This document shows positions 1 through 64,000 of a stretch of 64,000 nt of DNA, piece by piece (within the stretch, counting starts at the first letter, position 1; every line of letters begins with the position of its first letter). The position numbers and the translations under genes were made by a program. The notes under the pieces were generated by a model. That model searched no databases and was not told where the DNA came from. It worked only from the letters and a program-made list of their open reading frames with translations. This DNA comes from an uncultured Flavobacteriaceae bacterium (GTDB lineage Bacteria > Bacteroidota > Bacteroidia > Flavobacteriales > Flavobacteriaceae). The stretch lies in contig CANKZG010000001.1 of assembly GCA_947488435.1 (NCBI GenBank), positions 734,308 to 798,307 of the forward strand, written 5' to 3'.

Positions 1-889
1 GATGTTCTACTTGTAAACGGGTATTCATTTCTAAAAAATAAAAACTCTTATCGGCATCCAATAAAAACTCCACCGTACCTGCACCTACATAATCACAAGC
101 TTCAGCAACTTTAACCGCTGCATTTCCCATAGCTTCACGAAGTTCGGGGGTTAAAACCACAGAAGGCGCCTCTTCCACCACTTTTTGATGTCTTCGTTGT
201 ACACTACATTCTCTTTCAAAGAGGTGCACTATATTTCCATGCGTATCGGCTAAAACCTGAATTTCGATATGGCGCGGAGAGCCCACATATTTTTCAATAA
301 ATACAGCTCCATCTCCAAAAGCAGCTACCGCTTCACTTATGGCCCTCTCCATTTGTTCTGGGAGTTCTGTCAAGCTATTTACGACACGCATGCCTTTACC
401 ACCACCACCTGCCGCAGCTTTAATCAGAATAGGGAACCCTATTTCGGTAGCTATTTTTTCTGCTAAGGCAATATCGGTTATAGCTTCATCTATTCCTGGT
501 ACCATAGGAATATCATATACTTTTACAGCTTCTTTCGCAGCCAATTTATTTCCCATAACCTCAATAGCCTTGGGTTTGGGGCCTATAAAAGTAATGCCAT
601 TATCTTCTACCAATTTTGCGAATACAGCATTTTCACTTAAAAAACCATATCCAGGATGAATCGCATCGGCTTCTGTTTTTTTGCAAGCATCAATAATTTT
701 GTCCATCACTAGGTATGATTCTGAGGATGGTGCAGGTCCCAAGCAAACAGCCTCATCTGCAAATCGAACATGAGGTGCATTACGATCTACCTCCGAATAA
801 ACTGCCACCGTTTTTATGCCCATCTTTTGAGCGGTTCGCATAATACGAAGTGCTATTTCTCCTCGGTTTGCAATTAGAATTTTTTTCAT
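1..889 (-). CDS. accC: biotin carboxylase (acetyl-CoA carboxylase subunit), 5' part only; gene runs off window start
   Basis: Minus-strand translation from ATG at 889-887 reads MKKILIANRGEIALRIMRTAQKMGIKTVAVYSEVDRNAPHV..., a typical biotin carboxylase ATP-grasp N-terminus; immediately downstream of accB. Confidence 0.9.
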   Translation of the reverse strand, partial: MKKILIANRGEIALRIMRTAQKMGIKTVAVYSEVDRNAPHVRFADEAVCLGPAPSSESYLVMDKIIDACKKTEADAIHPGYGFLSENAVFAKLVEDNGITFIGPKPKAIEVMGNKLAAKEAVKVYDIPMVPGIDEAITDIALAEKIATEIGFPILIKAAAGGGGKGMRVVNSLTELPEQMERAISEAVAAFGDGAVFIEKYVGSPRHIEIQVLADTHGNIVHLFERECSVQRRHQKVVEEAPSVVLTPELREAMGNAAVKVAEACDYVGAGTVEFLLDADKSFYFLEMNTRLQVEH

Positions 890-909
890 GCTTTTATCTT
901 CTGCTCAAA

Positions 910-1389
910 TTATTCGATTATTATTAATAGCTGTCCTTTATCAACTGCATCATCTTTACTTACCTCAACGGATTTTACAGTGCCACTTCCGGGAGCCATG
1001 ATAATATTTTCCATTTTCATTGCCGAAAGCACCACCAATTGTGATCCTTCTTCAATAACATCACCGGCTTGCACCAAAACGTCAACAATCAAACCTGGCA
1101 TAGGAGCTTTAATATCGCTGATTTTCTGACTTTGCGCTTCTAATAGTCCCATTTTCTTTACCATTTGATCATAGGCATCGTGTATGGTTAGCGTATAATT
1201 TGTTCCATTTACACGAATTGTAAATTCTTTCTTAATCCAGTCTTTATTTACAATTACTACATCATAAGCGGTATGTCCATGAAGTACATGCAGGTTTCCT
1301 TTTGGGGTTTCTATTACATCTAAATTTTTTGCATCTGCTTCAGAAATCCCAATTTCAACCGTATCGATATTTACTTTGTATTCGCTCAT
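910..1389 (-). CDS. accB: biotin carboxyl carrier protein
   Basis: 159 aa, C-terminal biotinyl domain with the AMKM biotinylation motif; accB-accC order. Confidence 0.9.
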   Translation of the reverse strand: MSEYKVNIDTVEIGISEADAKNLDVIETPKGNLHVLHGHTAYDVVIVNKDWIKKEFTIRVNGTNYTLTIHDAYDQMVKKMGLLEAQSQKISDIKAPMPGLIVDVLVQAGDVIEEGSQLVVLSAMKMENIIMAPGSGTVKSVEVSKDDAVDKGQLLIIIE

Positions 1390-1585
1390 TGTCTTTTTTA
1401 CAATAGTTATGCTAGTTCATGATGCTATGAATCACATCACAGCCTAATATAATGCACTAATATACCTATAATTTTAGAGCTCTTGAAGTTCCCTTATCTC
1501 CTTAGACCAATTTTTTTTAACATGATATTTATCATGGTTATTAACGCAATACATTTCTAATTTTGATCATAAGATATAACTAATT

Positions 1586-2943
1586 ATGTGTCAGCTTACT
1601 CAAAAATATAACGTTCCAGGACCTCGATATACCAGCTATCCTACTGTGCCTTTCTGGGATGCTCCATCCTTTTCAGGAAAAAAATGGAAGGAAATAATAA
1701 CACAGCGTTTCCAAATTAAAAAAAAGGAAGGTATAAGTTTATATATACATCTCCCTTTTTGTGAAAGTATGTGTACTTTTTGTGGTTGTCATAAACGCAT
1801 CACAAAACGCCATGAGCTCGAAATCCCTTATATAAAAGCGTTATTGAAAGAACTGGGATTGTATGTCACCCTTTTTGGGGAAAAACCAAAACTAAAAGCA
1901 TTGCATCTTGGGGGGGAACACCTACTTTTTTTACTCCAGAAAACCTAGCCTTCCTAATGCAAGGCGTAGAGCGGTTGACACAAAAAACAGATAATTCACA
2001 ATTTAGTTTTGAAGGACATCCAAACAATACCACCAAAGTGCATTTGCAAACACTATATAGCTTTGGTTTTCGTAGCGTTTGTTTTGGGGTTCAGGATTAC
2101 AATATTCGCGTACAAAAGGCCATCCATAGAATACAACCTTTTGAAAACGTAAAAAATGTTACTGAATGGGCTCGTGAAATTGGATATACTTCGATAGGTC
2201 ATGACATTATTTATGGTCTCCCTTTCCAAAGCTTGTCGGATGTGAAAACTACTCTAGCAAAAACCACGATGCTGCAACCAGATCGTATAGCTTTTTATAG
2301 TTACGCTCATGTTCCGTGGCGAAAAGGAAACGGACAACGAGGATTTCAAGATTCGGATTTGCCAACAGCAGCCGCAAAAAAAATCCATTATGAAACCGGG
2401 AAAACGGTTTTAAAACAACAAGGATATCAAGATATAGGGATGGATCATTTTGCATACCCTACAGATTCCTTGGCACTTGCTGCAAAAAATGGAAGCCTTC
2501 ATCGGAATTTTATGGGCTATACCGCATCTAAAGCCGGGTTGTTGTTAGGTTTAGGGGTGTCCAGTATTAGCGATAGTTGGACAGGCTTTGCACAAAATGT
2601 AAAAAGCATAGAAGCCTATGAACACCTGATAACTCATAATATTATTCCTTTAGACCAAGGTCACATCTTAACAGAAAAGGATTTGTGCATACGAAAACAT
2701 ATTTTAAATCTTATGTGCAGTTTTCAAACTTCTTGGAACAATTTAGAGGATTATATACCAGAACTAGAATCGATTACAAAACGCCTAGAGGTTATGGAAA
2801 CCGATGGTTTGGTAAAAATTTCGTCTAAAAAACTTCTGGTAACTCCAAAAGGGAGGCCTTTTATACGCAATATCTGTATGGCCTTTGATCTGTATTTGCA
2901 TAAACAAAAAATGGAAACCCCCTTATTTTCAATGACCGTTTAA
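1586..2943 (+). pseudogene. hemN: oxygen-independent coproporphyrinogen III oxidase (radical SAM), interrupted by a -1 frameshift in a G7 homopolymer (or a sequencing error)
   Basis: ORFs 1586-1948 and 1957-2943 together give a full HemN (PGPRYTSYPT start, CxxxCxxC radical-SAM motif CESMCTFCGC). Adding one G to the run at 1910-1916 restores LHLGGGTPTFFTPENLAFLMQGVE in one frame. Confidence 0.6.
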
Positions 2944-2966
2944 ATGAATTTTTAATAGTATTTATT

Positions 2967-3788
2967 ATGAAAAAAATTATCGTCCCATTAGATTTTTCTG
3001 AACAAGCAGAACAAGCTTTGAGAGTTGCTGCTACTTTAGCCAAAGCGCATGGCGCGGAAATATTTGCTTTACACATGTTAGAATTATCCGCTGCTTTTCT
3101 TTCGTCAGCAGAAGGGTACAATGCAGAGCAAACAGTATTTTTGTTGAAAATGGGTGAAAAGAATTTTAAAAAATTCTTAGACAAACCCTATCTAAAAGAT
3201 ATTAAAGTAACCCCTATTATAAAACACTATAAAGTGTTTAGTGAGGTGAACACCATCGCCGAAAAACACGATGCAGACCTTATAATAATGGGTTCGCATG
3301 GTACCGATGGATTGCAAGAAGTTTTTATTGGTTCGAATACAGAAAAAGTAGTACGCCATTCCAAAATACCTGTTTTGGTAATTAAAGGAGCCATAGCGGA
3401 TTTTAAAATTGAGCGATTTGTTTTTGCTTGTGATTTTAAAGAAGCAAGTATTCCTGCATTGCAAAAGGCTATTAACTTTGTTAAACTGGTACAGGCAGAA
3501 TTGCACTTGGTATATATTAACACTCCTGGAGATGCATTTTTAAGTACGGAAGATGCCTATAGCAGAATAGCTAAGTTTTTGAACATCGCGCGATTAGGAC
3601 TTGAAATAGAAATTTATAATGACTATACCGTAGAAGAGGGTATTTTAAACTATAGTGAGACGCTGGCAGCTGATGTAATTGGCATTCCTACACATGGAAG
3701 AAAAGGTTTGGCACACTTTTTTAGAGGTAGTATTGGCGAAGATCTTGTAAATCATTCTCAAATTCCTGTTTTAACCTTTGCAATATAG
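2967..3788 (+). CDS. universal stress protein (tandem UspA domains)
   Basis: 273 aa, two Usp-like halves (MKKIIVPLDFSEQAEQAL..., GSHGTDGL). Confidence 0.75.
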   Translation: MKKIIVPLDFSEQAEQALRVAATLAKAHGAEIFALHMLELSAAFLSSAEGYNAEQTVFLLKMGEKNFKKFLDKPYLKDIKVTPIIKHYKVFSEVNTIAEKHDADLIIMGSHGTDGLQEVFIGSNTEKVVRHSKIPVLVIKGAIADFKIERFVFACDFKEASIPALQKAINFVKLVQAELHLVYINTPGDAFLSTEDAYSRIAKFLNIARLGLEIEIYNDYTVEEGILNYSETLAADVIGIPTHGRKGLAHFFRGSIGEDLVNHSQIPVLTFAI

Positions 3789-3819
3789 GGGTGGTTAATT
3801 ATTATCTATGATTAAATAG

Positions 3820-3848
3820 AAAAGGGAGTCGCAAGCGACTCCCTTTTG
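3820..3848. terminator. bidirectional rho-independent terminator between convergent usp and aqpZ
   Basis: Perfect inverted repeat AAAAGGGAGTCGC-aagc-GCGACTCCCTTTTGTTTTTT with A/T runs on both sides. Confidence 0.6.
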
Positions 3849-3856
3849 TTTTTTAA

Positions 3857-4543
3857 TTACGCTTCTTCAGGAGACATATATTTGTATACTACTCCAGCTA
3901 TTAGGGCTCCAATTATGGGAGCCACCCAAAACAACCATAGCTGACTAATTGCCCAATCTCCCGCAAACAACGCTTGGCTTGTGCTTCGGGCAGGGTTAAC
4001 CGAAGTATTTGTTACGGGGATACTAATAAGGTGAATTAAGGTAAGTCCCAAACCTATGGCTAGTCCAGCAAAACCCTTTGGGGCTTTGCTATGTGTGGCG
4101 CCTAAAATAATTATTAAAAACATAAAGGTAAGCACGATCTCAGTAACTAAAGCTGCTACCATACTATATCCTCCAGGGGAATGTTCTCCATAACCGTTCG
4201 CCGCAAATCCTCCCAATTCAAAACCAGGTTTTCCACTGGCAATAAGATATAAGATTCCCGCTCCGGCAATACCTCCCAATACTTGAGCTACAATGTAAGG
4301 AATAAGGTCTTTTTTGTCGAAACGACCTCCGATCCAAAGGCCAATGGATACAGCAGGGTTTAGGTGACATCCTGAAATATGACCAATAGCATAAGCCATG
4401 GTCACAACTGTTAAACCAAAGGCCAGTGCAACCCCTGCAAATCCAATTCCTAATTCGGGATAGCCAGCTGCTAAAACAGCGCTACCACAACCTCCAAGAA
4501 CCAACCAAAAGGTTCCGATAAATTCTGCGATTAATTTTTTCAT
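3857..4543 (-). CDS. aqpZ: aquaporin Z
   Basis: 228 aa, near-colinear with E. coli AqpZ; both NPA motifs (HLNPAVS, SVNPARS). Confidence 0.9.
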
Positions 4544-4706
4544 TTGTACAAATTTAATGTTAGTGTTTATTGCTGTTGTTGACGTAATTTAAATGGATTA
4601 CCTTCTGTTTTTCAGCAATCTAGTTAGCTTTAAATATAGGGAAATTCAAAGATTTGATTAAAGTTTCCTTCAGTATCCTTCTAAGCAGCGAATATTCTAA
4701 TAGTAA

Positions 4707-5417
4707 TTAAGGTTGATGACACTCTACTTCTGCAGTAACCAAATTCGTAGTTGTTAGTTTTGGGGAGACATAAGGAATACCTAACCCCATTCCCCTTAAA
4801 ATAAATAGCATTCCCACAAACAAAACAATGGCAGGGATAAATTTTCGTATTCCAATGTTGGTGGTTTTTTTTAAAGCTCCTCCAAGGTATACAACAGCGG
4901 ACATTAACGGTATTGTACCTAGTCCGAAAAATGCCATGTATCCAGCTCCTTGTATAGAGTTTCCAAAACCCATAGCTCCTATAAGAGCAATATATACTAG
5001 ACCACATGGTAAAAACCCATTTAAAAACCCTATCGTCAAAAAAGTGTCCGCAGTTTTCTTTTGTAGGGCGGCCCCTAGCATTGATTTAACTTTTACCAAG
5101 ACTTTATAACTCCATTTTGCGATGTTATGTTTTTGTAAAAACTGACTTGGAAGGAGGACCAATAAAATCATAACTACTCCAGCAAAAATTGACAGTTTTT
5201 GCTGCAACCCAAAAATATAGAGCCCTTTTCCTAACAAACCAAACATACCGCCTAATACGCTGTAGGAAAGTAATCGCCCCAAATGATACAGCACTAGTTG
5301 TCCTAACTTAGTGGCAGCGTGCTTATGATTTAAGGGAAGCATAAAGGCAATAGGACCACACATGCCTAAACAATGTAAGCTTCCAAAAAAACCGAGTAAA
5401 ATTGCTGCTCCCCACAT
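4707..5417 (-). CDS. TauE/SafE-family membrane protein (cco-cluster associated)
   Basis: 236 aa polytopic membrane protein with HCLGMCGP motif, last gene of the cco operon. Confidence 0.5.
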   Translation of the reverse strand: MWGAAILLGFFGSLHCLGMCGPIAFMLPLNHKHAATKLGQLVLYHLGRLLSYSVLGGMFGLLGKGLYIFGLQQKLSIFAGVVMILLVLLPSQFLQKHNIAKWSYKVLVKVKSMLGAALQKKTADTFLTIGFLNGFLPCGLVYIALIGAMGFGNSIQGAGYMAFFGLGTIPLMSAVVYLGGALKKTTNIGIRKFIPAIVLFVGMLFILRGMGLGIPYVSPKLTTTNLVTAEVECHQP

Positions 5418-5427
5418 AGCTATATGC

Positions 5428-5874
5428 CTAAAGAGTTATCTTTTCTTTGTGTAAAAATTGGGTTCCTTTGTACGTCCATTTTACCGTAATATCCCAACGT
5501 CCTGCAACTATTTGATCCGATGGGATATAGATACTTTTTTCTTTTAGTGCTATAGATATCTGAGTATCGAGTTTGCGATTGGAAGGTCGGTACAAAAAAA
5601 TGGTTCCTTCAATATTTTTTTCATCAAAATGCTCGGGAAAAAAGATAGTAAGTCCATTCTTTTCATTCACCACTTCCAGTATCGCGTTCATTTTCTGAGC
5701 GCTTTCTGCAGCATCCAATTCTTGTTGATAATTTAATTCTTGCTTATAATACTCCTTAGTCACCAAATCATGGTTTGCGCTATCGTCCATACTCATTCGT
5801 ATTACGAAGTATAAAATAAATACGATAAAACCTACAAATGCTAAAACTATGCCTACTCCCCAATTTATTTTCAT
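5428..5874 (-). CDS. FixH/CcoH family protein
   Basis: 148 aa, one N-terminal TM helix, located after ccoG. Confidence 0.65.
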   Translation of the reverse strand: MKINWGVGIVLAFVGFIVFILYFVIRMSMDDSANHDLVTKEYYKQELNYQQELDAAESAQKMNAILEVVNEKNGLTIFFPEHFDEKNIEGTIFLYRPSNRKLDTQISIALKEKSIYIPSDQIVAGRWDITVKWTYKGTQFLHKEKITL

Positions 5875-5915
5875 GTTTTCTTATTTCGATACGCGATTTC
5901 GAGTATACTTAAAAC

Positions 5916-7325
5916 CTAATTATAACTTCTTGGTGCCAAAAACTGTGCAGCCGTAGTTTCCAGCAAAACATCCTTACTAAACACTCCAATTTTTAAACTG
6001 TTTTTATCTCCACTTAAAGCCGTTTGCGGAATTTCTATAAAAAGCGTTCCTTCTGCCAAAGCCTCTCCCTTTATCTCAAAATTTTTCTGAGACACCATGG
6101 TTATGGTTCCATCATGCGATAGCAGTTTAAAACTAATGGCATCAATTCTTTTTGAAGTTTTATTTACCAACTTATACGTATATACGTTGCTAATTATATT
6201 ATCTGCTTTTCGCTCATATAATTGCCCAGGTAGCCTTAAAATATTTGCTTCCAATTCGTTTCGCAGAAATAACATCCCCACAAATATTCCGGTCAAAATA
6301 AGTAAAACGACGGTATAGCCTTTCATCCGAGCTGTAAATTTAAACTTAGATTTAGCTGTAATATTATCTTCACTTGCATAACGGATAAGGCCTTTTGGTT
6401 TTTCTATTTTCTCCATGATGGTATCACATTCATCAATGCAAGCAGTACAATTAACACATTCCAATTGGGTCCCGTTTCTAATATCTATTCCTGTAGGACA
6501 TACATGTACACATTGAAAACAATCGATACAATCTCCATGGCCCAGAGTGGTGCGATCTTCATTTTTTCGAAATTTTTTCCGTCCTTTCTCTCCTTCTCCT
6601 CGTTTATGATCGTAAGCAACTACAATTGATTTGTTGTCCAATAAAACGCCTTGTAACCGCCCATATGGACAAGCGATAATACACACTTGTTCTCGAAACC
6701 ATGCAAAAACGAAATAGAATATCCCTGTGAAAATAAGCAGTGGAATCATAGTGCTCACATGCTGCAGCGGTCCATCAATTATATAGCGTAGTAAACGATC
6801 ACTCCCGATTAGATAGGCTAAAAAAACATTGGCAATTACAAAAGAAATAATAAAAAACAGTGCCCATTTTAATGCTCTTTTTCGGATTTTATTCCCATTC
6901 CAAGGGGCTTTCGCTAATCGCATTTGTGCACCTCTATCTCCATCTATCCAGTACTCGATTCTTCGAAATACCATCTCCATAAAAATTGTTTGTGGACACA
7001 TCCAACCACAAAAAATACGGCCAAAAGCTACAGTGAATAATGCCACAAAAATGACTCCGGCAATCATAGAAATTACAAACAGATGAAAATCTTGTGGCCA
7101 AAAAGGAAAACCAAAAATCACAAATCGGCGTTCTAAAATATTAAATAGTAAGAACTGATGCCCGTTTAATTTTATAAAAGGAGCTGTAAAAAGAAAGAGC
7201 AATAATGCATAGCTTACATATTTTCGATAGTTATAGTACCGCCCACTAGGTTTTTTAGGGAAAACCCAAGCACGCTTTCCTTCCGAATCAATTGTTCCAA
7301 TAGCATCTCTAAAATTCTCGTCCAT
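5916..7325 (-). CDS. ccoG: cbb3 oxidase accessory protein CcoG (4Fe-4S ferredoxin-type)
   Basis: 469 aa; Cys clusters CGWMCPQ, CIDCFQCVHVCP, CVNCTACIDEC; TM helices. Confidence 0.85.
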   Translation of the reverse strand: MDENFRDAIGTIDSEGKRAWVFPKKPSGRYYNYRKYVSYALLLFLFTAPFIKLNGHQFLLFNILERRFVIFGFPFWPQDFHLFVISMIAGVIFVALFTVAFGRIFCGWMCPQTIFMEMVFRRIEYWIDGDRGAQMRLAKAPWNGNKIRKRALKWALFFIISFVIANVFLAYLIGSDRLLRYIIDGPLQHVSTMIPLLIFTGIFYFVFAWFREQVCIIACPYGRLQGVLLDNKSIVVAYDHKRGEGEKGRKKFRKNEDRTTLGHGDCIDCFQCVHVCPTGIDIRNGTQLECVNCTACIDECDTIMEKIEKPKGLIRYASEDNITAKSKFKFTARMKGYTVVLLILTGIFVGMLFLRNELEANILRLPGQLYERKADNIISNVYTYKLVNKTSKRIDAISFKLLSHDGTITMVSQKNFEIKGEALAEGTLFIEIPQTALSGDKNSLKIGVFSKDVLLETTAAQFLAPRSYN

Positions 7326-7385
7326 CCTGGATTTATTCGTATATGGAAATAATTGACTTAATCTCTAGACTCCTGTACGGTTCTA

Positions 7386-8285
7386 TCAATGTTTTCTTTT
7401 ATCTCTTTCCACTTCATCAACCCAAAGATCTCCTTCTGTAGGTTTCGGGTTAGCAGGTGTTGTCCCCTGAAGTGATAAAACATAACTGGAAACTTGAGCA
7501 ATCTGAGCAGGCTTCAAACTTTGTTTCCAAGCAATCATTCCCTTCCCATCTCTACCTCCTTCTGAAATTGTGGTGAACACATTTTTTATTCCACCTCCTA
7601 AAATCCAGTAGGCATCGGTTAAGTTTGGTCCTATTCCGCCACCGCCATCTGGTAAATGACAAACGGCACAATTGGAATTGAATATTTTTTTTCCCGCATT
7701 TAAATCTGCTGCTTCCTCCGAAACAGTAACACTATTTGCATCTACCAAATCTTTTGCATTTTTTCTATAAATTTCAATAGCTTGCCTTGCCTCGGCAACT
7801 TCCTGTTCATATTCATTAGCTTGGGTATAATCACCAATGACATGAAAACGTACCAGATATATTACACCAAAAATAATTGTGGCATAAAAAAGATATACCC
7901 ACCATGGAGGAAGTGTATTATCCAGCTCCTGAATACCATCGTAGTTATGATCCAGAACAATTTCGTTTTCTTCTGCTATAGGTCTATTCCCAAGAAGTTT
8001 CTTATAGCATCTTTTTCCCCATGTCCATTCCCACTTTTGTTTTTTAGTCAAGAGGTATCGTTCTTGCGCTTCAGCAGAAAGTGTTCGAAACATTACATTT
8101 TCAATGGCATGGACTACAAGTTCAATTGCAATAAGTAAAAGCAATACAAGTAGTAAAAAATATAGGGTAATAGGGTAGGCAACGACAGTTAATTGGTCAC
8201 CGGAATCTATAACCAGTTCCAACACTACAACAACGAATAAAAAAATTACGGGGACACGAATCCACCAAGGTGTTCTTAGGTTCAT
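7386..8285 (-). CDS. ccoP: cbb3-type cytochrome c oxidase subunit III (mono-haem c)
   Basis: 299 aa, TM N-terminus, single CxxCH (CAVCH); overlaps ccoQ by 4 nt. Confidence 0.8.
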   Translation of the reverse strand: MNLRTPWWIRVPVIFLFVVVVLELVIDSGDQLTVVAYPITLYFLLLVLLLLIAIELVVHAIENVMFRTLSAEAQERYLLTKKQKWEWTWGKRCYKKLLGNRPIAEENEIVLDHNYDGIQELDNTLPPWWVYLFYATIIFGVIYLVRFHVIGDYTQANEYEQEVAEARQAIEIYRKNAKDLVDANSVTVSEEAADLNAGKKIFNSNCAVCHLPDGGGGIGPNLTDAYWILGGGIKNVFTTISEGGRDGKGMIAWKQSLKPAQIAQVSSYVLSLQGTTPANPKPTEGDLWVDEVERDKRKH

Positions 8286-8473
8286 AGTATTGGATTTTGA
8301 TTGTCGTTCTTATCTAAAGGAAGTTCTCCCATTTCTTGAATATGATCTTTTGTTGCTGTAAATACCCACCAAAAAAGCAGCGCAAAAAACAGAAAGAAAA
8401 TAAGTAGGGATATCATCGGATATACTTGTATACCCTCGATACTTTCCATATGATTTTTTACAAATTTTAGCAT
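8282..8473 (-). CDS. CcoQ/FixQ-like small membrane protein
   Basis: 63 aa, single TM, between ccoNO and ccoP. Confidence 0.55.
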   Translation of the reverse strand: MLKFVKNHMESIEGIQVYPMISLLIFFLFFALLFWWVFTATKDHIQEMGELPLDKNDNQNPIL

Positions 8474-8476
8474 GAT

Positions 8477-10678
8477 CTATTTGTTTTGTGAGAGTGTTTC
8501 ATCGGTGTTCTTTATTTTTATATCTGTTCCCAAGCGTTGTAAATATGCTATTAGCGCGGTAATTTCTCTATCTCGCATGGCAACAAAGGGGCCACCATTT
8601 TCTTGGGCATTCTTTTTATCTGCTTCATAACTTTTTACAAACTCGGGGTCGGTATATAAATTTTGTTCAATTTCTAATGCTTGTTGCGCCATAGTTTCTT
8701 GAGCATTTGCAATATCCTCATCAGAATAAGGGACTCCAAGTTTCACCATCGCTCTCATTTTATCCTGCACACCACTTCGATCATGTTCCTTTCGCACCAA
8801 CCATTGGTATGCTGGCATAATTGATCCAGAAGAAGTACTTTGAGGATCGTACATATGATTCAAGTGCCAACTATCGGAATATTTTCCTCCGATACGAAGT
8901 AAATCCGGTCCAGTACGTTTGCTTCCCCATAAGAATGGGTGATCGTAAACAAATTCTCCTGCTTTGGCGTATTCTCCGTAGCGCTCCACTTCTGACCGAA
9001 ATGGTCGAATCATTTGAGAGTGGCAACCTACGCAACCTTCTCTGATATACAGATCTCTTCCCTCCAATTCTAAGGGAGTATATGGTTGTACACTCGTAAT
9101 GGTAGGGATATTCGATTTCACCAAAATCGTGGGTACAATTTGAATGATTCCGCCAATTAAGATGGCTACAGTCGCCAAAATAGTAAGTTGTATTGGCTTG
9201 CGTTCTAACCACGTATGAAAAGTTTCCCCAACAGTTCTGCGAGCAGACACTCGTGCCAGAGCGGGTGCTTCTGCCAGCTCATCCGTTACAGCACTTCCAG
9301 ACCTTATCGTTTTAACGACATTGTAAAGCATTACAAAAACACCTAAAATATAGAGGCTTCCTCCAATCGCCCTCATCCAATACATGGGGATAATTTGAGT
9401 AACGGTTTCTAAGAAATTTCCATATACTAAGGTGCCATCTGGATTAAATTCCTTCCACATGAGAGCCTGAATAAATCCGGCAACATACATGGGTAGTGCA
9501 TACAGTATTATTCCTAATGTTCCAATCCAAAAATGAAAATTAGCCAAACCTTTAGAGTATAATTTGGTTTTAAACATTTTGGGTATCATCCAGTACATTA
9601 CTCCAAAAGTTAAAAATCCATTCCAAGCAAGGGCTCCCACATGAACATGCGCTATAATCCAATCGCTAAAGTGTGCTATTGCATTTACGTTTTTTAGTGA
9701 TAGCAAGGGTCCTTCAAAAGTGGCCATGCCATACCCTGTAATAGCCACCACCATAAATTTTAGTGTTGCATCACTCCTGACCTTATCCCAGGCTCCTCGT
9801 AAAGTGAGAAGTCCATTAATCATTCCTCCCCAAGATGGGGCAATCAGCATAATGGAAAAAGCAACTCCTAAATTTTGAGCCCAATCGGGTAGGGAAGAAT
9901 ATAATAAATGGTGAGGCCCTGCCCAGATATATATGAAAATTAAAGACCAGAAATGAACAATAGAAAGGCGGTATGAATAAACAGGTCTATTGGCTGCTTT
10001 AGGAATATAATAATACATCAATCCTAAAAAAGGAGTCGTTAAAAAGAATGCTACCGCGTTATGCCCATACCACCATTGTACTAAAGCATCCTGTACTCCT
10101 GCATAAACAGAATAGCTCTTTAAAGCACTTACAGGAAGCTCTAAGCTATTAAAAATATGCAATACCGCTACGGTGACAAATGTTGCCAAATAAAACCAAA
10201 TTGCAACATACAAATGACGTTGTCTACGCTTTAATATGGTCCCTATAAGGTTCCATCCAAAAGCAACCCAAACCACAGCTATAGCCAAGTCTATTGGCCA
10301 TTCAAGTTCTGCGTATTCCTTAGAAGTGGTATAACCAAGCGGCAAGGTTATTGCAGCGGCAACGATAATCAACTGCCATCCCCAAAAATTAAAATTACTT
10401 AGGAAATCATTAAACATTCTTGCTTTCAGCAAACGCTGAGAAGAGTAATATACCCCAGCAAAAATCGCGTTTCCAACGAAGGCAAAAATTACCGCATTGG
10501 TATGTAAGGGTCTTAAGCGTCCAAAACTTAGCCAAGCTATGCCGTCCGTTATATTAGGGAAAAGGAACATAAAAGCCAATAGCAACCCTACAAGCATTCC
10601 AATAACTCCCCAAAATAGGGTTGCATAAAGAAATTTTTGTACAATTTTATTGTCGTAATGAAACTGTTGTATTTCCAT
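8477..10678 (-). CDS. ccoN: cbb3-type cytochrome c oxidase fused subunit I/II (CcoNO)
   Basis: 733 aa; haem-copper oxidase TM core followed by a mono-haem c domain (CVGCHSQMIRPF); fusion typical of Bacteroidetes. Confidence 0.9.
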   Translation of the reverse strand: MEIQQFHYDNKIVQKFLYATLFWGVIGMLVGLLLAFMFLFPNITDGIAWLSFGRLRPLHTNAVIFAFVGNAIFAGVYYSSQRLLKARMFNDFLSNFNFWGWQLIIVAAAITLPLGYTTSKEYAELEWPIDLAIAVVWVAFGWNLIGTILKRRQRHLYVAIWFYLATFVTVAVLHIFNSLELPVSALKSYSVYAGVQDALVQWWYGHNAVAFFLTTPFLGLMYYYIPKAANRPVYSYRLSIVHFWSLIFIYIWAGPHHLLYSSLPDWAQNLGVAFSIMLIAPSWGGMINGLLTLRGAWDKVRSDATLKFMVVAITGYGMATFEGPLLSLKNVNAIAHFSDWIIAHVHVGALAWNGFLTFGVMYWMIPKMFKTKLYSKGLANFHFWIGTLGIILYALPMYVAGFIQALMWKEFNPDGTLVYGNFLETVTQIIPMYWMRAIGGSLYILGVFVMLYNVVKTIRSGSAVTDELAEAPALARVSARRTVGETFHTWLERKPIQLTILATVAILIGGIIQIVPTILVKSNIPTITSVQPYTPLELEGRDLYIREGCVGCHSQMIRPFRSEVERYGEYAKAGEFVYDHPFLWGSKRTGPDLLRIGGKYSDSWHLNHMYDPQSTSSGSIMPAYQWLVRKEHDRSGVQDKMRAMVKLGVPYSDEDIANAQETMAQQALEIEQNLYTDPEFVKSYEADKKNAQENGGPFVAMRDREITALIAYLQRLGTDIKIKNTDETLSQNK

Positions 10679-10683
10679 ATGGA

Positions 10684-10893
10684 TTAGTTTTCACTGTTTT
10701 TTGGTGATTTTTTTACGGTAGTAATTTTATGCGTTTTTGAAGCCTGTTTTACAAGTTCATCTTCAAAAAGTATTCGAACTGAAGGGGTGTAGGTGTCATC
10801 ATATTGCCCTTTTTTTACAGCGGAAATAAAAGCTGCAAAAAAAATAATGGCTACGATAATACTAAGTGCTAATAACATATAAATTACATTCAT
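10684..10893 (-). CDS. ccoS: cbb3 oxidase maturation protein CcoS
   Basis: 69 aa, single TM, between ccoI and ccoNO. Confidence 0.7.
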   Translation of the reverse strand: MNVIYMLLALSIIVAIIFFAAFISAVKKGQYDDTYTPSVRILFEDELVKQASKTHKITTVKKSPKNSEN

Positions 10894-10953
10894 CTTATCC
10901 TGTATTTACACCGTAAAACTACTGTCTCTCTAAAAGTTAAAACATGATATAAA

Positions 10954-13338
10954 TCAGGTTTTTCGTTTTAATTTTTTTCCTAAAATAGTGGTGGCAAACG
11001 TTGTAAAAACAACTATGGTAATGGAGCTTATCGGCATAAGAACGGCAGCTATTACCGGGGCTAACTGTCCAGTAATCGCAAAATAAAGCCCAATAACATT
11101 ATAGCAAAGTGATACAAAAAAACTCCATTTGATAATTTGCATCGCTTCTTTTGCCATTCGGAAATAATCTGGGATTCGCAAAAATTGATCCGCATCAAGT
11201 ATCCCATCACACGCTGGAGAAAACACATTAATGTTTTCTGAGATAACAATTCCTATATCGCTCTGCGCCAGAGCTCCTGCATCGTTAAGACCATCACCTA
11301 TCATTACTACCTTTTTCCCTTTGTTTTGTAGGGTTTTTATAAAATTTAGTTTTTGTTCGGGCTTTTGATTAAAATGAAGTTTTGTCCCCCTCGGCAACAA
11401 CTTTTCTAAAGTAGTTTGCTCGCCGCTATTATCTCCAGATAGTACGGTAAGTGTTACTATATCACTTAGTTTTTTAAATACTTGAGAAACTCCCTTTCGG
11501 TATTCATTTTTAAATACAAAGCAGCCTTTATATTCTGAATCTGCACAGATATGAACACTAGTATCTTTAAAGCTGTTATTTATTGCTTTACCTATATAAT
11601 TTGCTGACCCAATCTTAATAGAATGTGACTCCCATTTTCCTTCAATTCCATAACCTATTTCTTCATAAAATTCATCTAGCGTTAAGATATCGTTTGATTT
11701 TAAGATATGGTACAACTGATGACTCAATGGGTGATTTGACGCTCGAAGCGTCTGCTTTAAAATTGCAGTCTCATCAGGGGTTAGTGGTATTCCTTCATAA
11801 CAAATTGTATTATTCTGCGTACTGGTTAGAGTTCCTGTTTTATCAAAAATAGCGGCATCTATTTGCGCCATGCGTTCTATAGTATTGGTGTCTTTTACAT
11901 AAAACTTATGATGACCAAAAATGCGCAGCATATTTCCTAATGTAAAGGGCGCTGCTAAGGCTATTGCACAGGGGCAAGCAATAATCAATACTGCAGTAAA
12001 TACATTCAAAACTTTACTTGGATCATACCACATCCAAAAAATAGAAGCTATAACTGCTATGCTTAAAACTATTAGTGTAAACCGTTTACTTATACTATCT
12101 GTAAGGGTTTGAAATTCAGAAATCTTGTTTTTTGAGAATGCAATATTACTCCACAATTGTGTTAGGTAACTTTGGGAAACAGATTTTAAAGCCTTCATCT
12201 CAAAAGCGCCACCTATTTGTTTTCCTCCTGCAAAGAGTAGGTCCCCTTTTTCTTTAATAACAGCATCTGATTCTCCTGAAACAAAACTATAATCTAGCTG
12301 CGCTCTTCCTTCAAGTAATAGGCCATCTACAGGAATCAACTCCATATTCCTAATCCACAAACGATCTCCTTTCTGAATGCGATATACCGCTATACTTTCC
12401 TCACTTCCATCAGAAAGAATTTTGGTGACCGCCATGGGGAAGTACGATTTGTAATCTCTTTCAAATGAAAGAAAGTTATAGGTCTGTTGTTGAAAAAACC
12501 TTCCTAACAGCAAGAAAAACACAAGTCCTGTAAGGCTATCAAAAAAGCCAGATCCAAGATCAAAAACAATATCTACTGTACTTCGTATAAAGAGCGTAAA
12601 GATCCCTAAAGCAATGGGAACATCAATAGTAAGTAGTTTTAGTCGTAATCCTTTGTATGCAGAAACGAAGTAGTCTCTTGCCGCATAAAACAATACCGGT
12701 AAAGAAAAAGCAAACATCAACCACCTGAACGTGCCTTTATATTGATCTAACCAAAATTCTTGTACTTCAAAATATTCCGGAAATGAAAGAAACATAACAT
12801 TGCCAAATGCAAAGCCCGCGATTCCTAATTGATAGATTAAACTTCGGTTTTTCTTGTCTTGTTTTTGATCATAATCTTCTAGACGTAAATTAGGTTCATA
12901 TCCAATTTTTGCTAAAAGTTCTACGAGATTTTTTAGTGAAAAATCTGTTTTTCGATAGCTTATTCGAACTTTCTTTTTAGGGAAGTTTACCTCTGACTTA
13001 GTGATTGCCGAATGAAGTTGCCCTAGATTTTCAAGAATCCAAATGCAGGAGCTACAATGAATATTTGGAATTCTAAGTTCTACAATTTGATAATTCCCTT
13101 CATTAAAAATCAAGAGCTTCGAAAGAATTTCTTGATTATCCAAAAAATCATAGCTATGGCTAGGCATTGACGGAGTACTTCCTGCTCCACTTTGCAGTTC
13201 GTAATAGTACGTTAAATTATTACTAGAAAAAATCTCATAAACTGTTTTGCATCCATTGCAACAAAAATTCTTTTCATTAAAAACTAATGACACAGTTTCG
13301 CACACATCTCCGCAATGGTAACAGTTTAAGGATTTCAT
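10954..13338 (-). CDS. ccoI: copper-translocating P-type ATPase (FixI/CcoI)
   Basis: 794 aa; N-terminal CxxC metal-binding (CYHCGDVC), CPC motif (ACPCAIA), DKTGTLT phosphorylation site, GDGLNDAGAL hinge. Confidence 0.85.
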   Translation of the reverse strand: MKSLNCYHCGDVCETVSLVFNEKNFCCNGCKTVYEIFSSNNLTYYYELQSGAGSTPSMPSHSYDFLDNQEILSKLLIFNEGNYQIVELRIPNIHCSSCIWILENLGQLHSAITKSEVNFPKKKVRISYRKTDFSLKNLVELLAKIGYEPNLRLEDYDQKQDKKNRSLIYQLGIAGFAFGNVMFLSFPEYFEVQEFWLDQYKGTFRWLMFAFSLPVLFYAARDYFVSAYKGLRLKLLTIDVPIALGIFTLFIRSTVDIVFDLGSGFFDSLTGLVFFLLLGRFFQQQTYNFLSFERDYKSYFPMAVTKILSDGSEESIAVYRIQKGDRLWIRNMELIPVDGLLLEGRAQLDYSFVSGESDAVIKEKGDLLFAGGKQIGGAFEMKALKSVSQSYLTQLWSNIAFSKNKISEFQTLTDSISKRFTLIVLSIAVIASIFWMWYDPSKVLNVFTAVLIIACPCAIALAAPFTLGNMLRIFGHHKFYVKDTNTIERMAQIDAAIFDKTGTLTSTQNNTICYEGIPLTPDETAILKQTLRASNHPLSHQLYHILKSNDILTLDEFYEEIGYGIEGKWESHSIKIGSANYIGKAINNSFKDTSVHICADSEYKGCFVFKNEYRKGVSQVFKKLSDIVTLTVLSGDNSGEQTTLEKLLPRGTKLHFNQKPEQKLNFIKTLQNKGKKVVMIGDGLNDAGALAQSDIGIVISENINVFSPACDGILDADQFLRIPDYFRMAKEAMQIIKWSFFVSLCYNVIGLYFAITGQLAPVIAAVLMPISSITIVVFTTFATTILGKKLKRKT

Positions 13339-13392
13339 TACAAAATGTTGATTATAAAGAACAAAGGTCTTTCAGAGCATTCTCTCTTTTTA

Positions 13393-13404
13393 TGATAATT
13401 ATCA
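13393..13404. promoter_or_regulatory. FNR/CRP-type half-site palindrome TGAT-aatt-ATCA in the divergent fnr/ccoI promoter region
   Basis: aTGATAATTATCAt, perfect dyad, 55 bp upstream of ccoI start and 56 bp upstream of the Crp/Fnr gene. Confidence 0.4.
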
Positions 13405-13459
13405 TGTTTTGGTTCTCAATTTCAACTTACCTTTGTAGCATCAGTTAAATTTTCTACAA

Positions 13460-14149
13460 ATGGAAAGCAGGTGTGAAAATTGTATCATAAGACAGTTTAA
13501 TTCGCTTAGAGCCATGAGCAAAGTGGAGTTAAAAAAGGTGTCAGATGCAAAAAGCACGCGCAGTATTAAAAAAGGAATGCCCATTTTTGAAGAAGGGGAA
13601 CGATTGGCGGGTGTTTTTTGCGTTCGCGAAGGGGTTTCAAAACTTTCCAAACTTAGCTCAAACGGCAAAGATCAAATTGTAAAACTTGCAAGTAAAGGAG
13701 AGGTAATTGGCCAACGCTCTGTTATTGCTGAGGAACCTGCAAATTTAAGTGCTATTGCAATCAACGACATGGATGTTTGTTTTATCCCGAAGGAAACAAT
13801 TATTGATAGCCTCAATAATAATCCAAATTTTGCAGTTGAGGTATTGCGTCATATGGCGCATGACTTGAAGGAAGCAGATGATGTAATTGTTAATATGTCG
13901 CAAAAAACTGTTCCTCAACGTGTTGCGGAAGCTTTGTTGTATTTGCATCAAAATTATGGAGAAGATAAAGATGGTTTTTTAGCTCTACAATTAAGTAGGG
14001 AAGACATTGGTAATGTTGTGGGCACAGCTACAGAGTCTGCGATTCGTATTCTTTCAGATTTTAAAAAGAAAGGATTAATAATTACTTCAGGCAAACGCAT
14101 TGGAATTAAAGAAGAAAAAAAACTTCAAAACCTTATTACCGGATTTTAA
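13460..14149 (+). CDS. Crp/Fnr family transcriptional regulator (candidate O2-sensing FNR-type)
   Basis: 229 aa; cNMP-binding fold plus C-terminal HTH; N-terminal Cys pair C5-x2-C8 and further Cys at about 54 and 117; divergent from the cco operon. Confidence 0.8.
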   Translation: MESRCENCIIRQFNSLRAMSKVELKKVSDAKSTRSIKKGMPIFEEGERLAGVFCVREGVSKLSKLSSNGKDQIVKLASKGEVIGQRSVIAEEPANLSAIAINDMDVCFIPKETIIDSLNNNPNFAVEVLRHMAHDLKEADDVIVNMSQKTVPQRVAEALLYLHQNYGEDKDGFLALQLSREDIGNVVGTATESAIRILSDFKKKGLIITSGKRIGIKEEKKLQNLITGF

Positions 14150-14462
14150 CCACGCCATTCTTAAATTTTCTAATTAATAAATTCGTAGAAATTACTTGCT
14201 TTTAGACGTTCAAATAAATTTTTGTTTACCTCCACTGGAATCGATAAATATGGGAATTTAATACAATATACTCCTCCTATTTTTCCCATAAATTCTAACT
14301 TAACAGTGTTTTTCTTTCTTACTGATGTTATTGTAGTCATAGCTGTAATCTTTGAAATTTTCAACTATAAAGATCCCTTAAACTTTAGAGAAGAAAGCTG
14401 ATATATATCATAGTTTACTATAGTCTGTGCTTTTAAATTAGATTGTTTTTGAATCTAAAAAA

Positions 14463-15254
14463 GTGAAAAAAGTATTATTGGCTACTGACTTTTCTGAAAA
14501 TTCGTGGAATTCCTGCGTTTATGCGCTCCATTTATTTAAAGACCTGAATTGTACATTTTTTCTTGTCCATACCTATACGCCACCTCTTGTTGGAGGCCGA
14601 GTAGTAGCACAAACAAATAATGGGCCATCGCATAAAAATATTGCCTATTACAGTGCGTCAAATAAGCTGGAAAACTTGATGCAAAGATTACAAAAAGAAC
14701 ATCCCAATACAAAGCATTTATTTAAAATAGTATGTTCTTTTTGTTTTCTTACTGATGAAATTCAGGATACAGTTTCTCAAAAACATATTGATTTTATTAT
14801 CGCCGGAATGAAGGGGGGTTCTCAGGCTTCCGAGATTCCTATTGGCAGCAATGCGCGACGAATAATTAATCTTCATATAAGTTGTCCAATCCTTCTGATC
14901 CCGTTAGCTTATCAGTATAAATCCATTAAAGCAATTGGTTTTTTCGTAAGTCTAAACCGAATCTATTCTACTAATGAACTGGCCGTTTTAAAAAGTTTTG
15001 CCCAAAACTTTAAAGGTAGTATTAAGATCACTTCTCTTACATTGGATTTTTCTTGTCTATCTGAAATCCAAGAATATCATCTAAGTGTACTTGAAAAGCA
15101 ATTGGGTAAAAGAACTATGGCCAAAAGTTTTAGTATACTGGCACTTCCCAAGGATCTGGATAACCTCTCAAAATTTTTATCAAAAAATTCAATGTATAAA
15201 AAAATGCCCTTTTTAATTATTCCTAAAGTGGAAAGGCATGAAGAAGTATATTAG
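14463..15254 (+). CDS. universal stress protein family (tandem Usp-like)
   Basis: 263 aa, N-terminus MKKVLLATDFSENS... resembles the Usp at 2967. Confidence 0.55.
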   Translation: MKKVLLATDFSENSWNSCVYALHLFKDLNCTFFLVHTYTPPLVGGRVVAQTNNGPSHKNIAYYSASNKLENLMQRLQKEHPNTKHLFKIVCSFCFLTDEIQDTVSQKHIDFIIAGMKGGSQASEIPIGSNARRIINLHISCPILLIPLAYQYKSIKAIGFFVSLNRIYSTNELAVLKSFAQNFKGSIKITSLTLDFSCLSEIQEYHLSVLEKQLGKRTMAKSFSILALPKDLDNLSKFLSKNSMYKKMPFLIIPKVERHEEVY

Positions 15255-15464
15255 TTAATCTTCTTTTTGAGTTGTTTTTCCTTTAGACTTTCGAATTACA
15301 AAAGAGCTCTTTAGAAATCGATACACTAAAGTAATAAGTACGGTCTGACCTACTAAGGTGCCTATGAATACCCATCCAAAGGCAACTTTAAAACTTGCTA
15401 ATATGGCAATCGTAAGTACTAGAATAGTAGCAAGATTAATCCAAAAAATCGAATGTAGTGTCAT
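15255..15464 (-). CDS. small membrane protein, hypothetical
   Basis: 69 aa, two hydrophobic helices; ORF only. Confidence 0.3.
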   Translation of the reverse strand: MTLHSIFWINLATILVLTIAILASFKVAFGWVFIGTLVGQTVLITLVYRFLKSSFVIRKSKGKTTQKED

Positions 15465-15643
15465 TTTCTATGCTGTCCTTATTATTTTGAACACAGCATG
15501 AAAGGGAAGTTCTAAAATCAGGGGGAAACTTTGTCTTTTCAAAGATATGACAAGGTTTGTAGTTTTGGTCGTAATTTAGATGAGTAACTTACAAAAACGT
15601 TTAATTTCCTTTGTTTTACCTTTTTCAAAAGTAAATATCCGAA

Positions 15644-16759
15644 TTATAGCCAGGTGCGTGTAAGAAAATTAATAAAATTTTGGTGCATAATAGCAGTGAT
15701 ATCATTCTCGGTATAACCTCTTGCCTGCAACATAGCAGGAATTTTTTGCAAATCTGCTATGGTGTCAAGATCCATCGGGCCTTGTTCAATTCCAAAACCT
15801 CCATCCAAATCTGTTCCAATACCTACATGTTTGGTATTTCCTGCTAGTTGACAAATGTGATCCATATTATCTAACATCTGCTCCAAGCTTACACCCATAG
15901 TTTTTGGTGTTGATGCTCCACGTACCCAATTTGGAACCATCATCCACGCATCCAAGGGCATACCTATAACCGCATCTCTTCGAATGAGCTCCTTTAATTG
16001 TTCATCTGAAAATTGTCGGTTATGATCCACTAAGCTTCGGCAATTATTATGACTAGCCCATACCGGGCCATTATATATCTTCATAGTTTCCCAAAAGCTT
16101 TGATCACATAAATGTGTGGCATCTAAAATTAGATTTAAGCTTTCTATTTTTTTAAGTAACTCTTTCCCTTTGAGCCCAATTCCTCCTATCGAATCTGTAC
16201 CATGTGCGTAGGTTCCAGGACCGTAGTGTGCAGGTCCTATCGCCCTTAATCCTGAATTATACGAAGCTTCTAAATATTCCATGCTGATAATAGAATCTGC
16301 TCCCTCCAAGCTTAGGATGTATCCTATAGGTTTATGTTCCTGATCTGTTTCCCATAAGGCAATTTGTGCTTGTAATTCTTCCACATTTGTGATTTGAGTC
16401 ATTTCTCCTGCAGTTTCCATGGCTTTGTACCAAGCTAATTGCCCTTGTGTTTGTGCCCAAGCTTGATAGGGTGAATGCCATCCAGGGAGTTCGCTTCCTT
16501 TTTTTACATAACGCGCTATTTGTGTGGCTACACATAGTCCTATGTTTCCCTTTCGCATAGCATCTAAAGAAACGGTATTCTTAGCTCTATCGGGTTTATC
16601 CGTCATGCCAATTTCACGAGCTCTAATTTCTTCTACAGGAAGTCGGAGATCTCTATTCCATTCTAAAGCATTCATAGAAAGGTCTAAGTGTGCATCAAAT
16701 ACAAACATTTTTTCGTGCTGTGTTAGGTTAGATTGATATTTTATAATTACGAGCAGCAA
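15644..16759 (-). CDS. membrane dipeptidase (peptidase M19 family)
   Basis: 371 aa, VFDAHLDLSMNALEW... and later HxH/D metal-ligand pattern of renal-dipeptidase family. Confidence 0.75.
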   Translation of the reverse strand: MLLVIIKYQSNLTQHEKMFVFDAHLDLSMNALEWNRDLRLPVEEIRAREIGMTDKPDRAKNTVSLDAMRKGNIGLCVATQIARYVKKGSELPGWHSPYQAWAQTQGQLAWYKAMETAGEMTQITNVEELQAQIALWETDQEHKPIGYILSLEGADSIISMEYLEASYNSGLRAIGPAHYGPGTYAHGTDSIGGIGLKGKELLKKIESLNLILDATHLCDQSFWETMKIYNGPVWASHNNCRSLVDHNRQFSDEQLKELIRRDAVIGMPLDAWMMVPNWVRGASTPKTMGVSLEQMLDNMDHICQLAGNTKHVGIGTDLDGGFGIEQGPMDLDTIADLQKIPAMLQARGYTENDITAIMHQNFINFLTRTWL

Positions 16760-17855
16760 CTTCCCAAGAATCGGTTATTTTTCCTTCTTTGGCTGTTAAA
16801 ACGTACTTATACTTAGCTACAGTAGGGCATATATGCATTGGAATCGCATAATAAACACTACCTAGGTTATGCTTTTCATTTGTTGAACATGTTACAACCA
16901 AATGTTCTTCACTTTGGCTTTGTTGTTCACTTTGTTCTAAGTTCAAAAATTGCACTCTAGGAAAGCTCATTTCAGAGGCTACAGCTTTGTGACCTAAATC
17001 AAAACATAAAACTCCTGAGGTAGGTTTACTTATAAGTCTTGTTATTAAAACGGCTGCAGGAAGCATGGGAGACTCTGGGAATGAACTTGCATAACCTGCA
17101 TCCCATAATAAGGTGGTTCCCGGACTTGCTTCTACATTTTTTCGTTTTGCATGAATTTCAAAACTAGGGGAACCTCCAGCAACAATAGTAGGTACAGCAT
17201 GTCCCGAGTTTTCCAGTTTATCCTTTAATTTCTCTACATTTTCAAACGCGGCATCACATCGAGTTTTACGAACCGTAAAATCAGAATCTCTAATATGACC
17301 GTCATACGCATGTAATCCTTCACAAGTCAAGTATTCAGAGTTGGAGATAGTAGTATATAAATTAAATGCTTCGGCTCCAGGTTTAATCCCCGTTCTATTC
17401 ATCCCGTTATTAATATCTACCCAAAGAGAAACCTTAGTTCGCTGTTGTTTTGCCTTAACTATTATTTGTTCCACAATGGTTAAATCATCTACAATCGCAG
17501 AAAATTTAGTGTTTGGATAATGCGTTCTTAACATCATAAAACGCGCGATATTTGCACCAGTGGGTTGTATTGCCAGAAGCACATCCTTGGCGTTACATTG
17601 GCCTAGTAATTCTGCTTCCGCAATAGTTGCGCATTTAAATTTATAAATACCATGGCGCATTTGCATCTGAATAATTTCGGCCATCTTATACGTTTTCACA
17701 TGCGGCCTTAAAAATGCAACATCGCCTGCGATCTTAATCATGTTTTGAATGTTCTTTTCAATCCGATCAGGATATACTATTAGCGCGGGTGAAACAATTT
17801 CTTGCGTATCTTCTATGGTATACCAACTGTTTGTTTCCATTTTAATACAGTTCAA
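16728..17855 (-). CDS. PLP-dependent D-serine dehydratase-like / D-threonine aldolase-type enzyme (alanine racemase N-domain fold)
   Basis: 375 aa, fold-type III PLP enzyme pattern (…LRPHVKTYKMAEI… lysine region); overlaps neighbours, operonic. Confidence 0.6.
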   Translation of the reverse strand: MNCIKMETNSWYTIEDTQEIVSPALIVYPDRIEKNIQNMIKIAGDVAFLRPHVKTYKMAEIIQMQMRHGIYKFKCATIAEAELLGQCNAKDVLLAIQPTGANIARFMMLRTHYPNTKFSAIVDDLTIVEQIIVKAKQQRTKVSLWVDINNGMNRTGIKPGAEAFNLYTTISNSEYLTCEGLHAYDGHIRDSDFTVRKTRCDAAFENVEKLKDKLENSGHAVPTIVAGGSPSFEIHAKRKNVEASPGTTLLWDAGYASSFPESPMLPAAVLITRLISKPTSGVLCFDLGHKAVASEMSFPRVQFLNLEQSEQQSQSEEHLVVTCSTNEKHNLGSVYYAIPMHICPTVAKYKYVLTAKEGKITDSWEVAARNYKISI

Positions 17856-18306
17856 ACATCGCTTCTACTTCAACAGGGATATTATCAGGAAGAATCATCC
17901 CCACTGCGCTCCGAACGCCTATACCATTTTCTTCGCCAAAAACAGCAGCCATAAGTTCGCTAAAGCCATTAATAACATAAGGTTGTTTTCCGAAATCAGG
18001 AGTTGAGTTTACCATTCCAAGTACTTTTACAACCCTTTTTATTTTATCAATGTCACCAAAATGAGTTTGAATTGTTGAAAGCATTGTAAGACCTACCTGA
18101 TGTGCAGCTTTCTTTGCTTCGTCTTTATCAATATCATCTCCAGCTCTACCTATCATAAGTGTTCCATCATTTTTTACTGGTCCTTGTCCGGATACGTAAA
18201 GGAATTTTCCAACAACCAAGATAGGTCTATAAACCCCCATTGGAGGTGGAGCAGGGGGAAATTCTAGTCCCATGGACTTAATCTTTTCCGAAGCTAATGT
18301 TTTCAT
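17842..18306 (-). CDS. ridA: RidA/YjgF family deaminase
   Basis: 154 aa, typical RidA length and C-terminal signature. Confidence 0.8.
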   Translation of the reverse strand: MKTLASEKIKSMGLEFPPAPPPMGVYRPILVVGKFLYVSGQGPVKNDGTLMIGRAGDDIDKDEAKKAAHQVGLTMLSTIQTHFGDIDKIKRVVKVLGMVNSTPDFGKQPYVINGFSELMAAVFGEENGIGVRSAVGMILPDNIPVEVEAMFELY

Positions 18307-18391
18307 AAATGTTTAATACTTTTTAGTTTGCTTTAGTGAAAGCTAAAAGTAATTAAATTGTATGGTTTTTCATTACAGCTTTGTGATAAAA

Positions 18392-18793
18392 CTATAGTCG
18401 TTCCCACATTTGATCCGCATTTAAACGAAAACTCCCGATATGATCAAAATTACATTCATCAGGGGCAATTACAGATAAAAAAGAATGCTTGTTTTTATCA
18501 CGATATAAGTGATAGTGCTCCCCAACCATTGGTTCAAAATTGAACTTAGCACTATAGACCAACTTATTATATTCAAATTGTTCCATCATAGCATCATATT
18601 CAGATTTTAACTCCTTATATTTTGCGCTGATTTGCTTATTAACTTTGTGAATATTTCTATTTTTCCAAGCCACCGTATCTGAAGAAGTGATAACGGGAGC
18701 ACCGGTATTTGTGGCATAAGGCTTTAAAGCTGCATCGTACTGTTGGTTTTTTTCATTAAAAACAACATTATCAGGCTTCTTTTTAAAACTCAT
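18392..18793 (-). CDS. hypothetical protein
   Basis: 133 aa ORF, no recognisable motif. Confidence 0.35.
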   Translation of the reverse strand: MSFKKKPDNVVFNEKNQQYDAALKPYATNTGAPVITSSDTVAWKNRNIHKVNKQISAKYKELKSEYDAMMEQFEYNKLVYSAKFNFEPMVGEHYHLYRDKNKHSFLSVIAPDECNFDHIGSFRLNADQMWERL

Positions 18794-18825
18794 TGATTCA
18801 ACCCTAGTACTTGAATTTATTCTAT

Positions 18826-19047
18826 TTAGATTGATGTATTCCCGTTTAAACGCTTTTCAATTTTACGTTTAATTACAGTTAAACGTTTCATCATATCCAT
18901 AAGTTCAGGGTCCTTATTTTCCTTATAAATTTCATTCAATTCCAATATAAGTGCTTTCACCTCTCTTGAAGATGAAACTCTATCGCTAGTCGTCATTCCA
19001 GACATTTTTCGCTTCTCAAACTCCAAAGCTCTATCCATTACATCCAT
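18826..19047 (-). CDS. hypothetical protein
   Basis: 73 aa charged helical ORF. Confidence 0.3.
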   Translation of the reverse strand: MDVMDRALEFEKRKMSGMTTSDRVSSSREVKALILELNEIYKENKDPELMDMMKRLTVIKRKIEKRLNGNTSI

Positions 19048-19422
19048 ATCAATACTATTTGTGCATAAAAATTTATCGCTATTTACAACTAAATATAGAA
19101 ATAATCACACTAGTTTCTCAATTTGTTTCACAACTTGTTCTGCTTCAAATATCTTGGTGTTACTTAATTTTCGATTTATGCTAGACAAATGATGCGCATC
19201 TTTCATTAGTTTTTCAAACTTTTTTTGAAGCACTTTTTTTTGAGAATTTTTTCTAAATAACTTAATCATAGGCTAAAAGAATTAGTTATTAATAACACTC
19301 CATAGATAATAAATACAATCTAGAGTGTTCGTTAAAAATACAAAATGTTTATTAATTTTAATTAAAAGTTAAACAAAATATATTAAAAAATAACTAACTC
19401 TTGTTATCCTACAATCTATACA

Positions 19423-20433
19423 TCAGAAATATAACTGTGCTGCCTTCGAAAATTTTGTTGCCATCCGTTTACGCAAACGTTCAGGCTGCAATACCTCCAT
19501 GGCCTCTCCAAAACCTAAAATCAGACGTTCCAATTCAAAATTCAATTTCACTTTTATATTAATTTCAACACTTCCATCTTCATTTTCTTTTTCAATAATC
19601 TGTGAATGATGTATAGGTTTAGTCACGACATAAGGAGCATTGTATTTGTCGATCCATAATTTAATATTGGAAGCCCGTTCCCCTTGGTTCACGGTAACAC
19701 CCACAACATCCTTGTAAAAGGTATCTGCATCAAATTCATAATTTGAATAAGAAATAGCGAAATCATAGTCAATCGAAATGATTCGGTCAAGGGCAAGATT
19801 AACTATGCCTTTGTTCTTATTTCCCATTCCTATTAGAAACCATCGGTTGTTAAACTCCTTCAATAAGCAGGGATGGAAAGTAATTACATTGGCAGTAGCA
19901 GCTTTAAAAGACTTGTACTCCACCTTTAAAACCACTTTTTTCTGAATGGCTTGATAGAGTTCGTCAAGCCAATGTAATCCTTTTAGATTCTCGTTCTTAT
20001 CTAGATGAATAATAGATGACTGATGCGTCTTCTCAGTATATACTTTATCTTCTAATCGTTGAATAATTCCACCCAATTCTGAAAACAAAGAAAAGTCTTT
20101 AAACTGCTTTAGCATTTCTACAGTTTCAGAAAGTACATTCATGTCGTTTTCAGTTATGGGGATATCCGTAATGGAATAATCCTCATCTTCGTATTTGTAA
20201 TACTTTCTATCATAAGCAACAATTGGAGCGTTGTAACCTAACTTATCACTTCGCATCAACTGAATATCGAGTTGCACCGTCCGTTTGCTCACATTCACTT
20301 CCCTACCTTCGTATTCATATAAGGCATCTGAACAGGCTTCAATTAAATCATCTAAAGTCCATTGACGGTAGTTGTTTTGAAGGCATTTGTCAATAGTTTT
20401 ATATCGGATTAGGGCGTTTTTGTTGAGGGCCAT
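19423..20433 (-). CDS. HTH + WYL-domain transcriptional regulator (recalled by resemblance)
   Basis: 336 aa; N-terminus MALNKNALIRYKTIDKCLQN...WTLDDLIEACSDAL...VSKRTVQLDIQLMRS matches my recollection of the winged-HTH N-terminus of Bacteroidetes WYL-domain proteins, followed by a ligand-binding-like middle region; co-operonic with the HD protein (1-nt overlap). Confidence 0.55.
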   Translation of the reverse strand: MALNKNALIRYKTIDKCLQNNYRQWTLDDLIEACSDALYEYEGREVNVSKRTVQLDIQLMRSDKLGYNAPIVAYDRKYYKYEDEDYSITDIPITENDMNVLSETVEMLKQFKDFSLFSELGGIIQRLEDKVYTEKTHQSSIIHLDKNENLKGLHWLDELYQAIQKKVVLKVEYKSFKAATANVITFHPCLLKEFNNRWFLIGMGNKNKGIVNLALDRIISIDYDFAISYSNYEFDADTFYKDVVGVTVNQGERASNIKLWIDKYNAPYVVTKPIHHSQIIEKENEDGSVEINIKVKLNFELERLILGFGEAMEVLQPERLRKRMATKFSKAAQLYF

Positions 20434-21047
20434 TATAATGTATTTAGTTCATTGTACAAATTTGCTCTTGCCTGTTTTTCAAAAGTGGATTGAAAACCCT
20501 TAGTTTGATAAATTGTGTTCTTGTCTAAAAAGTGATGAAGTACTTTCTTTCGTCCTTTACGATACATAATACCGGGAATTTTAGCATACTCTTTTCTAAT
20601 CTTCAGAGCATAATCTTGGTATACCTCTTCGGACTGTCCTAAAATTGCTAAATCAAAGTCTATTAACAATTTCTCATCATTCGATTTGCCATTATGGTGT
20701 TTCGTACAAAGAATAAGTGCTTCAATTCGTTGAATTCCATCTACATCAAATCCAATATCTTGTAATACCTGATTGGCTTTTATTGCACTTTTCTCCTCGT
20801 TATCCTTTTTCCAAATACTATAGACAAAATCATGATAGTAAATAGCTAAAAGCATCTCTTCAGTATTTTCGATATCATCTTTGAACTTATCGAAATAGCC
20901 ATAGAGTTCGGTAAGGTGATCTAGATTGTGGTATTTTCGAAACTTTTGTCCATAAGCGCCAGCTAGTTCATTCCATAAAGCGGCAACTTCATTTTCCGTT
21001 GGTACATATTTAGAGAAAATCTTGGCGTGTCTTTCTTTTAAGTCCAT
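20433..21047 (-). CDS. HD-domain metal-dependent phosphohydrolase (putative RNA-end-processing enzyme)
   Basis: 204 aa; H...LDH...YYHD motif pattern (YHNLDHLTELY, AIYYHDFVY) consistent with an HD fold. Confidence 0.45.
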   Translation of the reverse strand: MDLKERHAKIFSKYVPTENEVAALWNELAGAYGQKFRKYHNLDHLTELYGYFDKFKDDIENTEEMLLAIYYHDFVYSIWKKDNEEKSAIKANQVLQDIGFDVDGIQRIEALILCTKHHNGKSNDEKLLIDFDLAILGQSEEVYQDYALKIRKEYAKIPGIMYRKGRKKVLHHFLDKNTIYQTKGFQSTFEKQARANLYNELNTL

Positions 21048-21083
21048 AGTGTATTTGACTTAAAATTACAAGAACTCAACTAA

Positions 21084-21104
21084 CTACGCAAAATAATTGC
21101 GTAG
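21084..21104. promoter_or_regulatory. perfect 7-7 palindrome CTACGCA-aaataat-TGCGTAG in the divergent HD-WYL / NTase-rtcB promoter region (copy 1 of 3)
   Basis: Read directly from the sequence; arms are exact reverse complements; see copies at 22930 and 30414. Confidence 0.45.
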
Positions 21105-21136
21105 TACATCATCAAATTTGTATCATAATTTTAGAA

Positions 21137-21874
21137 ATGATGAAAAGTAAACTTAAAAATCTAGCAACCGACAAGAAAGTAGACATACTGTTTGCTTGTG
21201 AATCTGGAAGTAGGGCCTGGGACTTTGCTTCCCCAGATAGTGATTTTGATGTTAGATTCGTATATACACATCCAATAGACTGGTATTTGTCAATCTCGGA
21301 AAAACAAGATACCATCGATATAATGGATGGTGATTTTGATGCAGTCGGTTGGGAACTCAGAAAGAAGCTACGCTTACTTAAAAAGTCGAACGTACCTGCA
21401 TTGGAGCATTTATTTTCACCTATAATTTATATTGAAGAAAGTTCATCCATTAAGGAACTGCGAGCGATAGCGAAAGATTGCTTTTCTCCTGTAGCTTGTA
21501 TGTATCACTATTTAAGTATGAGCAAAAAATATGAAGAAAAACTGACTGGTGAAACTGTAAAACTAAAGAGTTTGTTTTATGCATTGCGAACAGCTTTGGC
21601 GGGCAAGTGGATACTTGAACACAATACGATGCCACCTGTTGTTTTTAGCAAGATGTTATCTCTTATAAAAAGGGATGAGGCTGACGAAATAAGACACTTG
21701 ATGACTATAAAATCGGAGAATAACGAAAGTTATTTACATTCCAGAAATGAGAAAGTCGTAAACCTTATAGCAAGTGTTTTAGTTGTTAATGAAAAGTTTG
21801 CAAAATCGCTTTCGGGTGGGAAACCTGATACTGATAGAATAGATAGTTTTTTATATAACACTTTGACCAAATGA
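21137..21874 (+). CDS. DNA-polymerase-beta-superfamily nucleotidyltransferase, most likely the RtcB-associated PF10127 (RlaP-like) family
   Basis: 245 aa; GSRAWDFASPDSDFDVRF = G[SG]-x9-13-DxD nucleotidyltransferase motif. Confidence 0.6.
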   Translation: MMKSKLKNLATDKKVDILFACESGSRAWDFASPDSDFDVRFVYTHPIDWYLSISEKQDTIDIMDGDFDAVGWELRKKLRLLKKSNVPALEHLFSPIIYIEESSSIKELRAIAKDCFSPVACMYHYLSMSKKYEEKLTGETVKLKSLFYALRTALAGKWILEHNTMPPVVFSKMLSLIKRDEADEIRHLMTIKSENNESYLHSRNEKVVNLIASVLVVNEKFAKSLSGGKPDTDRIDSFLYNTLTK

Positions 21875-22923
21875 AAACAATAGAAGAACTAAAAGCTTCA
21901 GGAAATATCATATTTGAATGTATTAGCGGTAGTAGAGCATACGGACTCGCTACCGCTTCTTCTGATACCGATATTCGTGGAGTTTTTGTACTGCCAAAAG
22001 AAAAGTATTATTCATTGGAATATGTAGGTCAAATAAATAATGTCACGAACGATATTGTTTATTATGAACTCAAAAAGTTCATAGAACTTCTTTCAAAAAA
22101 CAACCCTAACATTCTTGAATTGTTAAGTGTTCCTGAAGACTGCATACTCTCAAAGCATCCGCTATTCGATAAAGTCAAGTCTGAGTACTTTCTTTCAAGA
22201 TTGTGCAAAGACACCTTTGCGAATTACGCTTTTACCCAAATAAAAAAGGCAAGAGGATTGAAGAAAAAAATAGTTAATCCTGTTGAAAAAGAACGAAAAT
22301 ATGTTACTGACTTTTGTTTTGTTCGAAAAGAAAAGGGCGCTATGCCTTTGAATACTTTTTTAGAAAATGAAGGTTTCGAAGTGGACCATTGTGGATTGGC
22401 TAAAATAAGTCACATGAAAGATTGTTACAATCTCTTCTACAACCCTTCTATGAAGTATAGTGGCGTTGCAAGAGAAAATGCGAATGAAGTCTGCCTTAGT
22501 TCTATTCCAAAATCGGAAGTGCCAGCGGCTATTTTATATTTCAATCGAGATGGTTATTCATCCTATTGTAAAAAGTATAAAGAGTATTGGTCTTGGGTAG
22601 AAAAGAGAAATGATGAACGTTACAAGAGTAATATCTCACATAGCAAGAACTACGATGCTAAAAACATGATGCACACTTTTCGTCTTTTACATATGGCCAA
22701 AGAAATAGGGGCTGATAATAAAATTATGGTAAAAAGACCAGACCGAGATTTTCTGCTAGCTGTAAAAAATGCTGAATTCGAATATGAAGAGTTGGTAGAA
22801 AGAGCTGAAAAGTTAAAATCAGAATTGGAGGTTACATATGAAAAAGCTGATTTAATGGAACGCCCAGACTTGGATATAATAAATGAACTATTGGTTGAAA
22901 TAAGAGCTCAATTCTACGAATAA
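21871..22923 (+). CDS. second PF10127-like nucleotidyltransferase (paralog; ATGA overlap with upstream gene)
   Basis: 350 aa; ISGSRAYGLATASSDTDIRGVFVLP motif; extra C-terminal helical domain. Confidence 0.6.
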   Translation: MKTIEELKASGNIIFECISGSRAYGLATASSDTDIRGVFVLPKEKYYSLEYVGQINNVTNDIVYYELKKFIELLSKNNPNILELLSVPEDCILSKHPLFDKVKSEYFLSRLCKDTFANYAFTQIKKARGLKKKIVNPVEKERKYVTDFCFVRKEKGAMPLNTFLENEGFEVDHCGLAKISHMKDCYNLFYNPSMKYSGVARENANEVCLSSIPKSEVPAAILYFNRDGYSSYCKKYKEYWSWVEKRNDERYKSNISHSKNYDAKNMMHTFRLLHMAKEIGADNKIMVKRPDRDFLLAVKNAEFEYEELVERAEKLKSELEVTYEKADLMERPDLDIINELLVEIRAQFYE

Positions 22924-22929
22924 ATTTTA

Positions 22930-22950
22930 CTACGCAAAATAATTGCGCAC
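22930..22950. promoter_or_regulatory. palindrome copy 2 (CTACGCA-aaataat-TGCGCAC, slightly degenerate) between NTase-2 and rtcB
   Basis: 19/21 identical to the copy at 21084. Confidence 0.35.
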
Positions 22951-23040
22951 ATGAGTCGCAAGTTTGTACCGGAATCATAAAGAAGCCGGTTCGCCGACTT
23001 CATGTAGTGCCCCGTCGAACGTTGGAGTCGGTGGGGCTAA

Positions 23041-24908
<1,868 letters not shown>

Positions 24909-25058
24909 AATTATTCTCATATTTGCAACTGGATAAATAAATATAACAAGAGAAAATAGTAAAATATGCCAGATTATTTAAATCACATACCGGACGCTAA
25001 GAAGCTAGGATTGCATCGAATTGATGGGTAGACACTATTGAGAAAACGATACATTACT

Positions 25059-25088
25059 AGAGCGTCCAAGAAATTAGGCGCTTTTTTT
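25059..25088 (+). terminator. rho-independent terminator after the rtcB operon
   Basis: AGAGCGTCC-aagaaatta-GGCGCT followed by TTTTTTTT; homologous to the terminator at 28484. Confidence 0.5.
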
Positions 25089-25264
25089 TATATACATTTT
25101 TTAGAGAATTCTCAAAATTCTAAAAGAATGCTATTTGAAAGCTAAGCATTTGAAAAACAGCAAATTGATGAATTATGCTGCTATCTGTTAAACAACGGAC
25201 CAGGATACTTATGTTTTGATTTTATTATAACTAATTGATAATCAGTAATTTAAATTATATTTTC

Positions 25265-25295
25265 TTGTGTAATCCAAAAATCCGTTTTAGCTTTG
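25265..25295 (+). promoter_or_regulatory. Bacteroidetes sigmaA-type promoter (-33 TTG ... -7 TAgcTTTG), cassette A
   Basis: TTG at 25265-25267, 20-nt spacer, TAGCTTTG at 25288-25295; the whole block is duplicated at 28701-28731. Confidence 0.45.
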
Positions 25296-25299
25296 CATC

Positions 25300-25474
25300 G
25301 CAATACAGCAACAAAATTTATTAACTGAAGTATATATGACTTTTTCAAACACATATCAGAATACACTAAAAGCACCAGGTGCTTTATTAGTGTCGCTTCA
25401 GGACTTCTATAATACATAAAGCTACTATAGTTAATGATAGAAAGTCCGAAGCCCTAAAGTTTCGGACTTTTTTA
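25300..25474 (+). ncRNA. candidate leader / small RNA A (~170 nt) ending in a terminator-like hairpin upstream of rtcB2-prfH
   Basis: Promoter-to-hairpin unit; hairpin AGTCCGAA-gccctaaagt-TTCGGACT + TTTTT at 25443-25474; no ORF; 5' ~80 nt homologous to cassette B. Confidence 0.35.
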
Positions 25475-25576
25475 TGCTCTAATTTTTAGTGACACATCTT
25501 TCCGAAACATTTTATCAAATCAAGTATTGCTCTTCCATTTTTGGAACAGCCGTACTATTCCTTAAAATGAAATCTC

Positions 25577-26968
25577 ATGGGAAAGAAATTAAGCGGAAAG
25601 GACCTAATCAAATTGGGTTTTCCAAAGAACAATAGTATCAATATTACATTAGGTCAAATCAATAGATACCATAAGCGAAAAAATAAAGAGCAGGTATTGA
25701 TGGAAGCTAAAAAAGTATTGTTGCATCCTGAGGACTATCAAGGTGATGGGGTTTGGGGTAAGATAGCAGAAAGCTTGTTAGATCCAGTTGTGGTCAAAAA
25801 ACAAGTGCTGAATTCGGCAAGAGCACCTTTCCAAATCTATGGCGAGAACGAAATAGAGGAGCAAGCAAAATACCAATTGTATGATGCTTTAAAACTTCCG
25901 ATTTCTGTTGCTGGGGCTTTGATGCCCGATGCCCATAGTGGTTATGGCTTGCCTATCGGGGGTGTTTTGGCTACTAAGAATGCGGTGATTCCATATGGAG
26001 TTGGTGTTGATATCGGTTGTCGCATGTGTTTGACTATTTATCCGATTCCGGTTTCTTACCTCAAAGGAAAGAAACATCAATTGGCAAATATGCTCTCGGA
26101 GCATACCAAGTTCGGAATGCGGGAAACCCATAAGATAAAGCATGACCACGAAATCTTTGAGCGCGATGAATTTAAAAATATTCCGCTGATAAAAAGATTA
26201 AAGGATAAAGCGTACAAGCAATTGGGAACCTCAGGTGGTGGAAATCACTTTGTAGAATTCGGAAAGGTCACTATTACAGATGACGAGAACGAATGGGGGT
26301 TGAAATTGGGCGAATATCTAGGTGTGCTTTCCCATAGTGGTTCAAGAGGATTAGGTGCAAACATTGCAAAACATTACACCTATTTGGCAACAAAGCAATG
26401 TCCGTTACCCAAACATGTGCAGCATTTGGCATGGTTGGATTTGAATACCCATGACGGACAAGAATATTGGTTAGCTATGAATCTAGCAGGTGATTATGCA
26501 AAAGCATGTCACGATGATATTCACGCAAGACTAGCGAAACTTTTGGGTACAAAACCAGTAGTTAAAATAGATAACCATCACAATTTTGCTTGGAAACAAG
26601 AGGTAAATGGTGCCGAGTGTATTGTGCATAGAAAGGGAGCAACTCCCGCCGCTAAAGGCGAGTTGGGAATTATTCCTGGGTCAATGACAGCATCGGGTTA
26701 CATCGTAAAAGGTTTGGGCAATACAGAGAGTTTAAACTCTGCTTCCCATGGTGCTGGACGGCTTTTTTCAAGACGAAAGTGTAAAGAAACGTTTACACGA
26801 AGCGAAATTAAAAAGCAACTAGACTCAAATGAGGTAACACTAATTGGTGGAGGAATTGACGAAGCACCCATGGCCTACAAAAACATTGAAAAGGTCATGG
26901 CAAATCAACAAGAATTGGTTGAAGTACTCGGAACCTTTACACCCAAAATAGTACGAATGGATAAATAA
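25577..26968 (+). CDS. rtcB: RtcB-family RNA ligase (paralog 2, RtcB2-like, paired with prfH)
   Basis: 463 aa; DAHSGYGLPIGG, GGGNHFVEFG, SHSGSRGLG, NHHNFAW, SHGAGRLFS. Confidence 0.85.
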   Translation: MGKKLSGKDLIKLGFPKNNSINITLGQINRYHKRKNKEQVLMEAKKVLLHPEDYQGDGVWGKIAESLLDPVVVKKQVLNSARAPFQIYGENEIEEQAKYQLYDALKLPISVAGALMPDAHSGYGLPIGGVLATKNAVIPYGVGVDIGCRMCLTIYPIPVSYLKGKKHQLANMLSEHTKFGMRETHKIKHDHEIFERDEFKNIPLIKRLKDKAYKQLGTSGGGNHFVEFGKVTITDDENEWGLKLGEYLGVLSHSGSRGLGANIAKHYTYLATKQCPLPKHVQHLAWLDLNTHDGQEYWLAMNLAGDYAKACHDDIHARLAKLLGTKPVVKIDNHHNFAWKQEVNGAECIVHRKGATPAAKGELGIIPGSMTASGYIVKGLGNTESLNSASHGAGRLFSRRKCKETFTRSEIKKQLDSNEVTLIGGGIDEAPMAYKNIEKVMANQQELVEVLGTFTPKIVRMDK

Positions 26969-27060
26969 CAGATAGTAGTTAGCGACGGTATTTATAAAGC
27001 ATATTGAAAACCTAAGATTATTGGAATACCAACGCTAGCTACTTCTTTTAAAGAAATAAA

Positions 27061-27753
27061 ATGGAAAAGATAATTCAAATAACAACAGGTAGAGGCCCAG
27101 CGGAATGTAGCTGGGTCGTTGCCAAAGTACTCAAGCGATTTTTGGAAGAGACCAAATCGAGAGGATTTAAACATAGTATCCTCCATCGAGAAACAGGAAG
27201 CCAAAACGGGACAGTACAATCGGTGACTATCCGCTTGACAGGAAAAAATATGGAAGCATTTTTAGCAACTTGGTTGGGTACTATTCAGTGGATAGGCGTT
27301 TCAACATTTCGAAAATACCATAAACGAAAGAATTGGTTTATCGGGGCTTTCGAATTGAAACAAACGCAAACTACGAAAGTGGATGAGCGAGATATTTCGT
27401 TTCAAACCATGCGGAGCACCGGTCCTGGTGGCCAGAATATCAACAAGATTAATTCTGCTGTTCGGGCAATTCATACCCCCACAGGAGTACAAGTAGTTGC
27501 GATGGATAGTCGTTCTCAACATCAAAACAAAAAACTAGCAATAGCTCGGTTAAAAGAAAAAGTAAATGAAGCTAACCTAGAGCAGTTAAAGGGAAGCATG
27601 ACAGATCAATGGGAGAACCATTTGAATCTGCAACGAGGAAATCCGGTCCGAGTTTTTAAGGGTACAGATTTCAAACATCAAAAAGTGGATAAAAGTTATA
27701 AACCAAAACGGCAAAAGCTAAAAAACGATTTCAAACATCAAAAATGGGACTGA
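27061..27753 (+). CDS. prfH: peptide chain release factor H (RF-H)
   Basis: 230 aa class-I release-factor GGQ-domain protein (STGPGGQNINK) lacking a full codon-recognition domain; immediately downstream of an RtcB paralog as in the E. coli rtcB2-prfH pair. Confidence 0.75.
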   Translation: MEKIIQITTGRGPAECSWVVAKVLKRFLEETKSRGFKHSILHRETGSQNGTVQSVTIRLTGKNMEAFLATWLGTIQWIGVSTFRKYHKRKNWFIGAFELKQTQTTKVDERDISFQTMRSTGPGGQNINKINSAVRAIHTPTGVQVVAMDSRSQHQNKKLAIARLKEKVNEANLEQLKGSMTDQWENHLNLQRGNPVRVFKGTDFKHQKVDKSYKPKRQKLKNDFKHQKWD

Positions 27754-28298
27754 CAATAGCCGATACTTATTACTTAAAGGCACGAGCAGCAATGGGAGGT
27801 TTTTGCCCTGATTGGGACGAAGTTTGTGAATCACTGAACTACGCCCTGTCTTACGATGAAAATCATTGTGCCTCCCTTTGTCTTTTAGGTAAAGTTTATG
27901 CAGGAAATTTGAATCAGTATACTGAAGCTTTCGATTGCTTTGACAAAGTAATTGCAATTGACAGTTACTATATGGATGTCTATCCTGCCTACGCAAAATA
28001 TCTTATTTGGGCCGATGAAATTGAAAGAGCAACTAAACTAATTGCTTTTGCTCTTACCATAAAAGGGATATCAAAAGGAAGTTTATTTTGGCTTTCCGCG
28101 TATGCGTCTGAAACCAAGGAAGCTTATAAAGATGCTCTGAAACATCTTAACAAAGCTAAGAAGTATTCCTATAATGACGATTACTTTTCTTTCATTGAAG
28201 ATGAAGAAAATAGAATTAAAAAGAAATTGAAATTGGATAAATCCAAAGTAAAAAAGAAGAAATCTTCATCTAAAAAAAAGAAGAAAAAGAATAAATAG
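27744..28298 (+). CDS. TPR-like protein with C-terminal poly-lysine tail
   Basis: 184 aa; helical repeats; ends KKKLKLDKSKVKKKKSSSKKKKKKNK encoded by A-rich tracts; overlaps prfH stop by 10 nt. Confidence 0.5.
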   Translation: MGLTIADTYYLKARAAMGGFCPDWDEVCESLNYALSYDENHCASLCLLGKVYAGNLNQYTEAFDCFDKVIAIDSYYMDVYPAYAKYLIWADEIERATKLIAFALTIKGISKGSLFWLSAYASETKEAYKDALKHLNKAKKYSYNDDYFSFIEDEENRIKKKLKLDKSKVKKKKSSSKKKKKKNK

Positions 28299-28483
28299 TA
28301 GTAACACAACGTTTAAAAATAACATCTTTGTAAAACAAATGACACCGAGAAAGTTACATATCATCCAACAAATAGAGCTTTGGCTCTGCGATTTTCGCTC
28401 AGAATATAGTGAGCGAAACGGGCGCTATGTGACTTTATCCAACAGTTGATTCTATGTAAATCACTTATTAAACGATAAAATGA

Positions 28484-28514
28484 AAGCGTCCAATTACAAT
28501 TGGGCGCTTTTTTT
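28484..28514 (+). terminator. rho-independent terminator after the prfH operon
   Basis: AAGCGTCCAATT-ac-AATTGGGCGCTT followed by TTTTTTT. Confidence 0.55.
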
Positions 28515-28700
28515 GTGGAATTTTTTAAAGTAAAATGCGAAAAGTAGTAAACGAATAAAATAGCGTAGTTGAAACAGAAAACAATTGGTAGACAGACAGT
28601 TGTAATAAATGTTTAAAGTCCGCAATATGACGGACAGGGATTCTATTGTTCATATTTTAATTTAACTATCTGATTATCAATAAATTAAATTAATTTTTTC

Positions 28701-28731
28701 TTGTATAATTTAAAAATCGTTTTCATCTTTG
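28701..28731 (+). promoter_or_regulatory. Bacteroidetes-type promoter, cassette B (-33 TTG ... CATCTTTG)
   Basis: Same spacing (20 nt) and flanks as cassette A; sits upstream of the tRNA array. Confidence 0.4.
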
Positions 28732-28737
28732 CACCGT

Positions 28738-28948
28738 CATAAATTATAAACCCATTACCAATGGAATCTTTAAAAAGACATATACAATTATTGGAACTAC
28801 ATCTCTGTTCGCCGAAATGGTTTGAACGGTTTTATAGTGATCAACTGTCCATTTGTAAACAAAGGAGAAATACGTGTATCATGTGTTGACGTCATAGACA
28901 CCATTCACATATGTACAGAGCATCTCCGATAAAGAGGTGCTTTTTTTA
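28738..28948 (+). ncRNA. candidate leader / small RNA B (~200 nt) ending in a hairpin + T7 tract 22 nt before the first tRNA
   Basis: Hairpin GCATCTC-cgataaa-GAGGTGC + TTTTTTT at 28920-28948; 5' part homologous to leader A. Confidence 0.35.
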
Positions 28949-28969
28949 TGCGATTATTTTTTGAAAAAA

Positions 28970-29057
28970 GGAAGAGCAAGCCAAAGGGCGGTGGCCACAC
29001 TCTTGAAAAGTGTTCGGAGTAACCAGTCTCGTGTGGGTTCGACTCCCACCTCTTCCG
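28970..29057 (+). tRNA. tRNA-Ser(TGA), class II
   Basis: Hand-folded: acceptor GGAAGAG/CTCTTCC, anticodon arm ACACT-CTTGAAA-AGTGT, long variable arm, T-arm GTGGG-TTCGACT-CCCAC, G73; 88 nt. Confidence 0.8.
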
Positions 29058-29062
29058 CAACT

Positions 29063-29149
29063 GGAGGGTAGGCAAATACTGGTTTGTTGCGCTCGCCTGC
29101 TAAGCAAGTCTACCATAAGGTAGTGAAGGTTCAATTCCTTTGCCCTCCG
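29063..29149 (+). tRNA. tRNA-Ser(GCT), class II; the only array member with an encoded CCA
   Basis: Acceptor GGAGGGT/GCCCTCC (one G-U), loop CTGCTAA, variable-arm hairpin CTACC-ataa-GGTAG, G73 then CCA; one C-A mismatch in anticodon stem. Confidence 0.7.
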
Positions 29150-29156
29150 CCAAATT

Positions 29157-29229
29157 GACAAGGTGGCTGAATAGTTAAGGCAATGGTCTGCAAAATCATT
29201 TTTTATGAGTTCGAATCTCATCCTTGTCT
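29157..29229 (+). tRNA. tRNA-Cys(GCA)
   Basis: 73 nt; acceptor GACAAGG/CCTTGTC, loop CTGCAAA, T-arm ATGAG-TTCGAAT-CTCAT, U73 (Cys identity). Confidence 0.8.
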
Positions 29230-29240
29230 CTAAATATTAT

Positions 29241-29323
29241 GGAAGTATTGAGCAATTGGCTGGCTCGCTTGACTGTAAATCAGGTTCAGAAATGACATGT
29301 AGGTTCGAGTCCTGCTGCTTCCA
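29241..29323 (+). tRNA. tRNA-Tyr(GTA), class II
   Basis: Acceptor GGAAGTA/TGCTTCC, anticodon arm CTTGA-CTGTAAA-TCAGG, long variable arm, A73. Confidence 0.75.
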
Positions 29324-29327
29324 CAAC

Positions 29328-29398
29328 GCGTCTGTGGTGTAATGGTAGCATTTGGGTCTCCAAAACCTATGATTGAGGTTCGAATCCTTAAGGACGCG
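29328..29398 (+). tRNA. tRNA-Trp(CCA)
   Basis: Anticodon arm TGGGT-CTCCAAA-ACCTA as in E. coli tRNA-Trp, T-arm TGAGG-TTCGAAT-CCTTA, G73; one mismatch at the acceptor-stem base. Confidence 0.65.
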
Positions 29399-29401
29399 CA
29401 A

Positions 29402-29474
29402 AGTACCGTAGTTCAAAGGCTAGAGCGCCCGACTGTCTATCGGGAAGGTACGGGTTCGAGTCCCGTCGGTACTG
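29402..29474 (+). tRNA. tRNA-Asp(GTC) with unusual U37
   Basis: Acceptor AGTACCG/CGGTACT, anticodon arm CCCGA-CTGTCTA-TCGGG, T-arm ACGGG-TTCGAGT-CCCGT resembles E. coli tRNA-Asp; G73. Confidence 0.65.
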
Positions 29475-29479
29475 CGAAA

Positions 29480-29552
29480 CTGGGAAGATAACGGTGGTTA
29501 GTTTACCCGCTTTGGAAGCGGGAGGTCGCAAGTTCGAATCTTGCTTCCCAGA
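29480..29552 (+). tRNA. tRNA-Pro(TGG)
   Basis: Acceptor CTGGGAA/TTCCCAG, anticodon arm CCCGC-TTTGGAA-GCGGG, T-arm GCAAG-TTCGAAT-CTTGC, A73; only 5 nt after tRNA-Asp. Confidence 0.8.
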
Positions 29553-29614
29553 CGACTTAGTCAAATCAAGTTTACTTGAATTTGATTAGCAAGGAGTAGT
29601 TGTAAGAAAGACGA

Positions 29615-29636
29615 AGTCAATCTTGCTTCTCAGACT
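29615..29636 (+). pseudogene. 3' remnant of tRNA-Pro (T-loop 3' half + acceptor 3' strand), direct repeat of 29531-29552
   Basis: AGTCAATCTTGCTTCTCAGAC vs GTTCGAATCTTGCTTCCCAGAC (17/20). Confidence 0.5.
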
Positions 29637-29639
29637 TTT

Positions 29640-29712
29640 GCTCTGTTCGTATAATGGTTAAGTACGCCTGACTTTCTATCAGGAAATAGGGGTTCGATTC
29701 CCCTACAGAGTA
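29640..29712 (+). tRNA. tRNA-Glu(TTC) with unusual U37
   Basis: Acceptor GCTCTGT/ACAGAGT (G1-U72), D-stem CGTA/TACG, anticodon arm CCTGA-CTTTCTA-TCAGG, T-arm AGGGG-TTCGATT-CCCCT. Confidence 0.65.
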
Positions 29713-29717
29713 CAAAA

Positions 29718-29790
29718 TGAGGTATAACTCAGTTGGTAGAGTACCGTGCTTTTAACACGGGAGTCTTAGGTTCGAGTCCTAATGCCTCAA
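29718..29790 (+). tRNA. tRNA-Lys(TTT)
   Basis: U1-A72 acceptor TGAGGTA/TGCCTCA, D-arm ACTC-AGTTGGTA-GAGT, anticodon arm CCGTG-CTTTTAA-CACGG, A73. Confidence 0.75.
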
Positions 29791-29795
29791 CAATT

Positions 29796-29868
29796 GCAGG
29801 GATGGCGAAATGGCAAACGCAGCTGGTTTAGAACCAGTACTCTGAGAGTTCGAATCTCTCTCCCTGTA
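29796..29868 (+). tRNA. type-I tRNA with Leu anticodon TAG (Leu-like D-arm, variable arm only 5 nt)
   Basis: Acceptor GCAGGGA/TCCCTGT, D-arm GCG-AAATGGCAAA-CGC (Leu-like), anticodon arm GCTGG-TTTAGAA-CCAGT, variable ACTCT, T-arm GAGAG-TTCGAAT-CTCTC, A73. Confidence 0.5.
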
Positions 29869-29875
29869 CTATGAT

Positions 29876-29949
29876 GCCCCACTAGCCCAACCGGCAGAGG
29901 CAAAGGACTTAAAATCCTTAAAGTCCAAGTTCGAATCTTGGGTGGGGTA
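29876..29949 (+). tRNA. type-I tRNA with Leu anticodon TAA (variable arm 5 nt)
   Basis: Anticodon arm AAGGA-CTTAAAA-TCCTT nearly identical to E. coli tRNA-Leu(UAA) arm, but variable region only AAAGT; T-arm CCAAG-TTCGAAT-CTTGG, A73. Confidence 0.5.
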
Positions 29950-29954
29950 CAAAT

Positions 29955-30079
29955 AAGCTTATGGTGTAATGGATAGCACGCAGGATTTAACTCACGCTCT
30001 TTTTACTTGAAATAAGGAGTTCGTGAATGCAGAAAAGCATTTCTAACCCTGAGGTATGAGTTCAAATCTTGTTAGGCTT
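29955..30079 (+). ncRNA. tRNA-like element (125 nt): canonical acceptor/D-arm/T-arm with a ~60-nt insertion in the anticodon region
   Basis: 5' AAGCTTA-TG-GTG..CAC D-arm (11-mer TGGTGTAATGG shared with tRNA-Trp); 3' ATGAG-TTCAAAT-CTTGT T-arm + TAGGCTT acceptor strand pairing 7/7 (one G-U) with the 5' end; split CAGG/CCTG anticodon stem. Confidence 0.3.
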
Positions 30080-30085
30080 GCAAAT

Positions 30086-30157
30086 AGACCCGTGATGTAA
30101 CGGTTAGCATACAAGGTTTTGATCCTTGTTGTAAAGGTTCAAATCCTTTCGGGTCTT
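30086..30157 (+). tRNA. tRNA-Gln(TTG)
   Basis: Acceptor AGACCCG/CGGGTCT 7/7, D-stem ATGT/GCAT, anticodon arm CAAGG-TTTTGAT-CCTTG, T-arm AAAGG-TTCAAAT-CCTTT. Confidence 0.7.
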
Positions 30158-30162
30158 CAAAT

Positions 30163-30236
30163 GGTGTCTCTAGCTTATTTTGGTAAAGCGTCCCACTGTG
30201 AATGGGAAGAACAGGGTTCGAGTCCCCGAGTACACC
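30163..30236 (+). tRNA. tRNA-His(GTG) with encoded G-1 pairing C73
   Basis: Anticodon arm TCCCA-CTGTGAA-TGGGA, D-stem GCTT/AAGC, extra 5' G opposite C73 (His hallmark); two mismatches near the acceptor-stem base. Confidence 0.6.
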
Positions 30237-30242
30237 CAAAAG

Positions 30243-30315
30243 GGAACAGTAGCAAAGATGATCAATGCGGCGGATTGAAGATCCGACGATACAGGTTCGA
30301 GTCCTGTCTGTTCCA
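30243..30315 (+). tRNA. tRNA-Phe(GAA)
   Basis: Acceptor GGAACAG/CTGTTCC 7/7, anticodon arm GCGGA-TTGAAGA-TCCGA, T-arm ACAGG-TTCGAGT-CCTGT, A73. Confidence 0.7.
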
Positions 30316-30319
30316 CAAC

Positions 30320-30392
30320 AGGAGTATAGTTCAATTGGACAGAACGCTGGGCTACGAACCTAGAAATGCGAGTTCGAGTCTTGCTACTCCTA
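30320..30392 (+). tRNA. tRNA-Arg(ACG)
   Basis: Acceptor AGGAGTA/TACTCCT 7/7, D-stem GTTC/GAAC, anticodon arm CTGGG-CTACGAA-CCTAG, T-arm GCGAG-TTCGAGT-CTTGC, A73. Confidence 0.8.
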
Positions 30393-30413
30393 CTAAAACA
30401 AGAGAAATTTTAG

Positions 30414-30434
30414 CTACGCATAATCATTGCGTAA
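30414..30434. promoter_or_regulatory. palindrome copy 3 (CTACGCA-taatcat-TGCGTAA) inside the tRNA array
   Basis: 6-bp arms TACGCA/TGCGTA with 7-nt A/T spacer, same architecture as copies at 21084 and 22930. Confidence 0.35.
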
Positions 30435-30498
30435 TTATGGTTCAATTTTGCCTTGTAATAAAAGCAGTCCTTATAGGGAAAACGGGGCTGTAATAGTT

Positions 30499-30530
30499 CC
30501 CTGCAGCAAATTTAATGCTGCAGGGTTTTG
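30499..30530 (+). terminator. strong rho-independent terminator closing the first tRNA block
   Basis: 9-bp GC-rich stem CCCTGCAGC-aaatttaat-GCTGCAGGG followed by TTTTG. Confidence 0.7.
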
Positions 30531-30536
30531 ATAAAT

Positions 30537-30740
30537 ACCTCTTTAGCTCAAAGGGAAGAGCTGTGGTAAAGGATATTGATCGTAGCCACGGAGTGATTGG
30601 AAGACGTTGTTAGCGGCGTGCCTGCTAATGAATAGAATTTGCAGAAGCACCGAAATGAACAAGATTCAAAATAGGGAAGCGCATTTATAGCCAATCTGTT
30701 CGTTTCGACGAAAGTGCCAGTTCGAATCTGGCAAGAGGTA
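30537..30740 (+). ncRNA. tRNA-like element (204 nt): acceptor stem 7/7, D-arm and T-arm intact, anticodon arm replaced by ~130 nt of structured sequence
   Basis: 5' ACCTCTT-TA-GCTC-aaagggaa-GAGC; 3' GCCAG-TTCGAAT-CTGGC-AAGAGGT-A; interior has several hairpins incl. a UUCG tetraloop (TTCGT-ttcg-ACGAA) but no anticodon stem-loop. Confidence 0.3.
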
Positions 30741-30750
30741 CAAAGTTCAT

Positions 30751-30780
30751 TGAAAAAAAAATTCTGCCTAGGCAGAATTA
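30751..30780 (-). terminator. rho-independent terminator for minus-strand transcripts
   Basis: Plus strand reads AAAAAAAA-ATTCTGCC-tagg-GGCAGAAT, i.e. hairpin followed by U8 on the minus strand. Confidence 0.5.
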
Positions 30781-30920
30781 ACAATATCAAGCTGGTCTTG
30801 TTGGGTGTTTCTGTATAGCACTATTGTGTGAAGCGTTGCCATAGGGTATAATGTTTTCATGTACAACTTGACTTGATGGTTTCGATTGTTCGCCAAAAAA
30901 CGATCACCACTCTGTGAGTC

Positions 30921-31012
30921 ATGGGTTCGAATCCCATCAGTCCCAAATGGGACTGTAGTTCAGTTAGGTTAGAACAACAGACGGATGCGCAGGTTCGACT
31001 CCTGCCAGCGGC
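30921..31012 (+). pseudogene. tRNA debris: T-arm + 3' acceptor (ATGGG-TTCGAAT-CCCAT-CAGTCCC-A) immediately followed by its matching 5' acceptor + D-arm (GGGACTG-TA-GTTC...GAAC) and a second T-arm lacking an anticodon arm
   Basis: Hand-folded; looks like a permuted or tandem-decayed tRNA pair; no complete cloverleaf. Confidence 0.4.
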
Positions 31013-31023
31013 CACTTTTTTTA

Positions 31024-31067
31024 GGCCCTGTAGCTCAGTTGGCTAGAGCACTACACTCATAATGTAG
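31024..31067 (+). pseudogene. 5' two-thirds of a tRNA-Met/Ile2(CAT): acceptor 5' strand, D-arm, anticodon arm; T-arm and 3' end missing
   Basis: GGCCCTG-TA-GCTC-agttggcta-GAGC-A-CTACA-CTCATAA-TGTAG, then no TTCGA T-loop and no CAGGGCC partner. Confidence 0.45.
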
Positions 31068-31450
31068 GTTTCTAAAGCTGACCATCTTTTAAAACTGGTC
31101 TCCAAGCCCTGTTAGGCTTAAAATGACAAAAACCGTAGGTATAAGTCAGTTGGTTTTTCTTCGGATAAATCAACAGTCTTGAAACTACTTTGAAATAGTG
31201 AATTTTTGATGCGAAAGGCAATTTCTTTTTGAATATCCTTCCCTCGGAAAAACCAATAAAAAGTATTGGCAACGTCGACCGAAGCATACCAAAAAAACAA
31301 ATCGTAACGAGCTTCGAAAACCAATATTTCCGTAACGGATAGATGAGTTATAGTTGCGGTTTTTTAAAAGAGAAAAACAAATTAATACTAAATAAGAAAT
31401 CGTTTAACCCGTTCGTCCGTCACTAGACTGGCGGACACAAATTTTAAGTA

Positions 31451-32551
31451 ATGAAAAGAGTAAGAATCAATGCAGGAAGAGTAGGTTTGGTCTTCAAAAG
31501 AGGCGATTACCAAAGAGTAATTACCCAAGGTACACACTGGGTAAGCTTCAGAAATATGGTTAAGGTATATGACCTTACCAAGGCCTTTGTTGCCCCTATA
31601 GCATTAGAAATCTTGCTACAGGACCAGGGCTTGGAAGCTATGTTGCATATCATCGAAGTTAAGGATGCTGAATTGGCTCTAGTTTCTGAAAACGGAAACT
31701 TGAAACAAGTCCTTACTGCTGGTAAGTACGCTTTCTGGAAAGGTCTGATAAACTTCGAGTTCGTTATGGCGGACTTGAGTAAGATCTATATCACTGAAGC
31801 TATCAGCAAAGCAATGTTGAGCCATCCTCAGTTGCGAGCGTATGTTCGTACTTTGGAAGTTGCGGCTTACGAAAAGGCTGTCCTCTTGGTTGATGATGTT
31901 TATGTCAAAACGCTGGAAAGTGGTACCTACCATTTCTGGAAGAACGACATCTCTATCAAAATTGCCAGAGCGGACATGCGTCAATTGCAATTGGAGATTT
32001 CTGGTCAAGAATTGTTGACCAAAGACAAGGCTGCTATTCGTATCAATTTCTATACACAGTATAAAGTTATAGATATCGAGAAGGCTTTGCTAGGCAACAA
32101 AGACTATGAAAAGCAGTTGTATATCGCAATGCAATTAGTATTACGGACCTATATTGGCACCTATACCTTGGATGAGCTTCTAGAACGAAAAGAAAGCATC
32201 GCTGAAGCTGTGTTTGGGGATATCAAAACTGCCGCTACCCAATTGGGTGTTGCAATTTTGAGTTGTGGTATTCGTGATGTTATCCTGACCGGTGAAATGA
32301 AAGATATTATGAACCAGGTTTTGGTTGCTCAAAAGAGAGCTCAAGCGAATATCATTACCCGACGTGAAGAAACTGCGTCTACCAGAAGCTTGCTGAACAC
32401 CGCGAAGTTGATGGAAGACAACGAAATGCTCTACAAACTGAAGGAAATGGAATACGTTGAAAAGATCGCCGAAAAAATCGGTGAGATTACCGTCTCTGGC
32501 AATGGAGGTATGGTAAAACAATTGAAAGAGATTTTCTCAGTCAATAAGTAA
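31451..32551 (+). CDS. SPFH/band-7 (slipin-like) domain protein with extra N-terminal domain
   Basis: 366 aa; C-terminal half has SPFH-like pattern (…VLVAQKRAQANIITRREETAS…). Confidence 0.55.
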   Translation: MKRVRINAGRVGLVFKRGDYQRVITQGTHWVSFRNMVKVYDLTKAFVAPIALEILLQDQGLEAMLHIIEVKDAELALVSENGNLKQVLTAGKYAFWKGLINFEFVMADLSKIYITEAISKAMLSHPQLRAYVRTLEVAAYEKAVLLVDDVYVKTLESGTYHFWKNDISIKIARADMRQLQLEISGQELLTKDKAAIRINFYTQYKVIDIEKALLGNKDYEKQLYIAMQLVLRTYIGTYTLDELLERKESIAEAVFGDIKTAATQLGVAILSCGIRDVILTGEMKDIMNQVLVAQKRAQANIITRREETASTRSLLNTAKLMEDNEMLYKLKEMEYVEKIAEKIGEITVSGNGGMVKQLKEIFSVNK

Positions 32552-32599
32552 ATAGTCAAAATGCACTAACTAAAGTTAGTGCATTTTTTATATGATTAT

Positions 32600-33352
32600 T
32601 TATCGATGCATCCGATCAAGTATTTCCAGCACTTCTGCCTTTTTTCGCACCGAAACGGGAACATGTCCCCCATTTTTAAGCAATAAATAGCCTCCATCTG
32701 TTTTTACATAGGCACTAATGCATTGTAAATTAACTAAATGGCTTTGATGAATACGTAAAAACTCATATTCTTTTAATAACTCTGCGAAGTATTTTAATGT
32801 TTTTGTTACAAAGATTTTTTGTTTATCCTGTAAATGAAATATGGTGTTGTTGCTATCAGATTCACAACGCACAATATCATCCAAGTTTACAATAATGATC
32901 TTGTCCAGTGTATGTAAAGAAATTTTATCGGGCTTTTCTTCAGGTGTAGATAAGGTGTCTTTTAAGATAGCCAAACGTTCTTCCCCAGGTTGTAATTGTT
33001 CTTTAGCTCTGTCAATCGCTTGGGCTAATTCTTCATGAGTATACGGTTTTAAAACATAGTCGATAGCGGCAAATTTAAAGGCCCGAATTGCAAACTCATC
33101 ACTAGCTGTTACAAAAATAATCTTTGATTGTAAATTAGGAACAATCTCTAAAATATCGAAACTAGTTCCATCTCCCAGCATAATGTCTAAAAACAAAATG
33201 TCCGGTTGTTGTTTTCGAAGCAATTTTGAAGCTTCCACAACACTTTGTGCCGTTGCAACAACCTCAATATCAGGATGATTCTGGGCTAAATCGTTCTTCA
33301 AAAGCTGCAAAGCATCGGGAAGGTCTTCTACTAATATTGCTGTTAACTTCAT
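32600..33352 (-). CDS. LytTR-family two-component response regulator
   Basis: 250 aa; CheY-like receiver (DILFLDIMLGDGTSFD) + C-terminal LytTR DNA-binding domain. Confidence 0.85.
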   Translation of the reverse strand: MKLTAILVEDLPDALQLLKNDLAQNHPDIEVVATAQSVVEASKLLRKQQPDILFLDIMLGDGTSFDILEIVPNLQSKIIFVTASDEFAIRAFKFAAIDYVLKPYTHEELAQAIDRAKEQLQPGEERLAILKDTLSTPEEKPDKISLHTLDKIIIVNLDDIVRCESDSNNTIFHLQDKQKIFVTKTLKYFAELLKEYEFLRIHQSHLVNLQCISAYVKTDGGYLLLKNGGHVPVSVRKKAEVLEILDRMHR

Positions 33353-33356
33353 GCTA

Positions 33357-36300
33357 TTAATAATCTGTTTGTAATGGTATTTTAAAGGTAACTTTAGTAC
33401 CTGCTATTGAGCCGTTTTCAGTTGCAAGCTCTTCAATTACTATGGCGTTTTTACCAGATATAGATCGCAGCCGCTCTTGGGTAACTTCCAATGCCATAGA
33501 TTGATGATCCGTTTTCGGTTTCTCCTTTTGAGATTCAAAAATACCTACGCCATTATCGATTACTTCACAATGTAAAAACTTTTCAGTAGTTGAAAAAATA
33601 AGTTTTAAAACGCCTTCACGAGGCCCTTTCCCTATGCCATGCCGAATCGCATTTTCTACAAAAGGCTGAATAAGCATTGGGGGTATTAAAATTTCTTCGC
33701 TATCCATTGCAGTTTCTACTTGCATATCGTAAGTAAAGGGACGGGTGGCCATTAGTTGTTCTACTGCGATATAATGTTTTAACGTTTTGATTTCTTGATC
33801 TAAGGTAATGGTGTCTTTCCTCGAATTATAGAGGGTTTCTCGAAGTAGCGTCGCAAAACTATTAATTGTGCTGTTCATTTTTAATGGATTTCCAGAGCCC
33901 ATTGCTTTTATTCCGTTAAGCACATTAAAAATAAAGTGAGGATTCATTTGTAATCGGAGTGCTTTTTGTTCTAGAGCCAACAGGTGATTCTCTAACTGTA
34001 GTCGTTCTTGCGCACGTTTGTTCTTACGCTTTACCCGTCTAATGTAACGCCAAGTGAACAACAATAACATCAACCCAATAGCACCGAGGACCGAAGCCTG
34101 GAACCACGATTTTTCATACAATGGGGTTTCAATAAAAAAATTAAACTGAATACTATTACTTTCCTCCCATCTAAAATTTCTGGCTTGAGCTGTAAACGAA
34201 TGTGCGCCATAGGTTAGTCCTGCAAAATTTTGCTGATTAATTTCAGACCATGGACTCCACTCATTGTCATTCAATTTAAATCGATATTCAATATCCTTTG
34301 GATGATCCAAATCTATGGCACGGTATCGAAATGTGATCTGTGTTTGATTTGGTTTAAGTTGTAATATTTTTGAACTATTCGTCCACTTCTTTAAGTGCAA
34401 AGAGTCTACTGTTTTATAATCTACCTCAATCTGTTCAAAATACAGTTTGGGTTTTACTGTAGCTTTGACAGTTTCCGAAGCTTGATGTTGTGTGAGCCCA
34501 TAAATAGCTCCAAACCACAAGTTTCCATCAGCATCCATATCCACGGCATTAAGACAGGTTTCTATTCCCAAAAAACCATCATTTTCGCCAAAGTGAAAAA
34601 CGTCGATAATAGTGTTTTCTTGGCTTAAGATAATTTTATCCACGCCACGTTCCGTGCCTACCCAAAGATTCTCATCGGCGTCAAAAATAAGTTGGTAAAC
34701 ATTTTCAGAATAAGGCGATTTATTTCCGTTAAGTTTTCCAAAGCGTTTAAGATCATTTATCGGAGACCACCATATCCCGCTTCCCGAGGTGCCTAAGTAT
34801 AAATTCTCATGATGGAAAAGCAATGTTCCTATGGGGATTTCTTGATCCAACACCTTCCCTAAATCGGTAAGTTTATCGTTTTGAATATATCCCAAATGCC
34901 CTTTTTGAGTTGCATACCAAAGGCGTCCATAAGCGTCTGTTTTCATTTCCCGAATCAGAAGATCTTCCAAACCTTGTTTTTTGTCATAGGTTTTTAAAAC
35001 TTTCAGTGCGCCTTTTGAAGTGTCGTAGGTGAATTTTACAATTCCGCTTGCATAAGTTGCTGCCCACATCACAGAATCTATAGGGTGTATTTTACGAATC
35101 CAATTGGAAGGGAGACCTTTCGCTGTGTCAATAATGTGATCTATGGCTATTGTTTTTTGAATAGTATCTAAGGGAATTGCTTCTGGACTTTCATCCGAAA
35201 TTACAATACTATCGACGATTTTGGTTTCTCGATAAAGAATACCGCGACCATCTGTTCCAGCCCATATATCTCCCTTAGCATCATGTGTGATCGTTTTAAT
35301 TTTAACGCCTTCAAAATAATTATCAATTTCAACCGAATGCAAGCCCAGTGAATCTATTTTTAAAAGTCCTGCCTCAGAATTTGAAGTCCATATATCGGTT
35401 GCTGTAGCATGCACTGCATAGACTCGATCTCCTTTTAAACCAGTATCCTTATCGTAATGCTTAAAGTTGTTTTCGAAATATTTGTAGAACCCACCTCCAG
35501 ATGTGGCAATCCACACATTAGTTCTGGTGTCTGTAATAACCTTGCGAATGTGTTGTACTCCGAGTCCTGCAGAATTATCAAGTCGCTTCTTTTCTTCGTA
35601 GCTTTTAACATCTAGAATTACAATTCCATCATTATCTGTAGACACCCATAATTCGTCTTTAAGGATTGCTAAGTTATTTATTCGCAAGGGTTCCCGAAGT
35701 AAGAGTTCTTGGCGTCCCAATTTTTTATTGAGTACCCAGATTCCATCTGTAAAAGTTGCTGCCAAAAGATGATCCTTGTTAAGGGTAAGGGCCGTAAAAT
35801 TGCCAGCTCCAAGTTTATAAACCTCATCGACTTCCTGCGCCTCGACACTTGCACGCCAAAGTCCTGTATCGGTAGCAATCCAAATCCAATTATTCTCAAA
35901 AATAAGGGCATTAATACGACCATTATCAATTTCCTCATGAAGTAATATACGCCTTAAGTTCCCTGTTTTTTCAAACAAAAATATGCCTTGAGATGTTGCT
36001 AAATAGTATTTGGTGTTATTCTTATAGATTGCATTAATCTGAGGTCCTTGAAGGTTTGAGAAGCCATTTTTATGTTTAATAGACAAGCCTTTTTTTGTGC
36101 CTATAAAAAGACTATCGTTGCTAAAATGAAGTGCATGAATGTAATTTGATAGCAGTCCATTTCTTTCATTAAAAACTTCAAAATCAACCCCATCAAACCG
36201 TGTTATTCCTCCCCCTTGTGTCCCGAGCCATAAGTACCCTATTTCATCTTCAATAATATCATATACCTGAGATTGTGGTAAGCCATCGGTAAGCGTGTAA

Positions 36301-36401
36301 GCCCTTAATTGGTTGTTTTGTGCCTTTGTTATATTTGGAGAAACCCAGATCAGTATACCCAGGAATAAAAGAAGAATTCGATACACTTGCTGTTGTTTCA
36401 T
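33357..36401 (-). CDS. sensor histidine kinase with periplasmic two-component-regulator beta-propeller / Y_Y_Y domain
   Basis: 1014 aa; signal peptide, repeated propeller blades, one TM, then LytS-type His kinase + HATPase (…NPHFIFNVLN…). Confidence 0.8.
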   Translation of the reverse strand: MKQQQVYRILLLFLGILIWVSPNITKAQNNQLRAYTLTDGLPQSQVYDIIEDEIGYLWLGTQGGGITRFDGVDFEVFNERNGLLSNYIHALHFSNDSLFIGTKKGLSIKHKNGFSNLQGPQINAIYKNNTKYYLATSQGIFLFEKTGNLRRILLHEEIDNGRINALIFENNWIWIATDTGLWRASVEAQEVDEVYKLGAGNFTALTLNKDHLLAATFTDGIWVLNKKLGRQELLLREPLRINNLAILKDELWVSTDNDGIVILDVKSYEEKKRLDNSAGLGVQHIRKVITDTRTNVWIATSGGGFYKYFENNFKHYDKDTGLKGDRVYAVHATATDIWTSNSEAGLLKIDSLGLHSVEIDNYFEGVKIKTITHDAKGDIWAGTDGRGILYRETKIVDSIVISDESPEAIPLDTIQKTIAIDHIIDTAKGLPSNWIRKIHPIDSVMWAATYASGIVKFTYDTSKGALKVLKTYDKKQGLEDLLIREMKTDAYGRLWYATQKGHLGYIQNDKLTDLGKVLDQEIPIGTLLFHHENLYLGTSGSGIWWSPINDLKRFGKLNGNKSPYSENVYQLIFDADENLWVGTERGVDKIILSQENTIIDVFHFGENDGFLGIETCLNAVDMDADGNLWFGAIYGLTQHQASETVKATVKPKLYFEQIEVDYKTVDSLHLKKWTNSSKILQLKPNQTQITFRYRAIDLDHPKDIEYRFKLNDNEWSPWSEINQQNFAGLTYGAHSFTAQARNFRWEESNSIQFNFFIETPLYEKSWFQASVLGAIGLMLLLFTWRYIRRVKRKNKRAQERLQLENHLLALEQKALRLQMNPHFIFNVLNGIKAMGSGNPLKMNSTINSFATLLRETLYNSRKDTITLDQEIKTLKHYIAVEQLMATRPFTYDMQVETAMDSEEILIPPMLIQPFVENAIRHGIGKGPREGVLKLIFSTTEKFLHCEVIDNGVGIFESQKEKPKTDHQSMALEVTQERLRSISGKNAIVIEELATENGSIAGTKVTFKIPLQTDY

Positions 36402-36471
36402 TTAGACATTCGTTACAAAGATAGAAAACCCCTTGTTAAATAGGAGTTCCTGTATTGTAACGCAACACCTA

Positions 36472-37524
36472 TTATAATATTTGATACAGTTTTTTTGCCT
36501 CAATATTAGTTTCATGATATTCATTGGTGTCTAAGCTACTTAAGATAGGTTTCAGCACACAAAGCACCGTAGTCTTTCCTTCAACTGTCAGCTTGGTGCC
36601 GTTTACTTTACTTTTCCACCGGTATTTCTCTAATGGAATTCCAAATTGGAATAGGGTGGTAGCCATCTCATCATTAGATGCAATCCAATCTAAGAGCCCT
36701 TCTTTATTTGCAAATTTGGGAATTTCCGCCTTGGCATTAAACGAAAACTCCCATTGTACAGGCACATTAAACTTATAGGTATAGAGACTTCCTAAATGGT
36801 GTTCTTCTCGCGTTTTAAGAGCTCTAAACCAGTCAATTTTTTCATTAGGATAAGCTGCTTCAAAAGTTTTGGAAAGTTCAAATGGGCCAGGAGATTCTGC
36901 AGTAGGATAAAAGCCATAATATGGTTTTGCTAAATAGTGGGATGCATATTTTCCTCCAAAAACATTAAAGTAGCTAGAGGCATATACTTTTGGAGCTTTG
37001 TGATTAGTGAACACCGCTTTTAGTTCCTCTAGCAACCTAATATTGTCTCCTAAACCACAGGAATGAAAGATTATTTTTGTTTCGGACTCAATTCTTGTTT
37101 TAAGACTTGGAATTGCATTTGATACTCGGGAGCTAACTAACGATTCATACGTAATTCGCGCTCCATTCTTTGAAGTTCGTAATGCCATACCCTTCCATGG
37201 GTTACTGTGGCTAACGATATGTATTTCTCCAAGGCTTTGCCCCTTTTTATTGGTGTTAAGCCAATGTATCATTTCTTCAAGCGTATAGATATGATTTACT
37301 ACTTCAAATTGCTTTTCTCTGAAATACTTAGAGGCGTTTCCGTAGTATGTGTTTGTGCCTTGGTCGAATCCCGCAATAAAAACGATCGGGGAACTATATT
37401 GCGGGATTTCTTCCAATAAAACTTCGGTAAGTTCAACAATATCCTTTTGTTCAATAGTTTTAGTTTCTATACATCCCGTTAAAAACAACAGGCAAAAACA
37501 AAATAAGTATGCTATTGATTTCAT
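36472..37524 (-). CDS. hypothetical lipoprotein
   Basis: 350 aa, lipobox LFLTGC. Confidence 0.4.
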   Translation of the reverse strand: MKSIAYLFCFCLLFLTGCIETKTIEQKDIVELTEVLLEEIPQYSSPIVFIAGFDQGTNTYYGNASKYFREKQFEVVNHIYTLEEMIHWLNTNKKGQSLGEIHIVSHSNPWKGMALRTSKNGARITYESLVSSRVSNAIPSLKTRIESETKIIFHSCGLGDNIRLLEELKAVFTNHKAPKVYASSYFNVFGGKYASHYLAKPYYGFYPTAESPGPFELSKTFEAAYPNEKIDWFRALKTREEHHLGSLYTYKFNVPVQWEFSFNAKAEIPKFANKEGLLDWIASNDEMATTLFQFGIPLEKYRWKSKVNGTKLTVEGKTTVLCVLKPILSSLDTNEYHETNIEAKKLYQIL

Positions 37525-37538
37525 CTCTGGACGATCTT

Positions 37539-38105
37539 TTAATATTTTGTATATACAATATCTCTTGGGAAACTAAAATCATTATCATTCCAAACTATTT
37601 GTTGAATAGTTTCTATTTTCTTAATCTCCTTGGCGCTGGTATAAGCCACTTTCTTTTTTAAAACGGCACCTTCTATACCAAAAGTCTGATTTGGAAAAAT
37701 ATAAGATTGTAGGGTTGCTTCACTTCCGCAATACACATTCTCAACCTTAGGAAGTCCAATAAAGTCCCCATTATCTTTGGCCAAATAGTAATAGGTTTCT
37801 TCACTCGTGCAACATGCCGCATAGATAAGGTCTACTTTTATTACACGATTAACACCCTCTAGTTCTGGGTTATCTAAAACTGAGATTTCAATTTCTTCAA
37901 ATGTATCGTTAAAGGTTACTTCATAAGTGGCTATGGCACGGTCATCAGGAGTAGTAGTTACAAGTTGAAAAACATGAGGGGTATATTCACTTTCTTTTAC
38001 TTTATTTTTTTCTACGATTTGATAATCATTTGTTCTCACAAATTCCTGTGCCGGTAACCATTGAAAGCTAATAAGTATGACTAATGTTAGTGTTATTTTT
38101 TTCAT
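37539..38105 (-). CDS. hypothetical secreted protein
   Basis: 188 aa, N-terminal signal peptide. Confidence 0.35.
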   Translation of the reverse strand: MKKITLTLVILISFQWLPAQEFVRTNDYQIVEKNKVKESEYTPHVFQLVTTTPDDRAIATYEVTFNDTFEEIEISVLDNPELEGVNRVIKVDLIYAACCTSEETYYYLAKDNGDFIGLPKVENVYCGSEATLQSYIFPNQTFGIEGAVLKKKVAYTSAKEIKKIETIQQIVWNDNDFSFPRDIVYTKY

Positions 38106-38296
38106 TATAGTAAGTTTTAATGCTATTCCTGTTACAATTCAAAAATATGAGCTATAAACTAGGTTTTTAAGGGTATTTTAGAATTCGTAAGGTTTAATCT
38201 AGAATTCGTAATTATTAAAAAAGAAGGGAAGCTTCGCTTAAGCCTCCAAAACCTTAGCGGGTTTACTTCCCTTCCTATAAAGAGGTCTATTGATCG

Positions 38297-59706: not shown

Positions 59707-60584
59707 AATACTTTTCTTTTTTCAAAATCTGTAATAAAACGAATCAGTTGATACAATGCAGGAGAAACCCAATACCAAAAAAACAGAAATAGTCCTCCGT
59801 TGAATAGCATCCCAAAGAAAAGCCCTATACTAGATTCTGAGTACATACGTATATAAGCCGGAAGTAAGAAGAGCATTCCCAAGACAACAAAAAATAACAC
59901 CCTGTTTCTTGAGGAAGCGAATACTTTTGAGAGCCAGGAATACCGAATAGTTAACACCTCCGAATCTAATGCCGTTTTTACCCAAGGTCCGTGAAATTGC
60001 AACCAAGCCGCAATAAACAAACAAGCCGTAAAATGAAGTCGGGCAAGAAAAACAGCAAAAAAGTTATGAAAAACACGCCAGGCACTGGCAAAGGTTTGAA
60101 AAGGGTATGAAATGTACAAAATAGCCTCAAAAAAAAGAAACAACCCCAAACACATGAATTGCAGTTTCAACCGATCATGAGCTACATTATAACTGGAAAT
60201 AATGTTTAATTTGCTCAGGCAATACAATACGCCGTATACTCCAGCGAAATAGGACAAGGTATGCAGACCAAAGTATGAGAGTGGATACTTAATATTGGCA
60301 AATGGCGAAAGTATTTCTGAACCTGACCAATATACGTTGTTCACTAAAATATTGTATTCTACAATTGTTGAGGAAACGCTTAGGCAAAGTGCTGAAAAGA
60401 GGAACTTACTAAAGATAAAACACAAAATGCTAGTGCCAACACCAATACTAAGGACAACCAGGGTACCCCAGCCATCTTCCCGCATTACTTTTGTATTGAG
60501 CCAATTTTTCGGAGGAATATAAAATAGGGTGCATAAAATAAGTGCTACCACTACAAGTAAAATATATACTACGGCTGCAGGCAT
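59703..60584 (-). CDS. polytopic membrane protein, hypothetical
   Basis: 293 aa, ~8 TM helices, 4-nt overlap with PBP-like gene. Confidence 0.4.
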   Translation of the reverse strand: MPAAVVYILLVVVALILCTLFYIPPKNWLNTKVMREDGWGTLVVLSIGVGTSILCFIFSKFLFSALCLSVSSTIVEYNILVNNVYWSGSEILSPFANIKYPLSYFGLHTLSYFAGVYGVLYCLSKLNIISSYNVAHDRLKLQFMCLGLFLFFEAILYISYPFQTFASAWRVFHNFFAVFLARLHFTACLFIAAWLQFHGPWVKTALDSEVLTIRYSWLSKVFASSRNRVLFFVVLGMLFLLPAYIRMYSESSIGLFFGMLFNGGLFLFFWYWVSPALYQLIRFITDFEKRKVL

Positions 60585-60586
60585 AA

Positions 60587-61318
60587 TTATAGGGTTGACA
60601 TTCCATCTGCAAAGCTCACATTCAATCCTAAATTCTCTTCTAAGGCATATCGCCAGAAGGCACGTGCTTTATGCACTACACCGGAGTTTTTAGGCTCTGA
60701 AAGCACTACAAAAAGCACCTCTGTTTTTGAATTTGGATTAATTTTATCCGGTAAATAATAACCCATCATTTTTTGATAGACATGCTCCATCTGTTCCGGA
60801 GTAGCCGGTGCTTCCTTATAAAAATTAACCACAGGATTATTCTCTATAAGATCACTAACTACAACCACCGTTCCTTTCGATTTGTTAATGGCCTTCATAA
60901 GGGTAGGAAACAACGAAGTACGCTCCATATCTGAAATAGAGTCTAAACTGAGTAGGTTTTCTTCGTGTGCCTCATAAAAATCACGCCATCCCAAAATCAG
61001 GGTATTTTTTGCCTTACCCCAATCGGTTTGAGTTAGTTCCGTAGAAACGGGATTGTAGTGGCTGTATGTGGATATAATTCCAAAATCATAGTTTACAGAA
61101 AAACAACTGCCGTCGTCTTTAAGATCTAATTTGGAATTCAGTAATTCTTTAAAGTTTTCCTTTCGCAACTCGTACTGCGCTTTATCGATCAAAACCGAAT
61201 CTGTAGCATCCACAAGAATGGTTATATTTCTATTAGTTACCGTTTTGCATTCGGTATCACAACCAATGGCAAGCGTTAGTAATCCTATTAAAAATCCGCA
61301 AATGATTAATTTTTTCAT
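60587..61318 (-). CDS. hypothetical lipoprotein
   Basis: 243 aa, lipobox LAIGC. Confidence 0.4.
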   Translation of the reverse strand: MKKLIICGFLIGLLTLAIGCDTECKTVTNRNITILVDATDSVLIDKAQYELRKENFKELLNSKLDLKDDGSCFSVNYDFGIISTYSHYNPVSTELTQTDWGKAKNTLILGWRDFYEAHEENLLSLDSISDMERTSLFPTLMKAINKSKGTVVVVSDLIENNPVVNFYKEAPATPEQMEHVYQKMMGYYLPDKINPNSKTEVLFVVLSEPKNSGVVHKARAFWRYALEENLGLNVSFADGMSTL

Positions 61319-61383
61319 GAGTTACTATTTATTGTTTTTCACAGTATCCGCTAGCACTATCTCCTGCCGATACTATTCGTATA

Positions 61384-62592
61384 TTATAAATGTGCAAAAT
61401 CAAAACCTTTCCAAAATATAGGTGTTCCTTCGTTTCTATAGTTTTCGAAATGCTCTCGATATTTATCGATTTCTTCTTTTGAGCCAATTTCTAAATCATC
61501 GAGTTCCTTTTCACAATCGCCTATTTTGTTGGATATTTCCGTAGTTTTTCCTTCAAGGATTGCGACATCACCTAAGATTCTTTGAAATTCTTTTTTTCCA
61601 TCCGATTTAGAGGCTGCCAAGCGATCTTCTAATTTTCGTAATTTCATATAGGCCCCTTTCAATTCCGAAAATTTAAAATCCAAATCCAACTGTTGCGGAG
61701 ATTTCTCTAAAATTTGCTGCGGTTCAGCAGGTTTTTTCACCACTTTCTTTTTTCCTTTATACTGATACATGCTTTTAACGGCATTCGTTAAAAACAGGGC
61801 AAGCGTTACTAGTAATACTGCACCTAGAATCAGAAATCCATTACGGATAAAAAAGTCGGAAAAAGTTAGTGTTTCTTCCAATGCTTTTGAAGCAATAAAC
61901 CATTCCATGACGGTAAATGTCAAAATCGCATATACTCCAATAATTAGTAATGCGGGAAGCCAAACCCAACGCAAAGAAATTCGCTTAGAGGTTAAAAAAC
62001 TGGCTGCAAATACAATGGGAATAAAAAATACACTCCGCAAGATGATCATTGGTAAATCATGTGTTTCGGTAAGAATGTTATAAAACAACACACCTTCTCC
62101 CAAAATAAAAAGGACTTCCACAAAATACAACGCCCACAGGGGTACTCGTTTTTGTACTTTCTTTTCAGTTTTCTCGGAAGGGCTTAGGCTACGGGGCTCA
62201 AAATCTTCCATAGCCGTAATCTCATCCACTGGAATTTCACTACTTAAATGATCCCCATTTAACCTACAAATCCGGATGTGATTTTTAACCGCTTCCTTTT
62301 GTTTAGCAATGTCTTCTTTTAGTGCACTAATTTCTTCTTCGATATGTGCGCTGTACGACGTATTTCTATCTGCCACTTCTTTTGACAATTTTCCTTTAAT
62401 CACCTCCATTTTCCGACTGTGATCCGCCAATGCTGCCGATAATGCCCCCATTTTCTCATTGAGGTTATACTTTTTAGATTTGTACCCGTTTAGAATCTTT
62501 TTTTCATCCAAAATATAATCTCCTTCGGGAAGTATGCCAAGGTTCACAGCGCGATAGGCCATATTTTTTAATTGCTGATTTGAAAATATCAT
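61384..62592 (-). CDS. hypothetical membrane protein with coiled-coil segments
   Basis: 402 aa; central TM helices flanked by charged helical regions. Confidence 0.4.
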   Translation of the reverse strand: MIFSNQQLKNMAYRAVNLGILPEGDYILDEKKILNGYKSKKYNLNEKMGALSAALADHSRKMEVIKGKLSKEVADRNTSYSAHIEEEISALKEDIAKQKEAVKNHIRICRLNGDHLSSEIPVDEITAMEDFEPRSLSPSEKTEKKVQKRVPLWALYFVEVLFILGEGVLFYNILTETHDLPMIILRSVFFIPIVFAASFLTSKRISLRWVWLPALLIIGVYAILTFTVMEWFIASKALEETLTFSDFFIRNGFLILGAVLLVTLALFLTNAVKSMYQYKGKKKVVKKPAEPQQILEKSPQQLDLDFKFSELKGAYMKLRKLEDRLAASKSDGKKEFQRILGDVAILEGKTTEISNKIGDCEKELDDLEIGSKEEIDKYREHFENYRNEGTPIFWKGFDFAHL

Positions 62593-63158
62593 ACGTATTA
62601 ATTTTAGGCGTTTTCCAAATGAAGCATAAGGTATAATTCCGTTTCCAGGGAAATTTGATGCTCCTCGGTTTCGCTAGCATAGATTTCGGATGTTTGCTGG
62701 TTTTGAGGAGTTTCAATTTTCGAAAACACTGTATTCATTTTTTTTTGATCGTACACAATCATTGGTTTTCCCCATATTGATTGTCCTTTTTTAAAAAAGT
62801 TCTTTCCCAATTTCATTTTCGAATACTATTTGTGGTACAGTTTGTATTAGGTTTATCCGTGCCGATATATTTTCGGGACATTACTTTTTTATCTTTTTTT
62901 AAGAACTGGCTTTTTTAAGATCCGAAGTTGTGGGGATAATACTTGCTTATTTATGCACTTGAGATGTGCAATTTATGCAACACTAGTGCATTGAGGTCGT
63001 GCGATAAAGTAGGATGATTATATAATCACTTTTTAATCAGGGACAGCAATTGACATTACCGGAAAATTCATGCTGAAAACCCTTGAAAGAAATCTGACGG
63101 GGTAAAGAATATTATTTAATACAGGAAATAAATTTTCGTTTTAAACCTGCCCGCTATT

Positions 63159-63989
63159 TTATTCCTGAGATTGAAGCGCCTTATAAACGCCTTCAATATT
63201 CATTTCTCGCCAAGCATCATATTGTCCCATTGCCTTATAAGGTTTCAATAAAATGGTCTTTTTCATTTCTGCCAGAGAGCTTCCTTTTGCTTTGGCCTCT
63301 TTAACAGCTGCATAAAGTGTTTCAATATAATTTCGATGTTCTACAACATCTGCCATAGTGCCTATATCCCCATGTCCAGGAACAAAAATTTCGAAATCTA
63401 CGTTTTCTACTTTCTTAATAGATTTTATCCAATCTGGAAAATAGGAATTGTTTAAGGTTCTATAAGGAAGTCTTTTTGTGCTAATAAAATCCACAGCAAA
63501 AACGGTCTTTTCTTTAGGGAAATATATAGCAATACAATTGTCAGAGTGACTTCTTCCAGGATAAATCAGTTCTACCGATTTACCTCCTAGAATTATACTT
63601 TTTGTCGTTTCAAAGGTCTCGTCTGGAACTGGAGCCATTATTTTTTCTTCCAATATTGCTTTTTTGGTCAGCGAATGCCCTACGAATATTGCTTCATCAA
63701 ACACTTTTCCTCCACTGATATGGTCGTCATGGTGATGACTATAAATCACATATTTCACCGCCTTGTTAAAACGTTTTTTTATTTCATCTTTCAACCATTG
63801 TGCGGCGGCTTCATTAATTGGATCTGTAGCGATTACCCCTTCTTCAGTTACTAAAAACACCGAATAATGAGCATTGTTTTGAAAGCGGTAAAGGTCTCCC
63901 GTAATGTTGGTGATAGCTCTTGTAGGGGGTTGCGCAAAACTAATTTGATATACAAAGACGATACATAAAGTGAAGATTAGACGTTTCAT
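63159..63989 (-). CDS. secreted MBL-fold metallo-hydrolase (beta-lactamase-like)
   Basis: 276 aa; signal peptide; HxHxDH motif (HHHDDH). Confidence 0.75.
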   Translation of the reverse strand: MKRLIFTLCIVFVYQISFAQPPTRAITNITGDLYRFQNNAHYSVFLVTEEGVIATDPINEAAAQWLKDEIKKRFNKAVKYVIYSHHHDDHISGGKVFDEAIFVGHSLTKKAILEEKIMAPVPDETFETTKSIILGGKSVELIYPGRSHSDNCIAIYFPKEKTVFAVDFISTKRLPYRTLNNSYFPDWIKSIKKVENVDFEIFVPGHGDIGTMADVVEHRNYIETLYAAVKEAKAKGSSLAEMKKTILLKPYKAMGQYDAWREMNIEGVYKALQSQE

Positions 63990-64000
63990 AGTTCACAGAT

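What the first reader, a model, noticed from the sequence alone, without database searches (positions are those of the whole stretch)
19423..31070. Composite translation-apparatus repair/rescue island: two RtcB ligases, two RlaP-like nucleotidyltransferases, HD hydrolase, WYL-type regulator, PrfH and an aberrant tRNA array
Within ~11.6 kb the sequence encodes a WYL-type-regulator/HD-hydrolase operon, two PF10127-like nucleotidyltransferases, an RtcB, a second RtcB paired with PrfH, and about 16 densely packed tRNA genes plus tRNA-like elements. The modules share duplicated regulatory cassettes and a repeated palindrome. RtcB2-PrfH is known from Enterobacteria as a system that repairs/rescues ribosomes carrying nuclease-cleaved 16S rRNA, and tRNA arrays are thought to buffer against tRNA-targeting nucleases. 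Physical linkage of all these under shared regulatory DNA suggests one co-regulated response to ribonuclease toxins (colicin-, anticodon-nuclease- or phage-type damage). This combination, especially with a tRNA array and a WYL-type regulator, is not a described system as far as I know.
Basis: partly seen in the sequence, partly recalled or inferred. Interest (0 to 1): 0.85.

Follow-up and report, generated by a model that had tools for sequence, protein, structure and literature searches.

The report
Modular RNA-repair, ribosome-rescue and tRNA island
A 13-kb chromosomal island in a Maribacter-like flavobacterium joins a ribosome-rescue operon, a second RNA-repair gene set, a reserve array of unusual tRNAs and tRNA-mimic RNAs under two conserved control circuits, which gives a testable picture of how these bacteria may sense and answer damage to their translation machinery.

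Summary
Every named gene is present and the island runs on to an SPFH/Band-7 gene (19423-32551).

Across 80 related Bacteroidota loci, RtcB2-PrfH is universal and a TPR gene follows it in about 76. The WYL regulator, RtcB1, the RlaP pair, the HD protein, the tRNA array, YrlA-like RNAs and Band-7 are optional. These optional parts strongly co-occur.

The sequence suggests two circuits, not one.
- **WYL circuit:** a palindrome, TACGCAA-N5-TTGCG, overlaps the -33 promoter element. It precedes HD-WYL, RlaP1-2, RtcB1 and the tRNA-like RNA/Band-7 unit.
- **Leader circuit:** a conserved ~110-nt promoter cassette, followed by a leader with a small upstream ORF and a terminator, precedes both RtcB2-PrfH-TPR and the tRNA array. 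In both leaders the strand that blocks the terminator lies inside the small ORF. I infer that stalled ribosomes switch both units on.

The array's tRNAs are atypical. Both tRNA-Leu species lack the long variable arm, no CCA end is encoded, and two tRNAs carry insertions.

Each pairwise link has precedent: E. coli RtcB2-PrfH, the Band-7/b7a-tRNA association, and the Anabaena TrcR regulon. My literature searches found no description of the WYL operator or the shared attenuators. I call it a new variant of a known kind. Regulation is inferred, not shown.

The parts
19423..20433 (-). WYL+WCX transcription regulator, second gene of the HD-WYL operon
   Evidence: Pfam WYL 37.7 bits and WCX 57.4 bits. 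PADLOC matches only generic WYL models. Homologues sit upstream of RtcB1 in 22 of 57 full-flank loci.
20433..21047 (-). HD-superfamily phosphohydrolase of the COG4339 type
   Evidence: Invariant H40, H72-D73 and D130/D132. AlphaFold2 model pLDDT 97, top PDB folds are HD hydrolases and phosphodiesterases. Source names. No Pfam HD hit.
21082..21104 (.). Operator O1: palindrome CTACGCAAAATAATTGCGTAG between the divergent HD-WYL and RlaP operons, overlapping the -33 TTG of both
   Evidence: In relatives it lies 37-41 nt upstream of the HD or WYL start codon, and 55 nt upstream of RlaP1 in several loci.
21137..21874 (+). RlaP1 nucleotidyltransferase
   Evidence: PF10127, 236 bits, full length.
21871..22923 (+). 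RlaP2: RlaP-like N-terminal domain plus an unassigned C-terminal half
   Evidence: PF10127, 100 bits, residues 10-127 only.
22928..22947 (.). Operator O2, upstream of RtcB1
   Evidence: In relatives it lies mostly 53-125 nt upstream of RtcB1.
23053..24441 (+). RtcB1, a divergent RtcB RNA ligase
   Evidence: PF01139, 127 bits. The alignment to P. horikoshii RtcB keeps the metal- and GMP-binding motifs.
24396..24908 (+). ORF of about 157-170 aa of unknown function, overlapping the end of RtcB1
   Evidence: No family hit. Weak homologues (27-30% identity) in 4 loci.
25155..25300 (+). Promoter cassette, copy R, with the TGATWATCA palindrome and a Bacteroidetes-type -33/-7 promoter
   Evidence: 92 copies were aligned across the related loci.
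25323..25473 (+). R-leader attenuator. Segment 1 is CTGAAG. The upstream ORF runs 25336-25419 (27 codons). Segment 2 is CTTCAGGACTTC. The terminator is AAGTCCGAAGCC...TTTCGGACTTTTTT.
   Evidence: The upstream ORF is present in 66 of 66 distinct leaders. Segments 1 and 2 covary. The truncated RNA folds into the 2:3 anti-terminator (z = -4.7).
25577..26968 (+). RtcB2, the PrfH-associated RtcB ligase
   Evidence: PF01139, 282 bits. Adjacent to PrfH in 80 of 80 loci.
27061..27753 (+). PrfH with a basic C-terminal tail (PrfH-CT type)
   Evidence: TIGR03072, 229 bits, above the cutoff of 167, matching residues 5-204 of 230. GGQ motif present. Subfamily described in PMC12829566.
27744..28298 (+). TPR protein with a poly-lysine tail, third gene of the PrfH operon
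   Evidence: Weak TPR hits. Follows PrfH in about 76 of 80 loci. Homologues are named TPR proteins.
28590..28740 (+). Promoter cassette, copy T
28761..28950 (+). T-leader: upstream ORF 28761-28889 (42 codons) and terminator 28917-28950
   Evidence: All 30 leaders have an upstream ORF. The terminator starts 22-30 nt after the stop codon. Its 5' arm pairs inside the upstream ORF in 29 of 30.
28970..30393 (+). tRNA array: 15 canonical tRNAs plus tRNA-Arg(tct) interrupted by a 54-nt insertion (29953-30081)
30412..30433 (.). Operator O3, directly after the array and before the tRNA-like RNAs and Band-7
30536..30748 (+). E1: a 213-nt tRNA-like RNA with a 117-nt insertion in the anticodon loop
   Evidence: ARAGORN in intron mode. 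Fold z = -2.9. Homologues in 17 loci.
30780..31115 (+). E2-E4: conserved RNA region holding tandem circularly permuted tRNA-like modules (unit A 30907-30985, unit B about 30986-31070, with a CAU anticodon arm)
   Evidence: Rfam YrlA 38 bits, below the gathering score. Found at a fixed distance from Band-7 in 15-23 loci. 14 of 19 base pairs covary.
31451..32551 (+). SPFH/Band-7 protein
   Evidence: PF01145, 88 bits. Co-occurs with the permuted tRNA-like RNA in 18 of 19 loci.

Best explanation
This is a chromosomal, modular locus for responding to damage to the translation apparatus. It is built from a universal core and optional add-ons, and it appears to be wired through two circuits.

**Core.** RtcB2, PrfH-CT and a TPR protein. 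By homology to the E. coli and Capnocytophaga systems, this operon releases peptides from ribosomes that are stalled or carry cleaved 16S rRNA, and re-ligates the rRNA.

**Circuit 1 (inferred).** The core operon and the reserve tRNA array each sit behind the same conserved promoter cassette. Each also has a leader containing a short upstream ORF and an intrinsic terminator.
- In the RtcB2 leader, segment 1 lies just 5' of the AUG. Segment 2 lies inside the upstream ORF. Segments 3 and 4 form the terminator.
- A ribosome that runs quickly to the stop codon covers segment 2. The terminator then forms and the operon stays off.
- With no ribosome, segments 1:2 and 3:4 form, and the operon is also off.
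- A ribosome that initiates but stalls early covers segment 1. Segment 2 then pairs with segment 3, and transcription reads through.
- Slow or blocked elongation, whether from cleaved tRNAs, damaged ribosomes or inhibitors, would therefore switch on rescue and repair together with a spare set of tRNAs.

**Circuit 2 (inferred).** The WYL regulator binds the palindrome TACGCAA-N5-TTGCG. The palindrome overlaps the -33 promoter elements of HD-WYL, RlaP1-2, RtcB1 and the tRNA-like RNA/Band-7 unit. Its position suggests a repressor. It may be released by damaged nucleic-acid fragments, by analogy with RtcR sensing tRNA fragments.
- RtcB1, the RlaP end-repair nucleotidyltransferases and the HD phosphoesterase would heal and seal broken tRNAs.
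- The permuted tRNA-like RNAs with Band-7 would act as a cofactor, scaffold or decoy.

**Status of each step.** Gene identities, the architecture, its conservation and the RNA covariation are shown. All regulation and all substrates are inferred.
For: - **Gene identities:**
- **Core conservation:** RtcB2-PrfH in 80 of 80 loci and the TPR gene in about 76 of 80, across Flavobacteriaceae, Sphingobacterium and Saprospiraceae.
- **Co-occurrence of add-ons:** array with Band-7 (16 of 20 against 3 of 37), array with WYL (17 of 20 against 5 of 37), Band-7 with the permuted tRNA-like RNA (18 of 19). Six other loci carry the full set.
- **Operator:** 110 matches in the 80 loci against 11 in shuffled sequence, at fixed positions before WYL/HD, RtcB1 and RlaP1 and after the array. 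Three copies in the window against 0.04 expected.
- **Promoter cassette:** it occurs before RtcB2 and, in nearly every locus with an array, again before the array. The window has exactly these two copies in 64 kb.
- **R-leader:** 66 of 66 distinct leaders carry a 24-28-codon upstream ORF that ends between segments 2 and 3. Segments 1:2 and the terminator covary. The anti-terminator is 74% paired, and only 2 of 500 shuffles reach that value. Truncated leaders from four genera fold into 2:3 with z between -2.1 and -4.9.
- **T-leader:** 30 of 30 have an upstream ORF, the terminator starts 22-30 nt after the stop codon, and the terminator's 5' arm pairs inside the upstream ORF in 29 of 30.
- **Precedents:**
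  - PrfH/RtcB2 function: PMC9304027 and PMC12829566.
  - RlaP adds 1-2 nucleotides to damaged RNA 3' ends: PMC12776372.
  - In Anabaena the trn array, rtcB and a slipin gene are co-repressed by TrcR, and the trn array and rtcB are induced by translational stress: PMC8421152 and PMC10272220.
  - RtcR senses tRNA fragments: PMC7790460.
Against: - There are no expression data, so co-regulation rests on shared DNA motifs only.
- 24 of 57 full-flank loci have the core alone, so the add-ons are dispensable and may act independently.
- RtcB2 scores below the NCBIfam cutoff for the PrfH-associated RtcB model (154.6 against 271.8).
- The co-occurrence tests are not corrected for phylogeny.
- Anti-terminator covariation is modest. 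By a crude base-pair count, only 43 of 66 truncated leaders give 2:3 as the minimum-energy fold.
- For the window's T-leader, the anti-terminator fold is no better than shuffled sequence (z = -0.66).
- Parts of the upstream ORF are clearly constrained at the RNA level. The inner hairpin covaries while the amino acids change. Translation is therefore plausible but unproven.
- Whether the WYL protein represses or activates, and what its ligand is, are unknown.
- The factor that binds the TGATWATCA palindrome in the promoter cassette is unidentified.
- I could not check whether the genome has a complete housekeeping tRNA set elsewhere.
Confidence: 0.6

Rival explanations
1. The clustering is fortuitous. 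A variable chromosomal hot spot has collected independent cargo: a PrfH operon, a separate WYL-controlled RtcB repair cassette and a horizontally acquired tRNA array. They have no functional or regulatory coupling.
For: - The locus is highly modular. Modules are present or absent even between close relatives, and one junction falls exactly at the operator repeats.
- 24 of 57 loci have only the core.
- The WYL operator is absent from the RtcB2 promoter.
- Flanking genes differ between close relatives.
Against: - The same 110-nt promoter cassette and the same upstream-ORF/terminator logic precede both RtcB2 and the tRNA array across several genera.
- Add-ons co-occur far more often than expected and keep the same order and orientation.
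- In some genera the WYL operator also lies between the TPR gene and the array.
- No integrase or transposase lies in the flanks.
Confidence: 0.15
2. The array and the tRNA-like RNAs are not decoding tRNAs. They are decoys or sponges, or sensors and substrates, for anticodon nucleases and other RNA toxins. The repair enzymes act on them or are regulated through them.
For: - Array tRNAs are structurally atypical. tRNA-Leu(UAA/UAG) lacks the long variable arm in 40 of 43 array copies, against 83-85 nt for non-array Leu tRNAs.
- The tRNA-His acceptor stem is mispaired.
- Two tRNAs carry insertions in the anticodon loop.
- Permuted tRNA-like modules cannot be aminoacylated at a free 3' end.
- A sponge role was proposed for the Anabaena array tRNAs (PMC8421152), and nuclease inhibition for YrlA (PMC7790460).
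Against: - Most array members keep full cloverleaves, correct anticodon loops and plausible identity elements, for example A73 in the Leu tRNAs.
- Rfam scores are 41-66 bits for 13 of them.
- In Anabaena 23 array tRNAs are functional, and some are found charged and in polysomes (PMC8421152).
- The two roles do not exclude each other.
Confidence: 0.25
3. The leaders are not sensors based on translation. They are protein- or ligand-binding RNA elements, or small-RNA genes, and the conserved open frame is a by-product of RNA-level constraints.
For: - The inner hairpin and the segment 1:2 pairing covary while the encoded amino acids change: GAACC/GGTTC to GCACC/GGTGC, and CCGAAG/CTTCGG to CTGAAG/CTTCAG.
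- Bacteroidota lack Shine-Dalgarno-guided initiation, so there is no ribosome-binding-site signal to check.
Against: - An open frame of constant length (24-28 codons) starts 4-8 nt after segment 1 and stops between segments 2 and 3 in 66 of 66 distinct leaders. By my rough estimate, only about 13% of random AT-rich frames of that length would stay open.
- An unrelated second leader shows the same geometry of upstream ORF, anti-terminator and terminator in 29-30 of 30 loci.
- No Rfam family matches.
Confidence: 0.2
4. The island is a remnant of, or cargo from, a phage or other mobile element. The tRNAs serve the element's codon usage or help it evade host tRNA-targeting defences.
For: - Individual array tRNAs resemble phage tRNAs. 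The Glu-Lys pair is about 77% identical to Serratia and Erwinia phages, and Leu(taa) is 85% identical to a Serratia phage tRNA-Leu.
- Long tRNA arrays of this kind are reported to spread horizontally (PMC8421152).
Against: - The flanks hold no integrase, transposase or phage genes.
- GC content, where the island encodes proteins, is close to that of the flanks.
- Only a 40%-identical RtcB was found in 2.9 million viral contigs.
- There is no match beyond a single tRNA in plasmids.
- The partial tRNA-Met at 31024 is part of a conserved RNA, not an attachment-site remnant.
Confidence: 0.07

Closest known systems
E. coli RtcB2-PrfH ribosome rescue and repair module (PMC9304027, PMC9223846, PMC13166195)
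   Same: A PrfH-family factor (above the TIGR03072 cutoff, GGQ motif present) is encoded next to an RtcB ligase. The pairing is conserved in 80 of 80 loci.
   Different: - Gene order here is RtcB2-PrfH followed by an extra TPR/poly-lysine gene.
- PrfH carries a C-terminal basic tail.
- RtcB2 scores below the TIGR03073 cutoff.
- The operon has a conserved upstream-ORF/terminator leader.
- It is linked to a tRNA array and a second repair cassette.
PrfH-CT subfamily, Capnocytophaga gingivalis PrfH (PMC12829566)
   Same: A Flavobacteriia PrfH of 225-250 aa with a lysine/arginine-rich C-terminal tail. The window protein is 230 aa and has a 26-aa basic extension beyond the TIGR03072 profile.
   Different: That paper does not mention neighbouring genes, leaders or tRNA arrays. 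Dual rescue activity was not tested for this protein.
Anabaena PCC 7120 translational-stress regulon: trn tRNA array, rtcB and the slipin gene alr0740, repressed by TrcR (PMC8421152, PMC10272220)
   Same: - A long, tightly packed array of extra tRNAs.
- An RtcB ligase and an SPFH/slipin protein, all apparently tied together by shared promoter motifs.
- In Anabaena the array and rtcB are induced when translation is impaired.
   Different: - In Anabaena the genes are scattered (the array is on a plasmid) and controlled by a ribbon-helix-helix repressor that binds direct repeats.
- Here they are contiguous. Control appears split between a WYL regulator with a palindromic operator and upstream-ORF attenuators.
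- PrfH, RlaP and HD are additional here.
RtcB / Band-7 / b7a-tRNA association and RlaP association (Burroughs and Aravind 2016, NAR; known to me only through bioRxiv 10.1101/312249 and PMC12776372)
   Same: RtcB is encoded near a Band-7 protein and a tRNA-like non-coding RNA. PF10127 nucleotidyltransferases lie next to RNA ligases.
   Different: - Here the RNA is a chain of circularly permuted tRNA-like modules, together with a 213-nt tRNA-like RNA carrying an insertion.
- It lies behind a WYL operator and directly after a full tRNA array.
- I could not read the original definition of b7a-tRNA.
Salmonella rsr-yrlBA-rtcBA operon with the RtcR regulator (PMC7790460; bioRxiv 10.1101/312249)
   Same: An RNA-repair ligase is encoded with tRNA-mimicking RNA of the same permuted topology (T-arm, closed acceptor stem, D-arm). 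A dedicated ligand-sensing regulator is present.
   Different: - No Ro60/Rsr and no RtcA are present. Band-7 takes the place of Rsr.
- The regulator is WYL-type, not a CARF/sigma-54 activator.
- The Rfam YrlA score is 38 bits against a gathering score of 69.
Leader-peptide transcription attenuators: the trp type, and the attenuators that respond to translation inhibitors upstream of vmlR, lmo0919 and hflXr (from my own knowledge, not checked in papers here)
   Same: A short upstream ORF, mutually exclusive anti-terminator and terminator helices, and a terminator shortly after the upstream ORF's stop codon. As with hflXr, the controlled genes deal with stalled ribosomes.
   Different: - This is a Bacteroidota example in front of rtcB2-prfH and a tRNA array.
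- Segment 1 lies upstream of the start codon.
- There is no obvious run of regulatory codons.

Membership tests
PrfH (TIGR03072) and the RtcB2-PrfH module | Protein scores above the curated PrfH equivalog cutoff | tested here: met
   229.4 bits against a cutoff of 166.65.
PrfH (TIGR03072) and the RtcB2-PrfH module | GGQ peptidyl-hydrolase motif | tested here: met
   GPGGQNINK is present in the translation.
PrfH (TIGR03072) and the RtcB2-PrfH module | An adjacent, co-oriented RtcB gene, conserved across relatives | tested here: met
   80 of 80 loci.
PrfH (TIGR03072) and the RtcB2-PrfH module | The partner RtcB belongs to the PrfH-associated RtcB equivalog TIGR03073 | tested here: not met
   154.6 bits against a cutoff of 271.8. 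It is an RtcB by Pfam (282 bits).
PrfH (TIGR03072) and the RtcB2-PrfH module | Rescue and re-ligation of ribosomes with cleaved 16S rRNA | not testable with these tools
   This needs biochemistry or genetics.
PrfH-CT subfamily | Length 225-250 aa with a basic C-terminal tail, in Flavobacteriia | tested here: met
   230 aa. The profile match ends at residue 204. The tail is rich in lysine and arginine. The criterion is taken from PMC12829566.
RlaP (PF10127) | Full-length match to PF10127 | tested here: met
   RlaP1 scores 236 bits over profile positions 6-248 of 249. RlaP2 matches only positions 17-140, at 100 bits, so it is a partial member.
WYL-type transcription regulators (HTH-WYL-WCX) | WYL and WCX domains | tested here: met
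   37.7 and 57.4 bits, both above their cutoffs.
WYL-type transcription regulators (HTH-WYL-WCX) | N-terminal DNA-binding helix-turn-helix domain | tested here: inconclusive
   No Pfam HTH family reached E = 0.01. The N-terminal 70 residues remain unassigned.
WYL-type transcription regulators (HTH-WYL-WCX) | Binds an operator at its own and its target promoters | not testable with these tools
   Only the conserved palindrome 37-41 nt upstream of the WYL or HD start codon was seen.
HD-superfamily phosphohydrolase | H...HD...D metal-binding motif and the HD fold | tested here: met
   Invariant H40, H72-D73 and D130/D132. Model pLDDT 97, top PDB folds are HD hydrolases and phosphodiesterases, but Foldseek E-values are weak, 0.0065 or worse. 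No Pfam HD hit.
Band-7 / b7a-tRNA RtcB system | SPFH/Band-7 protein next to RtcB | tested here: met
   PF01145, 88 bits. Present in 19 of 57 full-flank loci.
Band-7 / b7a-tRNA RtcB system | A tRNA-like non-coding RNA adjacent to the Band-7 gene | tested here: met
   Conserved RNA 330-560 nt upstream of Band-7. The permuted tRNA-like fold has covariation at 14 of 19 pairs. The original definition could not be read.
YrlA (Rfam RF02553) | Score at or above the Rfam gathering threshold | tested here: not met
   38.4 and 28.9 bits against a threshold of 69.
YrlA (Rfam RF02553) | Ro60/Rsr partner encoded nearby | tested here: not met
   No TROVE domain in any island ORF of 100 aa or more.
Long tRNA arrays (L-arrays, PMC8421152) | Many tRNA genes packed head to tail with very short spacers | tested here: met
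   16 genes in 1.4 kb. The median spacer is 5 nt across 313 spacers in the related loci.
Long tRNA arrays (L-arrays, PMC8421152) | Extra to the housekeeping set, accessory, and variable between relatives | tested here: inconclusive
   The array is absent from 37 of 57 related loci, and its content ranges from 2 to 19 genes. The rest of this genome could not be examined.
Long tRNA arrays (L-arrays, PMC8421152) | Silent normally, induced by translational stress | not testable with these tools
   This needs expression data. A terminator-containing leader precedes the array.
Leader-peptide transcription attenuator | A short upstream ORF plus mutually exclusive anti-terminator and terminator helices, followed by a U-tract | tested here: met
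   These are computational tests only.
Leader-peptide transcription attenuator | The upstream ORF is translated, and ribosome position decides termination | not testable with these tools
   This needs toeprinting, ribosome profiling or reporter assays.

The most novel reading that the evidence does not exclude
Bacteroidota may have a dedicated damage regulon for the translation apparatus. A leader-peptide attenuator that senses stalled ribosomes would jointly switch on a ribosome rescue and repair operon (RtcB2, PrfH-CT, TPR) and a reserve set of structurally atypical tRNAs. A WYL regulator that senses broken RNA would separately control a second ligase, the end-healing enzymes and the permuted tRNA-mimic RNAs with Band-7. 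A further, less likely extension (about 5%): the two tRNAs carrying conserved non-group-I insertions in the anticodon loop are cut and re-joined by RtcB. That would be protein-dependent tRNA splicing in bacteria.
Probability: 0.35. Interest if true: 0.8.

Novelty: new variant of a known kind. Interest (0 to 1): 0.66.

Why it matters
The papers I searched and read here do not describe how rtcB2-prfH is switched on or what signals ribosome damage. A conserved attenuator with a small upstream ORF in front of that operon, duplicated in front of a tRNA array, offers a concrete sensor (ribosome stalling) that can be tested.

It also ties two subjects together. Extra tRNA arrays have so far been linked to a translational-stress response mainly in one cyanobacterium. 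Here they sit next to ribosome rescue.

The WYL operator would give RNA repair a second type of regulator besides RtcR.

Three RNA features are ready-made substrates for asking what tRNA mimics and Band-7 proteins do in RNA repair:
- tRNA-Leu species without the long variable arm;
- a conserved insertion in the anticodon loop of several array tRNAs;
- tandem permuted tRNA-like modules.

The locus is compact and occurs in cultured marine flavobacteria (Maribacter, Aquimarina, Zobellia, Winogradskyella), which should help experiments.

Tried and rejected
- **Exact-sequence lookup of PrfH:** found nothing.
- **First operator scan:** it used the wrong spacing (N5 between TACGCA and TGCGTA) and showed no enrichment, 33 matches against 42 in shuffled sequence. 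The corrected pattern gave 110 against 11.
- **Burroughs and Aravind 2016:** not held under its DOI, or under the PMC number I recalled for it. Its content is cited second-hand.
- **Rfam:** at a permissive threshold it gave no family for either leader or for E1.
- **PADLOC:** only generic WYL models matched, so the island is not a catalogued anti-phage system.
- **Plasmid search with the array:** one single-tRNA match.
- **Phage search with the array:** only matches to one or two tRNAs.
- **Viral contigs:** only a 40%-identical RtcB.
- **Literature searches:** I found nothing linking WYL regulators to RtcB, or leader peptides to rtcB.
- **Partial tRNA-Met at 31024 as an integration-site remnant:** rejected, because it is part of a conserved RNA at a fixed distance from Band-7.
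- **Mobile element:** rejected for lack of integrase or transposase genes in the flanks.
- **E0 segment (30432-30535):** no homologues. Its hairpin is an insertion specific to this window.

Full report
**1. What is in the sequence**

The region holds the following, in order.
- *Minus strand:* an HD-like gene (20433-21047) and a WYL+WCX regulator (19423-20433). They overlap by one base.
- *Plus strand, first block:*
  - two overlapping PF10127 (RlaP) nucleotidyltransferase genes (21137-21874 and 21871-22923);
  - a divergent RtcB (23053-24441);
  - an unassigned ORF (24396-24908).
- *Plus strand, second block:*
  - a second RtcB (25577-26968);
  - PrfH (27061-27753, TIGR03072 at 229 bits against a cutoff of 167);
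  - a small TPR protein with a poly-lysine tail (27744-28298).
- *Plus strand, RNA block and last gene:*
  - 15 canonical tRNA genes (28970-30393);
  - a stretch of tRNA-like RNA;
  - an SPFH/Band-7 gene (31451-32551).

RtcB1 keeps the metal- and GMP-binding motifs of Pyrococcus RtcB.

The HD assignment has no Pfam support. It is supported by:
- invariant H40, H72-D73 and D130/D132 in 34 homologues;
- an AlphaFold2 model with pLDDT 97, whose best PDB matches are all HD hydrolases or phosphodiesterases, although the E-values are weak;
- the names that source databases give to homologues.

The closest homologues are from Maribacter. The HD protein is 90% identical to one from M. algarum, and RtcB2 is 97% identical to proteins from Maribacter isolates.

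**2. Borders and context**

Homology with the closest genomes starts at about 19451 and ends at about 32591.

The flanks encode ordinary chromosomal functions:
- a P-type ATPase;
- a Crp-family regulator;
- a dipeptidase;
- a D-serine dehydratase-like enzyme;
- RidA;
- a LytTR-type two-component system;
- a VWA protein.

There is no integrase or transposase. Where the island encodes proteins, its GC content is close to that of its surroundings.

**3. Comparative genomics**

A scan of one genome per species returned 80 loci with a close RtcB2 homologue (70-97% identity). They come from Flavobacteriaceae (Maribacter, Aquimarina, Zobellia, Cellulophaga, Winogradskyella, Bizionia, Lacinutrix, Tenacibaculum, Polaribacter, Flavobacterium), Sphingobacterium and Saprospiraceae.

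PrfH follows RtcB2 in 80 of 80 loci, and the TPR gene follows PrfH in about 76 of 80. This trio is the core.

Upstream, WYL, HD, RlaP1-2 and RtcB1 are variably present.

Downstream, 2-19 tRNA genes follow in a largely conserved order: Ser-Ser-Cys-Tyr-Trp-Asp-Pro-Glu-Lys-Leu-Leu-Arg-Gln-His-Phe-Arg. Other lineages add Asn, Ile, Met, Val, Gly or Ala. Band-7 usually comes next.

Among the 57 loci with full flanks:

| Pair | Result |
|---|---|
| Array and Band-7 | Band-7 in 16 of 20 loci with an array, 3 of 37 without |
| Array and WYL | WYL in 17 of 20 loci with an array, 5 of 37 without |
| Band-7 and permuted tRNA-like RNA | together in 18 of 19 |

- Six loci from other genera carry the full set.
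- 24 loci carry the core only.
- These counts are not phylogenetically independent.

Modules come and go at repeat borders. L002 lacks RlaP1-2, and its junction lies exactly at the two operator copies.

**4. Circuit 1: the WYL operator**

The palindrome TACGCAA-N5-TTGCG(TA) occurs three times in the 64-kb window, all inside the island, against 0.04 expected. In the 80 loci a one-mismatch pattern gives 110 matches, against 11 in shuffled sequence.

Its positions are fixed:
- 37-41 nt before the HD or WYL start codon, which would allow autoregulation;
- mostly 53-125 nt before RtcB1;
- 55 nt before RlaP1 in several loci;
- directly after the last tRNA, 0.7-2 kb before Band-7;
- in the Winogradskyella, Bizionia and Lacinutrix group, also between the TPR gene and the array.

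It is not found immediately before RtcB2.

In the window each copy overlaps a TTG that lies 17-19 nt upstream of an nAnnTTTG element. This matches the Bacteroidetes -33/-7 promoter layout as I know it. That position suggests repression, but activation is not excluded.

**5. Circuit 2: a shared promoter cassette and leaders with small upstream ORFs**

*The promoter cassette.* A block of about 110 nt is duplicated at 25155-25300 and 28590-28740. It contains a small hairpin, the palindrome TGATWATCA and a -33/-7 promoter. In the related loci it recurs once upstream of RtcB2 and, in nearly every locus with an array, once 330-500 nt upstream of the first tRNA. In total 92 copies were aligned. The window has no other copy.

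*The RtcB2 leader (window 25323-25473).* It was found in 68 of the 81 sequences examined, including Sphingobacterium and Saprospiraceae. It has four segments:
- segment 1, (C)CGAAG;
- an AUG 4-8 nt later;
- segment 2, CTTCGGGACTTC, inside the upstream ORF;
- a terminator formed by segments 3 and 4, AAGTCCGAAGCC...TTTCGGACTTTTTT.

The evidence for this layout:
- All 66 distinct leaders have an upstream ORF of 24-28 codons that stops between segments 2 and 3.
- Segments 1 and 2 covary: CTGAAG/CTTCAG in Maribacter and CCAAAG/CTTTGG elsewhere. The terminator covaries too.
- The 2:3 helix is 74% paired, against 70.5 ± 1.1% in shuffles. Its register is better than shifted registers.
- The full leader folds as 1:2 plus 3:4. 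Leaders cut before the terminator's 3' arm fold as 2:3 in four genera, with z from -2.1 to -4.9.

*The array leader.* Its sequence is unrelated, but its geometry is the same:
- an upstream ORF of 39-44 codons (60 in one locus); in the window it runs 28761-28889;
- a terminator starting 22-30 nt after the stop codon in 30 of 30 loci;
- a terminator 5' arm that pairs with bases inside the upstream ORF in 29 of 30 truncated folds.

For the window itself this anti-terminator fold is weak (z = -0.66).

**6. Inferred logic of the leaders**

- A fast ribosome reaches the stop codon and masks the anti-terminator strand. Transcription terminates.
- With no ribosome, segments 1:2 and 3:4 form. Transcription terminates.
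- A ribosome stalled early in the upstream ORF covers segment 1. Segment 2 then pairs with segment 3, and transcription reads through.

This is the trp-type scheme. It also resembles attenuators that respond to translation inhibitors, which I know from memory and did not check here.

It would make ribosome stalling the common inducer of rescue and repair and of the spare tRNAs. None of this is shown experimentally. The inner hairpin of the upstream ORF is clearly under RNA-level selection, because it covaries while the amino acids change.

**7. The tRNAs**

- The array members are packed with a median spacer of 5 nt.
- They lack encoded CCA ends: a CCA near the 3' end was seen in only 31 of 347.
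- tRNA-Leu(UAA) and tRNA-Leu(UAG) are 74-76 nt, with no long variable arm, in 40 of 43 array copies. Non-array Leu genes in the same loci are 83-85 nt. The short forms keep A73 and a class-II-like D-arm.
- The tRNA-His acceptor stem has mismatches.
- tRNA-Arg(tct) carries a 54-nt insertion in the anticodon loop.
- A related insertion sits at the same spot in five loci, and the tRNAs that carry it read TCT, TCG or TCC at the anticodon position after it.
- Single tRNAs, and the Glu-Lys pair, resemble phage tRNAs at 75-85% identity.

"Aberrant array" is therefore a fair description. Most members still look like working tRNAs, with Rfam scores of 41-66 bits.

**8. The tRNA-like RNAs and Band-7**

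E1 (30536-30748) has tRNA-like acceptor, D and T arms around a 117-nt insertion. It recurs in 17 loci. In some of them it lies next to RlaP or RtcB1 instead of Band-7.

E2-E4 (30780-31115) sit at a fixed 330-560 nt from Band-7 in 15-23 loci. They contain tandem modules in this order:
- closing stem;
- T-arm;
- acceptor stem closed by a loop;
- D-arm.

Fourteen of the 19 predicted base pairs show compensatory changes.

[quoted passage not shown] Rfam YrlA scores 38 bits, below its gathering score. No Ro60 gene is present.

It fits the "band-7-associated tRNA" reported next to RtcB by Burroughs and Aravind, which I know only as summarised in bioRxiv 10.1101/312249.

**9. Comparison with what is known**

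- PrfH/RtcB2 rescue and repair: PMC9304027.
- The Flavobacteriia PrfH-CT subfamily, which rescues both damaged and intact stalled ribosomes: PMC12829566. That paper does not mention neighbouring genes or leaders.
- RlaP adds one or two nucleotides to damaged RNA 3' ends, and is needed to restore function to heavily damaged tRNA after repair: PMC12776372.
- The nearest functional analogue is Anabaena.
  - A silent long tRNA array is induced by translational stress, and it shares promoter repeats with rtcB (PMC8421152).
  - The repressor TrcR controls the array, rtcB and the slipin gene alr0740, among other genes (PMC10272220).

The present locus has the same cast, joined physically, with PrfH, RlaP and HD in addition. 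It uses different control devices. My literature searches found no description of a WYL-controlled RtcB cassette, or of a leader peptide in front of rtcB or prfH.

**10. Verdict**

The locus is a conserved, modular and probably stress-inducible set of functions for the translation apparatus. It appears to use two circuits rather than one, and it has clear published precedents for each pairwise link.

I rate it a new variant of a known kind. Its main new elements are:
- the shared upstream-ORF attenuators;
- the WYL operator;
- the short-arm Leu tRNAs;
- the insertion-bearing tRNAs;
- the tandem permuted tRNA mimics.

Noticed in passing
L001 5142-5975; L016 9327-10016; L044 8592-9956 (window 25474-25577 for comparison): Many related loci carry an extra gene between the leader terminator and RtcB2. 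It encodes a very basic protein of 229-277 aa ending in ISWERN (454 aa in L044) and overlaps the RtcB2 start. The window lacks it and seems to keep only a short remnant of its 3' end.
   Followed up: partly
window 29953-30081; L011 16084-16202; L049 16065-16186; L040 6380-6510; L045 17274-17398: A conserved insertion of about 54 nt (TTTAGCTCAC...AATAAGGAGTTCGTGAATGC...GCA) sits at the same position of the anticodon loop in five loci. The tRNAs that carry it read TCT, TCG or TCC at the anticodon position after it. It is too short for a group I intron. It contains two small hairpins and an AAGGAG-N7-ATG motif. Relatives have the same tRNA without the insertion.
   Followed up: partly
window 29796-29950 and array tRNA-Leu genes in L001-L080: Array tRNA-Leu(UAG) and tRNA-Leu(UAA) lack the long variable arm (74-76 nt) in 40 of 43 copies. 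Non-array Leu tRNAs in the same loci are 83-85 nt. The window's Leu(taa) is 85% identical to a tRNA-Leu of Serratia phage Kamaji.
   Followed up: partly
window 21064-21101 and 22910-22947, compared with L002 7000-7020: The RlaP1-RlaP2 module is missing from a 97%-related Maribacter locus. The junction lies exactly at the two operator-containing direct repeats. This suggests that modules are gained or lost by recombination between operator copies.
   Followed up: partly
window 30499-30525: A strong terminator-like hairpin (CCCTGCAGC...GCTGCAGGG followed by TTTT) lies just downstream of operator O3. The segment holding it (about 30463-30533) is absent from the closest relatives L001, L002 and L004, so it looks like an insertion specific to this window.
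   Followed up: partly
L013, L014, L017, L020, L022, L026 and others, between the promoter cassette and the RtcB2 leader: Aquimarina loci carry variable hairpin-forming insertions (TGTCACACTGAGC...GTCGAAGTGT) between the promoter and the leader. These may be small mobile repeats.
   Followed up: no
L065 6857-7061; L024 4066-4270; L051 1277-1408: The 213-nt tRNA-like RNA E1 is not always next to Band-7. In these loci it lies directly upstream of RlaP1 or RtcB1.
   Followed up: no
window 22948-23052: The 5' untranslated region of RtcB1, downstream of operator O2, contains two GC-rich hairpins. One reads as a terminator-like site on the opposite strand. Its conservation was not examined.
   Followed up: no
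window 17842-18306: A RidA/YjgF (L-PSP) gene lies just outside the conserved island border. An L-PSP gene is also in the Anabaena TrcR regulon. This is probably coincidence.
   Followed up: no
window 42662-53134: A single ORF of 3490 aa. It was not examined.
   Followed up: no

Follow-up and report, generated by a model that had tools for sequence, protein, structure and literature searches.

To our knowledge, the sensing of RNA damage in bacteria and the induction of RtcB-type repair are largely unexplained beyond the enterobacterial RtcR/sigma-54 paradigm. In Salmonella and E. coli, a single damage-responsive regulator, RtcR, controls the rsr-yrlBA-rtcBA and rtcBA operons, from which RtcB, Ro60/TROVE and tRNA-like Y RNAs are expressed (PMC7790460). 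RtcR contains a CARF domain and belongs to the enhancer-binding proteins that work with sigma-54. Among WYL-domain regulators, DriD from Caulobacter crescentus is an activator whose ligand is single-stranded DNA (ssDNA). DriD binds ATACGAC-N7-GTCGTAT (core CGXC-N7-GXCG with an AT-rich centre), and its sites overlap a missing -35 element at a fixed distance from the -10 element of suboptimal core promoters, one of them being the promoter of DriD itself. PafBC from Actinobacteria, a heterodimer or fusion protein, is an activator of DNA-damage genes that acts at the asymmetric RecA-NDp motif beside the -10 element in place of the -35. BrxR and CapW, dimers of HTH-WYL-WCX architecture, recognize inverted repeats close to the genes that encode them and repress BREX and CBASS islands, respectively.

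We examined a 64-kb stretch of DNA (the window) in which copies of a dyad, CTACGCA-N7-TGCGTAG, lie among RNA-repair genes beside a gene encoding a WYL protein. The DriD site and the dyad are both pseudo-palindromes of 21 bp, in which 7-bp arms flank an AT-rich centre of 7 nt and the CG dinucleotides are identically spaced (CGXC-N7-GXCG vs CGCA-N7-TGCG), and both are placed over an absent upstream element (-35 in DriD, -33 here) at a constant distance from the -10 (here the -7) of suboptimal core promoters, the transcription start sites (TSSs) being predicted in our case. A site is also present in the promoter of the regulator itself, here in 50 of 81 loci and, in the window, upstream of the HD-like/WYL operon. 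Both proteins are homodimers (predicted here) of ~330 aa with wHTH, WYL and WCX parts, the HTH part of ours being a low-confidence model. On the other hand, protein identity is only ~15%, the half-site is TACGCA and not TACGAC, and the hosts are Bacteroidota, whose sigma-A promoters follow a -33/-7 grammar. RNA-repair genes and non-coding RNAs make up the regulon, whereas that of DriD comprises DNA-damage genes such as didA, recA and bapE. Taking into account these downstream genes, the dyad would work like a DriD box but outside the DriD regulon.

With PafBC the locus shares a WYL-family protein, here a candidate activator, next to the downstream promoter element in place of the upstream one, and a stress-repair regulon, but the dyad is symmetric and the regulator is encoded by a single gene. 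The RtcR system is similar in its RtcB, Ro60/TROVE and tRNA-like Y RNAs under one regulator; here, however, the regulator would be a WYL protein, there is no sigma-54 signal, and the regulon is divided among a number of modules with promoters of their own, with RlaP, Rnl1, Pnkp/Hen1 and a new RNA of two hairpins as additional members. BrxR and CapW are weaker matches in profile and structure, and the phage-defence systems beside which they act are absent here. We found no literature linking WYL regulators to RtcB/RlaP regulons or tRNA arrays; the RNA-repair survey of Burroughs and Aravind (2016) may contain an earlier mention. The motif, with its geometry, conservation and positional bias, together with the genes of the regulon and the fold of the regulator, leads us to infer that the dyad is probably the DNA site of a homodimeric WYL regulator (19423-20433) and one half of a dedicated activator-type promoter serving a single RNA-repair regulon, a reading to which we assign a probability of roughly two in three.

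Dyad copies and the composite promoter

The palindrome occurs in three copies, all on the plus strand, beginning at positions 21084, 22930 and 30414. They were present as described in the original prediction, including the match of 19 of 21 positions between sites 2 and 1. Scores refer to a position weight matrix (PWM) trained solely on other genomes and then run over the 64-kb window.

21084..21104, plus strand: dyad site 1, CTACGCAAAATAATTGCGTAG, PWM 38.5 bits; between the divergent HD-like/WYL operon (ATG 21047, minus strand) and RlaP (ATG 21137)
22930..22950, plus strand: dyad site 2, CTACGCAAAATAATTGCGCAC, PWM 35.6 bits; ahead of the rtcB leader, flanked by the RlaP-like stop (22923) and the rtcB start (23053)
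30414..30434, plus strand: dyad site 3, CTACGCATAATCATTGCGTAA, PWM 27.6 bits

The arms of site 1 are perfect, and their true length is 8 bp (CTACGCAA-N5-TTGCGTAG). Site 3 begins 21 nt past tRNA-Arg (end 30393), the final tRNA of an array, and a comparable junction, with the module core 23-27 nt past the last tRNA, was found in 9 of 23 arrays. The consensus of the dyad is CTACGCAAAAtnATTGCGtAG, in which C4, G5, C17 and G18 are conserved at 98-100%.

The earlier argument that this recurrence is unlikely by chance held for stringent patterns but not for a loose one. A 19-mer allowing up to 2 mismatches was found 3 times in the window (1.33 expected), a count that 11 of 100 shuffles also attained. 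As this was not significant, tighter patterns and the cross-genome PWM were used instead. The exact pattern ACGCA-N7-TGCG identified the three sites (five when both strands are counted) against 0.20 expected, and none of 100 shuffles contained as many. The 18-nt core with up to 3 mismatches gave 3 occurrences in the window against 0.10 expected. With the PWM, only the three sites scored high; the runner-up reached 3.1 bits and the maximum over 20 shuffles was 12. All three lie inside a 10-kb repair island of the 64 kb scanned.

The prediction had regarded the dyad as an operator. Our results refine this, in that the dyad is not free-standing but forms the upstream half of a promoter of fixed geometry. 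The complete module consists of CTACGCA-N7-TGCGTAG, 11 nt and nAnnTTTG. TTTG is part of the definition used in the module search and is hence present in all modules; its distance from TGCG is 15 nt in 125 of 157 modules; a further 25 have 16 nt and the remaining 7 have 14 nt. Sigma-A promoters of Bacteroidota carry an essential -7 box, TAnnTTTG, usually together with a -33 TTG, and in the TSS map of F. psychrophilum the box is positioned at -12..-5 (PMC9723704). With the TTTG box 15 nt after TGCG, the dyad occupies the position of the -33 element, its centre falling near -31 to -33 relative to the predicted TSS. A purine is found in 90% of modules at the base 5 nt past the box, which agrees with the mapped position. 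The boxes in the window are as follows.

21113..21120, plus strand: -7-type box of site 1, CAAATTTG; predicted TSS near A21125
21061..21068, minus strand: leftward -7-like box of the HD-like/WYL operon, TAATTTTA; 15 nt from the dyad
22959..22966, plus strand: -7-type box of site 2, CAAGTTTG; predicted TSS G22971, the start of the conserved GGAATCATAAA
30443..30450, plus strand: -7-type box of site 3, CAATTTTG; predicted TSS G30455

Based on the geometry of the modules and the mapped box position, site 1 would correspond to -41..-21 of the rightward promoter, with a 12-nt leader from the predicted TSS to the RlaP ATG at 21137. In the opposite direction, TTTTG on the minus strand of the dyad is located near -36 to -32 of the predicted leftward promoter. 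As the dyad thus overlaps the -33-like TTTG in the promoter of the regulator, autoregulation is implied. A TAnnTTT-type box on the WYL strand, beginning 14 nt past the dyad, was present in 23 of the 50 loci in which dyad and WYL gene are directly adjacent.

The core promoters are recognizable as sigma-A-type but deviate from the optimum. A full TAnnTTTG was found in only 7 of 157 modules and a canonically spaced -33 TTG in none of the 157; as for the TA of the box, the A is present in 90% and the T in only 10%. A strong -33 is often absent from Bacteroidota promoters, and the -7 box alone can suffice. The missing -33 is by itself no proof of activator dependence; the fixed geometry, with TTTG 15 nt downstream, favours an activator site. 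We also considered a sigma-54/RtcR-type promoter, which was rejected: matches to TGGCAC-N5-TTGC were at chance level (40 against 41 expected), and none was upstream of rtcB or rlaP.

Conservation and positional bias

The module was examined in 81 orthologous loci, consisting of the window and 80 comparison loci. The latter were gathered via the WYL gene, so that co-occurrence with this gene is partly built in; a motif-only scan of metagenomes and a two-sided density test lessen this sampling bias without removing it. The 157 modules were distributed over 79 of the 81 loci, and 148 of them are directed away from the WYL gene. When equal amounts of DNA on the two sides of the WYL gene were compared, the repair side contained 150 modules and the far side 4 (p = 4e-39). 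In 50 of the 81 loci, 37-53 nt separate the dyad centre from the WYL ATG downstream of it; in 17 more the distance is 301-800 nt and another gene lies between, as in the window. The motif is kept at orthologous positions across genera, with WYL proteins 66-94% identical to that of the window.

In the motif-only metagenome scan, homologues of the WYL/RtcB/RlaP island were present in 20 of 35 loci with the box, as against 1 of 86 loci without it (Fisher p = 1.7e-12). In the other 15 box-positive loci no island homologue was found, many of these fragments being short. The WYL gene of the motif-anchored loci often starts ~35-40 nt from the dyad. Carriers of the module belong to Flavobacteriaceae and Crocinitomicaceae, along with contigs labelled Chitinophagaceae and Bacteroidales.

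The WYL protein as candidate regulator

To the left of site 1, on the minus strand, are the genes for the candidate regulator and its partner.

19423..20433, minus strand: predicted regulator, 336 aa; N-terminal helical (HTH-like) region, WYL and WCX
20433..21047, minus strand: partner protein, 204 aa, co-operonic with the regulator; HD-like motif by eye only

Pfam recognized WYL (residues 155-221) and WCX (256-331) in the regulator, and an AF2 model displayed, in order, N-terminal helices, two short strands, long helices and WYL-WCX, with low confidence in the HTH/3HB parts and the linker (pLDDT 31-77). Profile searches against the PDB retrieved DriD (E = 1e-5), PafB (4e-3), PafC (1.5e-2), BrxR (0.06) and CapW (0.5). 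Foldseek aligned the model over its full length with DriD (8tp8, 2e-12), followed by PafBC (1e-10), the second-best structural match, CapW (2e-7) and BrxR (3e-6). By profile and by fold, the closest solved relative of the regulator is DriD. Single-sequence PDB searches with the whole protein and with its N-terminal 87 aa returned chance-level matches only and no WYL-family structure, and sequence similarity between the N-terminal HTH and that of DriD was not detectable. A tentative alignment by eye of KRTVQL with RRTxER, at the recognition helix (Arg37, Arg41 and Glu40 in DriD), was set outside the evidence.

The label 'HD' given earlier to the partner was not confirmed: the 204-aa protein had no significant match in Pfam, NCBIfam or PDB searches and belongs to no curated family, and its H...HD-like motifs were recognized by eye only. 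In PADLOC, the HD-like and RlaP proteins were without a match, while the regulator matched generic WYL models and, over the same region, a Cas3c model.

Taken together, proximity to the WYL gene, conservation, the 150 vs 4 side bias and the DriD-like geometry strongly support the proposal that the dyad is a candidate operator for the adjacent, presumptively dimeric WYL-type regulator. With DriD and PafBC as models, the likeliest mechanism would be that the WYL domain takes up a nucleic-acid signal, which we would guess to be an RNA-damage product, whereupon the dimer can bind the dyad and recruit RNA polymerase to otherwise poor core promoters. Each functional unit of the island has its own copy of the dyad: the RlaP pair, the leader RNA with rtcB, and the small RNA with the tRNA-like RNAs past the tRNA array.

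A dyad that overlaps a promoter could also serve a repressor, for which the -33 region is likewise a suitable place. The WYL dimer would then block polymerase at the -33 of both divergent promoters and be released by a ligand, as are BrxR and CapW, WYL regulators that repress via inverted repeats and appear among our fold matches. The WYL-strand TTTG close to where the regulator's own promoter would have its canonical -33 presents a classic autorepression layout, and a -7 box alone can be sufficient for Bacteroidota promoters. Nevertheless, we consider repression unlikely. A steric block does not need the strict 15-nt spacing between dyad and -7 box seen in 80% of modules, which is typical of activators that contact polymerase, and the core promoters are systematically weak (T of TA in 10%, no -33 TTG). 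The activators DriD and PafBC are far nearer to the regulator than CapW and BrxR by profile and by fold, and PADLOC identified no defence system adjoining the locus, where the neighbours are RNA-repair genes.

We regard it as highly improbable that dyad and box are read by another protein, for example an alternative sigma factor or a transcription factor encoded elsewhere, with the WYL protein only a co-regulated neighbour. The link between protein and dyad comes from comparison, and the 15 of 35 metagenome loci lacking an island homologue, many on short fragments, leave some room for such a factor. However, the 37-53 nt to the WYL ATG in 50 of 81 loci recur, at ~35-40 nt, in many loci that were anchored on the motif, and the 7-N7-7 geometry with a CG core matches that bound by the closest solved homologue. 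The box itself is a sigma-A-type TTTG, neither ECF-type nor sigma-54-type, with sigma-54-like matches at chance.

Genes and RNAs downstream of the dyads

The predicted activator-type promoters precede the following genes and RNAs in the window.

21137-21874 and 21871-22923, plus strand: two RlaP-family nucleotidyltransferase genes (PF10127), after the site 1 promoter
22971..23052, plus strand: conserved two-hairpin leader RNA of rtcB, with hairpin 1, GUAGYGC and hairpin 2; covariance-model match 23001-23041, 51.2 bits
23053..24441, plus strand: RtcB RNA ligase, preceded by site 2 and the leader RNA
30455..30532, plus strand: stand-alone small RNA, a paralogue of the rtcB leader, with two hairpins, the second followed by UUUU
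30536..30748, plus strand: tRNA-like, Y-RNA-like RNA of ~210 nt; its closing stem is acceptor-like, and it has both a T-arm and a large insert

The proteins previously termed 'NTases' are thus members of the RlaP family. Across the loci, the first ORF past the module encodes RtcB in 62 of 119 cases and RlaP in 11 instances, the latter at a median distance of 18 nt. Proteins encoded downstream of modules include RtcB, RlaP, RNA_lig_T4_1 (an Rnl1-type ligase), PNKP, Hen1_N, RNase_T, Barstar and TROVE/Ro60. The RNAs found downstream are tRNA-like RNAs and a covarying two-hairpin RNA, which in the window follows both site 2 and site 3. Matches to the covariance model of this RNA were located 26-53 nt downstream of a module in 54 of 57 cases. 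The small RNA at 30455..30532 was matched at 30490-30530 (36.1 bits; folding z = -4.07). For the tRNA-like RNA at 30536..30748 the MFE was -61.7 (z = -2.86), and in three comparison loci (L003, L004 and L016) a tRNA-like RNA is located directly behind a dyad promoter. Rfam contained no family covering the rtcB leader or the small RNA; its only hits, in 30875-31110, were sub-threshold matches to YrlA and tRNA.

We also considered whether the dyad itself acts as RNA, in the form of a hairpin that serves as processing site, terminator or small-RNA stem; a small RNA hairpin or processing site was the alternative in the original prediction. The 21-mer does fold (-9 kcal/mol, z = -5.8), a scan for terminator-like elements flagged site 3, and read-through from upstream could transcribe sites 2 and 3. 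We find this hardly credible, as variants in the arms are one-sided and uncompensated: for pair 1-21, 41 broken cases stand against 3 compensated, and for pair 3-19, 32 against 4, while the core is invariant. The real hairpin RNA downstream of the promoter, on the contrary, displays 53 compensated cells. No U-tract follows the dyads, and the fixed distance to the box, the orientation bias and the location ahead of the predicted TSS all indicate that the site acts as DNA.

Finally, a dispersed REP-like or MITE-like repeat, or chance recurrence without specific function, can be dismissed: the loose pattern lacks significance in the window and the bare 15-base motif arises by chance in unrelated high-GC metagenome contigs, but the DNA scanned (64 kb, the regulator-gene loci and the metagenome) did not reveal the frequent, positionally unbiased element that the original prediction had named as its counter-case, and instead the high-scoring sites are confined to the repair island, biased to one side of the WYL gene, kept at orthologous positions across genera and tied to a fixed promoter box and RNA-repair genes.

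The activator-type promoter and its regulon raise the possibility, which we put forward tentatively, of an SOS-like RNA-damage response in Bacteroidota. A conserved WYL sensor might respond to damaged RNA, such as pieces of cleaved tRNA or rRNA or of the covarying two-hairpin RNA at the head of rtcB, and switch on, via the dyad promoters, a modular regulon that is physically coupled to back-up tRNA arrays. The regulon would supply RtcB and Rnl1 ligases, Pnkp/Hen1 and RlaP for end-healing, Ro60 with tRNA-like Y RNAs, and dedicated small RNAs, making the system a WYL-based functional analogue of RtcR/CARF with its own sensor RNA. The activator principle known from DriD and PafBC would thereby be extended beyond DNA damage to responses to RNA damage, which points to a previously undescribed circuit in flavobacteria and other Bacteroidota. 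The results provide a sequence-defined cis-element and a candidate regulator for a phylum-level group, with a regulon that is now predictable from sequence alone and already takes in RtcB, RlaP, Rnl1, Pnkp/Hen1, Ro60 and Y-like RNAs. They also expose a new covarying RNA motif that is nearly always found behind the dyad promoter, and turn the ligand of the WYL domain, RNA or ssDNA, into a direct question. The dyad promoter is a potential stress-inducible tool for flavobacterial genetics.

Two further candidates concerning the tRNA array were examined and rejected. The array is not a direct target of the dyad in the window, as no dyad is present upstream of it; it has its own canonical promoter and leader. 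The 15 tRNAs of the array had also suggested a phage origin, but megablast against 50,697 phage records gave nothing, and the full module had 0 matches in viral contigs. The WYL protein of the window has a 100% identical counterpart on a bacterial contig of 2.78 Mb, and homologues from Flavobacteriaceae share 66-94% identity with it.

Dyad sites and promoter geometry

The palindrome CTACGCA-N7-TGCGTAG was present in the window exactly where the original prediction had placed its three copies, all in the same orientation.

21084-21104, + strand, dyad site 1, CTACGCAAAATAATTGCGTAG
22930-22950, + strand, dyad site 2, CTACGCAAAATAATTGCGCAC
30414-30434, + strand, dyad site 3, CTACGCATAATCATTGCGTAA

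The arms of site 1 are actually 8 bp long (CTACGCAA-N5-TTGCGTAG). The accompanying claim that such a recurrence is unlikely by chance did not hold for the loose dyad pattern, which was not significant in the window (3 observed, 1.33 expected). It did hold for the exact core ACGCA-N7-TGCG (3 sites, or 5 matches with both strands counted, against 0.20 expected), for the 18-nt core with up to three mismatches (3 against 0.10), and for a weight matrix trained solely with sites of other genomes. With this matrix, sites 1, 2 and 3 scored 38.5, 35.6 and 27.6 bits, respectively; the runner-up position in the 64 kb reached 3.1 bits, and shuffled sequences 12 at most.

Alignment of the three sites revealed a common CAAnTTTG 8 nt past the dyad. 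We retrieved 80 orthologous loci through the WYL protein encoded next to the dyad, and 76 of them contained the exact dyad core. The TTTG was sharply phased: it lay 15 nt past TGCG in 91 of the oriented exact matches, other offsets being rare. We defined a module, ACGCA-N7-TGCG-N14-16-TTTG with at most one core mismatch. This gave 157 modules in 79 of the 81 sequences (window included); 148 were oriented outward from the WYL gene, and the offset was 15 nt in 125. TAnnTTTG is the Bacteroidota sigma-A -7 box, whose mapped position in Flavobacterium psychrophilum is -12 to -5 (PMC9723704). As the dyad would span about -41 to -21 on this geometry (-43 to -23 by the older -7 convention), it is centred at the place of the -33 element. 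The core promoters were systematically off consensus: only 7 of the 157 modules had the full TAnnTTTG, the first T was kept in 10%, and none had a TTG at the canonical -33 spacing. A purine was found 5 nt past the box in 90%. The predicted transcription starts in the window are A21125, G22971 and G30455, the second being the first base of a conserved GGAATCATAAA sequence. Each "module boundary" at which a palindrome had been noticed thus corresponds to a promoter of its own, and the units that these promoters serve belong to one regulon.

The adjacent WYL regulator

The dyads lie in an RNA-repair island with the following genes. The window DNA is bacterial and not of phage origin, and its most likely source is a Maribacter-like flavobacterium.

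19423-20433, - strand, regulator (336 aa) with WYL and WCX domains
20433-21047, - strand, 204-aa protein, co-operonic with the regulator
21137-22923, two RlaP nucleotidyltransferase genes, divergent from the regulator operon
23053-24441, RtcB
25577-27753, second RtcB and PrfH (PrfH above the TIGR03072 equivalog cut-off)
28970-30393, array of 15 tRNAs

In 50 of the 81 loci the WYL start codon was preceded by the dyad, whose centre lay 37-53 nt (mostly 47-51) upstream. The distance was 301-800 nt in 17 further loci, where a gene intervenes as in the window; in these 17 (of the 80 comparison loci) such a distance leaves room for a gene of the 204-aa type. The "HD" label given earlier to the 204-aa protein was backed by no profile. 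The protein had no significant match in Pfam, NCBIfam, PADLOC or PDB sequences; its sole match was a weak one to DUF4202, and H...HD-like motifs were seen by eye. Read on the WYL strand, the dyad gives ...ATTTTGCGTAG-N14-TAnTTTTC. At this spacing its TTTG comes close to the canonical -33 position in the promoter of the regulator itself, implying autoregulation.

With equal flanking lengths, 150 modules were on the side of the WYL gene that carries the repair genes and 4, all one-mismatch matches, on the opposite side (p = 4e-39). Since the comparison loci were anchored on the regulator, we also scanned 241 million metagenome records with the motif only. Among the 121 instances, TTTG was present at +14 to +16 in 35 and absent in 86. 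Within the DNA fragment around each instance, a homologue of WYL, RtcB, RlaP, Pnkp, Hen1 or Rnl1 was found for 20 of the 35 with the box and 1 of the 86 without (Fisher p = 1.7e-12). The instances without the box are chance matches in unrelated higher-GC DNA. No module was found in viral contigs. Flavobacterial-type WYL loci also occurred on MAG contigs labelled "Cyanobacteria bacterium" (L007, 91% protein identity) and "Limnohabitans sp." (L054, 69%), labels that probably reflect binning contamination.

The regulator matched no named NCBIfam family, and PADLOC returned only generic WYL models and a Cas3c model across the same region. Two comparisons with PDB entries ranked its relatives similarly, DriD first and then PafB/PafC. 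The AF2 model used had a pLDDT of 70.7; its WYL-WCX part was good, its linker poor.

Relatives of the regulator (profile against PDB; Foldseek on the AF2 model)
DriD, activator: E = 1e-5; 2e-12
PafB / PafC, activator: E = 4e-3 / 1.5e-2; 1e-10 (PafBC)
BrxR, repressor: E = 0.06; 3e-6
CapW, repressor: E = 0.5; 2e-7

DriD binds ATACGAC-N7-GTCGTAT, with a conserved core CGXC-N7-GXCG and an AT-rich centre. Its sites take the place of an absent -35 and keep a constant spacing to the -10; the promoters concerned are suboptimal, and driD's own is among them. The element here, CGCA-N7-TGCG, has identically spaced CG pairs and an equal promoter position, and would thus work like a DriD box. On the other hand, the regulon here concerns RNA repair and that of DriD DNA damage, and the HTH of our regulator is too diverged for sequence comparison. 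The RtcR-controlled rsr-yrlBA-rtcBA operon (PMC7790460) is a functional parallel, although, unlike RtcR control, this system showed no sigma-54 signal. A non-exhaustive literature search found no description of a WYL-controlled RNA-repair regulon or of the dyad motif.

The dyad is a real, conserved cis-regulatory element of the WYL-activator/operator kind, and we put the probability that the adjacent WYL protein binds it at roughly 0.85. A repressor operator is a serious alternative. Because the phasing to the box is rigid, the core promoters are weak and the nearest relatives are activators, we lean towards activation once binding is granted. The signal, speculatively, would be a damaged-RNA species. 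The earlier suggestion of a small RNA hairpin or processing site is rejected, since the arms vary on one side only and thereby lose pairing (broken against compensated, 41 to 3 and 32 to 4), and the core sequence is invariant. A generic REP-like repeat, frequent and without positional bias, is contradicted by the three high-scoring sites in 64 kb and by the one-sided distribution across the 81 loci. The element offers a testable way into RNA-damage sensing in Bacteroidota.

Regulon content

An ORF started within 400 nt of 119 modules. The first ORF was RtcB in 62 (median leader 86 nt), RlaP in 11 and a T4 Rnl1-type ligase in 4, with one case each of Pnkp kinase-phosphatase, Hen1, an RNase T-like exonuclease, Barstar and a DUF434/DUF5616 protein. 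The other 38 modules had no ORF in this range, and some drive the two-hairpin RNA described below. Metagenome loci add Ro60/TROVE, dyad-driven in L103 and L138, and a RING_SCO0854-like protein preceded by a tRNA-like leader. In some metagenome loci the RNA driven by the dyad promoter is tRNA-like and contains an insert (L193, 1415-1536; Rfam tRNA match of 43.7 bits across 122 nt). Next to it is an unexpected regulon member, a 756-780-aa protein, encoded at 1634-3973 in L193 and at 1654-3921 in L198. The L193 protein is a distant relative of the MXAN_6230/SCO0854 RING-domain family; the L198 protein had only a weak Prok-RING_4 match.

RtcB-PrfH is a ribosome-repair module known in E. coli. Although within the island, the second RtcB/PrfH has no dyad module upstream (intergenic 24908-25577 scores nothing), and may therefore be under different regulation.

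Structured RNAs and the tRNA array

A conserved two-hairpin RNA consists of a variable hairpin 1, GUAGYGC, and hairpin 2, whose loop is of the AACGnnGGAGU type. Covariation in hairpin 2 is strong: pairing holds in 99.3% of cells, 53 cells carry double changes, and the observed score was reached by 0 of 500 shuffles. A covariance model of the core gave 57 hits in 1.6 Mb, every one on the repair strand; 54 had a module 26-53 nt upstream, and 2 of the remaining 3 followed visibly decayed dyads. Exactly two hits were in the window. The RNA has no Rfam family, and could be a sensor, decoy or substrate.

22971-23052, two-hairpin RNA as rtcB 5' leader, after site 2 (covariance hit 23001-23041)
30455-30532, two-hairpin RNA as stand-alone small RNA, after site 3 (covariance hit 30490-30530; fold z = -4.07)
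30536-30748, tRNA-like RNA of ~210 nt, after the stand-alone small RNA

Arrays of at least five tRNAs occurred in 23 of the 81 loci, each time in the same orientation as the repair genes. As a module starts 23-27 nt past the last tRNA in 9 of the 23, window included, the location of site 3 directly after the last tRNA, as first noted, is a conserved junction. We do not claim direct dyad control of the array, which has its own canonical sigma-A promoter at 28701-28731 (TTG-N20-CATCTTTG), followed by a conserved leader of ~200 nt (region 28700-28969, aligned with L014, L018 and L025). The strong terminator that closes this leader (28917-28943 plus T7) is only ~20 nt away from the first tRNA, an arrangement suggesting that the array as a whole is expressed by conditional read-through.

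The array is followed by a run of elements that resemble tRNA and YrlA. In the ~210-nt RNA, which comes directly after a module in L003, L004 and L016, a large insert is surrounded by an acceptor-like closing stem (UACCUCUU/AAGAGGUA), a D-arm-like hairpin and a T-arm (GCCAGUUCGAAUCUGGC). Further degenerate elements occupy 30790-31110, where YrlA, tRNA and tmRNA matches were all sub-threshold. These elements are likely Y-RNA-like molecules; the window contains no Ro60 gene.

Upstream of the array, a short conserved transcript (28300-28520) starts with AAATGACACC, ends in a terminator (28484-28520) and possibly contains a small ORF of 36-46 aa with an MTP... start. Its dyad module drives it in L014, L018 and L025, and is decayed in the window, leaving a -7-like box near 28320. 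Elsewhere in the window, and unrelated to the dyad, a single ORF (42662-53134, + strand) encodes a giant protein of 3490 aa.

Follow-up and report, generated by a model that had tools for sequence, protein, structure and literature searches.

Duplicated promoter/operator cassettes with putative leader-peptide attenuators precede rtcB2-prfH and a tRNA array in Bacteroidota

In the classical ribosome-mediated attenuators of amino-acid operons (the trpL, hisL, pheL, thrL and leuL type), segment 2 is masked by a ribosome that has reached the stop codon. The ermC, vmlR and bmrCD leaders are stall-sensing uORFs, which switch on genes under translation inhibitors. The E. coli topAI uORF is likewise a stall-sensing uORF that responds to translation inhibitors (PMC12121999). 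In Anabaena, translational stress induces the trn tRNA L-array and rtcB, whose promoters have repeats in common; TrcR, a ribbon-helix-helix repressor, binds direct repeats overlapping the -10 box/start site, and the accessory tRNA array is silent (PMC8421152, PMC10272220). The rtcBA operon of E. coli and Salmonella is under RtcR, a sigma-54 activator and thus a protein sensor at a sigma-54 promoter (PMC10272220), and RtcB2-PrfH is a ribosome repair module (PMC9304027, PMC9223846, PMC12829566). Word searches of two of the RtcB2-PrfH papers led to no description of how the native rtcB2-prfH operon is regulated. The cyanobacterial TrcR repressor was the only control of an accessory tRNA array in the literature searched, and neither there nor in Rfam or NCBIfam did we find a leader peptide controlling rtcB2-prfH or a tRNA operon.

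We analysed a 64,000-nucleotide stretch of DNA from an uncultured Flavobacteriaceae bacterium (hereafter the window) alongside a comparison set of 80 related Bacteroidota loci (81 sequences in profile searches). Two regulatory cassettes in the window, A and B, precede an operon at 25577..28298 and an array of 15 tRNAs at 28970..30393 (ARAGORN, Rfam), respectively, all on the + strand. The operon consists of rtcB2 (25577-26968, +; Pfam RtcB), prfH (27061-27753, +; Pfam RF-1; NCBIfam TIGR03072 release_prfH at 229 bits, cutoff 167) and a gene for a TPR protein (27744-28298, +), and the three genes are co-conserved in 75-80 of the 80 loci. The array encodes tRNAs for Ser (two), Cys, Tyr, Trp, Asp, Pro, Glu, Lys, Leu (two), Gln, His, Phe and Arg, and has its own terminator at 30499-30525 (terminator scan).

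The cassettes are collinear from the upstream terminator to the -7 box, local alignment of 25040-25580 with 28465-28975 giving a score of 100 against 23.6 ± 2.7 for shuffles. Over this stretch, where identity lies above background, the duplication claimed in an initial annotation of the same DNA is borne out for the upstream terminator and a 107-nt block, but alignments against shuffles do not extend it to the transcribed leaders. Each cassette opens with an intrinsic terminator. That of cassette A (25061..25090, +; stem AGCGTCC/GGCGCT, then T8) closes the upstream RtcB1-orf170 unit and is homologous to 28485-28515, where the terminator of the rtcB2-prfH-TPR operon forms the first element of cassette B (28485..28515, +; 11-bp stem AGCGTCCAATT/AATTGGGCGCT, then T7). 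The pieces at 25044-25088 and 28470-28514 are 76.6% identical over 47 nt, a match that is marginal alone (blastn E=0.02) and that is collinear with the block and found again at both positions in other genera, as expected of the homologous terminators first proposed. The core of each cassette is a promoter/operator block (copy A, 25195..25300, +; copy B, 28630..28736, +), the two copies sharing 76.6% identity over 107 nt (blastn E=2e-16).

The block starts with a distal conserved motif (ACGGACCAGG, 25195-25204, + strand, in copy A; ACGGACAGGG, 28630-28639, + strand, in copy B) and continues with a near-palindrome that in each copy is the centre of an imperfect dyad of ~27-36 bp. These dyads lie at 25222-25257 (+; centre TGATAATCA at 25236-25244) and 28658-28693 (+; centre TGATTATCA at 28671-28679), and the A dyad matches the inverse of the B dyad at 80.6% of positions; both near-palindromes had been reported before, A correctly at 25236 but B one base off, at 28670. 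Housekeeping promoters of Bacteroidota have the consensus -33 TTG / -7 TAnnTTTG with a spacer of ~19-21 nt, and promoters of this type can be read in both copies with the identical 20-nt spacing that had been noted: TTG-N20-TAGCTTTG in copy A (TTG 25265-25267, TAGCTTTG 25288-25295, +) and TTG-N20-CATCTTTG in copy B (TTG 28701-28703, CATCTTTG 28724-28731, +), the latter with one mismatch, at the first position. In the consensus of 97 block copies, conservation is strongest in the dyad operator and the distal ACGGAC motif, and the -33 TTG and -7 motifs are both conserved. Transcription is predicted to start near 25300 (A) and 28737 (B), and the upstream dyad would allow extra control by some DNA-binding protein. 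The ACGGACAGG motif and the 25222-25257 dyad together form candidate protein-binding DNA. Gene positions in the window and the 80 loci reveal no link between the block and WYL or Crp/Fnr genes: a WYL protein was rejected as the operator-binding protein, its gene lying within 8 kb in only 25 of the 80 loci and always beside RtcB1, and a Crp/Fnr gene lies 12 kb from the block amid ordinary chromosomal genes.

An nhmmer profile of the block recovered 97 copies, every one on the + strand, in 68 of the 81 sequences. Loci have one or two copies of the block, one before rtcB2-prfH and the other before a tRNA array, and it is upstream of both in 29 sequences; many genera keep the block-plus-leader arrangement at both positions. 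The RNA of leader A was found in 75/81 sequences, which span three classes of Bacteroidota. At 33 of these 75 loci an extra gene stands between leader A and rtcB2, with the leader remaining at the 5' end of the operon, and the region from terminator A to rtcB2 is not conserved among relatives. Related arrays of up to 19 tRNAs follow a block-B-plus-leader unit in 31 loci. Second blocks without tRNAs (L035, L039 and L048) are weak or degenerate remnants, L048 keeping a B-type leader and terminator with no tRNA in the fetched sequence. A metagenome search for more regulon members used a pattern (ACGGACNNGN{30,34}TGATNATCA) that proved too loose, all 120 returned loci being chance matches and none of them matching the block or leader profiles. 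The region upstream of E. coli rtcB2-prfH has a uORF (L082:835-882) and no obvious terminator.

Downstream of the promoters, each leader ends in a hairpin and T-tract, as had been seen: the terminator of leader A lies at 25441..25473 (+; -18.1 kcal/mol) and that of leader B at 28917..28947 (+; AGAGCATCTC / GAGGTGCTTT followed by a T-run), beginning in both leaders 19-29 nt after the leader ORF; both terminators are conserved among relatives. The reported gaps also agree with ours, leader A ending 103 nt before the rtcB2 ATG and leader B 22 nt 5' of the first tRNA. No TAnnTTTG motif occurs on the + strand from 25296 to 31481; because there is no -7 motif downstream and only 22 nt remain before the first tRNA, expression of rtcB2-prfH and of the tRNAs needs read-through. 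The two leaders themselves differ. Homology of their first ~80 transcribed nucleotides had been claimed, and it fails: local alignment of 25300-25480 with 28736-28955 scores 20 against 18.4 ± 2.7 for shuffles, 142/500 of which do at least as well, and the example given (AAACACATATCAG... vs AAAGACATATAC...) is not read in the same frame in the two leader ORFs. The two peptide families have an hhalign probability of homology of 0.07%. Neither leader contains a run of a single regulatory codon and the peptides are variable, so these are not amino-acid-specific attenuators. NCBIfam has no family for either peptide, and Rfam 15 (including T-box, riboswitches, curated leaders and sRNAs) gave nothing at gathering score in 25059-25474 or 28484-28948, matches at E<=5 being noise only (SQ1002 E=1.7, MicC 0.89, Phe_leader 0.98 on the upstream terminator).

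Each leader carries a conserved short ORF that the initial annotation had overlooked. Leader A contains an ORF of 27 codons plus TAA (MTFSNTYQNTLKAPGALLVSLQDFYNT; 25336..25419, +). An ATG ORF of 24-28 codons is found in 70 leaders, including those of Flavobacterium, Sphingobacterium and Saprospiraceae, and is open in 17/17 lineage representatives, compared with 3/17 and 4/17 for the other two frames (shuffles P=0.058 per lineage), figures that carry some bias from choosing the ORFs of both leaders within length windows and from representatives that are not fully independent. The peptides diverge while the ORF stays at 24-28 codons; in L034, segment 2 is in another reading frame, yet a 26-codon ORF is retained. 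Segment 1 (CTGAAGT; 25325..25331, +) lies 5-8 nt 5' of the leader ATG and can pair, as an anti-antiterminator, with segment 2 (GCTTCAGGACTTC; 25395..25407, +; codons L-Q-D-F), whose CTT is 21 nt before the stop, and the terminator is formed by segment 3 (AAAGTCCGAAGC, 25441-25452) and segment 4 (GTTTCGGACTTT, 25459-25470) with the T-run after it. This geometry recurs in relatives: the ATG follows segment 1 by 5-8 nt, the stop follows segment 2 by 21 nt (a few loci have 24 or 15) and 22-31 nt lie between the stop and the CCGAAG core of terminator A, which is conserved phylum-wide; the CCGAAG/CTTCGG motifs are very strongly conserved. A hairpin within the ORF (25364..25393, +; core GCACC-A-GGTGC, a self-inverted match and part of the MFE structure) covaries (AU:20 CG:12 GC:4 at one pair), has other stem sequences at its position in distant lineages, and may be a pause or spacing element.

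The pairings of leader A were assessed on a segment alignment anchored on the chosen motifs AAG, CTTYR, CCGAAG and YYGG, so the following percentages of paired cells are inflated, although covarying positions outside the anchors are unaffected: 93% for helix 1 (segments 1:2), 95.4% for helix 2 (terminator A, 3:4), 94.5% for the terminated state and 89.9% for the antiterminator (2:3; slid controls <=55%). Core helix pairs are invariant and hence uninformative either way. Helix 1 has compensatory changes (CG/AU, CG/UA, GC/AU) at 4/7 pairs, the terminated state contains 42 double-change cells (shuffles 10.3 ± 2.6; 0/500 reach 42) and the antiterminator 16 (shuffles 3.5 ± 1.6; 0/500). The terminator and antiterminator pairings of leader A covary between lineages. 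The 2:3 duplex has a mean of -17.4 kcal/mol across leaders (-19.0 in the window), comparable to the terminators (-10 to -19 kcal/mol); in its variable part, cognate arms outperform non-cognate ones only modestly (mean z=-1.96, mean rank 0.37), and the anchored pair counts were the more informative test. Leader A as a whole folds much better than shuffles (z=-5.2). When a ribosome was simulated as a mask on 69 leaders A (partition function at equilibrium), the median terminator probability, 0.71 in free RNA, fell to 0.03-0.14 when the P site was at codons 1-4 and reached 0.95-0.97 across the last ten codons, the effect on the window's own leader A being only modest (0.97 falling to 0.6).

Leader B contains an ORF of 42 codons plus TGA (MESLKRHIQLLELHLCSPKWFERFYSDQLSICKQRRNTCIMC; 28761..28889, +), and one of 37-44 codons is found in 11/11 lineage representatives, with 0/11 for the other frames (shuffles P=0.024 per lineage), subject to the same selection bias. 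Both its candidate segment 1 (28846-28855, +) and its purine-rich segment 2 (AGGAGA..., 28863-28882, +) are inside the ORF. Across lineages, segment 2, at 18-38 nt from the stop, is complementary to the terminator 5' arm, and the two change together (AGGAGA with CATCTCC, AGGAAGG with GCCTTCC, GGGTGTCT with AGACGCCC); cognate pairs average -10.5 kcal/mol vs -7.7 for non-cognate pairs, with 0/20000 permutations as low. The candidate for the 1:2 pairing is a local hairpin (28846-28868) seen in the window alone. In the mask simulation, the terminator dips in ~5/14 lineages (the window, with the P site at codons 26-30, L017, L032, L040 and L043) and is flat in the rest. For the window's leader B, 85% of residues have an array tRNA vs 60% in background proteins, and across lineages Cys, Tyr, Arg, Gln, His and Ser are over-represented in B leaders and Ala, Gly, Val and Thr under-represented, paralleling the tRNA species that the arrays carry. 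The codon match is suggestive in the Maribacter lineage (0.85 vs 0.60) and in overall composition, but other lineages are at background (e.g. L040, 0.72 vs 0.77), and B leaders are also enriched in Ile and Asn, which have no matching array tRNAs.

The duplication, the ORF conservation, the terminators, the covarying pairings that exclude one another and the fixed geometry are all properties of the sequence, and on these grounds we consider it probable that a single module, made up of an insulating terminator, an operator/promoter of ~107 bp and a leader-peptide attenuator, is present in duplicate as cassettes A and B. The 3' end of each conserved ORF can pair with the terminator 5' arm, which leads us to read the leaders as leader-peptide attenuators and not as riboswitch-like elements or plain sRNAs; their predicted architecture is that of a ribosome-mediated (trp-type) transcription attenuator without regulatory codon runs. 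The shared control proposed in the initial annotation is thereby retained as far as the shared promoter/operator, the terminated leader and co-regulation are concerned, but not its riboswitch-like character, for which there is no Rfam match, nor its homologous leaders.

Under this attenuator model, transcription would begin at ~25300 (A) or ~28737 (B) and a ribosome would load on the short leader ORF, whose translation we predict from its sequence conservation. A ribosome translating at normal speed to the stop would cover segment 2 (10-22 nt before the stop in leader A), allowing the terminator 3:4 to form and transcription to end at 25473 or 28947. If no ribosome loaded, segments 1:2 would pair and the terminator would again form. 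An early stall, at the start codon or first few codons of leader A or a few codons upstream of segment 2 in leader B, would mask segment 1 and leave segment 2 free to pair with the terminator 5' arm (antiterminator 2:3), giving read-through into rtcB2-prfH-TPR or the tRNA array. This direction of switching, from stall to read-through, is presumed by analogy with the trp attenuator. Because there is no regulatory codon run and the peptides drift freely, both leaders most likely sense general translation failure, for which cleavage of ribosomes at the decoding centre or loss of tRNAs to ribotoxins would be possible causes.

Several other accounts have to be set against the attenuator model. Chance similarity of AT-rich intergenic DNA could be argued from the transcribed halves of the cassettes, which are no more alike than shuffles; for the part from terminator to promoter it is already refuted by the alignment score, the E value of the block and the conservation of both copies in dozens of genomes, and we give it practically no credence. 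Regulation at the shared operator alone, by an activator or repressor, with the leader terminators serving as constitutive, partly leaky dampers, has a precedent in the Anabaena tRNA array and rtcB, which TrcR controls purely at the promoter (PMC10272220), and would suit a block whose best-conserved parts are the dyad operator and the distal ACGGAC motif. It nevertheless leaves the conserved ORFs, the 1:2 pairing and the covarying antiterminator unexplained and is unlikely as the sole mechanism, while being compatible with attenuation as an added layer.

The remaining accounts concern the leaders themselves. Control by a ligand or protein (a riboswitch or protein-dependent antiterminator, where the conserved hairpin or the CCGAAG motif might be bound by, say, damaged RNA or a repair protein), with the ORFs incidental, draws on the covarying internal hairpin, the very strong conservation of CCGAAG/CTTCGG and the fold of leader A. 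Against it, in the 17 and 11 diverged lineages only the leader frame is kept open, with little variation in length, the ATG and stop stand at fixed distances from the pairing segments, Rfam returned no match, T-box and riboswitches included, and leaders A and B have no common sequence or structure for a shared aptamer; we rate its chances as low. That the leaders are independent small genes, encoding proteins of 27/42 aa or sRNAs of ~170/210 nt, with rtcB2-prfH and the tRNAs using other signals, seems to us decidedly improbable. Each unit does have a complete promoter and a strong terminator, and terminated attenuator RNAs can act in trans, as reported for rnTrpL, the trpL attenuator RNA of Sinorhizobium (PMC7968998), so that a second role is possible. 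The 22 nt from terminator B to the first tRNA and the lack of a -7 motif after either terminator nonetheless speak against other signals, as does the non-conserved region between terminator A and rtcB2; conservation of the peptides is poor, one lineage is frame-shifted, NCBIfam has no match to either peptide, and in a gene standing by itself the covarying complementarity between the ORF 3' end and the terminator 5' arm would be purposeless.

The attenuator model suggests that the sensor by which these bacteria turn on repair of their translation machinery is a stalled ribosome. It is possible, though we regard it as rather doubtful, that the ribosome is more precisely a damage sensor that, when stalled on the leader ORF, flips the attenuator and induces the matching remedy: stalling through decoding-centre rRNase damage would call up RtcB2-PrfH for broken ribosomes, and stalling through tRNA starvation by anticodon nucleases would call up a spare set for depleted tRNAs, with leader B, in a sharper version, 'sampling' the codons served by the array. 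If true, a tRNA operon would here be seen for the first time under a leader-peptide attenuator, and ribotoxin attack would have a translation-coupled sensor. The putative attenuator pair offers a concrete, cheaply testable mechanism, in which a ribosome on a short ORF would read translation failure directly, and would join ribosome repair and tRNA replacement in one regulon across Bacteroidota. The leaders would be a ready-made reporter for ribotoxin or translation damage, leader A would be a well-defined new cis-regulatory RNA family (75/81 sequences), and the protein that binds the orphan operator can be fished out.

Compared with the systems described at the outset, the leaders resemble classical attenuators in having a short leader ORF, alternative pairings of segments 3:4 or 2:3 (along with 1:2 in leader A and a candidate 1:2 in leader B), and an intrinsic terminator ~20-30 nt beyond the leader stop. 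They differ in lacking a run of codons for a single amino acid and a conserved peptide, in the position of segment 1 of leader A, which is upstream of the start codon and not inside the ORF, and in their targets, a ribosome-repair/rescue operon and a tRNA array in place of biosynthetic genes. With the stall-sensing uORFs they would share a uORF acting as a general sensor of ribosome stalling that induces genes against translation stress; whereas ermC, vmlR, bmrCD and topAI respond to antibiotics, and many such systems depend on one particular nascent peptide, the peptide sequences of these leaders drift and the genes they control point to RNA damage (16S rRNA cleavage, tRNA loss). The controlled genes are the RtcB2-PrfH module, with PrfH above the TIGR03072 cutoff and, at 230 aa, in the size range of the Flavobacteriia 'PrfH-CT' subfamily; the leader and operator, as control elements, lie upstream and do not belong to the enzymes. 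As in RtcR-controlled rtcBA, an RNA-repair ligase operon is proposed to be induced by damage to the translation apparatus, and no RtcR or sigma-54 element was seen at the rtcB2 locus. In the Anabaena TrcR regulon, too, a shared cis element co-regulates a silent accessory tRNA array with the gene of an RtcB ligase, and the back-up logic for a damaged translation apparatus is the same. Unlike that regulon, the cassettes combine a distal ACGGAC motif with a dyad that lies upstream of the -33 element, a leader-ORF attenuator is predicted in each unit, and the ligase is the prfH-linked RtcB2; judged by these elements, the cassettes are an analogue of a TrcR-type regulon and not a member of it.

Going beyond the sequence architecture itself, we infer that cassettes A and B, each made up of a terminator, a promoter/operator block, a leader and a closing terminator, act as leader-peptide attenuators. 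Both are surrounded by an RNA-repair island (window G+C 37%), which comprises a WYL-WCX regulator gene on the minus strand (19423-20433), two RlaP nucleotidyltransferase genes (21137-22923), the first RtcB ligase gene, RtcB1 (23053-24441), a 170-aa ORF without assigned family, cassette A, rtcB2 (25577-26968), prfH (27061-27753; TIGR03072, 229 bits, cutoff 167), a 184-aa TPR protein, cassette B, 15 tRNA genes (28970-30393), the terminator of the tRNA array (30499-30525) and an SPFH protein gene, with ordinary chromosomal genes beyond. The upstream part, 19423-24908, forms a second RNA-repair unit in which the WYL-WCX gene is divergent from the two RlaP genes, the distinct RtcB1 and the 170-aa ORF; the WYL gene adjoins RtcB1 in 25 of 80 related loci. 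The island is flanked by genes for a LytTR response regulator and a 1014-aa histidine kinase (32600-36401, minus strand), a pair kept beside it in only one related locus; the LytTR regulator has a weak, below-threshold match to the "cyclic-phosphate processing receiver" domain cREC_REC (E=0.001).

The initial annotation had proposed that A and B are duplicated, and their similarity is borne out by a collinear local alignment that begins slightly ahead of the upstream terminator and ends at the -7 box (score 100, shuffles 23.6 ± 2.7). Within it, 25195-25300 and 28630-28736 form a core with 76.6% identity across 107 nt (E=2e-16); the terminator pieces by themselves are marginal (E=0.02). In both cassettes the promoter hexamers keep an identical 20-nt spacing, as that annotation described, and its account of the closing hairpins, the T-tracts and the spacing to the downstream genes also holds; both of its near-palindromes are present, one with a coordinate wrong by a single base. 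The homology it had extended into the first ~80 transcribed nucleotides is indistinguishable from chance, with a score of 20 against 18.4 ± 2.7 and 142 of 500 shuffles matching it.

We compared the window with 80 fetched loci carrying close RtcB2 relatives (Flavobacteriia, Sphingobacteriia and Saprospiria), among which the nearest kin are Maribacter and other Flavobacteriaceae, RtcB2 being 97% identical in three of them (L001-L003). A profile of the promoter/operator block hits 68 of the 81 sequences, with 97 copies in total, one or two at each locus and all on the plus strand; the window holds exactly two, and the upstream RtcB1 unit (19423-24908) none. The first copy precedes the rtcB2 operon, and the second follows 3-6 kb downstream, 205-400 nt ahead of a tRNA array with as many as 19 genes. 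The 97-copy consensus comprises, from the distal end, an element ACGGACAGG, a ~27-bp dyad around TTGATaATCAA, a -33 TTG and a -7 nAnnTTTGCA. Since the dyad is located upstream of the -33 element, an activator would fit its position no less well than a repressor. In one Aquimarina-like locus (L048:11286-11560) the second block persists together with the ORF of a B-type leader and its terminator, with no tRNA gene found within the fetched sequence; the unit looks like a relic whose array has been lost.

Leader A can be recognised in 75 of the 81 sequences, and in every lineage it contains an ORF of 24-28 codons initiated by ATG (GTG in one lineage), whose peptides are almost unrelated between lineages (e.g. 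MTFSNTYQNTLKAPGALLVSLQDFYNT, MFVKYTSELALTANGFAEASLRALSLQ, MSCFTINQNSAAPADSMLRGLHFS). Among 17 representatives less than 60% identical, this frame is open in 17/17 and the other two in 3/17 and 4/17, an ORF in the length range being expected in shuffled sequence with P=0.058 per lineage; for leader B, an ORF of 37-44 codons is found in 11/11 representatives and in 0/11 in the other frames (P=0.024 per lineage), and for both leaders these figures concern ORFs selected inside length windows in lineages that share common ancestry. The A and B peptides do not form one family (hhalign probability 0.07%), and neither matched any NCBIfam model. In one locus (L034) segment 2 of the leader falls in a different reading frame and a 26-codon ORF is nonetheless retained, so that, for leader A, the extent of translation rather than the peptide seems to matter. 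A 15-codon ORF (MTNPLSMTLCRPFQD) also occurs in the 190-nt region upstream of an intact rtcB2-prfH in E. coli ABU 83972 (L082:835-882), preceded by a consensus AAGGAGG Shine-Dalgarno and with its start region inside a predicted hairpin; no terminator is evident in this region. A leader ORF may therefore be recurrent in prfH operons.

Leader A carries four segments in fixed geometry: segment 1 (A[AC][CT]GAAG or CAAAG) 5-8 nt before the ATG, segment 2 (GCTTCrGGACTTC) beginning 21 nt before the stop codon, and segments 3 and 4, the terminator, beginning 19-27 nt after it. In an ungapped alignment of 47 distinct sequences, anchored on segments that we chose inside the helices and with many core pairs invariant, the terminated state (1:2 plus 3:4) is 94.5% paired with 42 double-change cells (10.3 ± 2.6 shuffled), and the mutually exclusive 2:3 antiterminator pairing is 89.9% paired with 16 (3.5 ± 1.6 shuffled), slid controls for 2:3 reaching at most 55%. 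Compensatory changes affect four of the seven 1:2 pairs, e.g. CGAAG:CTTCG to CAAAG:CTTTG. The 2:3 pairing is further supported by matching lineage-specific extensions (GGACTT/AAGTCC; GGATA/TATCC; GGGCTTTAT/ATAAACCC; GTGCTTTATC/GATAAAAGCCC), and its duplex has a mean energy of -17.4 kcal/mol, close to that of the terminators. Covariation is also seen in a hairpin midway along the ORF.

When a 28-nt ribosome footprint was masked at successive P-site codons, the median terminator-helix probability over 69 leader A sequences went from 0.71 in free RNA to 0.03-0.14 at codons 1-4 and 0.95-0.97 at the last ten codons, as would be expected if a trp-type attenuator were read through after an early stall. 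The window's own leader A has a weaker simulated effect (0.97 to 0.6). Results for leader B are mixed: in the window, a P site at codons 26-30 brings the terminator probability down to 0-0.3, and most lineages are flat. We treat the simulation as supportive only, since equilibrium folding ignores co-transcriptional kinetics.

In leader B, a purine-rich stretch located 18-38 nt ahead of the stop codon (segment 2) complements the 5' terminator arm; the terminator begins 21-29 nt after the stop, and the two partners change together from lineage to lineage (AGGAGA/CATCTCC; AGGAAGG/GCCTTCC; GGGTGTCT/AGACGCCC; GGGAG/CTCCC; and, in L064, ATGGAG/CTCCAT as read by eye, where RNAduplex chose a different partner). 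Cognate ORF ends and terminators pair at a mean of -10.5 kcal/mol against -7.7 for non-cognate pairs, with 0 of 20000 permutations as good. A candidate segment 1, a local hairpin, is seen in the window only. Segment 2 is the Shine-Dalgarno-like AAGGAG(A/G) in several lineages (28863-28868 in the window; L057, L058 and L068), its terminator partner CA(C/T)CTCC(TT) (28920-28927) resembling the 3' end of 16S rRNA, a likeness that may simply follow from G+C-rich pairing; the Aquimarina partners (GGGTGTCT with AGACGCCC) do not show it.

Terminator B is only 22 nt from the first tRNA, and no TAnnTTTG motif occurs on the plus strand of 25296-31481; no conservation is seen in the 100 nt past terminator A. 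With this arrangement, downstream expression would need read-through. In 33 of 75 loci, though not in the window, rtcB2 is separated from leader A by an additional gene, and in all 33 the leader keeps its place at the 5' end of the operon. This gene (L016:7327-8004 and 28 other loci; L044:6592-7956) usually encodes a 225-aa basic, lysine/arginine-rich protein with the motifs PIRHGWFKE and RIKFTRAYVTHSKRIDP, for which NCBIfam gave no match; the product is ~455 aa in three loci. The tRNA arrays vary by strain through gene loss, down to 1-3 tRNAs. The window array has gaps at 29554-29639 (86 nt) and 29951-30085 (135 nt), and it has no counterpart of the tRNA-Arg(tct) that L001 and L004 carry between Leu(taa) and Gln. 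Between the array terminator and the SPFH gene (30875-31110, plus strand) runs a chain of tRNA-like modules, each with a T-arm followed by an acceptor-like stem and a D-arm and without an anticodon arm, scoring 38.4 and 28.9 bits as YrlA (Y RNA-like; below the gathering score of 69) and a borderline 29 and 28.3 bits as tRNA (gathering 29); no Ro/TROVE protein was found among the minority of window ORFs scanned with Pfam.

Under this model, both leaders would report whether a ribosome translates the short ORF at normal speed, and the shared operator would supply a second input through a putative DNA-binding protein. The likely signal would be damage to the translation apparatus, because the leaders have no regulatory codon run and their targets are a ribosome repair module and a spare tRNA set. 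The RtcB2-PrfH module rescues and re-ligates ribosomes cut by colicin E3-type toxins (PMC9304027, PMC9223846, PMC13166195); word searches of two papers on the module yielded nothing on regulation of the native operon, and a full-text search combining RtcB with attenuation or leader-peptide terms gave no RtcB-mentioning paper among the matches listed. Classical attenuators share the architecture of leaders A and B but have the codon runs that these lack, and the logic resembles that of stall-sensing uORFs (e.g. PMC12121999). Biologically, the nearest parallel is found in Anabaena, where the trn tRNA array and rtcB are described as having common promoter repeats, to which the repressor TrcR binds, and as induced by translational stress (PMC8421152, PMC10272220); a word search of PMC8421152 met neither an attenuator nor a leader or terminator.

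Follow-up and report, generated by a model that had tools for sequence, protein, structure and literature searches.

In E. coli, RtcB2 and PrfH act in two steps, in which release of the peptide is followed by religation of the rRNA after cleavage by colicin E3 or CdiA-CT (Tian et al., PNAS 2022, PMC9304027; PMC9223846). In Flavobacteriia, proteins of the PrfH-CT subfamily (225-250 aa) carry a basic helical C-terminal tail, the basic residues of which touch the mRNA channel, and they release peptides from rRNA-damaged as well as from non-stop ribosomes; 352 Flavobacteriia genomes with PrfH-CT were counted (PMC12829566). Structures are available for the protein of Capnocytophaga gingivalis (CgPrfH, PDB 9mor and 9mq4; Tian et al., Sci Adv 2026, PMC12829566). 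It frees the peptide both from damaged ribosomes and from non-stop ribosomes that are intact, and in the working model of that study CgRtcB then reseals the 30S subunit. Release from ribosomes cut at A1493 of the 16S rRNA is known from the E. coli and the C. gingivalis protein. Beside these systems, accessory modules were described as comparative-genomic predictions in the available portions of the work of Burroughs and Aravind (2016/2019, PMC6514570). In the literature, no account was found of how the expression of prfH-rtcB operons is induced.

The 64-kb window, i.e. the whole stretch of DNA analysed here, contains an rtcB-prfH pair which is genuine and of a kind already documented in marine flavobacteria. 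PrfH-CT in Bacteroidota is not new, and since the protein of the window belongs to the published subfamily, the pair is a further case of a known group and by itself adds nothing beyond one more member from Flavobacteriia. The new point is likely the conserved leader upstream of the pair, which looks as if it served to turn on the operon upon stalling of ribosomes.

The rtcB-prfH-TPR unit

The following features make up the unit:

25577-26968, + strand: RtcB-family 3'-phosphate RNA ligase, paralog B, 463 aa (PF01139, E=1e-83)
26969-27060, + strand: spacer between RtcB and PrfH, 92 nt, with a long inverted repeat (spacer alignment, 20 loci)
27061-27753, + strand: PrfH, assigned to the PrfH-CT subfamily, 230 aa (TIGR03072, 229.4 bits; PDB 9mor/9mq4, E=1.5e-88)
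within 27061-27753: PrfH domains, namely rRNA-recognition domain, GGQ domain (GGQ at residues 123-125) and basic C-terminal tail (about residues 205-230)
27744-28298, + strand: TPR protein, 184 aa, with a poly-lysine C-terminus (weak TPR Pfam matches)

An earlier sequence-only reading had described an RtcB gene followed after 92 nt by a GGQ-containing release-factor homolog, and the open reading frames show exactly this arrangement, with the GGQ at nt 27427-27435 inside STGPGGQNINK. For comparison, 80 related Flavobacteriaceae loci were used. The operon link was kept throughout nearly all of them, as a paralog-B-type RtcB gene stands directly before PrfH in 79 of the 80 loci. The TPR gene, the start of which overlaps the PrfH stop by 10 nt, follows PrfH in 79 loci as well, and all three genes occur together in 78. 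The conserved unit thus consists of the three genes RtcB-PrfH-TPR and is not a pair. The TPR family has few members, all of them from Flavobacteriaceae, and carries no annotation beyond TPR protein; a TPR accessory gene beside RFH-RtcB has been noted (PMC6514570). With its lysine tail, the TPR protein is probably, at a guess, a scaffold or a ribosome-binding helper. Charged-helical and zinc-ribbon proteins accompany the unit in relatives. The inverted-repeat spacer of 92 nt is restricted to a Maribacter-type clade, whereas the spacers of Flavobacterium and Kordia comprise 10-20 nt (20 loci).

The 230-aa protein has the RF-1 GGQ domain (PF00472, E=7e-24) in common with RF1, RF2 and ArfB, so that an ordinary RF1 or RF2 fragment or an ArfB-type hydrolase had to be considered. 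All three respective models remained below their cut-offs (RF2 104.9, RF1 84.3 and ArfB 47.4 bits; cut-offs 370, 400 and 100), while the PrfH model TIGR03072 (release_prfH, NCBIfam equivalog, IPR017509) was passed with 229.4 bits at a cut-off of 166.65; E. coli PrfH as positive control reached 328.8 bits. Furthermore, the PDB search placed the two PrfH structures first, with RF2 far behind, and the alignment to 9mor/9mq4 covers 224 residues with 60.7% identity and zero gaps. An identity as RF1, RF2 or ArfB has therefore practically no probability. The original PrfH call is confirmed by the profile search, in which a GGQ domain was found and no grouping with RF1, RF2 or ArfB occurred.

One part of that call has to be corrected, as the protein had been described as devoid of a codon-recognition domain. 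The protein lacks RF domain 1 only: its residues 3-198 align with positions 118-315 of the RF2 model. Its N-terminal half can be aligned with the corresponding recognition domains in CgPrfH and EcPrfH. The PrfH of the window retains a diverged decoding-type (rRNA-recognition) domain. The equivalents of N50, R85 and K86 of CgPrfH are kept.

The tail aligns without gaps to residues 207-226 of CgPrfH. K212, K215, R218, K222 and K226 of CgPrfH correspond to the basic residues K211, K214, R217, K221 and K225, while non-basic residues stand at the positions of K216 and R223, so that five of the seven basic contacts are kept. By its length of 230 aa and these basic tail residues, the protein is assigned to PrfH-CT. 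The basic tail, which is the hallmark of this subfamily, had been overlooked in the sequence-only reading. An exact look-up of the PrfH protein sequence gave no record.

The partner ligase and its neighbourhood

Paralog B exceeds E. coli RtcB1 by an N-terminal extension of about 75 aa; for the N-terminal extensions of both RtcB paralogs, Pfam gave only sub-threshold matches to WWE_3 (E=5e-4) and tRNA_NucTran2_2 (E=9e-4). Ten residues of EcRtcB1, including those for metal binding and the GMP-histidine, which are essential according to mutagenesis in E. coli (D75, C78, N167, H168, H185, R189, H281, H337, R341 and R345), are all invariant in a four-sequence alignment including paralog B. Across genera, paralog B shows 76-97% identity, and a homolog search with this protein returned close relatives only (>80% identity).

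The profile search placed paralog B in the RtcB family (PF01139), but its former label RtcB2 (cluster 2 in the sequence similarity network of PMC9304027) could not be maintained. Paralog B fails both RtcB2 models, TIGR03073 release_rtcB (154.6 bits at a cut-off of 271.8; EcRtcB1 143.9; EcRtcB2 617.5) and NF007153 (188.3 bits at a cut-off of 407; EcRtcB1 173.2; EcRtcB2 642.5), and in BLASTP it is closer to EcRtcB1 (33%, 184 bits) than to EcRtcB2 (28%, 114 bits). According to these model scores and to BLASTP, the PrfH partner lies outside the RtcB2 sequence family. Since RtcB1 and RtcB2 of E. coli have mutually exclusive substrates (PMC9304027) and paralog B is closer to RtcB1, its action on cleaved 16S rRNA is not assured; only the gene context suggests that the ligase may have the same function as RtcB2 in rRNA repair.

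Two further elements of the neighbourhood are relevant here:

23053-24441: first RtcB paralog (RtcB-A), located earlier in the window than paralog B
28970-30393: array of 15 tRNAs on the same strand with spacers of 2-10 nt

Beside rtcB-prfH, two RlaP genes and RtcB-A form a separate module, RlaP-RlaP-RtcB-A, which is a tRNA repair set distinct from the PrfH-linked ligase. In addition to these two RlaP genes and a second RtcB gene, the surrounding island includes a WYL gene, Y-RNA-like elements and a Band-7 gene, and tRNA-like RNAs were detected in the neighbourhood of rtcB-prfH. A phage or mobile-element origin of the island was rejected, because the island is flanked by ordinary chromosomal genes of Bacteroidota and no megablast match was obtained among 50,697 phage records.

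The tRNA array has the same gene order in other genera, but in sister species it is either absent or decayed. With many closely spaced tRNA genes on one strand and a patchy occurrence, it corresponds to a long tRNA array (L-array, PMC8421152), in which the tRNAs are putatively supernumerary. Relaxed ARAGORN searches suggested intron-containing tRNAs. The 47-nt insert of tRNA-Arg(UCU) is, however, an insertion and not an intron, because it is absent in the intact orthologs of the related loci L001, L003, L005 and L012 and has the reverse orientation in locus L009.

These neighbours could also be read in another way. PrfH-CT might mainly be a housekeeping, ArfB-like back-up for non-stop ribosomes and the ligase might repair tRNAs, so that the whole locus would represent a response to tRNA damage. 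The proximity of paralog B to RtcB1 and its failure in the RtcB2 models would agree with this, as would the tRNA-centred surroundings, i.e. two RlaP nucleotidyltransferases, the 15-gene tRNA array and the tRNA-like RNAs; RlaP extends damaged 3' ends of RNA and restores the function of the repaired tRNA. Likewise, the C-tail gives non-stop rescue, and C. gingivalis is without ArfA and ArfB (PMC12829566). Nevertheless, we regard this explanation as unlikely. The recognition domain of CgPrfH acts on the damaged ribosome, and N50, R85 and K86 are kept in the PrfH of the window; the adjacency of PrfH and RtcB is found in 79 of the 80 loci, while RlaP, RtcB-A and the tRNA array vary among them; and tRNA repair is already served by the separate RlaP-RlaP-RtcB-A module. 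With a PrfH partner outside RtcB2, it may be asked whether the repair of 16S rRNA arose several times among RtcB proteins, or whether the flavobacterial ligases have a different substrate.

Promoter core and leader upstream of rtcB

Between the upstream unit and rtcB, the following elements were located:

25061-25089, + strand: terminator-like hairpin with U-run, read from the sequence, which ends the upstream unit (RtcB-A and orf156)
25195-25305, + strand: shared promoter/operator core of about 110 nt (direct repeat; BLASTN)
about 25222-25257: imperfect palindrome of the core, followed by a -33-like CTTG (25264-25267), a 20-nt spacer and the -7 box TAGCTTTG (25288-25295)
25325-25331, + strand: segment 1 (CUGAAGU), just 5' of the leader start codon, pairs with segment 2
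25336-25419, + strand: leader ORF of 27 codons, MTFSNTYQNTLKAPGALLVSLQDFYNT, stop TAA, with an inner hairpin at 25363-25393
25395-25404, + strand: segment 2, GCUUCAGGAC, codons 20-23, partner of segment 1 or segment 3
25444-25473, + strand: intrinsic terminator, consisting of segment 3, loop, segment 4 and a U6 tract (25468-25473)
25444-25452 and 25459-25467, + strand: segment 3, GUCCGAAGC, and segment 4, GUUUCGGAC, the terminator arms

The promoter motifs were read from the sequence, and the -7 box fits TAnnTTTG, the Bacteroidetes consensus. A copy of the core with 75-77% identity is located at 28630-28741, upstream of a small ORF and the tRNA array, and in related loci the core was found at both positions (BLASTN). 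The promoter core of the operon is therefore common to the neighbouring tRNA array. The terminator module at 25061-25089 also recurs, at 28486-28514 ahead of the second cassette (repeat family; intergenic alignment). In this cassette, a conserved Cys-rich ORF of 42 aa likewise ends at a terminator. Its leader (28742-28969) was considered as a possible twin attenuator, but its fold was no more stable than that of shuffled sequences (z = -0.87), and no convincing antiterminator was seen. The promoter/leader cassette ahead of rtcB, which had already been proposed, is real: its core of about 110 nt is repeated and its leader is conserved across genera.

A leader ORF of 26-28 codons is present in the window and in 75 of the 80 relatives (76 of 81 sources), and in 68 of these 76 it comprises exactly 27 codons. 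The ATG is invariant, the stop codon is TAA or TAG without exception and is followed by the terminator after 21-31 nt in every case, and indels comprise 3 nt. At least 75 species-level genomes have the leader, strains of Flavobacterium johnsoniae among them, and it is always located upstream of rtcB-prfH on the same strand. The peptide itself is weakly conserved, with 7-11% identity when the window is compared with Flavobacterium.

In the inner hairpin of the leader, 92% of the positions are paired and changes on both sides were found at six of six pairs. Helix 1:2 is paired in 98% of the cells in alignment A2 and in 92.5% in alignment A4, with compensatory changes from CG to UA and from CG to AU. 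For helix 2:3, the antiterminator, 98.3% pairing was found in 36 sequences, with changes from GC to UA and from AU to GC in the Flavobacterium clade, and its score was reached by none of 500 shuffles. The terminator helix 3:4 is paired to 95-98%. The three helices are mutually exclusive, and each of them shows compensatory changes, apart from which segments 2, 3 and 4 are nearly invariant. These changes are clustered by clade and go back to a small number of independent events, perhaps one or two for each helix. As segment 2 encodes the peptide motif LRDF/LRGLF, constraints on RNA and on peptide are inseparable here. The 10-bp core of the terminator has -14.6 kcal/mol, compared to -9.4 for the antiterminator. 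The off state is favoured by about 4 kcal/mol, and the fold of the whole leader has a z of -4.7. An Rfam search over 24900-31500 with E up to 5 yielded no family for the leader, but chance-level matches only.

In its predicted form, the leader fits the definition of an attenuator, as a short ORF overlaps an antiterminator arm which competes with an intrinsic terminator. We infer that it is a ribosome-stalling transcription attenuator and that the ORF is translated. Transcription would start at the Bacteroidetes-type promoter and proceed into this attenuator. If the ORF is not translated, segment 1 would pair with segment 2, the terminator 3:4 would form and the operon would be off. Complete translation of the 27 codons would have the same result, because the ribosome at the stop codon would cover segment 2. 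If the ribosome stalls early after initiation, segment 2 would be free for segment 3, the antiterminator would form and the polymerase would enter rtcB-prfH-TPR. Such stalls may result from damage to the decoding centre, from the cleavage of tRNAs or from elongation inhibitors. The repair operon would then be induced by the same failure of translation that it repairs: PrfH would hydrolyse the peptidyl-tRNA, as suggested by the proteins of C. gingivalis and E. coli, and after separation of the subunits the RtcB ligase would reseal 2',3'-cyclic-phosphate and 5'-OH ends.

Another explanation is that the leader is an independent gene for a small RNA or for a small protein of 27 aa, and that rtcB-prfH is transcribed from a promoter of its own. 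The strong intrinsic terminator (-14.6 kcal/mol and U-tract) speaks for this, and a weak promoter-like sequence, CATTTTTG, is found between terminator and rtcB at about 25537-25544. In some relatives an additional gene of 256 aa intervenes between the leader terminator and rtcB, and the second cassette drives its 42-aa ORF to a terminator with no clear alternative pairing. However, the peptide shows 7-11% identity, and yet the ORF has a fixed length, fixed start and stop positions and a fixed distance to the terminator. Moreover, segment 2 can pair with segment 1 as well as with the 5' terminator arm, with compensatory changes in both pairings, and the leader always precedes rtcB-prfH on the same strand. 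This makes an independent gene rather improbable, although the terminated leader of about 170 nt could itself persist as a stable small RNA.

Taken together, a rescue-and-repair operon, in which PrfH-CT is preceded by an RtcB ligase and followed by a TPR protein, probably stands under the control of a stall-induced attenuator. It is a more tentative idea, about which we are somewhat more doubtful than confident, that the leader is a sensor of translation competence, that the shared core coordinates the spare tRNA array with the operon in a self-limiting translation-damage regulon, and that the partner ligase was recruited independently of the proteobacterial RtcB2. The regulation may matter more than the gene pair. 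The leader leads to the directly testable hypothesis that stalled ribosomes themselves induce the genes for ribosome repair. Flavobacterium johnsoniae, strains of which carry the leader, is genetically tractable.

Comparison with known systems

The closest counterpart is CgPrfH, which stems from the same class Flavobacteriia. Both proteins align without gaps (231 aa in C. gingivalis, 230 aa in the window; 60.7% identity) and share the basic tail with five of seven rRNA-contacting residues, N50, R85 and K86 and an adjacent RtcB gene. The host of the window belongs to another bacterial family, the Flavobacteriaceae (Maribacter-like). A leader, a TPR gene and a tRNA array were not described in the C. 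gingivalis paper (PMC12829566).

With RtcB2-PrfH of E. coli, the locus has the two-gene logic of release and subsequent religation and a homologous PrfH (38% identity) in common. In contrast, E. coli PrfH comprises 204 aa and is without the C-tail, the E. coli genes overlap by 4 nt and are not 92 nt apart, and a TPR gene is absent. The ligase of the window differs from RtcB2 by its position outside that family and by its N-terminal extension.

Among the modules of Burroughs and Aravind (PMC6514570), the available portions of the texts include a TPR protein beside RFH-RtcB, charged-helical and zinc-ribbon proteins as in the relatives, RlaP beside RtcB and a Band-7 protein beside tRNA-like or YrlA-like RNAs, all of which recall the island and its relatives; these portions mention neither a leader-peptide attenuator nor a shared promoter cassette.

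The tRNA array recalls the trn L-array and rtcB regulon of Anabaena, which is induced by translational stress (Santamaria-Gomez et al., NAR 2021, PMC8421152; TrcR, PMC10272220). There, too, a supernumerary and patchily distributed long tRNA array is located near rtcB, and a common promoter element is found upstream of both. Anabaena belongs to another phylum, and its element consists of 9-nt direct repeats over the -10 box, whereas the core of the window is palindromic and comprises about 110 nt. No TrcR homolog was identified; a WYL regulator is found near the operon instead.

In a literature search, no such leader was found to be described for rtcB or prfH. Its anatomy resembles that of trp-type leaders and of the PA5471.1/armZ leader (PMC12057347) in the short ORF, the pairing of four segments, the intrinsic terminator and the default off state. 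It differs from these leaders in that a run of regulatory codons is absent and segment 1 is located upstream of the start codon, and in that the genes behind it are the ribosome-rescue and repair factors themselves.

RtcB-B and PrfH as a conserved gene pair

The sequence-only reading had placed a second RtcB paralog 92 nt ahead of a GGQ-containing release-factor homolog, and its coordinates were exact. The observation holds, and in essence the pair was correctly identified. The genes concerned are as follows:

23053-24441: RtcB-A, the earlier RtcB paralog
25577-26968 (+): RtcB-B, 463 aa (Pfam RtcB, E=1e-83)
27061-27753 (+): PrfH, 230 aa, containing STGPGGQNINK
27744-28298 (+): TPR protein gene, 10-nt overlap with the PrfH stop codon

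A long hairpin in the 92-nt spacer between RtcB-B and PrfH is specific to the Maribacter-type clade.

The 230-aa protein contains an RF-1 domain (Pfam, E=7e-24) and scored 229.4 bits on the PrfH equivalog model TIGR03072 (NCBIfam, cut-off 166.65). A grouping with RF1, RF2 or ArfB was looked for and not seen, since the protein stayed far below the cut-off of each of these NCBIfam models and the GGQ motif is present. The top PDB match, 231 aa long, carries the name 'peptide chain release factor H' (9mor, 9mq4; E=1.5e-88) and was followed by E. coli PrfH (7sa4, E=2.7e-41), whereas RF2 reached merely 1e-21. A gapless alignment of 224 residues with 9mor gave 60.7% identity; the closest PrfH (92% identity) occurs in Maribacter genomes. 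The description of the protein as lacking a codon-recognition domain has to be withdrawn, because residues 3-198 align to positions 118-315 of the RF2 model. The equivalents of the recognition-domain residues N50, R85 and K86 are also kept.

The 9mor protein is PrfH from Capnocytophaga gingivalis, described by Tian et al. in 2026 (PMC12829566). They defined PrfH-CT as a subfamily of 225-250 aa, overwhelmingly from Flavobacteriia, where it was counted in 352 genomes. An additional basic helix at the C-terminus occupies the empty mRNA channel, and thus PrfH-CT frees peptides both on ribosomes cut at A1493 and on non-stop ribosomes (PMC12829566). This C-terminal tail is present in the PrfH of the window, with five of the seven basic tail contact residues kept, which is the number conserved across PrfH-CT according to the same study.

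Partner ligase, accessory genes and upstream module

For the scoring of the ligase and PrfH families, E. coli RtcB1, RtcB2 and full-length PrfH served as controls.

Scores on the RtcB2 family models TIGR03073 (cut-off 271.8) and NF007153 (cut-off 407)
E. coli RtcB2: 617.5 and 642.5
E. coli RtcB1: 143.9 and 173.2
RtcB-B (window): 154.6 and 188.3

In BLASTP, RtcB-B was closer to E. coli RtcB1 (33%, 184 bits) than to RtcB2 (28%, 114 bits). As judged from its sequence, RtcB-B is outside the RtcB2 family; the name 'RtcB2' used in the sequence-only reading therefore suits the gene context, whereas it is incorrect as a clade label. All positions which we take to be catalytic in E. coli RtcB1, including the GMP-accepting histidine, are conserved in the alignment with RtcB-B. 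An N-terminal extension comprises about 75 residues, and its first part is common to RtcB-A. Since the substrates of E. coli RtcB1 and RtcB2 are mutually exclusive (PMC9304027), the substrate proposed for RtcB-B comes from gene context and not from homology.

Among 80 related Flavobacteriaceae loci, taken from contigs of one genome per species, RtcB-B precedes PrfH in 79, and the gene of a small TPR protein follows PrfH likewise in 79 of the 80. Across genera RtcB-B is 76-97% identical, whereas PrfH in those genera shows merely 59-92%. The TPR protein ends in a poly-lysine tail and belongs to a small family found only in Flavobacteriaceae. TPR accessory genes and charged-helical or zinc-ribbon proteins around RFH-RtcB were already noted by Burroughs and Aravind (PMC6514570). 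In some relatives (L001, 7762-8532; Flavobacterium loci, e.g. L048) an extra gene lies between the leader terminator and rtcB-B, encoding either a highly charged protein of ~256 aa or a CxxC-containing protein. These inserts are probably the charged-helical or ZnR accessory proteins described there.

Further genes were detected upstream of rtcB-B:

19423-20433 (-): WYL/WCX regulator
21137-21874: RlaP nucleotidyltransferase (245 aa)
21871-22923: RlaP-like nucleotidyltransferase (350 aa)
24438-24908: translationally coupled ORF of unknown kind

The two RlaP genes, RtcB-A (462 aa, divergent, catalytic residues intact) and the coupled ORF constitute a second RNA-repair module in the region 19423-24908, divergent from the WYL/WCX regulator, which is accompanied by a gene of unknown kind. 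RlaP enzymes extend damaged RNA 3' ends by one or two nucleotides and make repaired tRNA functional again. RtcB-A and RtcB-B have an N-terminal GxxLIxxGF motif in common; a match to tRNA_NucTran2_2 was sub-threshold. A motif with the small hairpin CTACGCAAAATAATTGCG at its end is repeated before the first RlaP gene (21064-21101), between the second and RtcB-A (22910-22947) and directly after the last tRNA of the downstream array (30394-30431); this motif might serve as an operator or for processing. A PorZ-type sensor kinase, a LytTR regulator and an M19 dipeptidase flank these genes in the window. Along with the composition and the best relatives, these flanking genes assign the window to a Maribacter-like bacterium within the Flavobacteriaceae. 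A single 3,490-aa ORF extends from 42662 to 53134 on the + strand.

Promoter core and leader upstream of rtcB-B

The intergenic region upstream of rtcB-B measures 668 nt and contains the following elements:

25061-25089 (+): terminator hairpin closing the upstream unit
25195-25305 (+): promoter core of ~110 nt with an imperfect palindrome
25336-25419 (+): leader ORF of 27 codons with an invariant ATG
25444-25473 (+): strong intrinsic terminator at the end of the leader

The promoter/leader cassette claimed to precede the pair was thus recovered. A search for the leader arrangement detected it in 75 of the 80 loci as well as in the window; of the five loci without it, one has no rtcB-B and at least two are truncated by the end of a contig. 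A -33-like CTTG is followed after 20 nt by TAGCTTTG (25288-25295), whose sequence fits the Bacteroidetes -7 consensus TAnnTTTG. Downstream of the core, cross-genus conservation is unusually high for non-coding DNA. Of the leader ORFs, 68 have exactly 27 codons and the others 26 or 28. Their indels are multiples of three, and all of them stop at TAA or TAG, 21-31 nt ahead of the terminator. The peptides of the window and of Flavobacterium are only 7-11% identical, with the exception of the stretch encoded by segment 2.

Four segments of the leader can form mutually exclusive pairings. Helix 1:2 (segment 1, 25325-31; segment 2, 25395-404) is 92-98% paired, with matched variants by clade (CUGAAG/CUUCAG, CCGAAG/CUUCGG, ACGAAG/CUUCGU). 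Helix 2:3, in which segment 2 pairs with the 5' arm of the terminator (segment 3, 25444-52), is 98.3% paired; in Flavobacterium GC is changed to UA and AU to GC, and segment 4 is altered to match. Helix 3:4, the terminator, is 95-98% paired. These compensatory changes occur clade-wise and thus represent few independent events. The leader fold has a z of -4.7, with an advantage of about 4 kcal/mol for the terminator state.

We infer a leader-peptide attenuator, with a translation and read-through logic modelled on that of trp-type attenuators. If the leader is not translated, helices 1:2 and 3:4 would both form and transcription would terminate; if it is fully translated, the ribosome at the stop codon would cover the 3' half of segment 2, again leading to termination. 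A ribosome which initiates and stalls within the first ~15 codons would leave segment 2 available for the antiterminator. Such stalls might be triggered by a cut decoding centre, cleaved tRNAs or inhibited elongation, and these would be the conditions addressed by PrfH and RtcB. A literature search found no published description of a leader of this kind at rtcB or prfH, and an Rfam search matched no family to it.

The tRNA array and relation to known systems

The module of terminator and promoter core is repeated at 28486-28741, and both copies are also present in related genomes. The second copy lies upstream of these elements:

28761-28889: conserved Cys-rich ORF, 42 aa (MESLKRHIQLLELHLCSPKWFERFYSDQLSICKQRRNTCIMC), between the second promoter core and the terminator
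28917-28950: terminator between this ORF and the array
28970-30393: tRNA array, 15 genes on one strand, spacers of 2-10 nt

Indels in the 42-aa ORF are in frame among relatives; a Pfam search yielded no match to it. The order of the array (Ser, Ser, Cys, Tyr, Trp, Asp, Pro, Glu, Lys, Leu, Leu, Gln, His, Phe, Arg) is kept in loci of Aggregatimonas, Zobellia, Kordia and Aquimarina, yet sister species lack the array or carry it in decayed form. In this respect it resembles the supernumerary L-arrays of Santamaria-Gomez et al. (PMC8421152), and it probably is one. In Anabaena, rtcB and the L-arrays have promoter repeats in common, and translational stress induces the arrays (PMC8421152).

In the array, tRNA-Leu(UAG) and tRNA-Leu(UAA) (29796-29950) have only 74-75 nt and no long variable arm, and this is so in several genera. 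Outside the array, a tRNA-Leu(UAA) of locus L025 has the normal 85 nt. The anticodon loop of tRNA-Arg(UCU) (29951-30085) is split by a 47-nt insert (29989-30035), which is absent in intact orthologs, present in L006 and L013 and reversed in L009. tRNA-Pro and tRNA-Glu are separated by an 86-nt filler (29554-29639), which also occurs in L002 and L005, and in three tandem copies in the Kordia locus L018.

The array is followed by conserved RNAs that resemble tRNAs and by a Band-7 gene. An RNA of ~205 nt (30533-30755; 74-96% identity across genera; no Rfam match) has tRNA-like acceptor, D and T arms, with a branched domain of ~150 nt in place of the anticodon arm; covariation was seen in the T arm and in a variable-arm-like hairpin. 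Two tandem permuted tRNA-like modules (30875-31110), each with a T arm and a loop-closed acceptor stem followed by a D arm, gave sub-threshold YrlA matches (38 and 29 bits) and are kept even in loci without array tRNAs. The Band-7/SPFH gene (31451-32551) comes directly after them.

An association of Band-7 with tRNA-like or YrlA RNAs was predicted by Burroughs and Aravind; the tRNA-like RNAs and the Band-7 gene of the window match it, and the permuted modules agree with the tRNA-like or Y-RNA-like cofactors that are predicted to accompany Band-7 in RtcB systems. The leader-peptide attenuator proposed here, the promoter core common with the tRNA array and a PrfH partner ligase outside the RtcB2 family go beyond the available literature, while the RtcB-PrfH pair itself is an additional member of a published, structurally characterised group.

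Follow-up and report, generated by a model that had tools for sequence, protein, structure and literature searches.

The tRNA array described here belongs to a chromosomal island of about 12 kb (19.4–32.6 kb), of which it is the RNA half. The island lies within the window, by which we mean the whole stretch of 64,000 nt analysed from an uncultured Flavobacteriaceae bacterium (GCA_947488435.1, CANKZG010000001.1:734308-798307). The protein genes of the island are the following.

19423-20433, minus strand, WYL/WCX-domain transcription regulator at the left island edge (Pfam WYL and WCX; PADLOC WYL models, E = 3e-26)
21137-21874, plus strand, RlaP nucleotidyltransferase of the RNA-ligase-associated Pol-beta family (PF10127, 236 bits)
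21871-22923, plus strand, second, longer RlaP-like nucleotidyltransferase (PF10127, 100 bits, N-terminal half; phrog_388, nucleotidyltransferase)
23053-24441, plus strand, RtcB-family RNA ligase, copy 1 (PF01139, 127 bits; phrog_1075, 320 bits)
25577-26968, plus strand, RtcB-family RNA ligase, copy 2 (RtcB2), the PrfH partner (PF01139, 282 bits)
27061-27753, plus strand, peptide chain release factor H (PrfH), 230 aa (NCBIfam equivalog TIGR03072, 229 bits, cut-off 167)
27744-28298, plus strand, TPR-like protein ending in a lysine-rich tail, third in the RtcB2-PrfH unit (weak TPR matches)
31451-32551, plus strand, SPFH/Band 7 protein, closing the module (Pfam PF01145)

We compared the window with 80 related Bacteroidota loci that keep RtcB2-PrfH, most of them also the TPR-like gene. 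Their RtcB2 proteins are 70–97% identical to that of the window (n = 80), and PrfH follows RtcB2 in 80 of 80; in the window, RtcB2 ends 92 nt upstream of PrfH. RtcB2 itself scored 155 bits against the NCBIfam release_rtcB model TIGR03073, under its cut-off of 272, while the TIGR03072 match places a PrfH-RtcB ribosome rescue/repair unit in the window. The WYL regulator, on the strand opposite to the repair genes, has a homolog upstream in about 35 of the 80 loci, and SPFH homologs were found solely downstream of arrays or their remnants. Neither a nuclease nor a toxin gene was recognised within the island, and profile searches of the ORFs neighbouring the array found no phage genes. According to the literature, RtcB2-PrfH-TPR units free and re-ligate toxin-cut ribosomes; the passages of PMC6514570 on RFH-RtcB describe the TPR partner and propose the RFH-RtcB-TPR unit as an answer to RNase attack, and family biochemistry has RlaP restoring over-trimmed tRNA ends (PMC12776372). 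The flanking genes fit a response to RNA-cleaving toxins.

The array starts 670 nt behind the RtcB2-PrfH-TPR operon and occupies 1.42 kb of the plus strand, with 15 intact tRNA genes (28970-30393; ARAGORN, Rfam) and one interrupted copy. Single genes below are ARAGORN calls, and blocks rest on ARAGORN and Rfam.

28970-29553, plus strand, first block, seven tRNA genes, Ser(TGA) to Pro
28970-29058, plus strand, Ser(TGA)
29063-29152, plus strand, Ser(GCT), with encoded CCA
29157-29230, plus strand, Cys
29241-29324, plus strand, Tyr
29328-29399, plus strand, Trp
29402-29475, plus strand, Asp
29480-29553, plus strand, Pro
29554-29639, plus strand, 86-nt insertion that contains a degenerate copy of the T arm and 3' acceptor strand of tRNA-Pro (locus comparison)
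29640-29950, plus strand, second block, four tRNA genes, Glu to Leu(TAA)
29640-29713, plus strand, Glu
29718-29791, plus strand, Lys
29796-29869, plus strand, Leu(TAG), short variable arm
29876-29950, plus strand, Leu(TAA), short variable arm
29955-30081, plus strand, interrupted Arg(TCT) (ARAGORN intron mode)
29987-30040, plus strand, 54-nt insert of Arg(TCT), in its anticodon loop (ARAGORN intron mode, empty-site comparison)
30086-30393, plus strand, third block, four tRNA genes, Gln to Arg(ACG)
30086-30158, plus strand, Gln
30164-30237, plus strand, His
30243-30316, plus strand, Phe
30320-30393, plus strand, Arg(ACG)

The Rfam tRNA model matched 14 of the 15 intact genes at 33.5–65.6 bits (gathering score 29), and Ser(TGA) was claimed by the related tRNA-Sec model at 39 bits. 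ARAGORN called no further intact tRNA gene in the 64-kb window. The compact array reported in a preliminary description is therefore real, and its sixteenth member, listed there as a tRNA-like element, is indeed tRNA-derived: it is tRNA-Arg(TCT) carrying the insert. The tight packing also held, with spacers of 2–10 nt beyond the ARAGORN calls (given before as mostly 4–8 nt), and with two longer exceptions, the 86 nt after Pro and the interrupted Arg gene. Thirteen amino acids are covered, and the seven without a tRNA are those already listed (Ala, Gly, Val, Ile, Thr, Asn and Met). As had been noted, Ser(GCT) alone encodes CCA. The near-absence of CCA had been taken as a mark of the array; since housekeeping tRNAs of related flavobacterial loci mostly lack CCA too, this is typical of the lineage and is no evidence either way. 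With at least ten co-oriented tRNA genes at spacings that fit co-transcription, the array has the layout of an L-array.

Several members are unusual. Position 37 of a tRNA is usually a modified purine; across arrays, U37 occurred in Asp (25/25) and Glu (19/20), and A37 in Pro (26/27) and Leu(TAG) (24/24). These conserved anticodon-loop changes may make the tRNAs poor substrates for anticodon nucleases, as proposed for loop changes in phage tRNAs (PMC10264068), or U37 and A37 could, instead of giving protection, impair decoding. The two Leu tRNAs, Leu(TAG) and Leu(TAA), are 74 and 75 nt long, with a variable loop of 5 nt in each, so that neither has the long variable arm of a canonical type II tRNA-Leu. 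Both keep A73, their G1-U72 pair is near-invariant, and 14 of 20 and 15 of 19 of their cloverleaf pairs show compensatory changes. Discriminator bases fit the expected identity in Cys (U73), in Trp, Asp and Ser (G73), and in Tyr, Leu, Lys and Phe (A73); so do the acceptor features of His (G-1 and C73) and Pro (C1-G72). Signs of wear were also seen: Arg(TCT) is interrupted, a pseudo-fragment of 86 nt follows Pro, and the stems of His, Trp, Phe and Ser(GCT) contain mismatches. The Pro insertion is shared with two related loci (L002, L010) and is missing from three (L001, L003, L004).

Those same three loci have an intact Arg(TCT) gene at the corresponding place, and L003 and L004 provide the empty insertion site. 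The 54-nt insert, just 5' of or at the anticodon, is one of a family of 23 copies; it had no match among Rfam ribozyme or intron families, and at 54 nt it is too short for a group I intron. Insert families specific to tRNA loops accompany the array, a second one being present in Tyr, Ser and Phe of related arrays. Sense-oriented inserts are always in the anticodon loop, and in distant genera the interrupted Tyr genes retain all stems through compensatory changes. In archaea and animals, RtcB serves as the ligase in tRNA splicing. We therefore considered, as a doubtful proposition, that the anticodon-loop inserts are a new class of bacterial tRNA intron, cut by an endonuclease, with exons rejoined by the co-encoded RtcB; interrupted tRNAs would then be functional only while the repair operon is on. 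However, 14 of the 23 copies in the 54-nt family are antisense and in T loops, which speaks against introns and looks like a DNA parasite. Thus, a mobile element acting at the DNA level is favoured for this family.

Behind the array is a tail of tRNA-like RNAs that do not decode.

30537-30742, plus strand, element B, a tRNA-like RNA of 206 nt (locus comparison, RNAalifold)
30870-31110, plus strand, chain of permuted tRNA-like modules resembling YrlA, a Y-RNA-like tRNA mimic (Rfam RF02553)

Element B has an acceptor stem, D arm, long variable arm and T arm, and a structured domain of 117 nt replaces the anticodon arm. Without an Rfam match, it is nonetheless 84–96% identical over its full length in ten related loci, with shorter partial matches in about nine more, and 24 of its 53 pairs show compensatory changes (RNAalifold). 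The acceptor-like hairpins of the YrlA-like modules covary across loci, and the modules scored 38.4 and 28.9 bits against RF02553, under the gathering score of 69 and hence short of family membership.

Sequence elements upstream of rtcB2 and of the array resemble each other.

25261-25300, plus strand, promoter-like motif TTTCTTGTGTAATCCAAAAATCCGTTTTAGCTTTGCA, with a TTG box and a TAGCTTTG box, before rtcB2 (motif search)
25337-25475, plus strand, rtcB2 leader, a 27-codon ORF (25337-25420) followed by an intrinsic terminator (25440-25475) (locus comparison)
28339-28518, plus strand, additional leader-like unit comprising a 36-codon ORF and, behind it, a terminator hairpin (ORF list, reading of the sequence)
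28697-28735, plus strand, the same promoter-like motif before the array (motif search)
28761-28889, plus strand, array leader ORF of 42 codons, MESLKRHIQLLELHLCSPKWFERFYSDQLSICKQRRNTCIMC (locus comparison)
28917-28948, plus strand, array intrinsic terminator, 22 nt before the first tRNA (terminator scan)

The motif, whose TAnnTTTG box is at 25288 before rtcB2, occurs twice in the window, where chance alone would give 0.04 matches. In many loci it precedes RtcB2 by about 310 nt, and in at least 20 arrays it precedes the first tRNA by about 270 nt; across 12 diverse arrays it is near-invariant. The rtcB2 leader ORF and terminator are kept in 17 loci, and the tract GCTTC(A/G)GGACTT within that ORF pairs with the 5' strand of the terminator in 11 of 11 diverse loci when folded with the 3' strand withheld. 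Of 22 arrays compared, 21 have an ORF of 40–43 codons in the same place, which shows conserved motifs and an in-frame indel; L011 has a 60-codon ORF instead. The stem of the array terminator covaries across loci, and its 5' strand has an alternative partner, GGAGA (28866-28870), inside the leader ORF. With the 3' strand withheld, minimum-free-energy folding yields this antiterminator pairing for 11 of 12 arrays; it is absent in L004. The predicted helix is short (5–7 bp). The paired tracts of the antiterminators co-change between groups (GGAGA/TCTCC, GGGAG/CTCCC, GGAAGG/CCTTCC). The 36-codon ORF is paralogous to the array leader peptide, its region is kept in five loci, and an antiterminator pairing ACGGGCGC/GCGTCC can be read from its sequence. 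These elements suggest a translation-sensing attenuator of leader ORF, terminator and antiterminator before both the array and rtcB2, which are apparently switched on through the same kind of leader.

The distribution of the array is patchy. It was present in about 27 of the 80 related loci, at the same position and largely in the same order, with remnants in about six more (about 33 of 80 in all), and absent from many Aquimarina (complete chromosomes included), Flavobacterium, Sphingobacterium and Saprospiraceae loci. Array tRNAs share 54–73% identity with flavobacterial housekeeping tRNAs of matching anticodon, and housekeeping Leu tRNAs are 83–85 nt long with long variable arms. One locus, L009, carries both housekeeping and array copies for Ser(GCT), Pro(TGG) and Arg(TCT). 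The Glu-Lys pair matches its counterpart in the T4-like Serratia phage CHI14 at about 78% identity, with shared gene order, and a T5-like phage has a 77-nt tRNA-Leu with 85% identity to Leu(TAA). Thus, patchiness, divergence from housekeeping tRNAs, coexistence of the two sets in L009, phage affinity and genomic context support the earlier view of an accessory, horizontally spread array, and comparison with relatives implies that its tRNAs are probably supernumerary to the housekeeping set.

In the reading that we consider reasonably probable, the array is an accessory, horizontally spread L-array tRNA operon, the RNA half of a translation-damage island in a marine, Maribacter-like flavobacterium, and a tRNA backup under attenuator control. 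Directly behind ribosome- and RNA-repair genes, and apparently under the same translation-sensing leader, it resembles an emergency reserve of tRNAs for times when translation comes under attack. The array would have its own promoter, with its motif in common with that of rtcB2. During normal translation, ribosomes would cover the purine tract that lies towards the 3' end of the leader ORF, the terminator would form and the array would be silent. Upon tRNA depletion or ribosome damage, ribosomes would stall or fail to load, the antiterminator would form, and a polycistronic tRNA precursor would be expressed. RNase P, 3' trimming and CCA addition would then yield tRNAs for 13 amino acids, presumably chargeable and perhaps nuclease-resistant, to substitute for those destroyed by anticodon nucleases. 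The protein half encodes the RtcB2-PrfH-TPR unit together with a further RtcB ligase, the WYL regulator and two RlaP-type 3'-end nucleotidyltransferases. Compensation for anticodon-nuclease damage had been suggested before; the flanking repair genes fit this putative function.

It is unlikely, to our mind, that the array is instead a decaying relic of a phage-derived tRNA cluster, a functionless hitch-hiker beside the repair operon whose members are becoming pseudogenes. Its tRNAs are phage-like, with gene order in common with phages, and the interrupted Arg(TCT), the Pro fragment and the stem mismatches would suit decay. Many related arrays are heavily eroded by small insertions, with one to nine recognisable tRNAs left, and the array is missing altogether from many relatives that carry this repair operon. 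However, 15 genes keep full cloverleaves, stems are maintained across genera by many compensatory changes, the odd loop features are near-invariant across arrays, and promoter motif, leader ORF and terminator are kept with the array across diverged genera. The compensatory changes in the odd Leu tRNAs and the conserved loop features thus argue that the array is under selection.

Alternatively, the array tRNAs would be decoys, sensors or substrates instead of decoders, either nuclease sponges or sources of fragments signalling damage to the WYL regulator and repair enzymes, as would the neighbouring tRNA-like RNAs. Element B and the Y-RNA-like modules, non-decoding tRNA mimics in the same module, agree with this, as do U37 and A37 in place of the usual purine, and the enterobacterial rtcBA operon is reportedly activated by tRNA fragments. 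Yet the discriminator bases and the His and Pro acceptor features match the expected identities, and the anticodons are conserved in a design of nearly one per amino acid, as in phage tRNA sets. Real decoding tRNAs are therefore indicated, and we regard the decoy or sensor account as rather improbable.

Phage tRNA sets are classically explained by codon compensation. Extra tRNA for highly expressed or horizontally acquired genes during a stress programme, unrelated to RNA damage, would be in keeping with it (mentioned in PMC10264068) and with L-arrays, which mainly duplicate anticodons already present and add few new ones (PMC8421152). The tight, repeated linkage to RtcB2-PrfH, the promoter motif and leader design in common, and a generic one-per-amino-acid set without skew to rare codons make it distinctly improbable. 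A housekeeping operon, or an ordinary part of the housekeeping set, can be set aside almost completely despite the chromosomal setting among ordinary metabolic and regulatory genes and the lineage-typical lack of CCA, given that more than half of the related genomes keeping the flanking genes have no array, the tRNAs differ in identity and Leu architecture, seven amino acids are missing, and both sets coexist in L009.

Among known systems, the Salmonella rsr-yrlBA-rtcBA locus, with regulator RtcR, likewise has Y-RNA-like tRNA mimics, non-coding RNAs, adjoining the RtcB ligase. The modules at 30870-31110 share with YrlA a permuted T arm, closed acceptor stem and D arm, at sub-threshold Rfam scores far under the gathering score. 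Unlike that locus, the window has a WYL protein as regulator, and no Rsr (Ro60, TROVE) gene was found among about 30 window ORFs, up to 40.7 kb, scanned with Pfam.

Virulent-phage tRNA clusters (T4-like Serratia phage CHI14, T5-like phage Kamaji) resemble the array in their nearly one-per-amino-acid set, short spacers, local order (Tyr-Asp-Glu-Lys and Gln-His), and identity over Glu-Lys and the short-arm tRNA-Leu(TAA). In contrast, the array is chromosomal without phage genes nearby, and has U37-A38 where phage Asp and Glu keep A37-C38. The PrfH (RFH)-RtcB operon of Burroughs and Aravind 2019 (PMC6514570), as presented in its passages on RFH-RtcB, also has a PrfH equivalog beside an RtcB paralog and TPR protein, with Pol-beta-type nucleotidyltransferases nearby. 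Those passages make no mention of tRNA genes; relative to them, the Bacteroidota loci add the tRNA array, tRNA mimics, SPFH gene and a predicted leader-ORF attenuator.

A further likeness in layout is to the L-array of Anabaena PCC 7120 (Santamaria-Gomez et al. 2021, PMC8421152), with its many packed, co-oriented, supernumerary tRNA genes, some of them pseudogenes, a patchy distribution suggesting horizontal transfer, an RNA-processing and translation neighbourhood including rtcB, and a promoter element common to array and rtcB. Such arrays are horizontally transferred and stay silent unless translation is impaired; in Anabaena, array and rtcB are regulated together (PMC8421152). The window array differs in belonging to Bacteroidota, in lacking a linked HNH homing endonuclease gene, in being physically fused to the RtcB2-PrfH-TPR operon beyond co-regulation with rtcB, in its apparent control via leader ORF, terminator and antiterminator, and in its non-decoding tRNA mimics and SPFH gene. 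Thus, it is an L-array in a new variant, distinguished by predicted leader-ORF control, RtcB2-PrfH-TPR linkage and tRNA mimics.

ARAGORN called 15 tRNA genes on the + strand within 28970-30393, each with a complete cloverleaf as drawn, and no intact tRNA gene outside this array in the 64-kb window. Fourteen of the 15 matched the Rfam tRNA model at 33.5-65.6 bits (gathering score 29), while Ser(TGA) was claimed by the related Rfam tRNA-Sec model at 39 bits. The preliminary description had counted a sixteenth, 'tRNA-like element'; it is present, but its identity is now an Arg(TCT) gene carrying an insert. The compact array is therefore real on both ARAGORN and Rfam evidence, comprising 15 intact genes and the interrupted Arg(TCT). 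Two members of the array region are irregular:

29955-30081, + strand: tRNA-Arg(TCT) with 54 extra nt in its anticodon loop (called by ARAGORN in intron mode)
29554-29639: 86-nt insertion after Pro, within which the T arm and 3' acceptor strand of Pro recur in degenerate form

At the same site, an uninterrupted 73-nt Arg(TCT) occurs in L001, L003 and L004 (L numbers denote related Bacteroidota loci fetched through RtcB2 homologs); the window's exons are nearly identical to the L003 and L004 genes, and L001 has a diverged allele. The 86-nt insertion is found in the window, L002 and L010, and not in L001, L003 or L004. Spacers 3' of the ARAGORN-called genes are 2-10 nt, and each array gene is followed directly by C and then by an A-rich spacer. 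Encoded CCA is indeed confined to Ser(GCT), as first reported, but this sparseness is uninformative about the array, because most housekeeping tRNAs in the fetched loci also lack an encoded CCA.

The array is the RNA half of a ~12-kb island, the protein-coding genes of which include:

19423-20433, opposite strand: WYL/WCX regulator, at the left edge of the island
21137-21874, + strand: RlaP
21871-22923, + strand: longer RlaP-like nucleotidyltransferase
23053-24441, + strand: RtcB, first copy
25577-26968, + strand: RtcB, second copy (rtcB2)
27061-27753, + strand: PrfH (NCBIfam equivalog, 229 bits against a cut-off of 167)
27744-28298, + strand: TPR-like protein

PMC6514570 describes the RFH-RtcB-TPR unit as a rescue/repair system for ribosomes hit by RNase toxins, often accompanied by a Pol-beta nucleotidyltransferase. 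RlaP adds 1-2 nt to damaged RNA 3' ends, making the repaired tRNAs functional again (PMC12776372). Pfam, NCBIfam, PADLOC and PDB sequences gave no hits to the ORFs at 20433-21047 and 24396-24908, and no nuclease was found. Outside the island lie ordinary chromosomal genes, namely a cbb3 oxidase, a P-type ATPase, a Crp-family regulator, a hybrid histidine kinase and a LytTR regulator. A phage or prophage origin was rejected in view of such neighbours (cbb3 oxidase, two-component systems), and searches of PHROGs and Pfam found no phage structural or integrase genes around the array. Elsewhere in the window, 42662-53134 is a single ORF of 3490 codons with a TTG start.

A scan for RtcB2, taking one genome per species, identified 80 loci at 70-97% identity. 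The nearest relative was Maribacter (97%), and the others included Aggregatimonas, Zobellia, Cellulophaga, Aquimarina, Winogradskyella, Bizionia, Lacinutrix, Polaribacter, Tenacibaculum, Flavobacterium, Sphingobacterium and Saprospiraceae. RtcB2 is followed by PrfH in 80/80 loci and the TPR gene is kept in most, with at least five tRNA genes directly 3' of it in ~27 of the 80 and remnants in ~6 more. All sixteen genes occur in the window's order in L001 and L004, the latter on the complete chromosome OZ250162.1; arrays of other genera have up to 19-21 genes, with extra Asn, Gly, Val, Met, Ile and Ala and a largely colinear core. In complete Aquimarina chromosomes the repair operon was present, and the 10 kb fetched to each side contained no array. 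Homologs of the SPFH/Band 7 gene (31451-32551) were found, among the 80 loci, only downstream of arrays or remnants (L001-L011, L017, L018, L030, L031, L041, L044, L046, L049, L055-L058, L064, L065, L068), which suggests that this gene is part of the same transferable module as the array.

Among phage records, the closest DNA matches of the array were phage tRNAs. Its Glu-Lys pair is ~78% identical to that of the T4-like Serratia phage CHI14 (cluster order Tyr-Asp-Glu-Lys-Asn-Met ... Gln-His-Ser-Pro-Ile), and Leu(TAA) is 85% identical to the 77-nt tRNA-Leu of the T5-like phage Kamaji. This affinity and the distribution across loci sharing the repair genes bear out the earlier claim of horizontal spread. 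The accompanying claim, that the array is accessory rather than housekeeping, is also supported: the few housekeeping tRNAs within the fetched loci are 54-73% identical to the window's tRNAs of the same anticodon, and L009 has a housekeeping Ser-gct/Pro-tgg/Arg-tct cluster as well as array copies of the same three anticodons. Housekeeping Leu(TAA) and Leu(TAG) in these loci are 85 and 83 nt long, with long variable arms. Judging from the relatives, the array anticodons are probably redundant in the window's own genome. In structure and distribution the array is an L-array (a long, horizontally transferred tRNA gene array), with supernumerary status seen in the relative L009.

The 27-nt motif TTTCTTGTRTAATNNAAAAATCNNTTT has exactly two copies in the window (0.04 expected by chance): one precedes rtcB2, at 25261, and the other precedes the array, at 28697. 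Within it are a TTG box and, ~20 nt further on, a TAnnTTTG-type box, matching the promoter consensus of Bacteroidota. Its distance to the first tRNA is ~270 nt in at least 20 arrays, and many loci have it ~310 nt upstream of RtcB2. The leader features identified in this part of the window are:

25337-25420: rtcB2 leader ORF, 27 codons, conserved
25440-25475: rtcB2 leader terminator
28339-28518: third leader-like unit, after the TPR gene (read from the sequence)
28761-28889: array leader ORF
28917-28948: array intrinsic terminator, ending 22 nt before Ser(TGA)

An ORF of 40-43 codons separates the motif from the first tRNA in 21 of the 22 arrays examined (L011 has one of 60 codons), and these ORFs have conserved motifs in common, with an in-frame indel. 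The array terminator is strong and its stem covaries. When the terminator 3' strand was withheld, the fold predicted for 11 out of a diverse set of 12 arrays paired the terminator 5' strand with a purine tract near the ORF end, enclosing a hairpin over the stop codon. The paired tracts co-vary by group (GGAGA/TCTCC, GGGAG/CTCCC, GGAAGG/CCTTCC); in the window, GGAGA is at 28866-28870 and TCTCC at 28923-28927. The rtcB2 leader is of the same design, the ORF segment GCTTC(A/G)GGACTT pairing with the terminator 5' strand in 11/11 loci. The third unit contains a 36-codon ORF (MTPRKLHIIQQIELWLCDF...) paralogous to the array leader peptide, with its own terminator and antiterminator-like pairing and without its own promoter motif. 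The stretch from the ORF at 24396-24908 to the rtcB2 promoter motif contains, at 24967-25090, a further short ORF (MPDYLNHIPDAKKLGLHRIDG) and, after it, a hairpin that resembles a terminator and has a T run (~25060-25090).

From these sequences and predicted folds, we infer that the array and rtcB2 are controlled by translation-sensing attenuation, in which translation of the short ORF in each leader should decide whether the terminator forms. A ribosome moving through the leader ORF would mask the antiterminator, allowing the terminator to form, whereas a stalled or absent ribosome would free the antiterminator and let transcription read through. Failing translation would then induce ribosome repair and tRNA supply together. 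The amino-acid content of the leader peptide tracks array content between two array clades; as these are two independent lineages only, the link between leader composition and array content is suggestive at most.

The stems of the array tRNAs are kept by compensatory changes across genera. In the two unusual Leu tRNAs, 15/19 and 14/20 predicted pairs have double-sided changes with the pair kept (at least one sequence with both sides changed and pairing retained). Both short-arm Leu tRNAs have an invariant A73, and G1-U72 is present in 18/18 Leu(TAG) and 15/16 Leu(TAA) sequences. Discriminator bases and simple identity marks in the array agree with the anticodons, including U73 in Cys, G-1 with C73 in His, C1-G72 in Pro, and long variable arms in Ser and Tyr. 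Across arrays, U37 is found in Asp (25/25) and Glu (19/20), A37 in Pro (26/27) and Leu(TAG) (24/24), and G37 in Phe (13/18); phage relatives of the Asp and Glu tRNAs have A37-C38, and housekeeping copies of Pro and Leu(TAG) have G37. These conserved odd anticodon-loop features look selected. They parallel the loop changes of phage tRNAs proposed to escape anticodon nucleases (PMC10264068), and by analogy may protect the array tRNAs. Some wear is apparent in the window copy, with stem mismatches in His, Trp and Phe and, in Ser-gct, a C-A mismatch in the anticodon stem that is absent from five aligned relatives.

The Arg(TCT) insert belongs to a family (family 1) with 23 copies in the window and 1.6 Mb of related loci, all within tRNA arrays (window 29987-30040, L005:13749, L007:13644, L009:14420 and 14708, L011:16151 and 16204, four in L025, L040:6446, L043:15419, L044:17293, three in L045, L046:15801, L047:17759, L049:15743 and 16131, L056:13545, L060:12707). 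Copies are ~45-53 nt long, start with A(G)CTCAY, end in TTCGTGAATGC-N3-6-GCAT, are flanked by TT on both sides and have an internal stem that covaries (ACTCACG/CGTGAAT versus ATTCATG/CATGAAT). The nine sense copies occupy anticodon loops of Arg, Trp and Gln and the 14 antisense copies T loops, of which the reverse complement, ATTCGAA, resembles the anticodon-loop targets. This pattern fits a small DNA-level mobile element targeting tRNA loops, and such an element explains much of the array erosion in relatives. Scanning IMG/VR with the family 1 core gave one convincing copy (contig L083, position 12679), and IMG/VR contigs matching the family 1 or element B cores (see below) contained no tRNA genes. 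A hammerhead ribozyme reading of the inserts was rejected by eye, since neither the CUGAUGA nor the GAAA core is conserved.

A second insert family (~48-54 nt, GAAATGAG..TTCAACGA..hairpin..TTGAGTTAA) numbers 11 sense copies, sited in Tyr, Ser(TGA) and Phe anticodon loops (L002:13786, L003:13764, L005:13459, L027:13569, L043:15941, L044:15621, L045:18270, L046:16323, L047:17671, L049:17009, L055:12823) and one antisense copy (L025:15171). It behaves like an old intron: in distant genera, compensatory changes have preserved every stem of the interrupted Tyr genes, a hint that at least this insert is either tolerated in the RNA or removed from it. Excision at the exact boundaries of the second-family insert does not restore the 7-nt Tyr loop. 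Two RtcB ligases adjoin the array, and RtcB-dependent splicing of the inserts is a minority reading that we consider improbable. In L002, two tRNA genes, Cys (13648-13743) and His (about 14600-14700), each contain an inserted 20-nt palindrome, GCCTGCCTGCCGGCAGGCAG, and the T loop of His has another, TCCCGATAGCTATCGGGA; the two palindromes resemble small repeats of the REP type.

Further structured RNAs lie downstream of the array:

30537-30742: element B, a 206-nt tRNA-like RNA
30870-31110: a chain of permuted tRNA-like modules built of T arm, closed acceptor hairpin and D arm; one of them has a CAT anticodon arm

Across 10 related loci element B is 84-96% identical along its entire length; ~9 more have shorter partial matches. 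RNAalifold predicted 53 pairs, 24 of them with compensatory changes. It has a 7-bp acceptor stem, D arm, variable-arm hairpin, T arm and A73 followed by CA; where an anticodon arm would be, there is a structured 117-nt region, made up of a hairpin plus a multi-branched domain and including two single strands that hardly vary. Its type II tRNA body and A73 make recognition by LeuRS, as a tRNA mimic, one possibility. The ARAGORN reading of a tRNA-Ile(TAT) with a 117-nt intron was set aside because covariation favours a different fold, and a tmRNA was rejected, there being no G3-U70 pair, no conservation of the candidate stop codon and no ARAGORN tmRNA call. A scan of IMG/VR viral contigs with the invariant core gave chance matches only. 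Apart from tRNA, Rfam at both gathering and permissive thresholds returned nothing but weak matches, to YrlA or of a tmRNA-like kind, leaving element B and the inserts unmatched. The weak YrlA (sub-threshold) and tmRNA-like matches fell in the 30870-31110 modules, of which the closed acceptor hairpins covary across loci; as the YrlA match is sub-threshold and the window ORFs scanned included no Rsr (TROVE) gene, we did not file them as Y RNAs.

Other sequences in this region were also noted. The palindrome AATTCTGCCTAGGCAGAATT at 30760-30779 is preceded by an A run on the + strand and could therefore be an intrinsic terminator on the - strand only, which would imply minus-strand transcription coming in from the right. 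The non-coding stretch at 31110-31450, between the tRNA mimics and the SPFH gene, is ~90% conserved across genera and may be a 5' UTR or another RNA. Between element B and the downstream conserved region, three relatives have ~1 kb of non-coding, G+C-richer sequence that is absent from the window (L001:10905-11897, L004:14964-15950, L002:15138-16120), with no Rfam match save a weak tRNA-like one at L001:11401-11452.

If the proposed control is true, these bacteria have a self-contained emergency kit for translation, one that senses failing translation directly, repairs ribosomes and tRNA ends, and supplies replacement tRNAs with altered anticodon loops. The purpose of tRNA arrays would become directly testable, which is of interest for tRNA arrays, RNA repair and toxin-immunity conflicts, and the conserved U37 tRNAs and short-arm Leu tRNAs offer a test of current tRNA identity and decoding rules. 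Our literature search found no paper on PrfH-RtcB linked to tRNA arrays or on flavobacterial arrays, none with this combination of features, and no description of a control mechanism for PrfH-RtcB. Long tRNA arrays are widespread in bacteria and Anabaena provides the only functional study, in which the L-array is induced under translational stress and co-regulated with rtcB (PMC8421152). The proposed attenuation matches that physiology, although the Anabaena mechanism differs. Here the link between array and repair is physical and repeated across genera, with a promoter motif common to the array and the PrfH-RtcB2 operon. Unlike the cyanobacterial L-arrays, this array is fused to that operon, is preceded by proposed leader-ORF attenuators, contains conserved U37/A37 tRNAs and short-arm Leu tRNAs, and has tRNA mimics and an SPFH gene alongside it.
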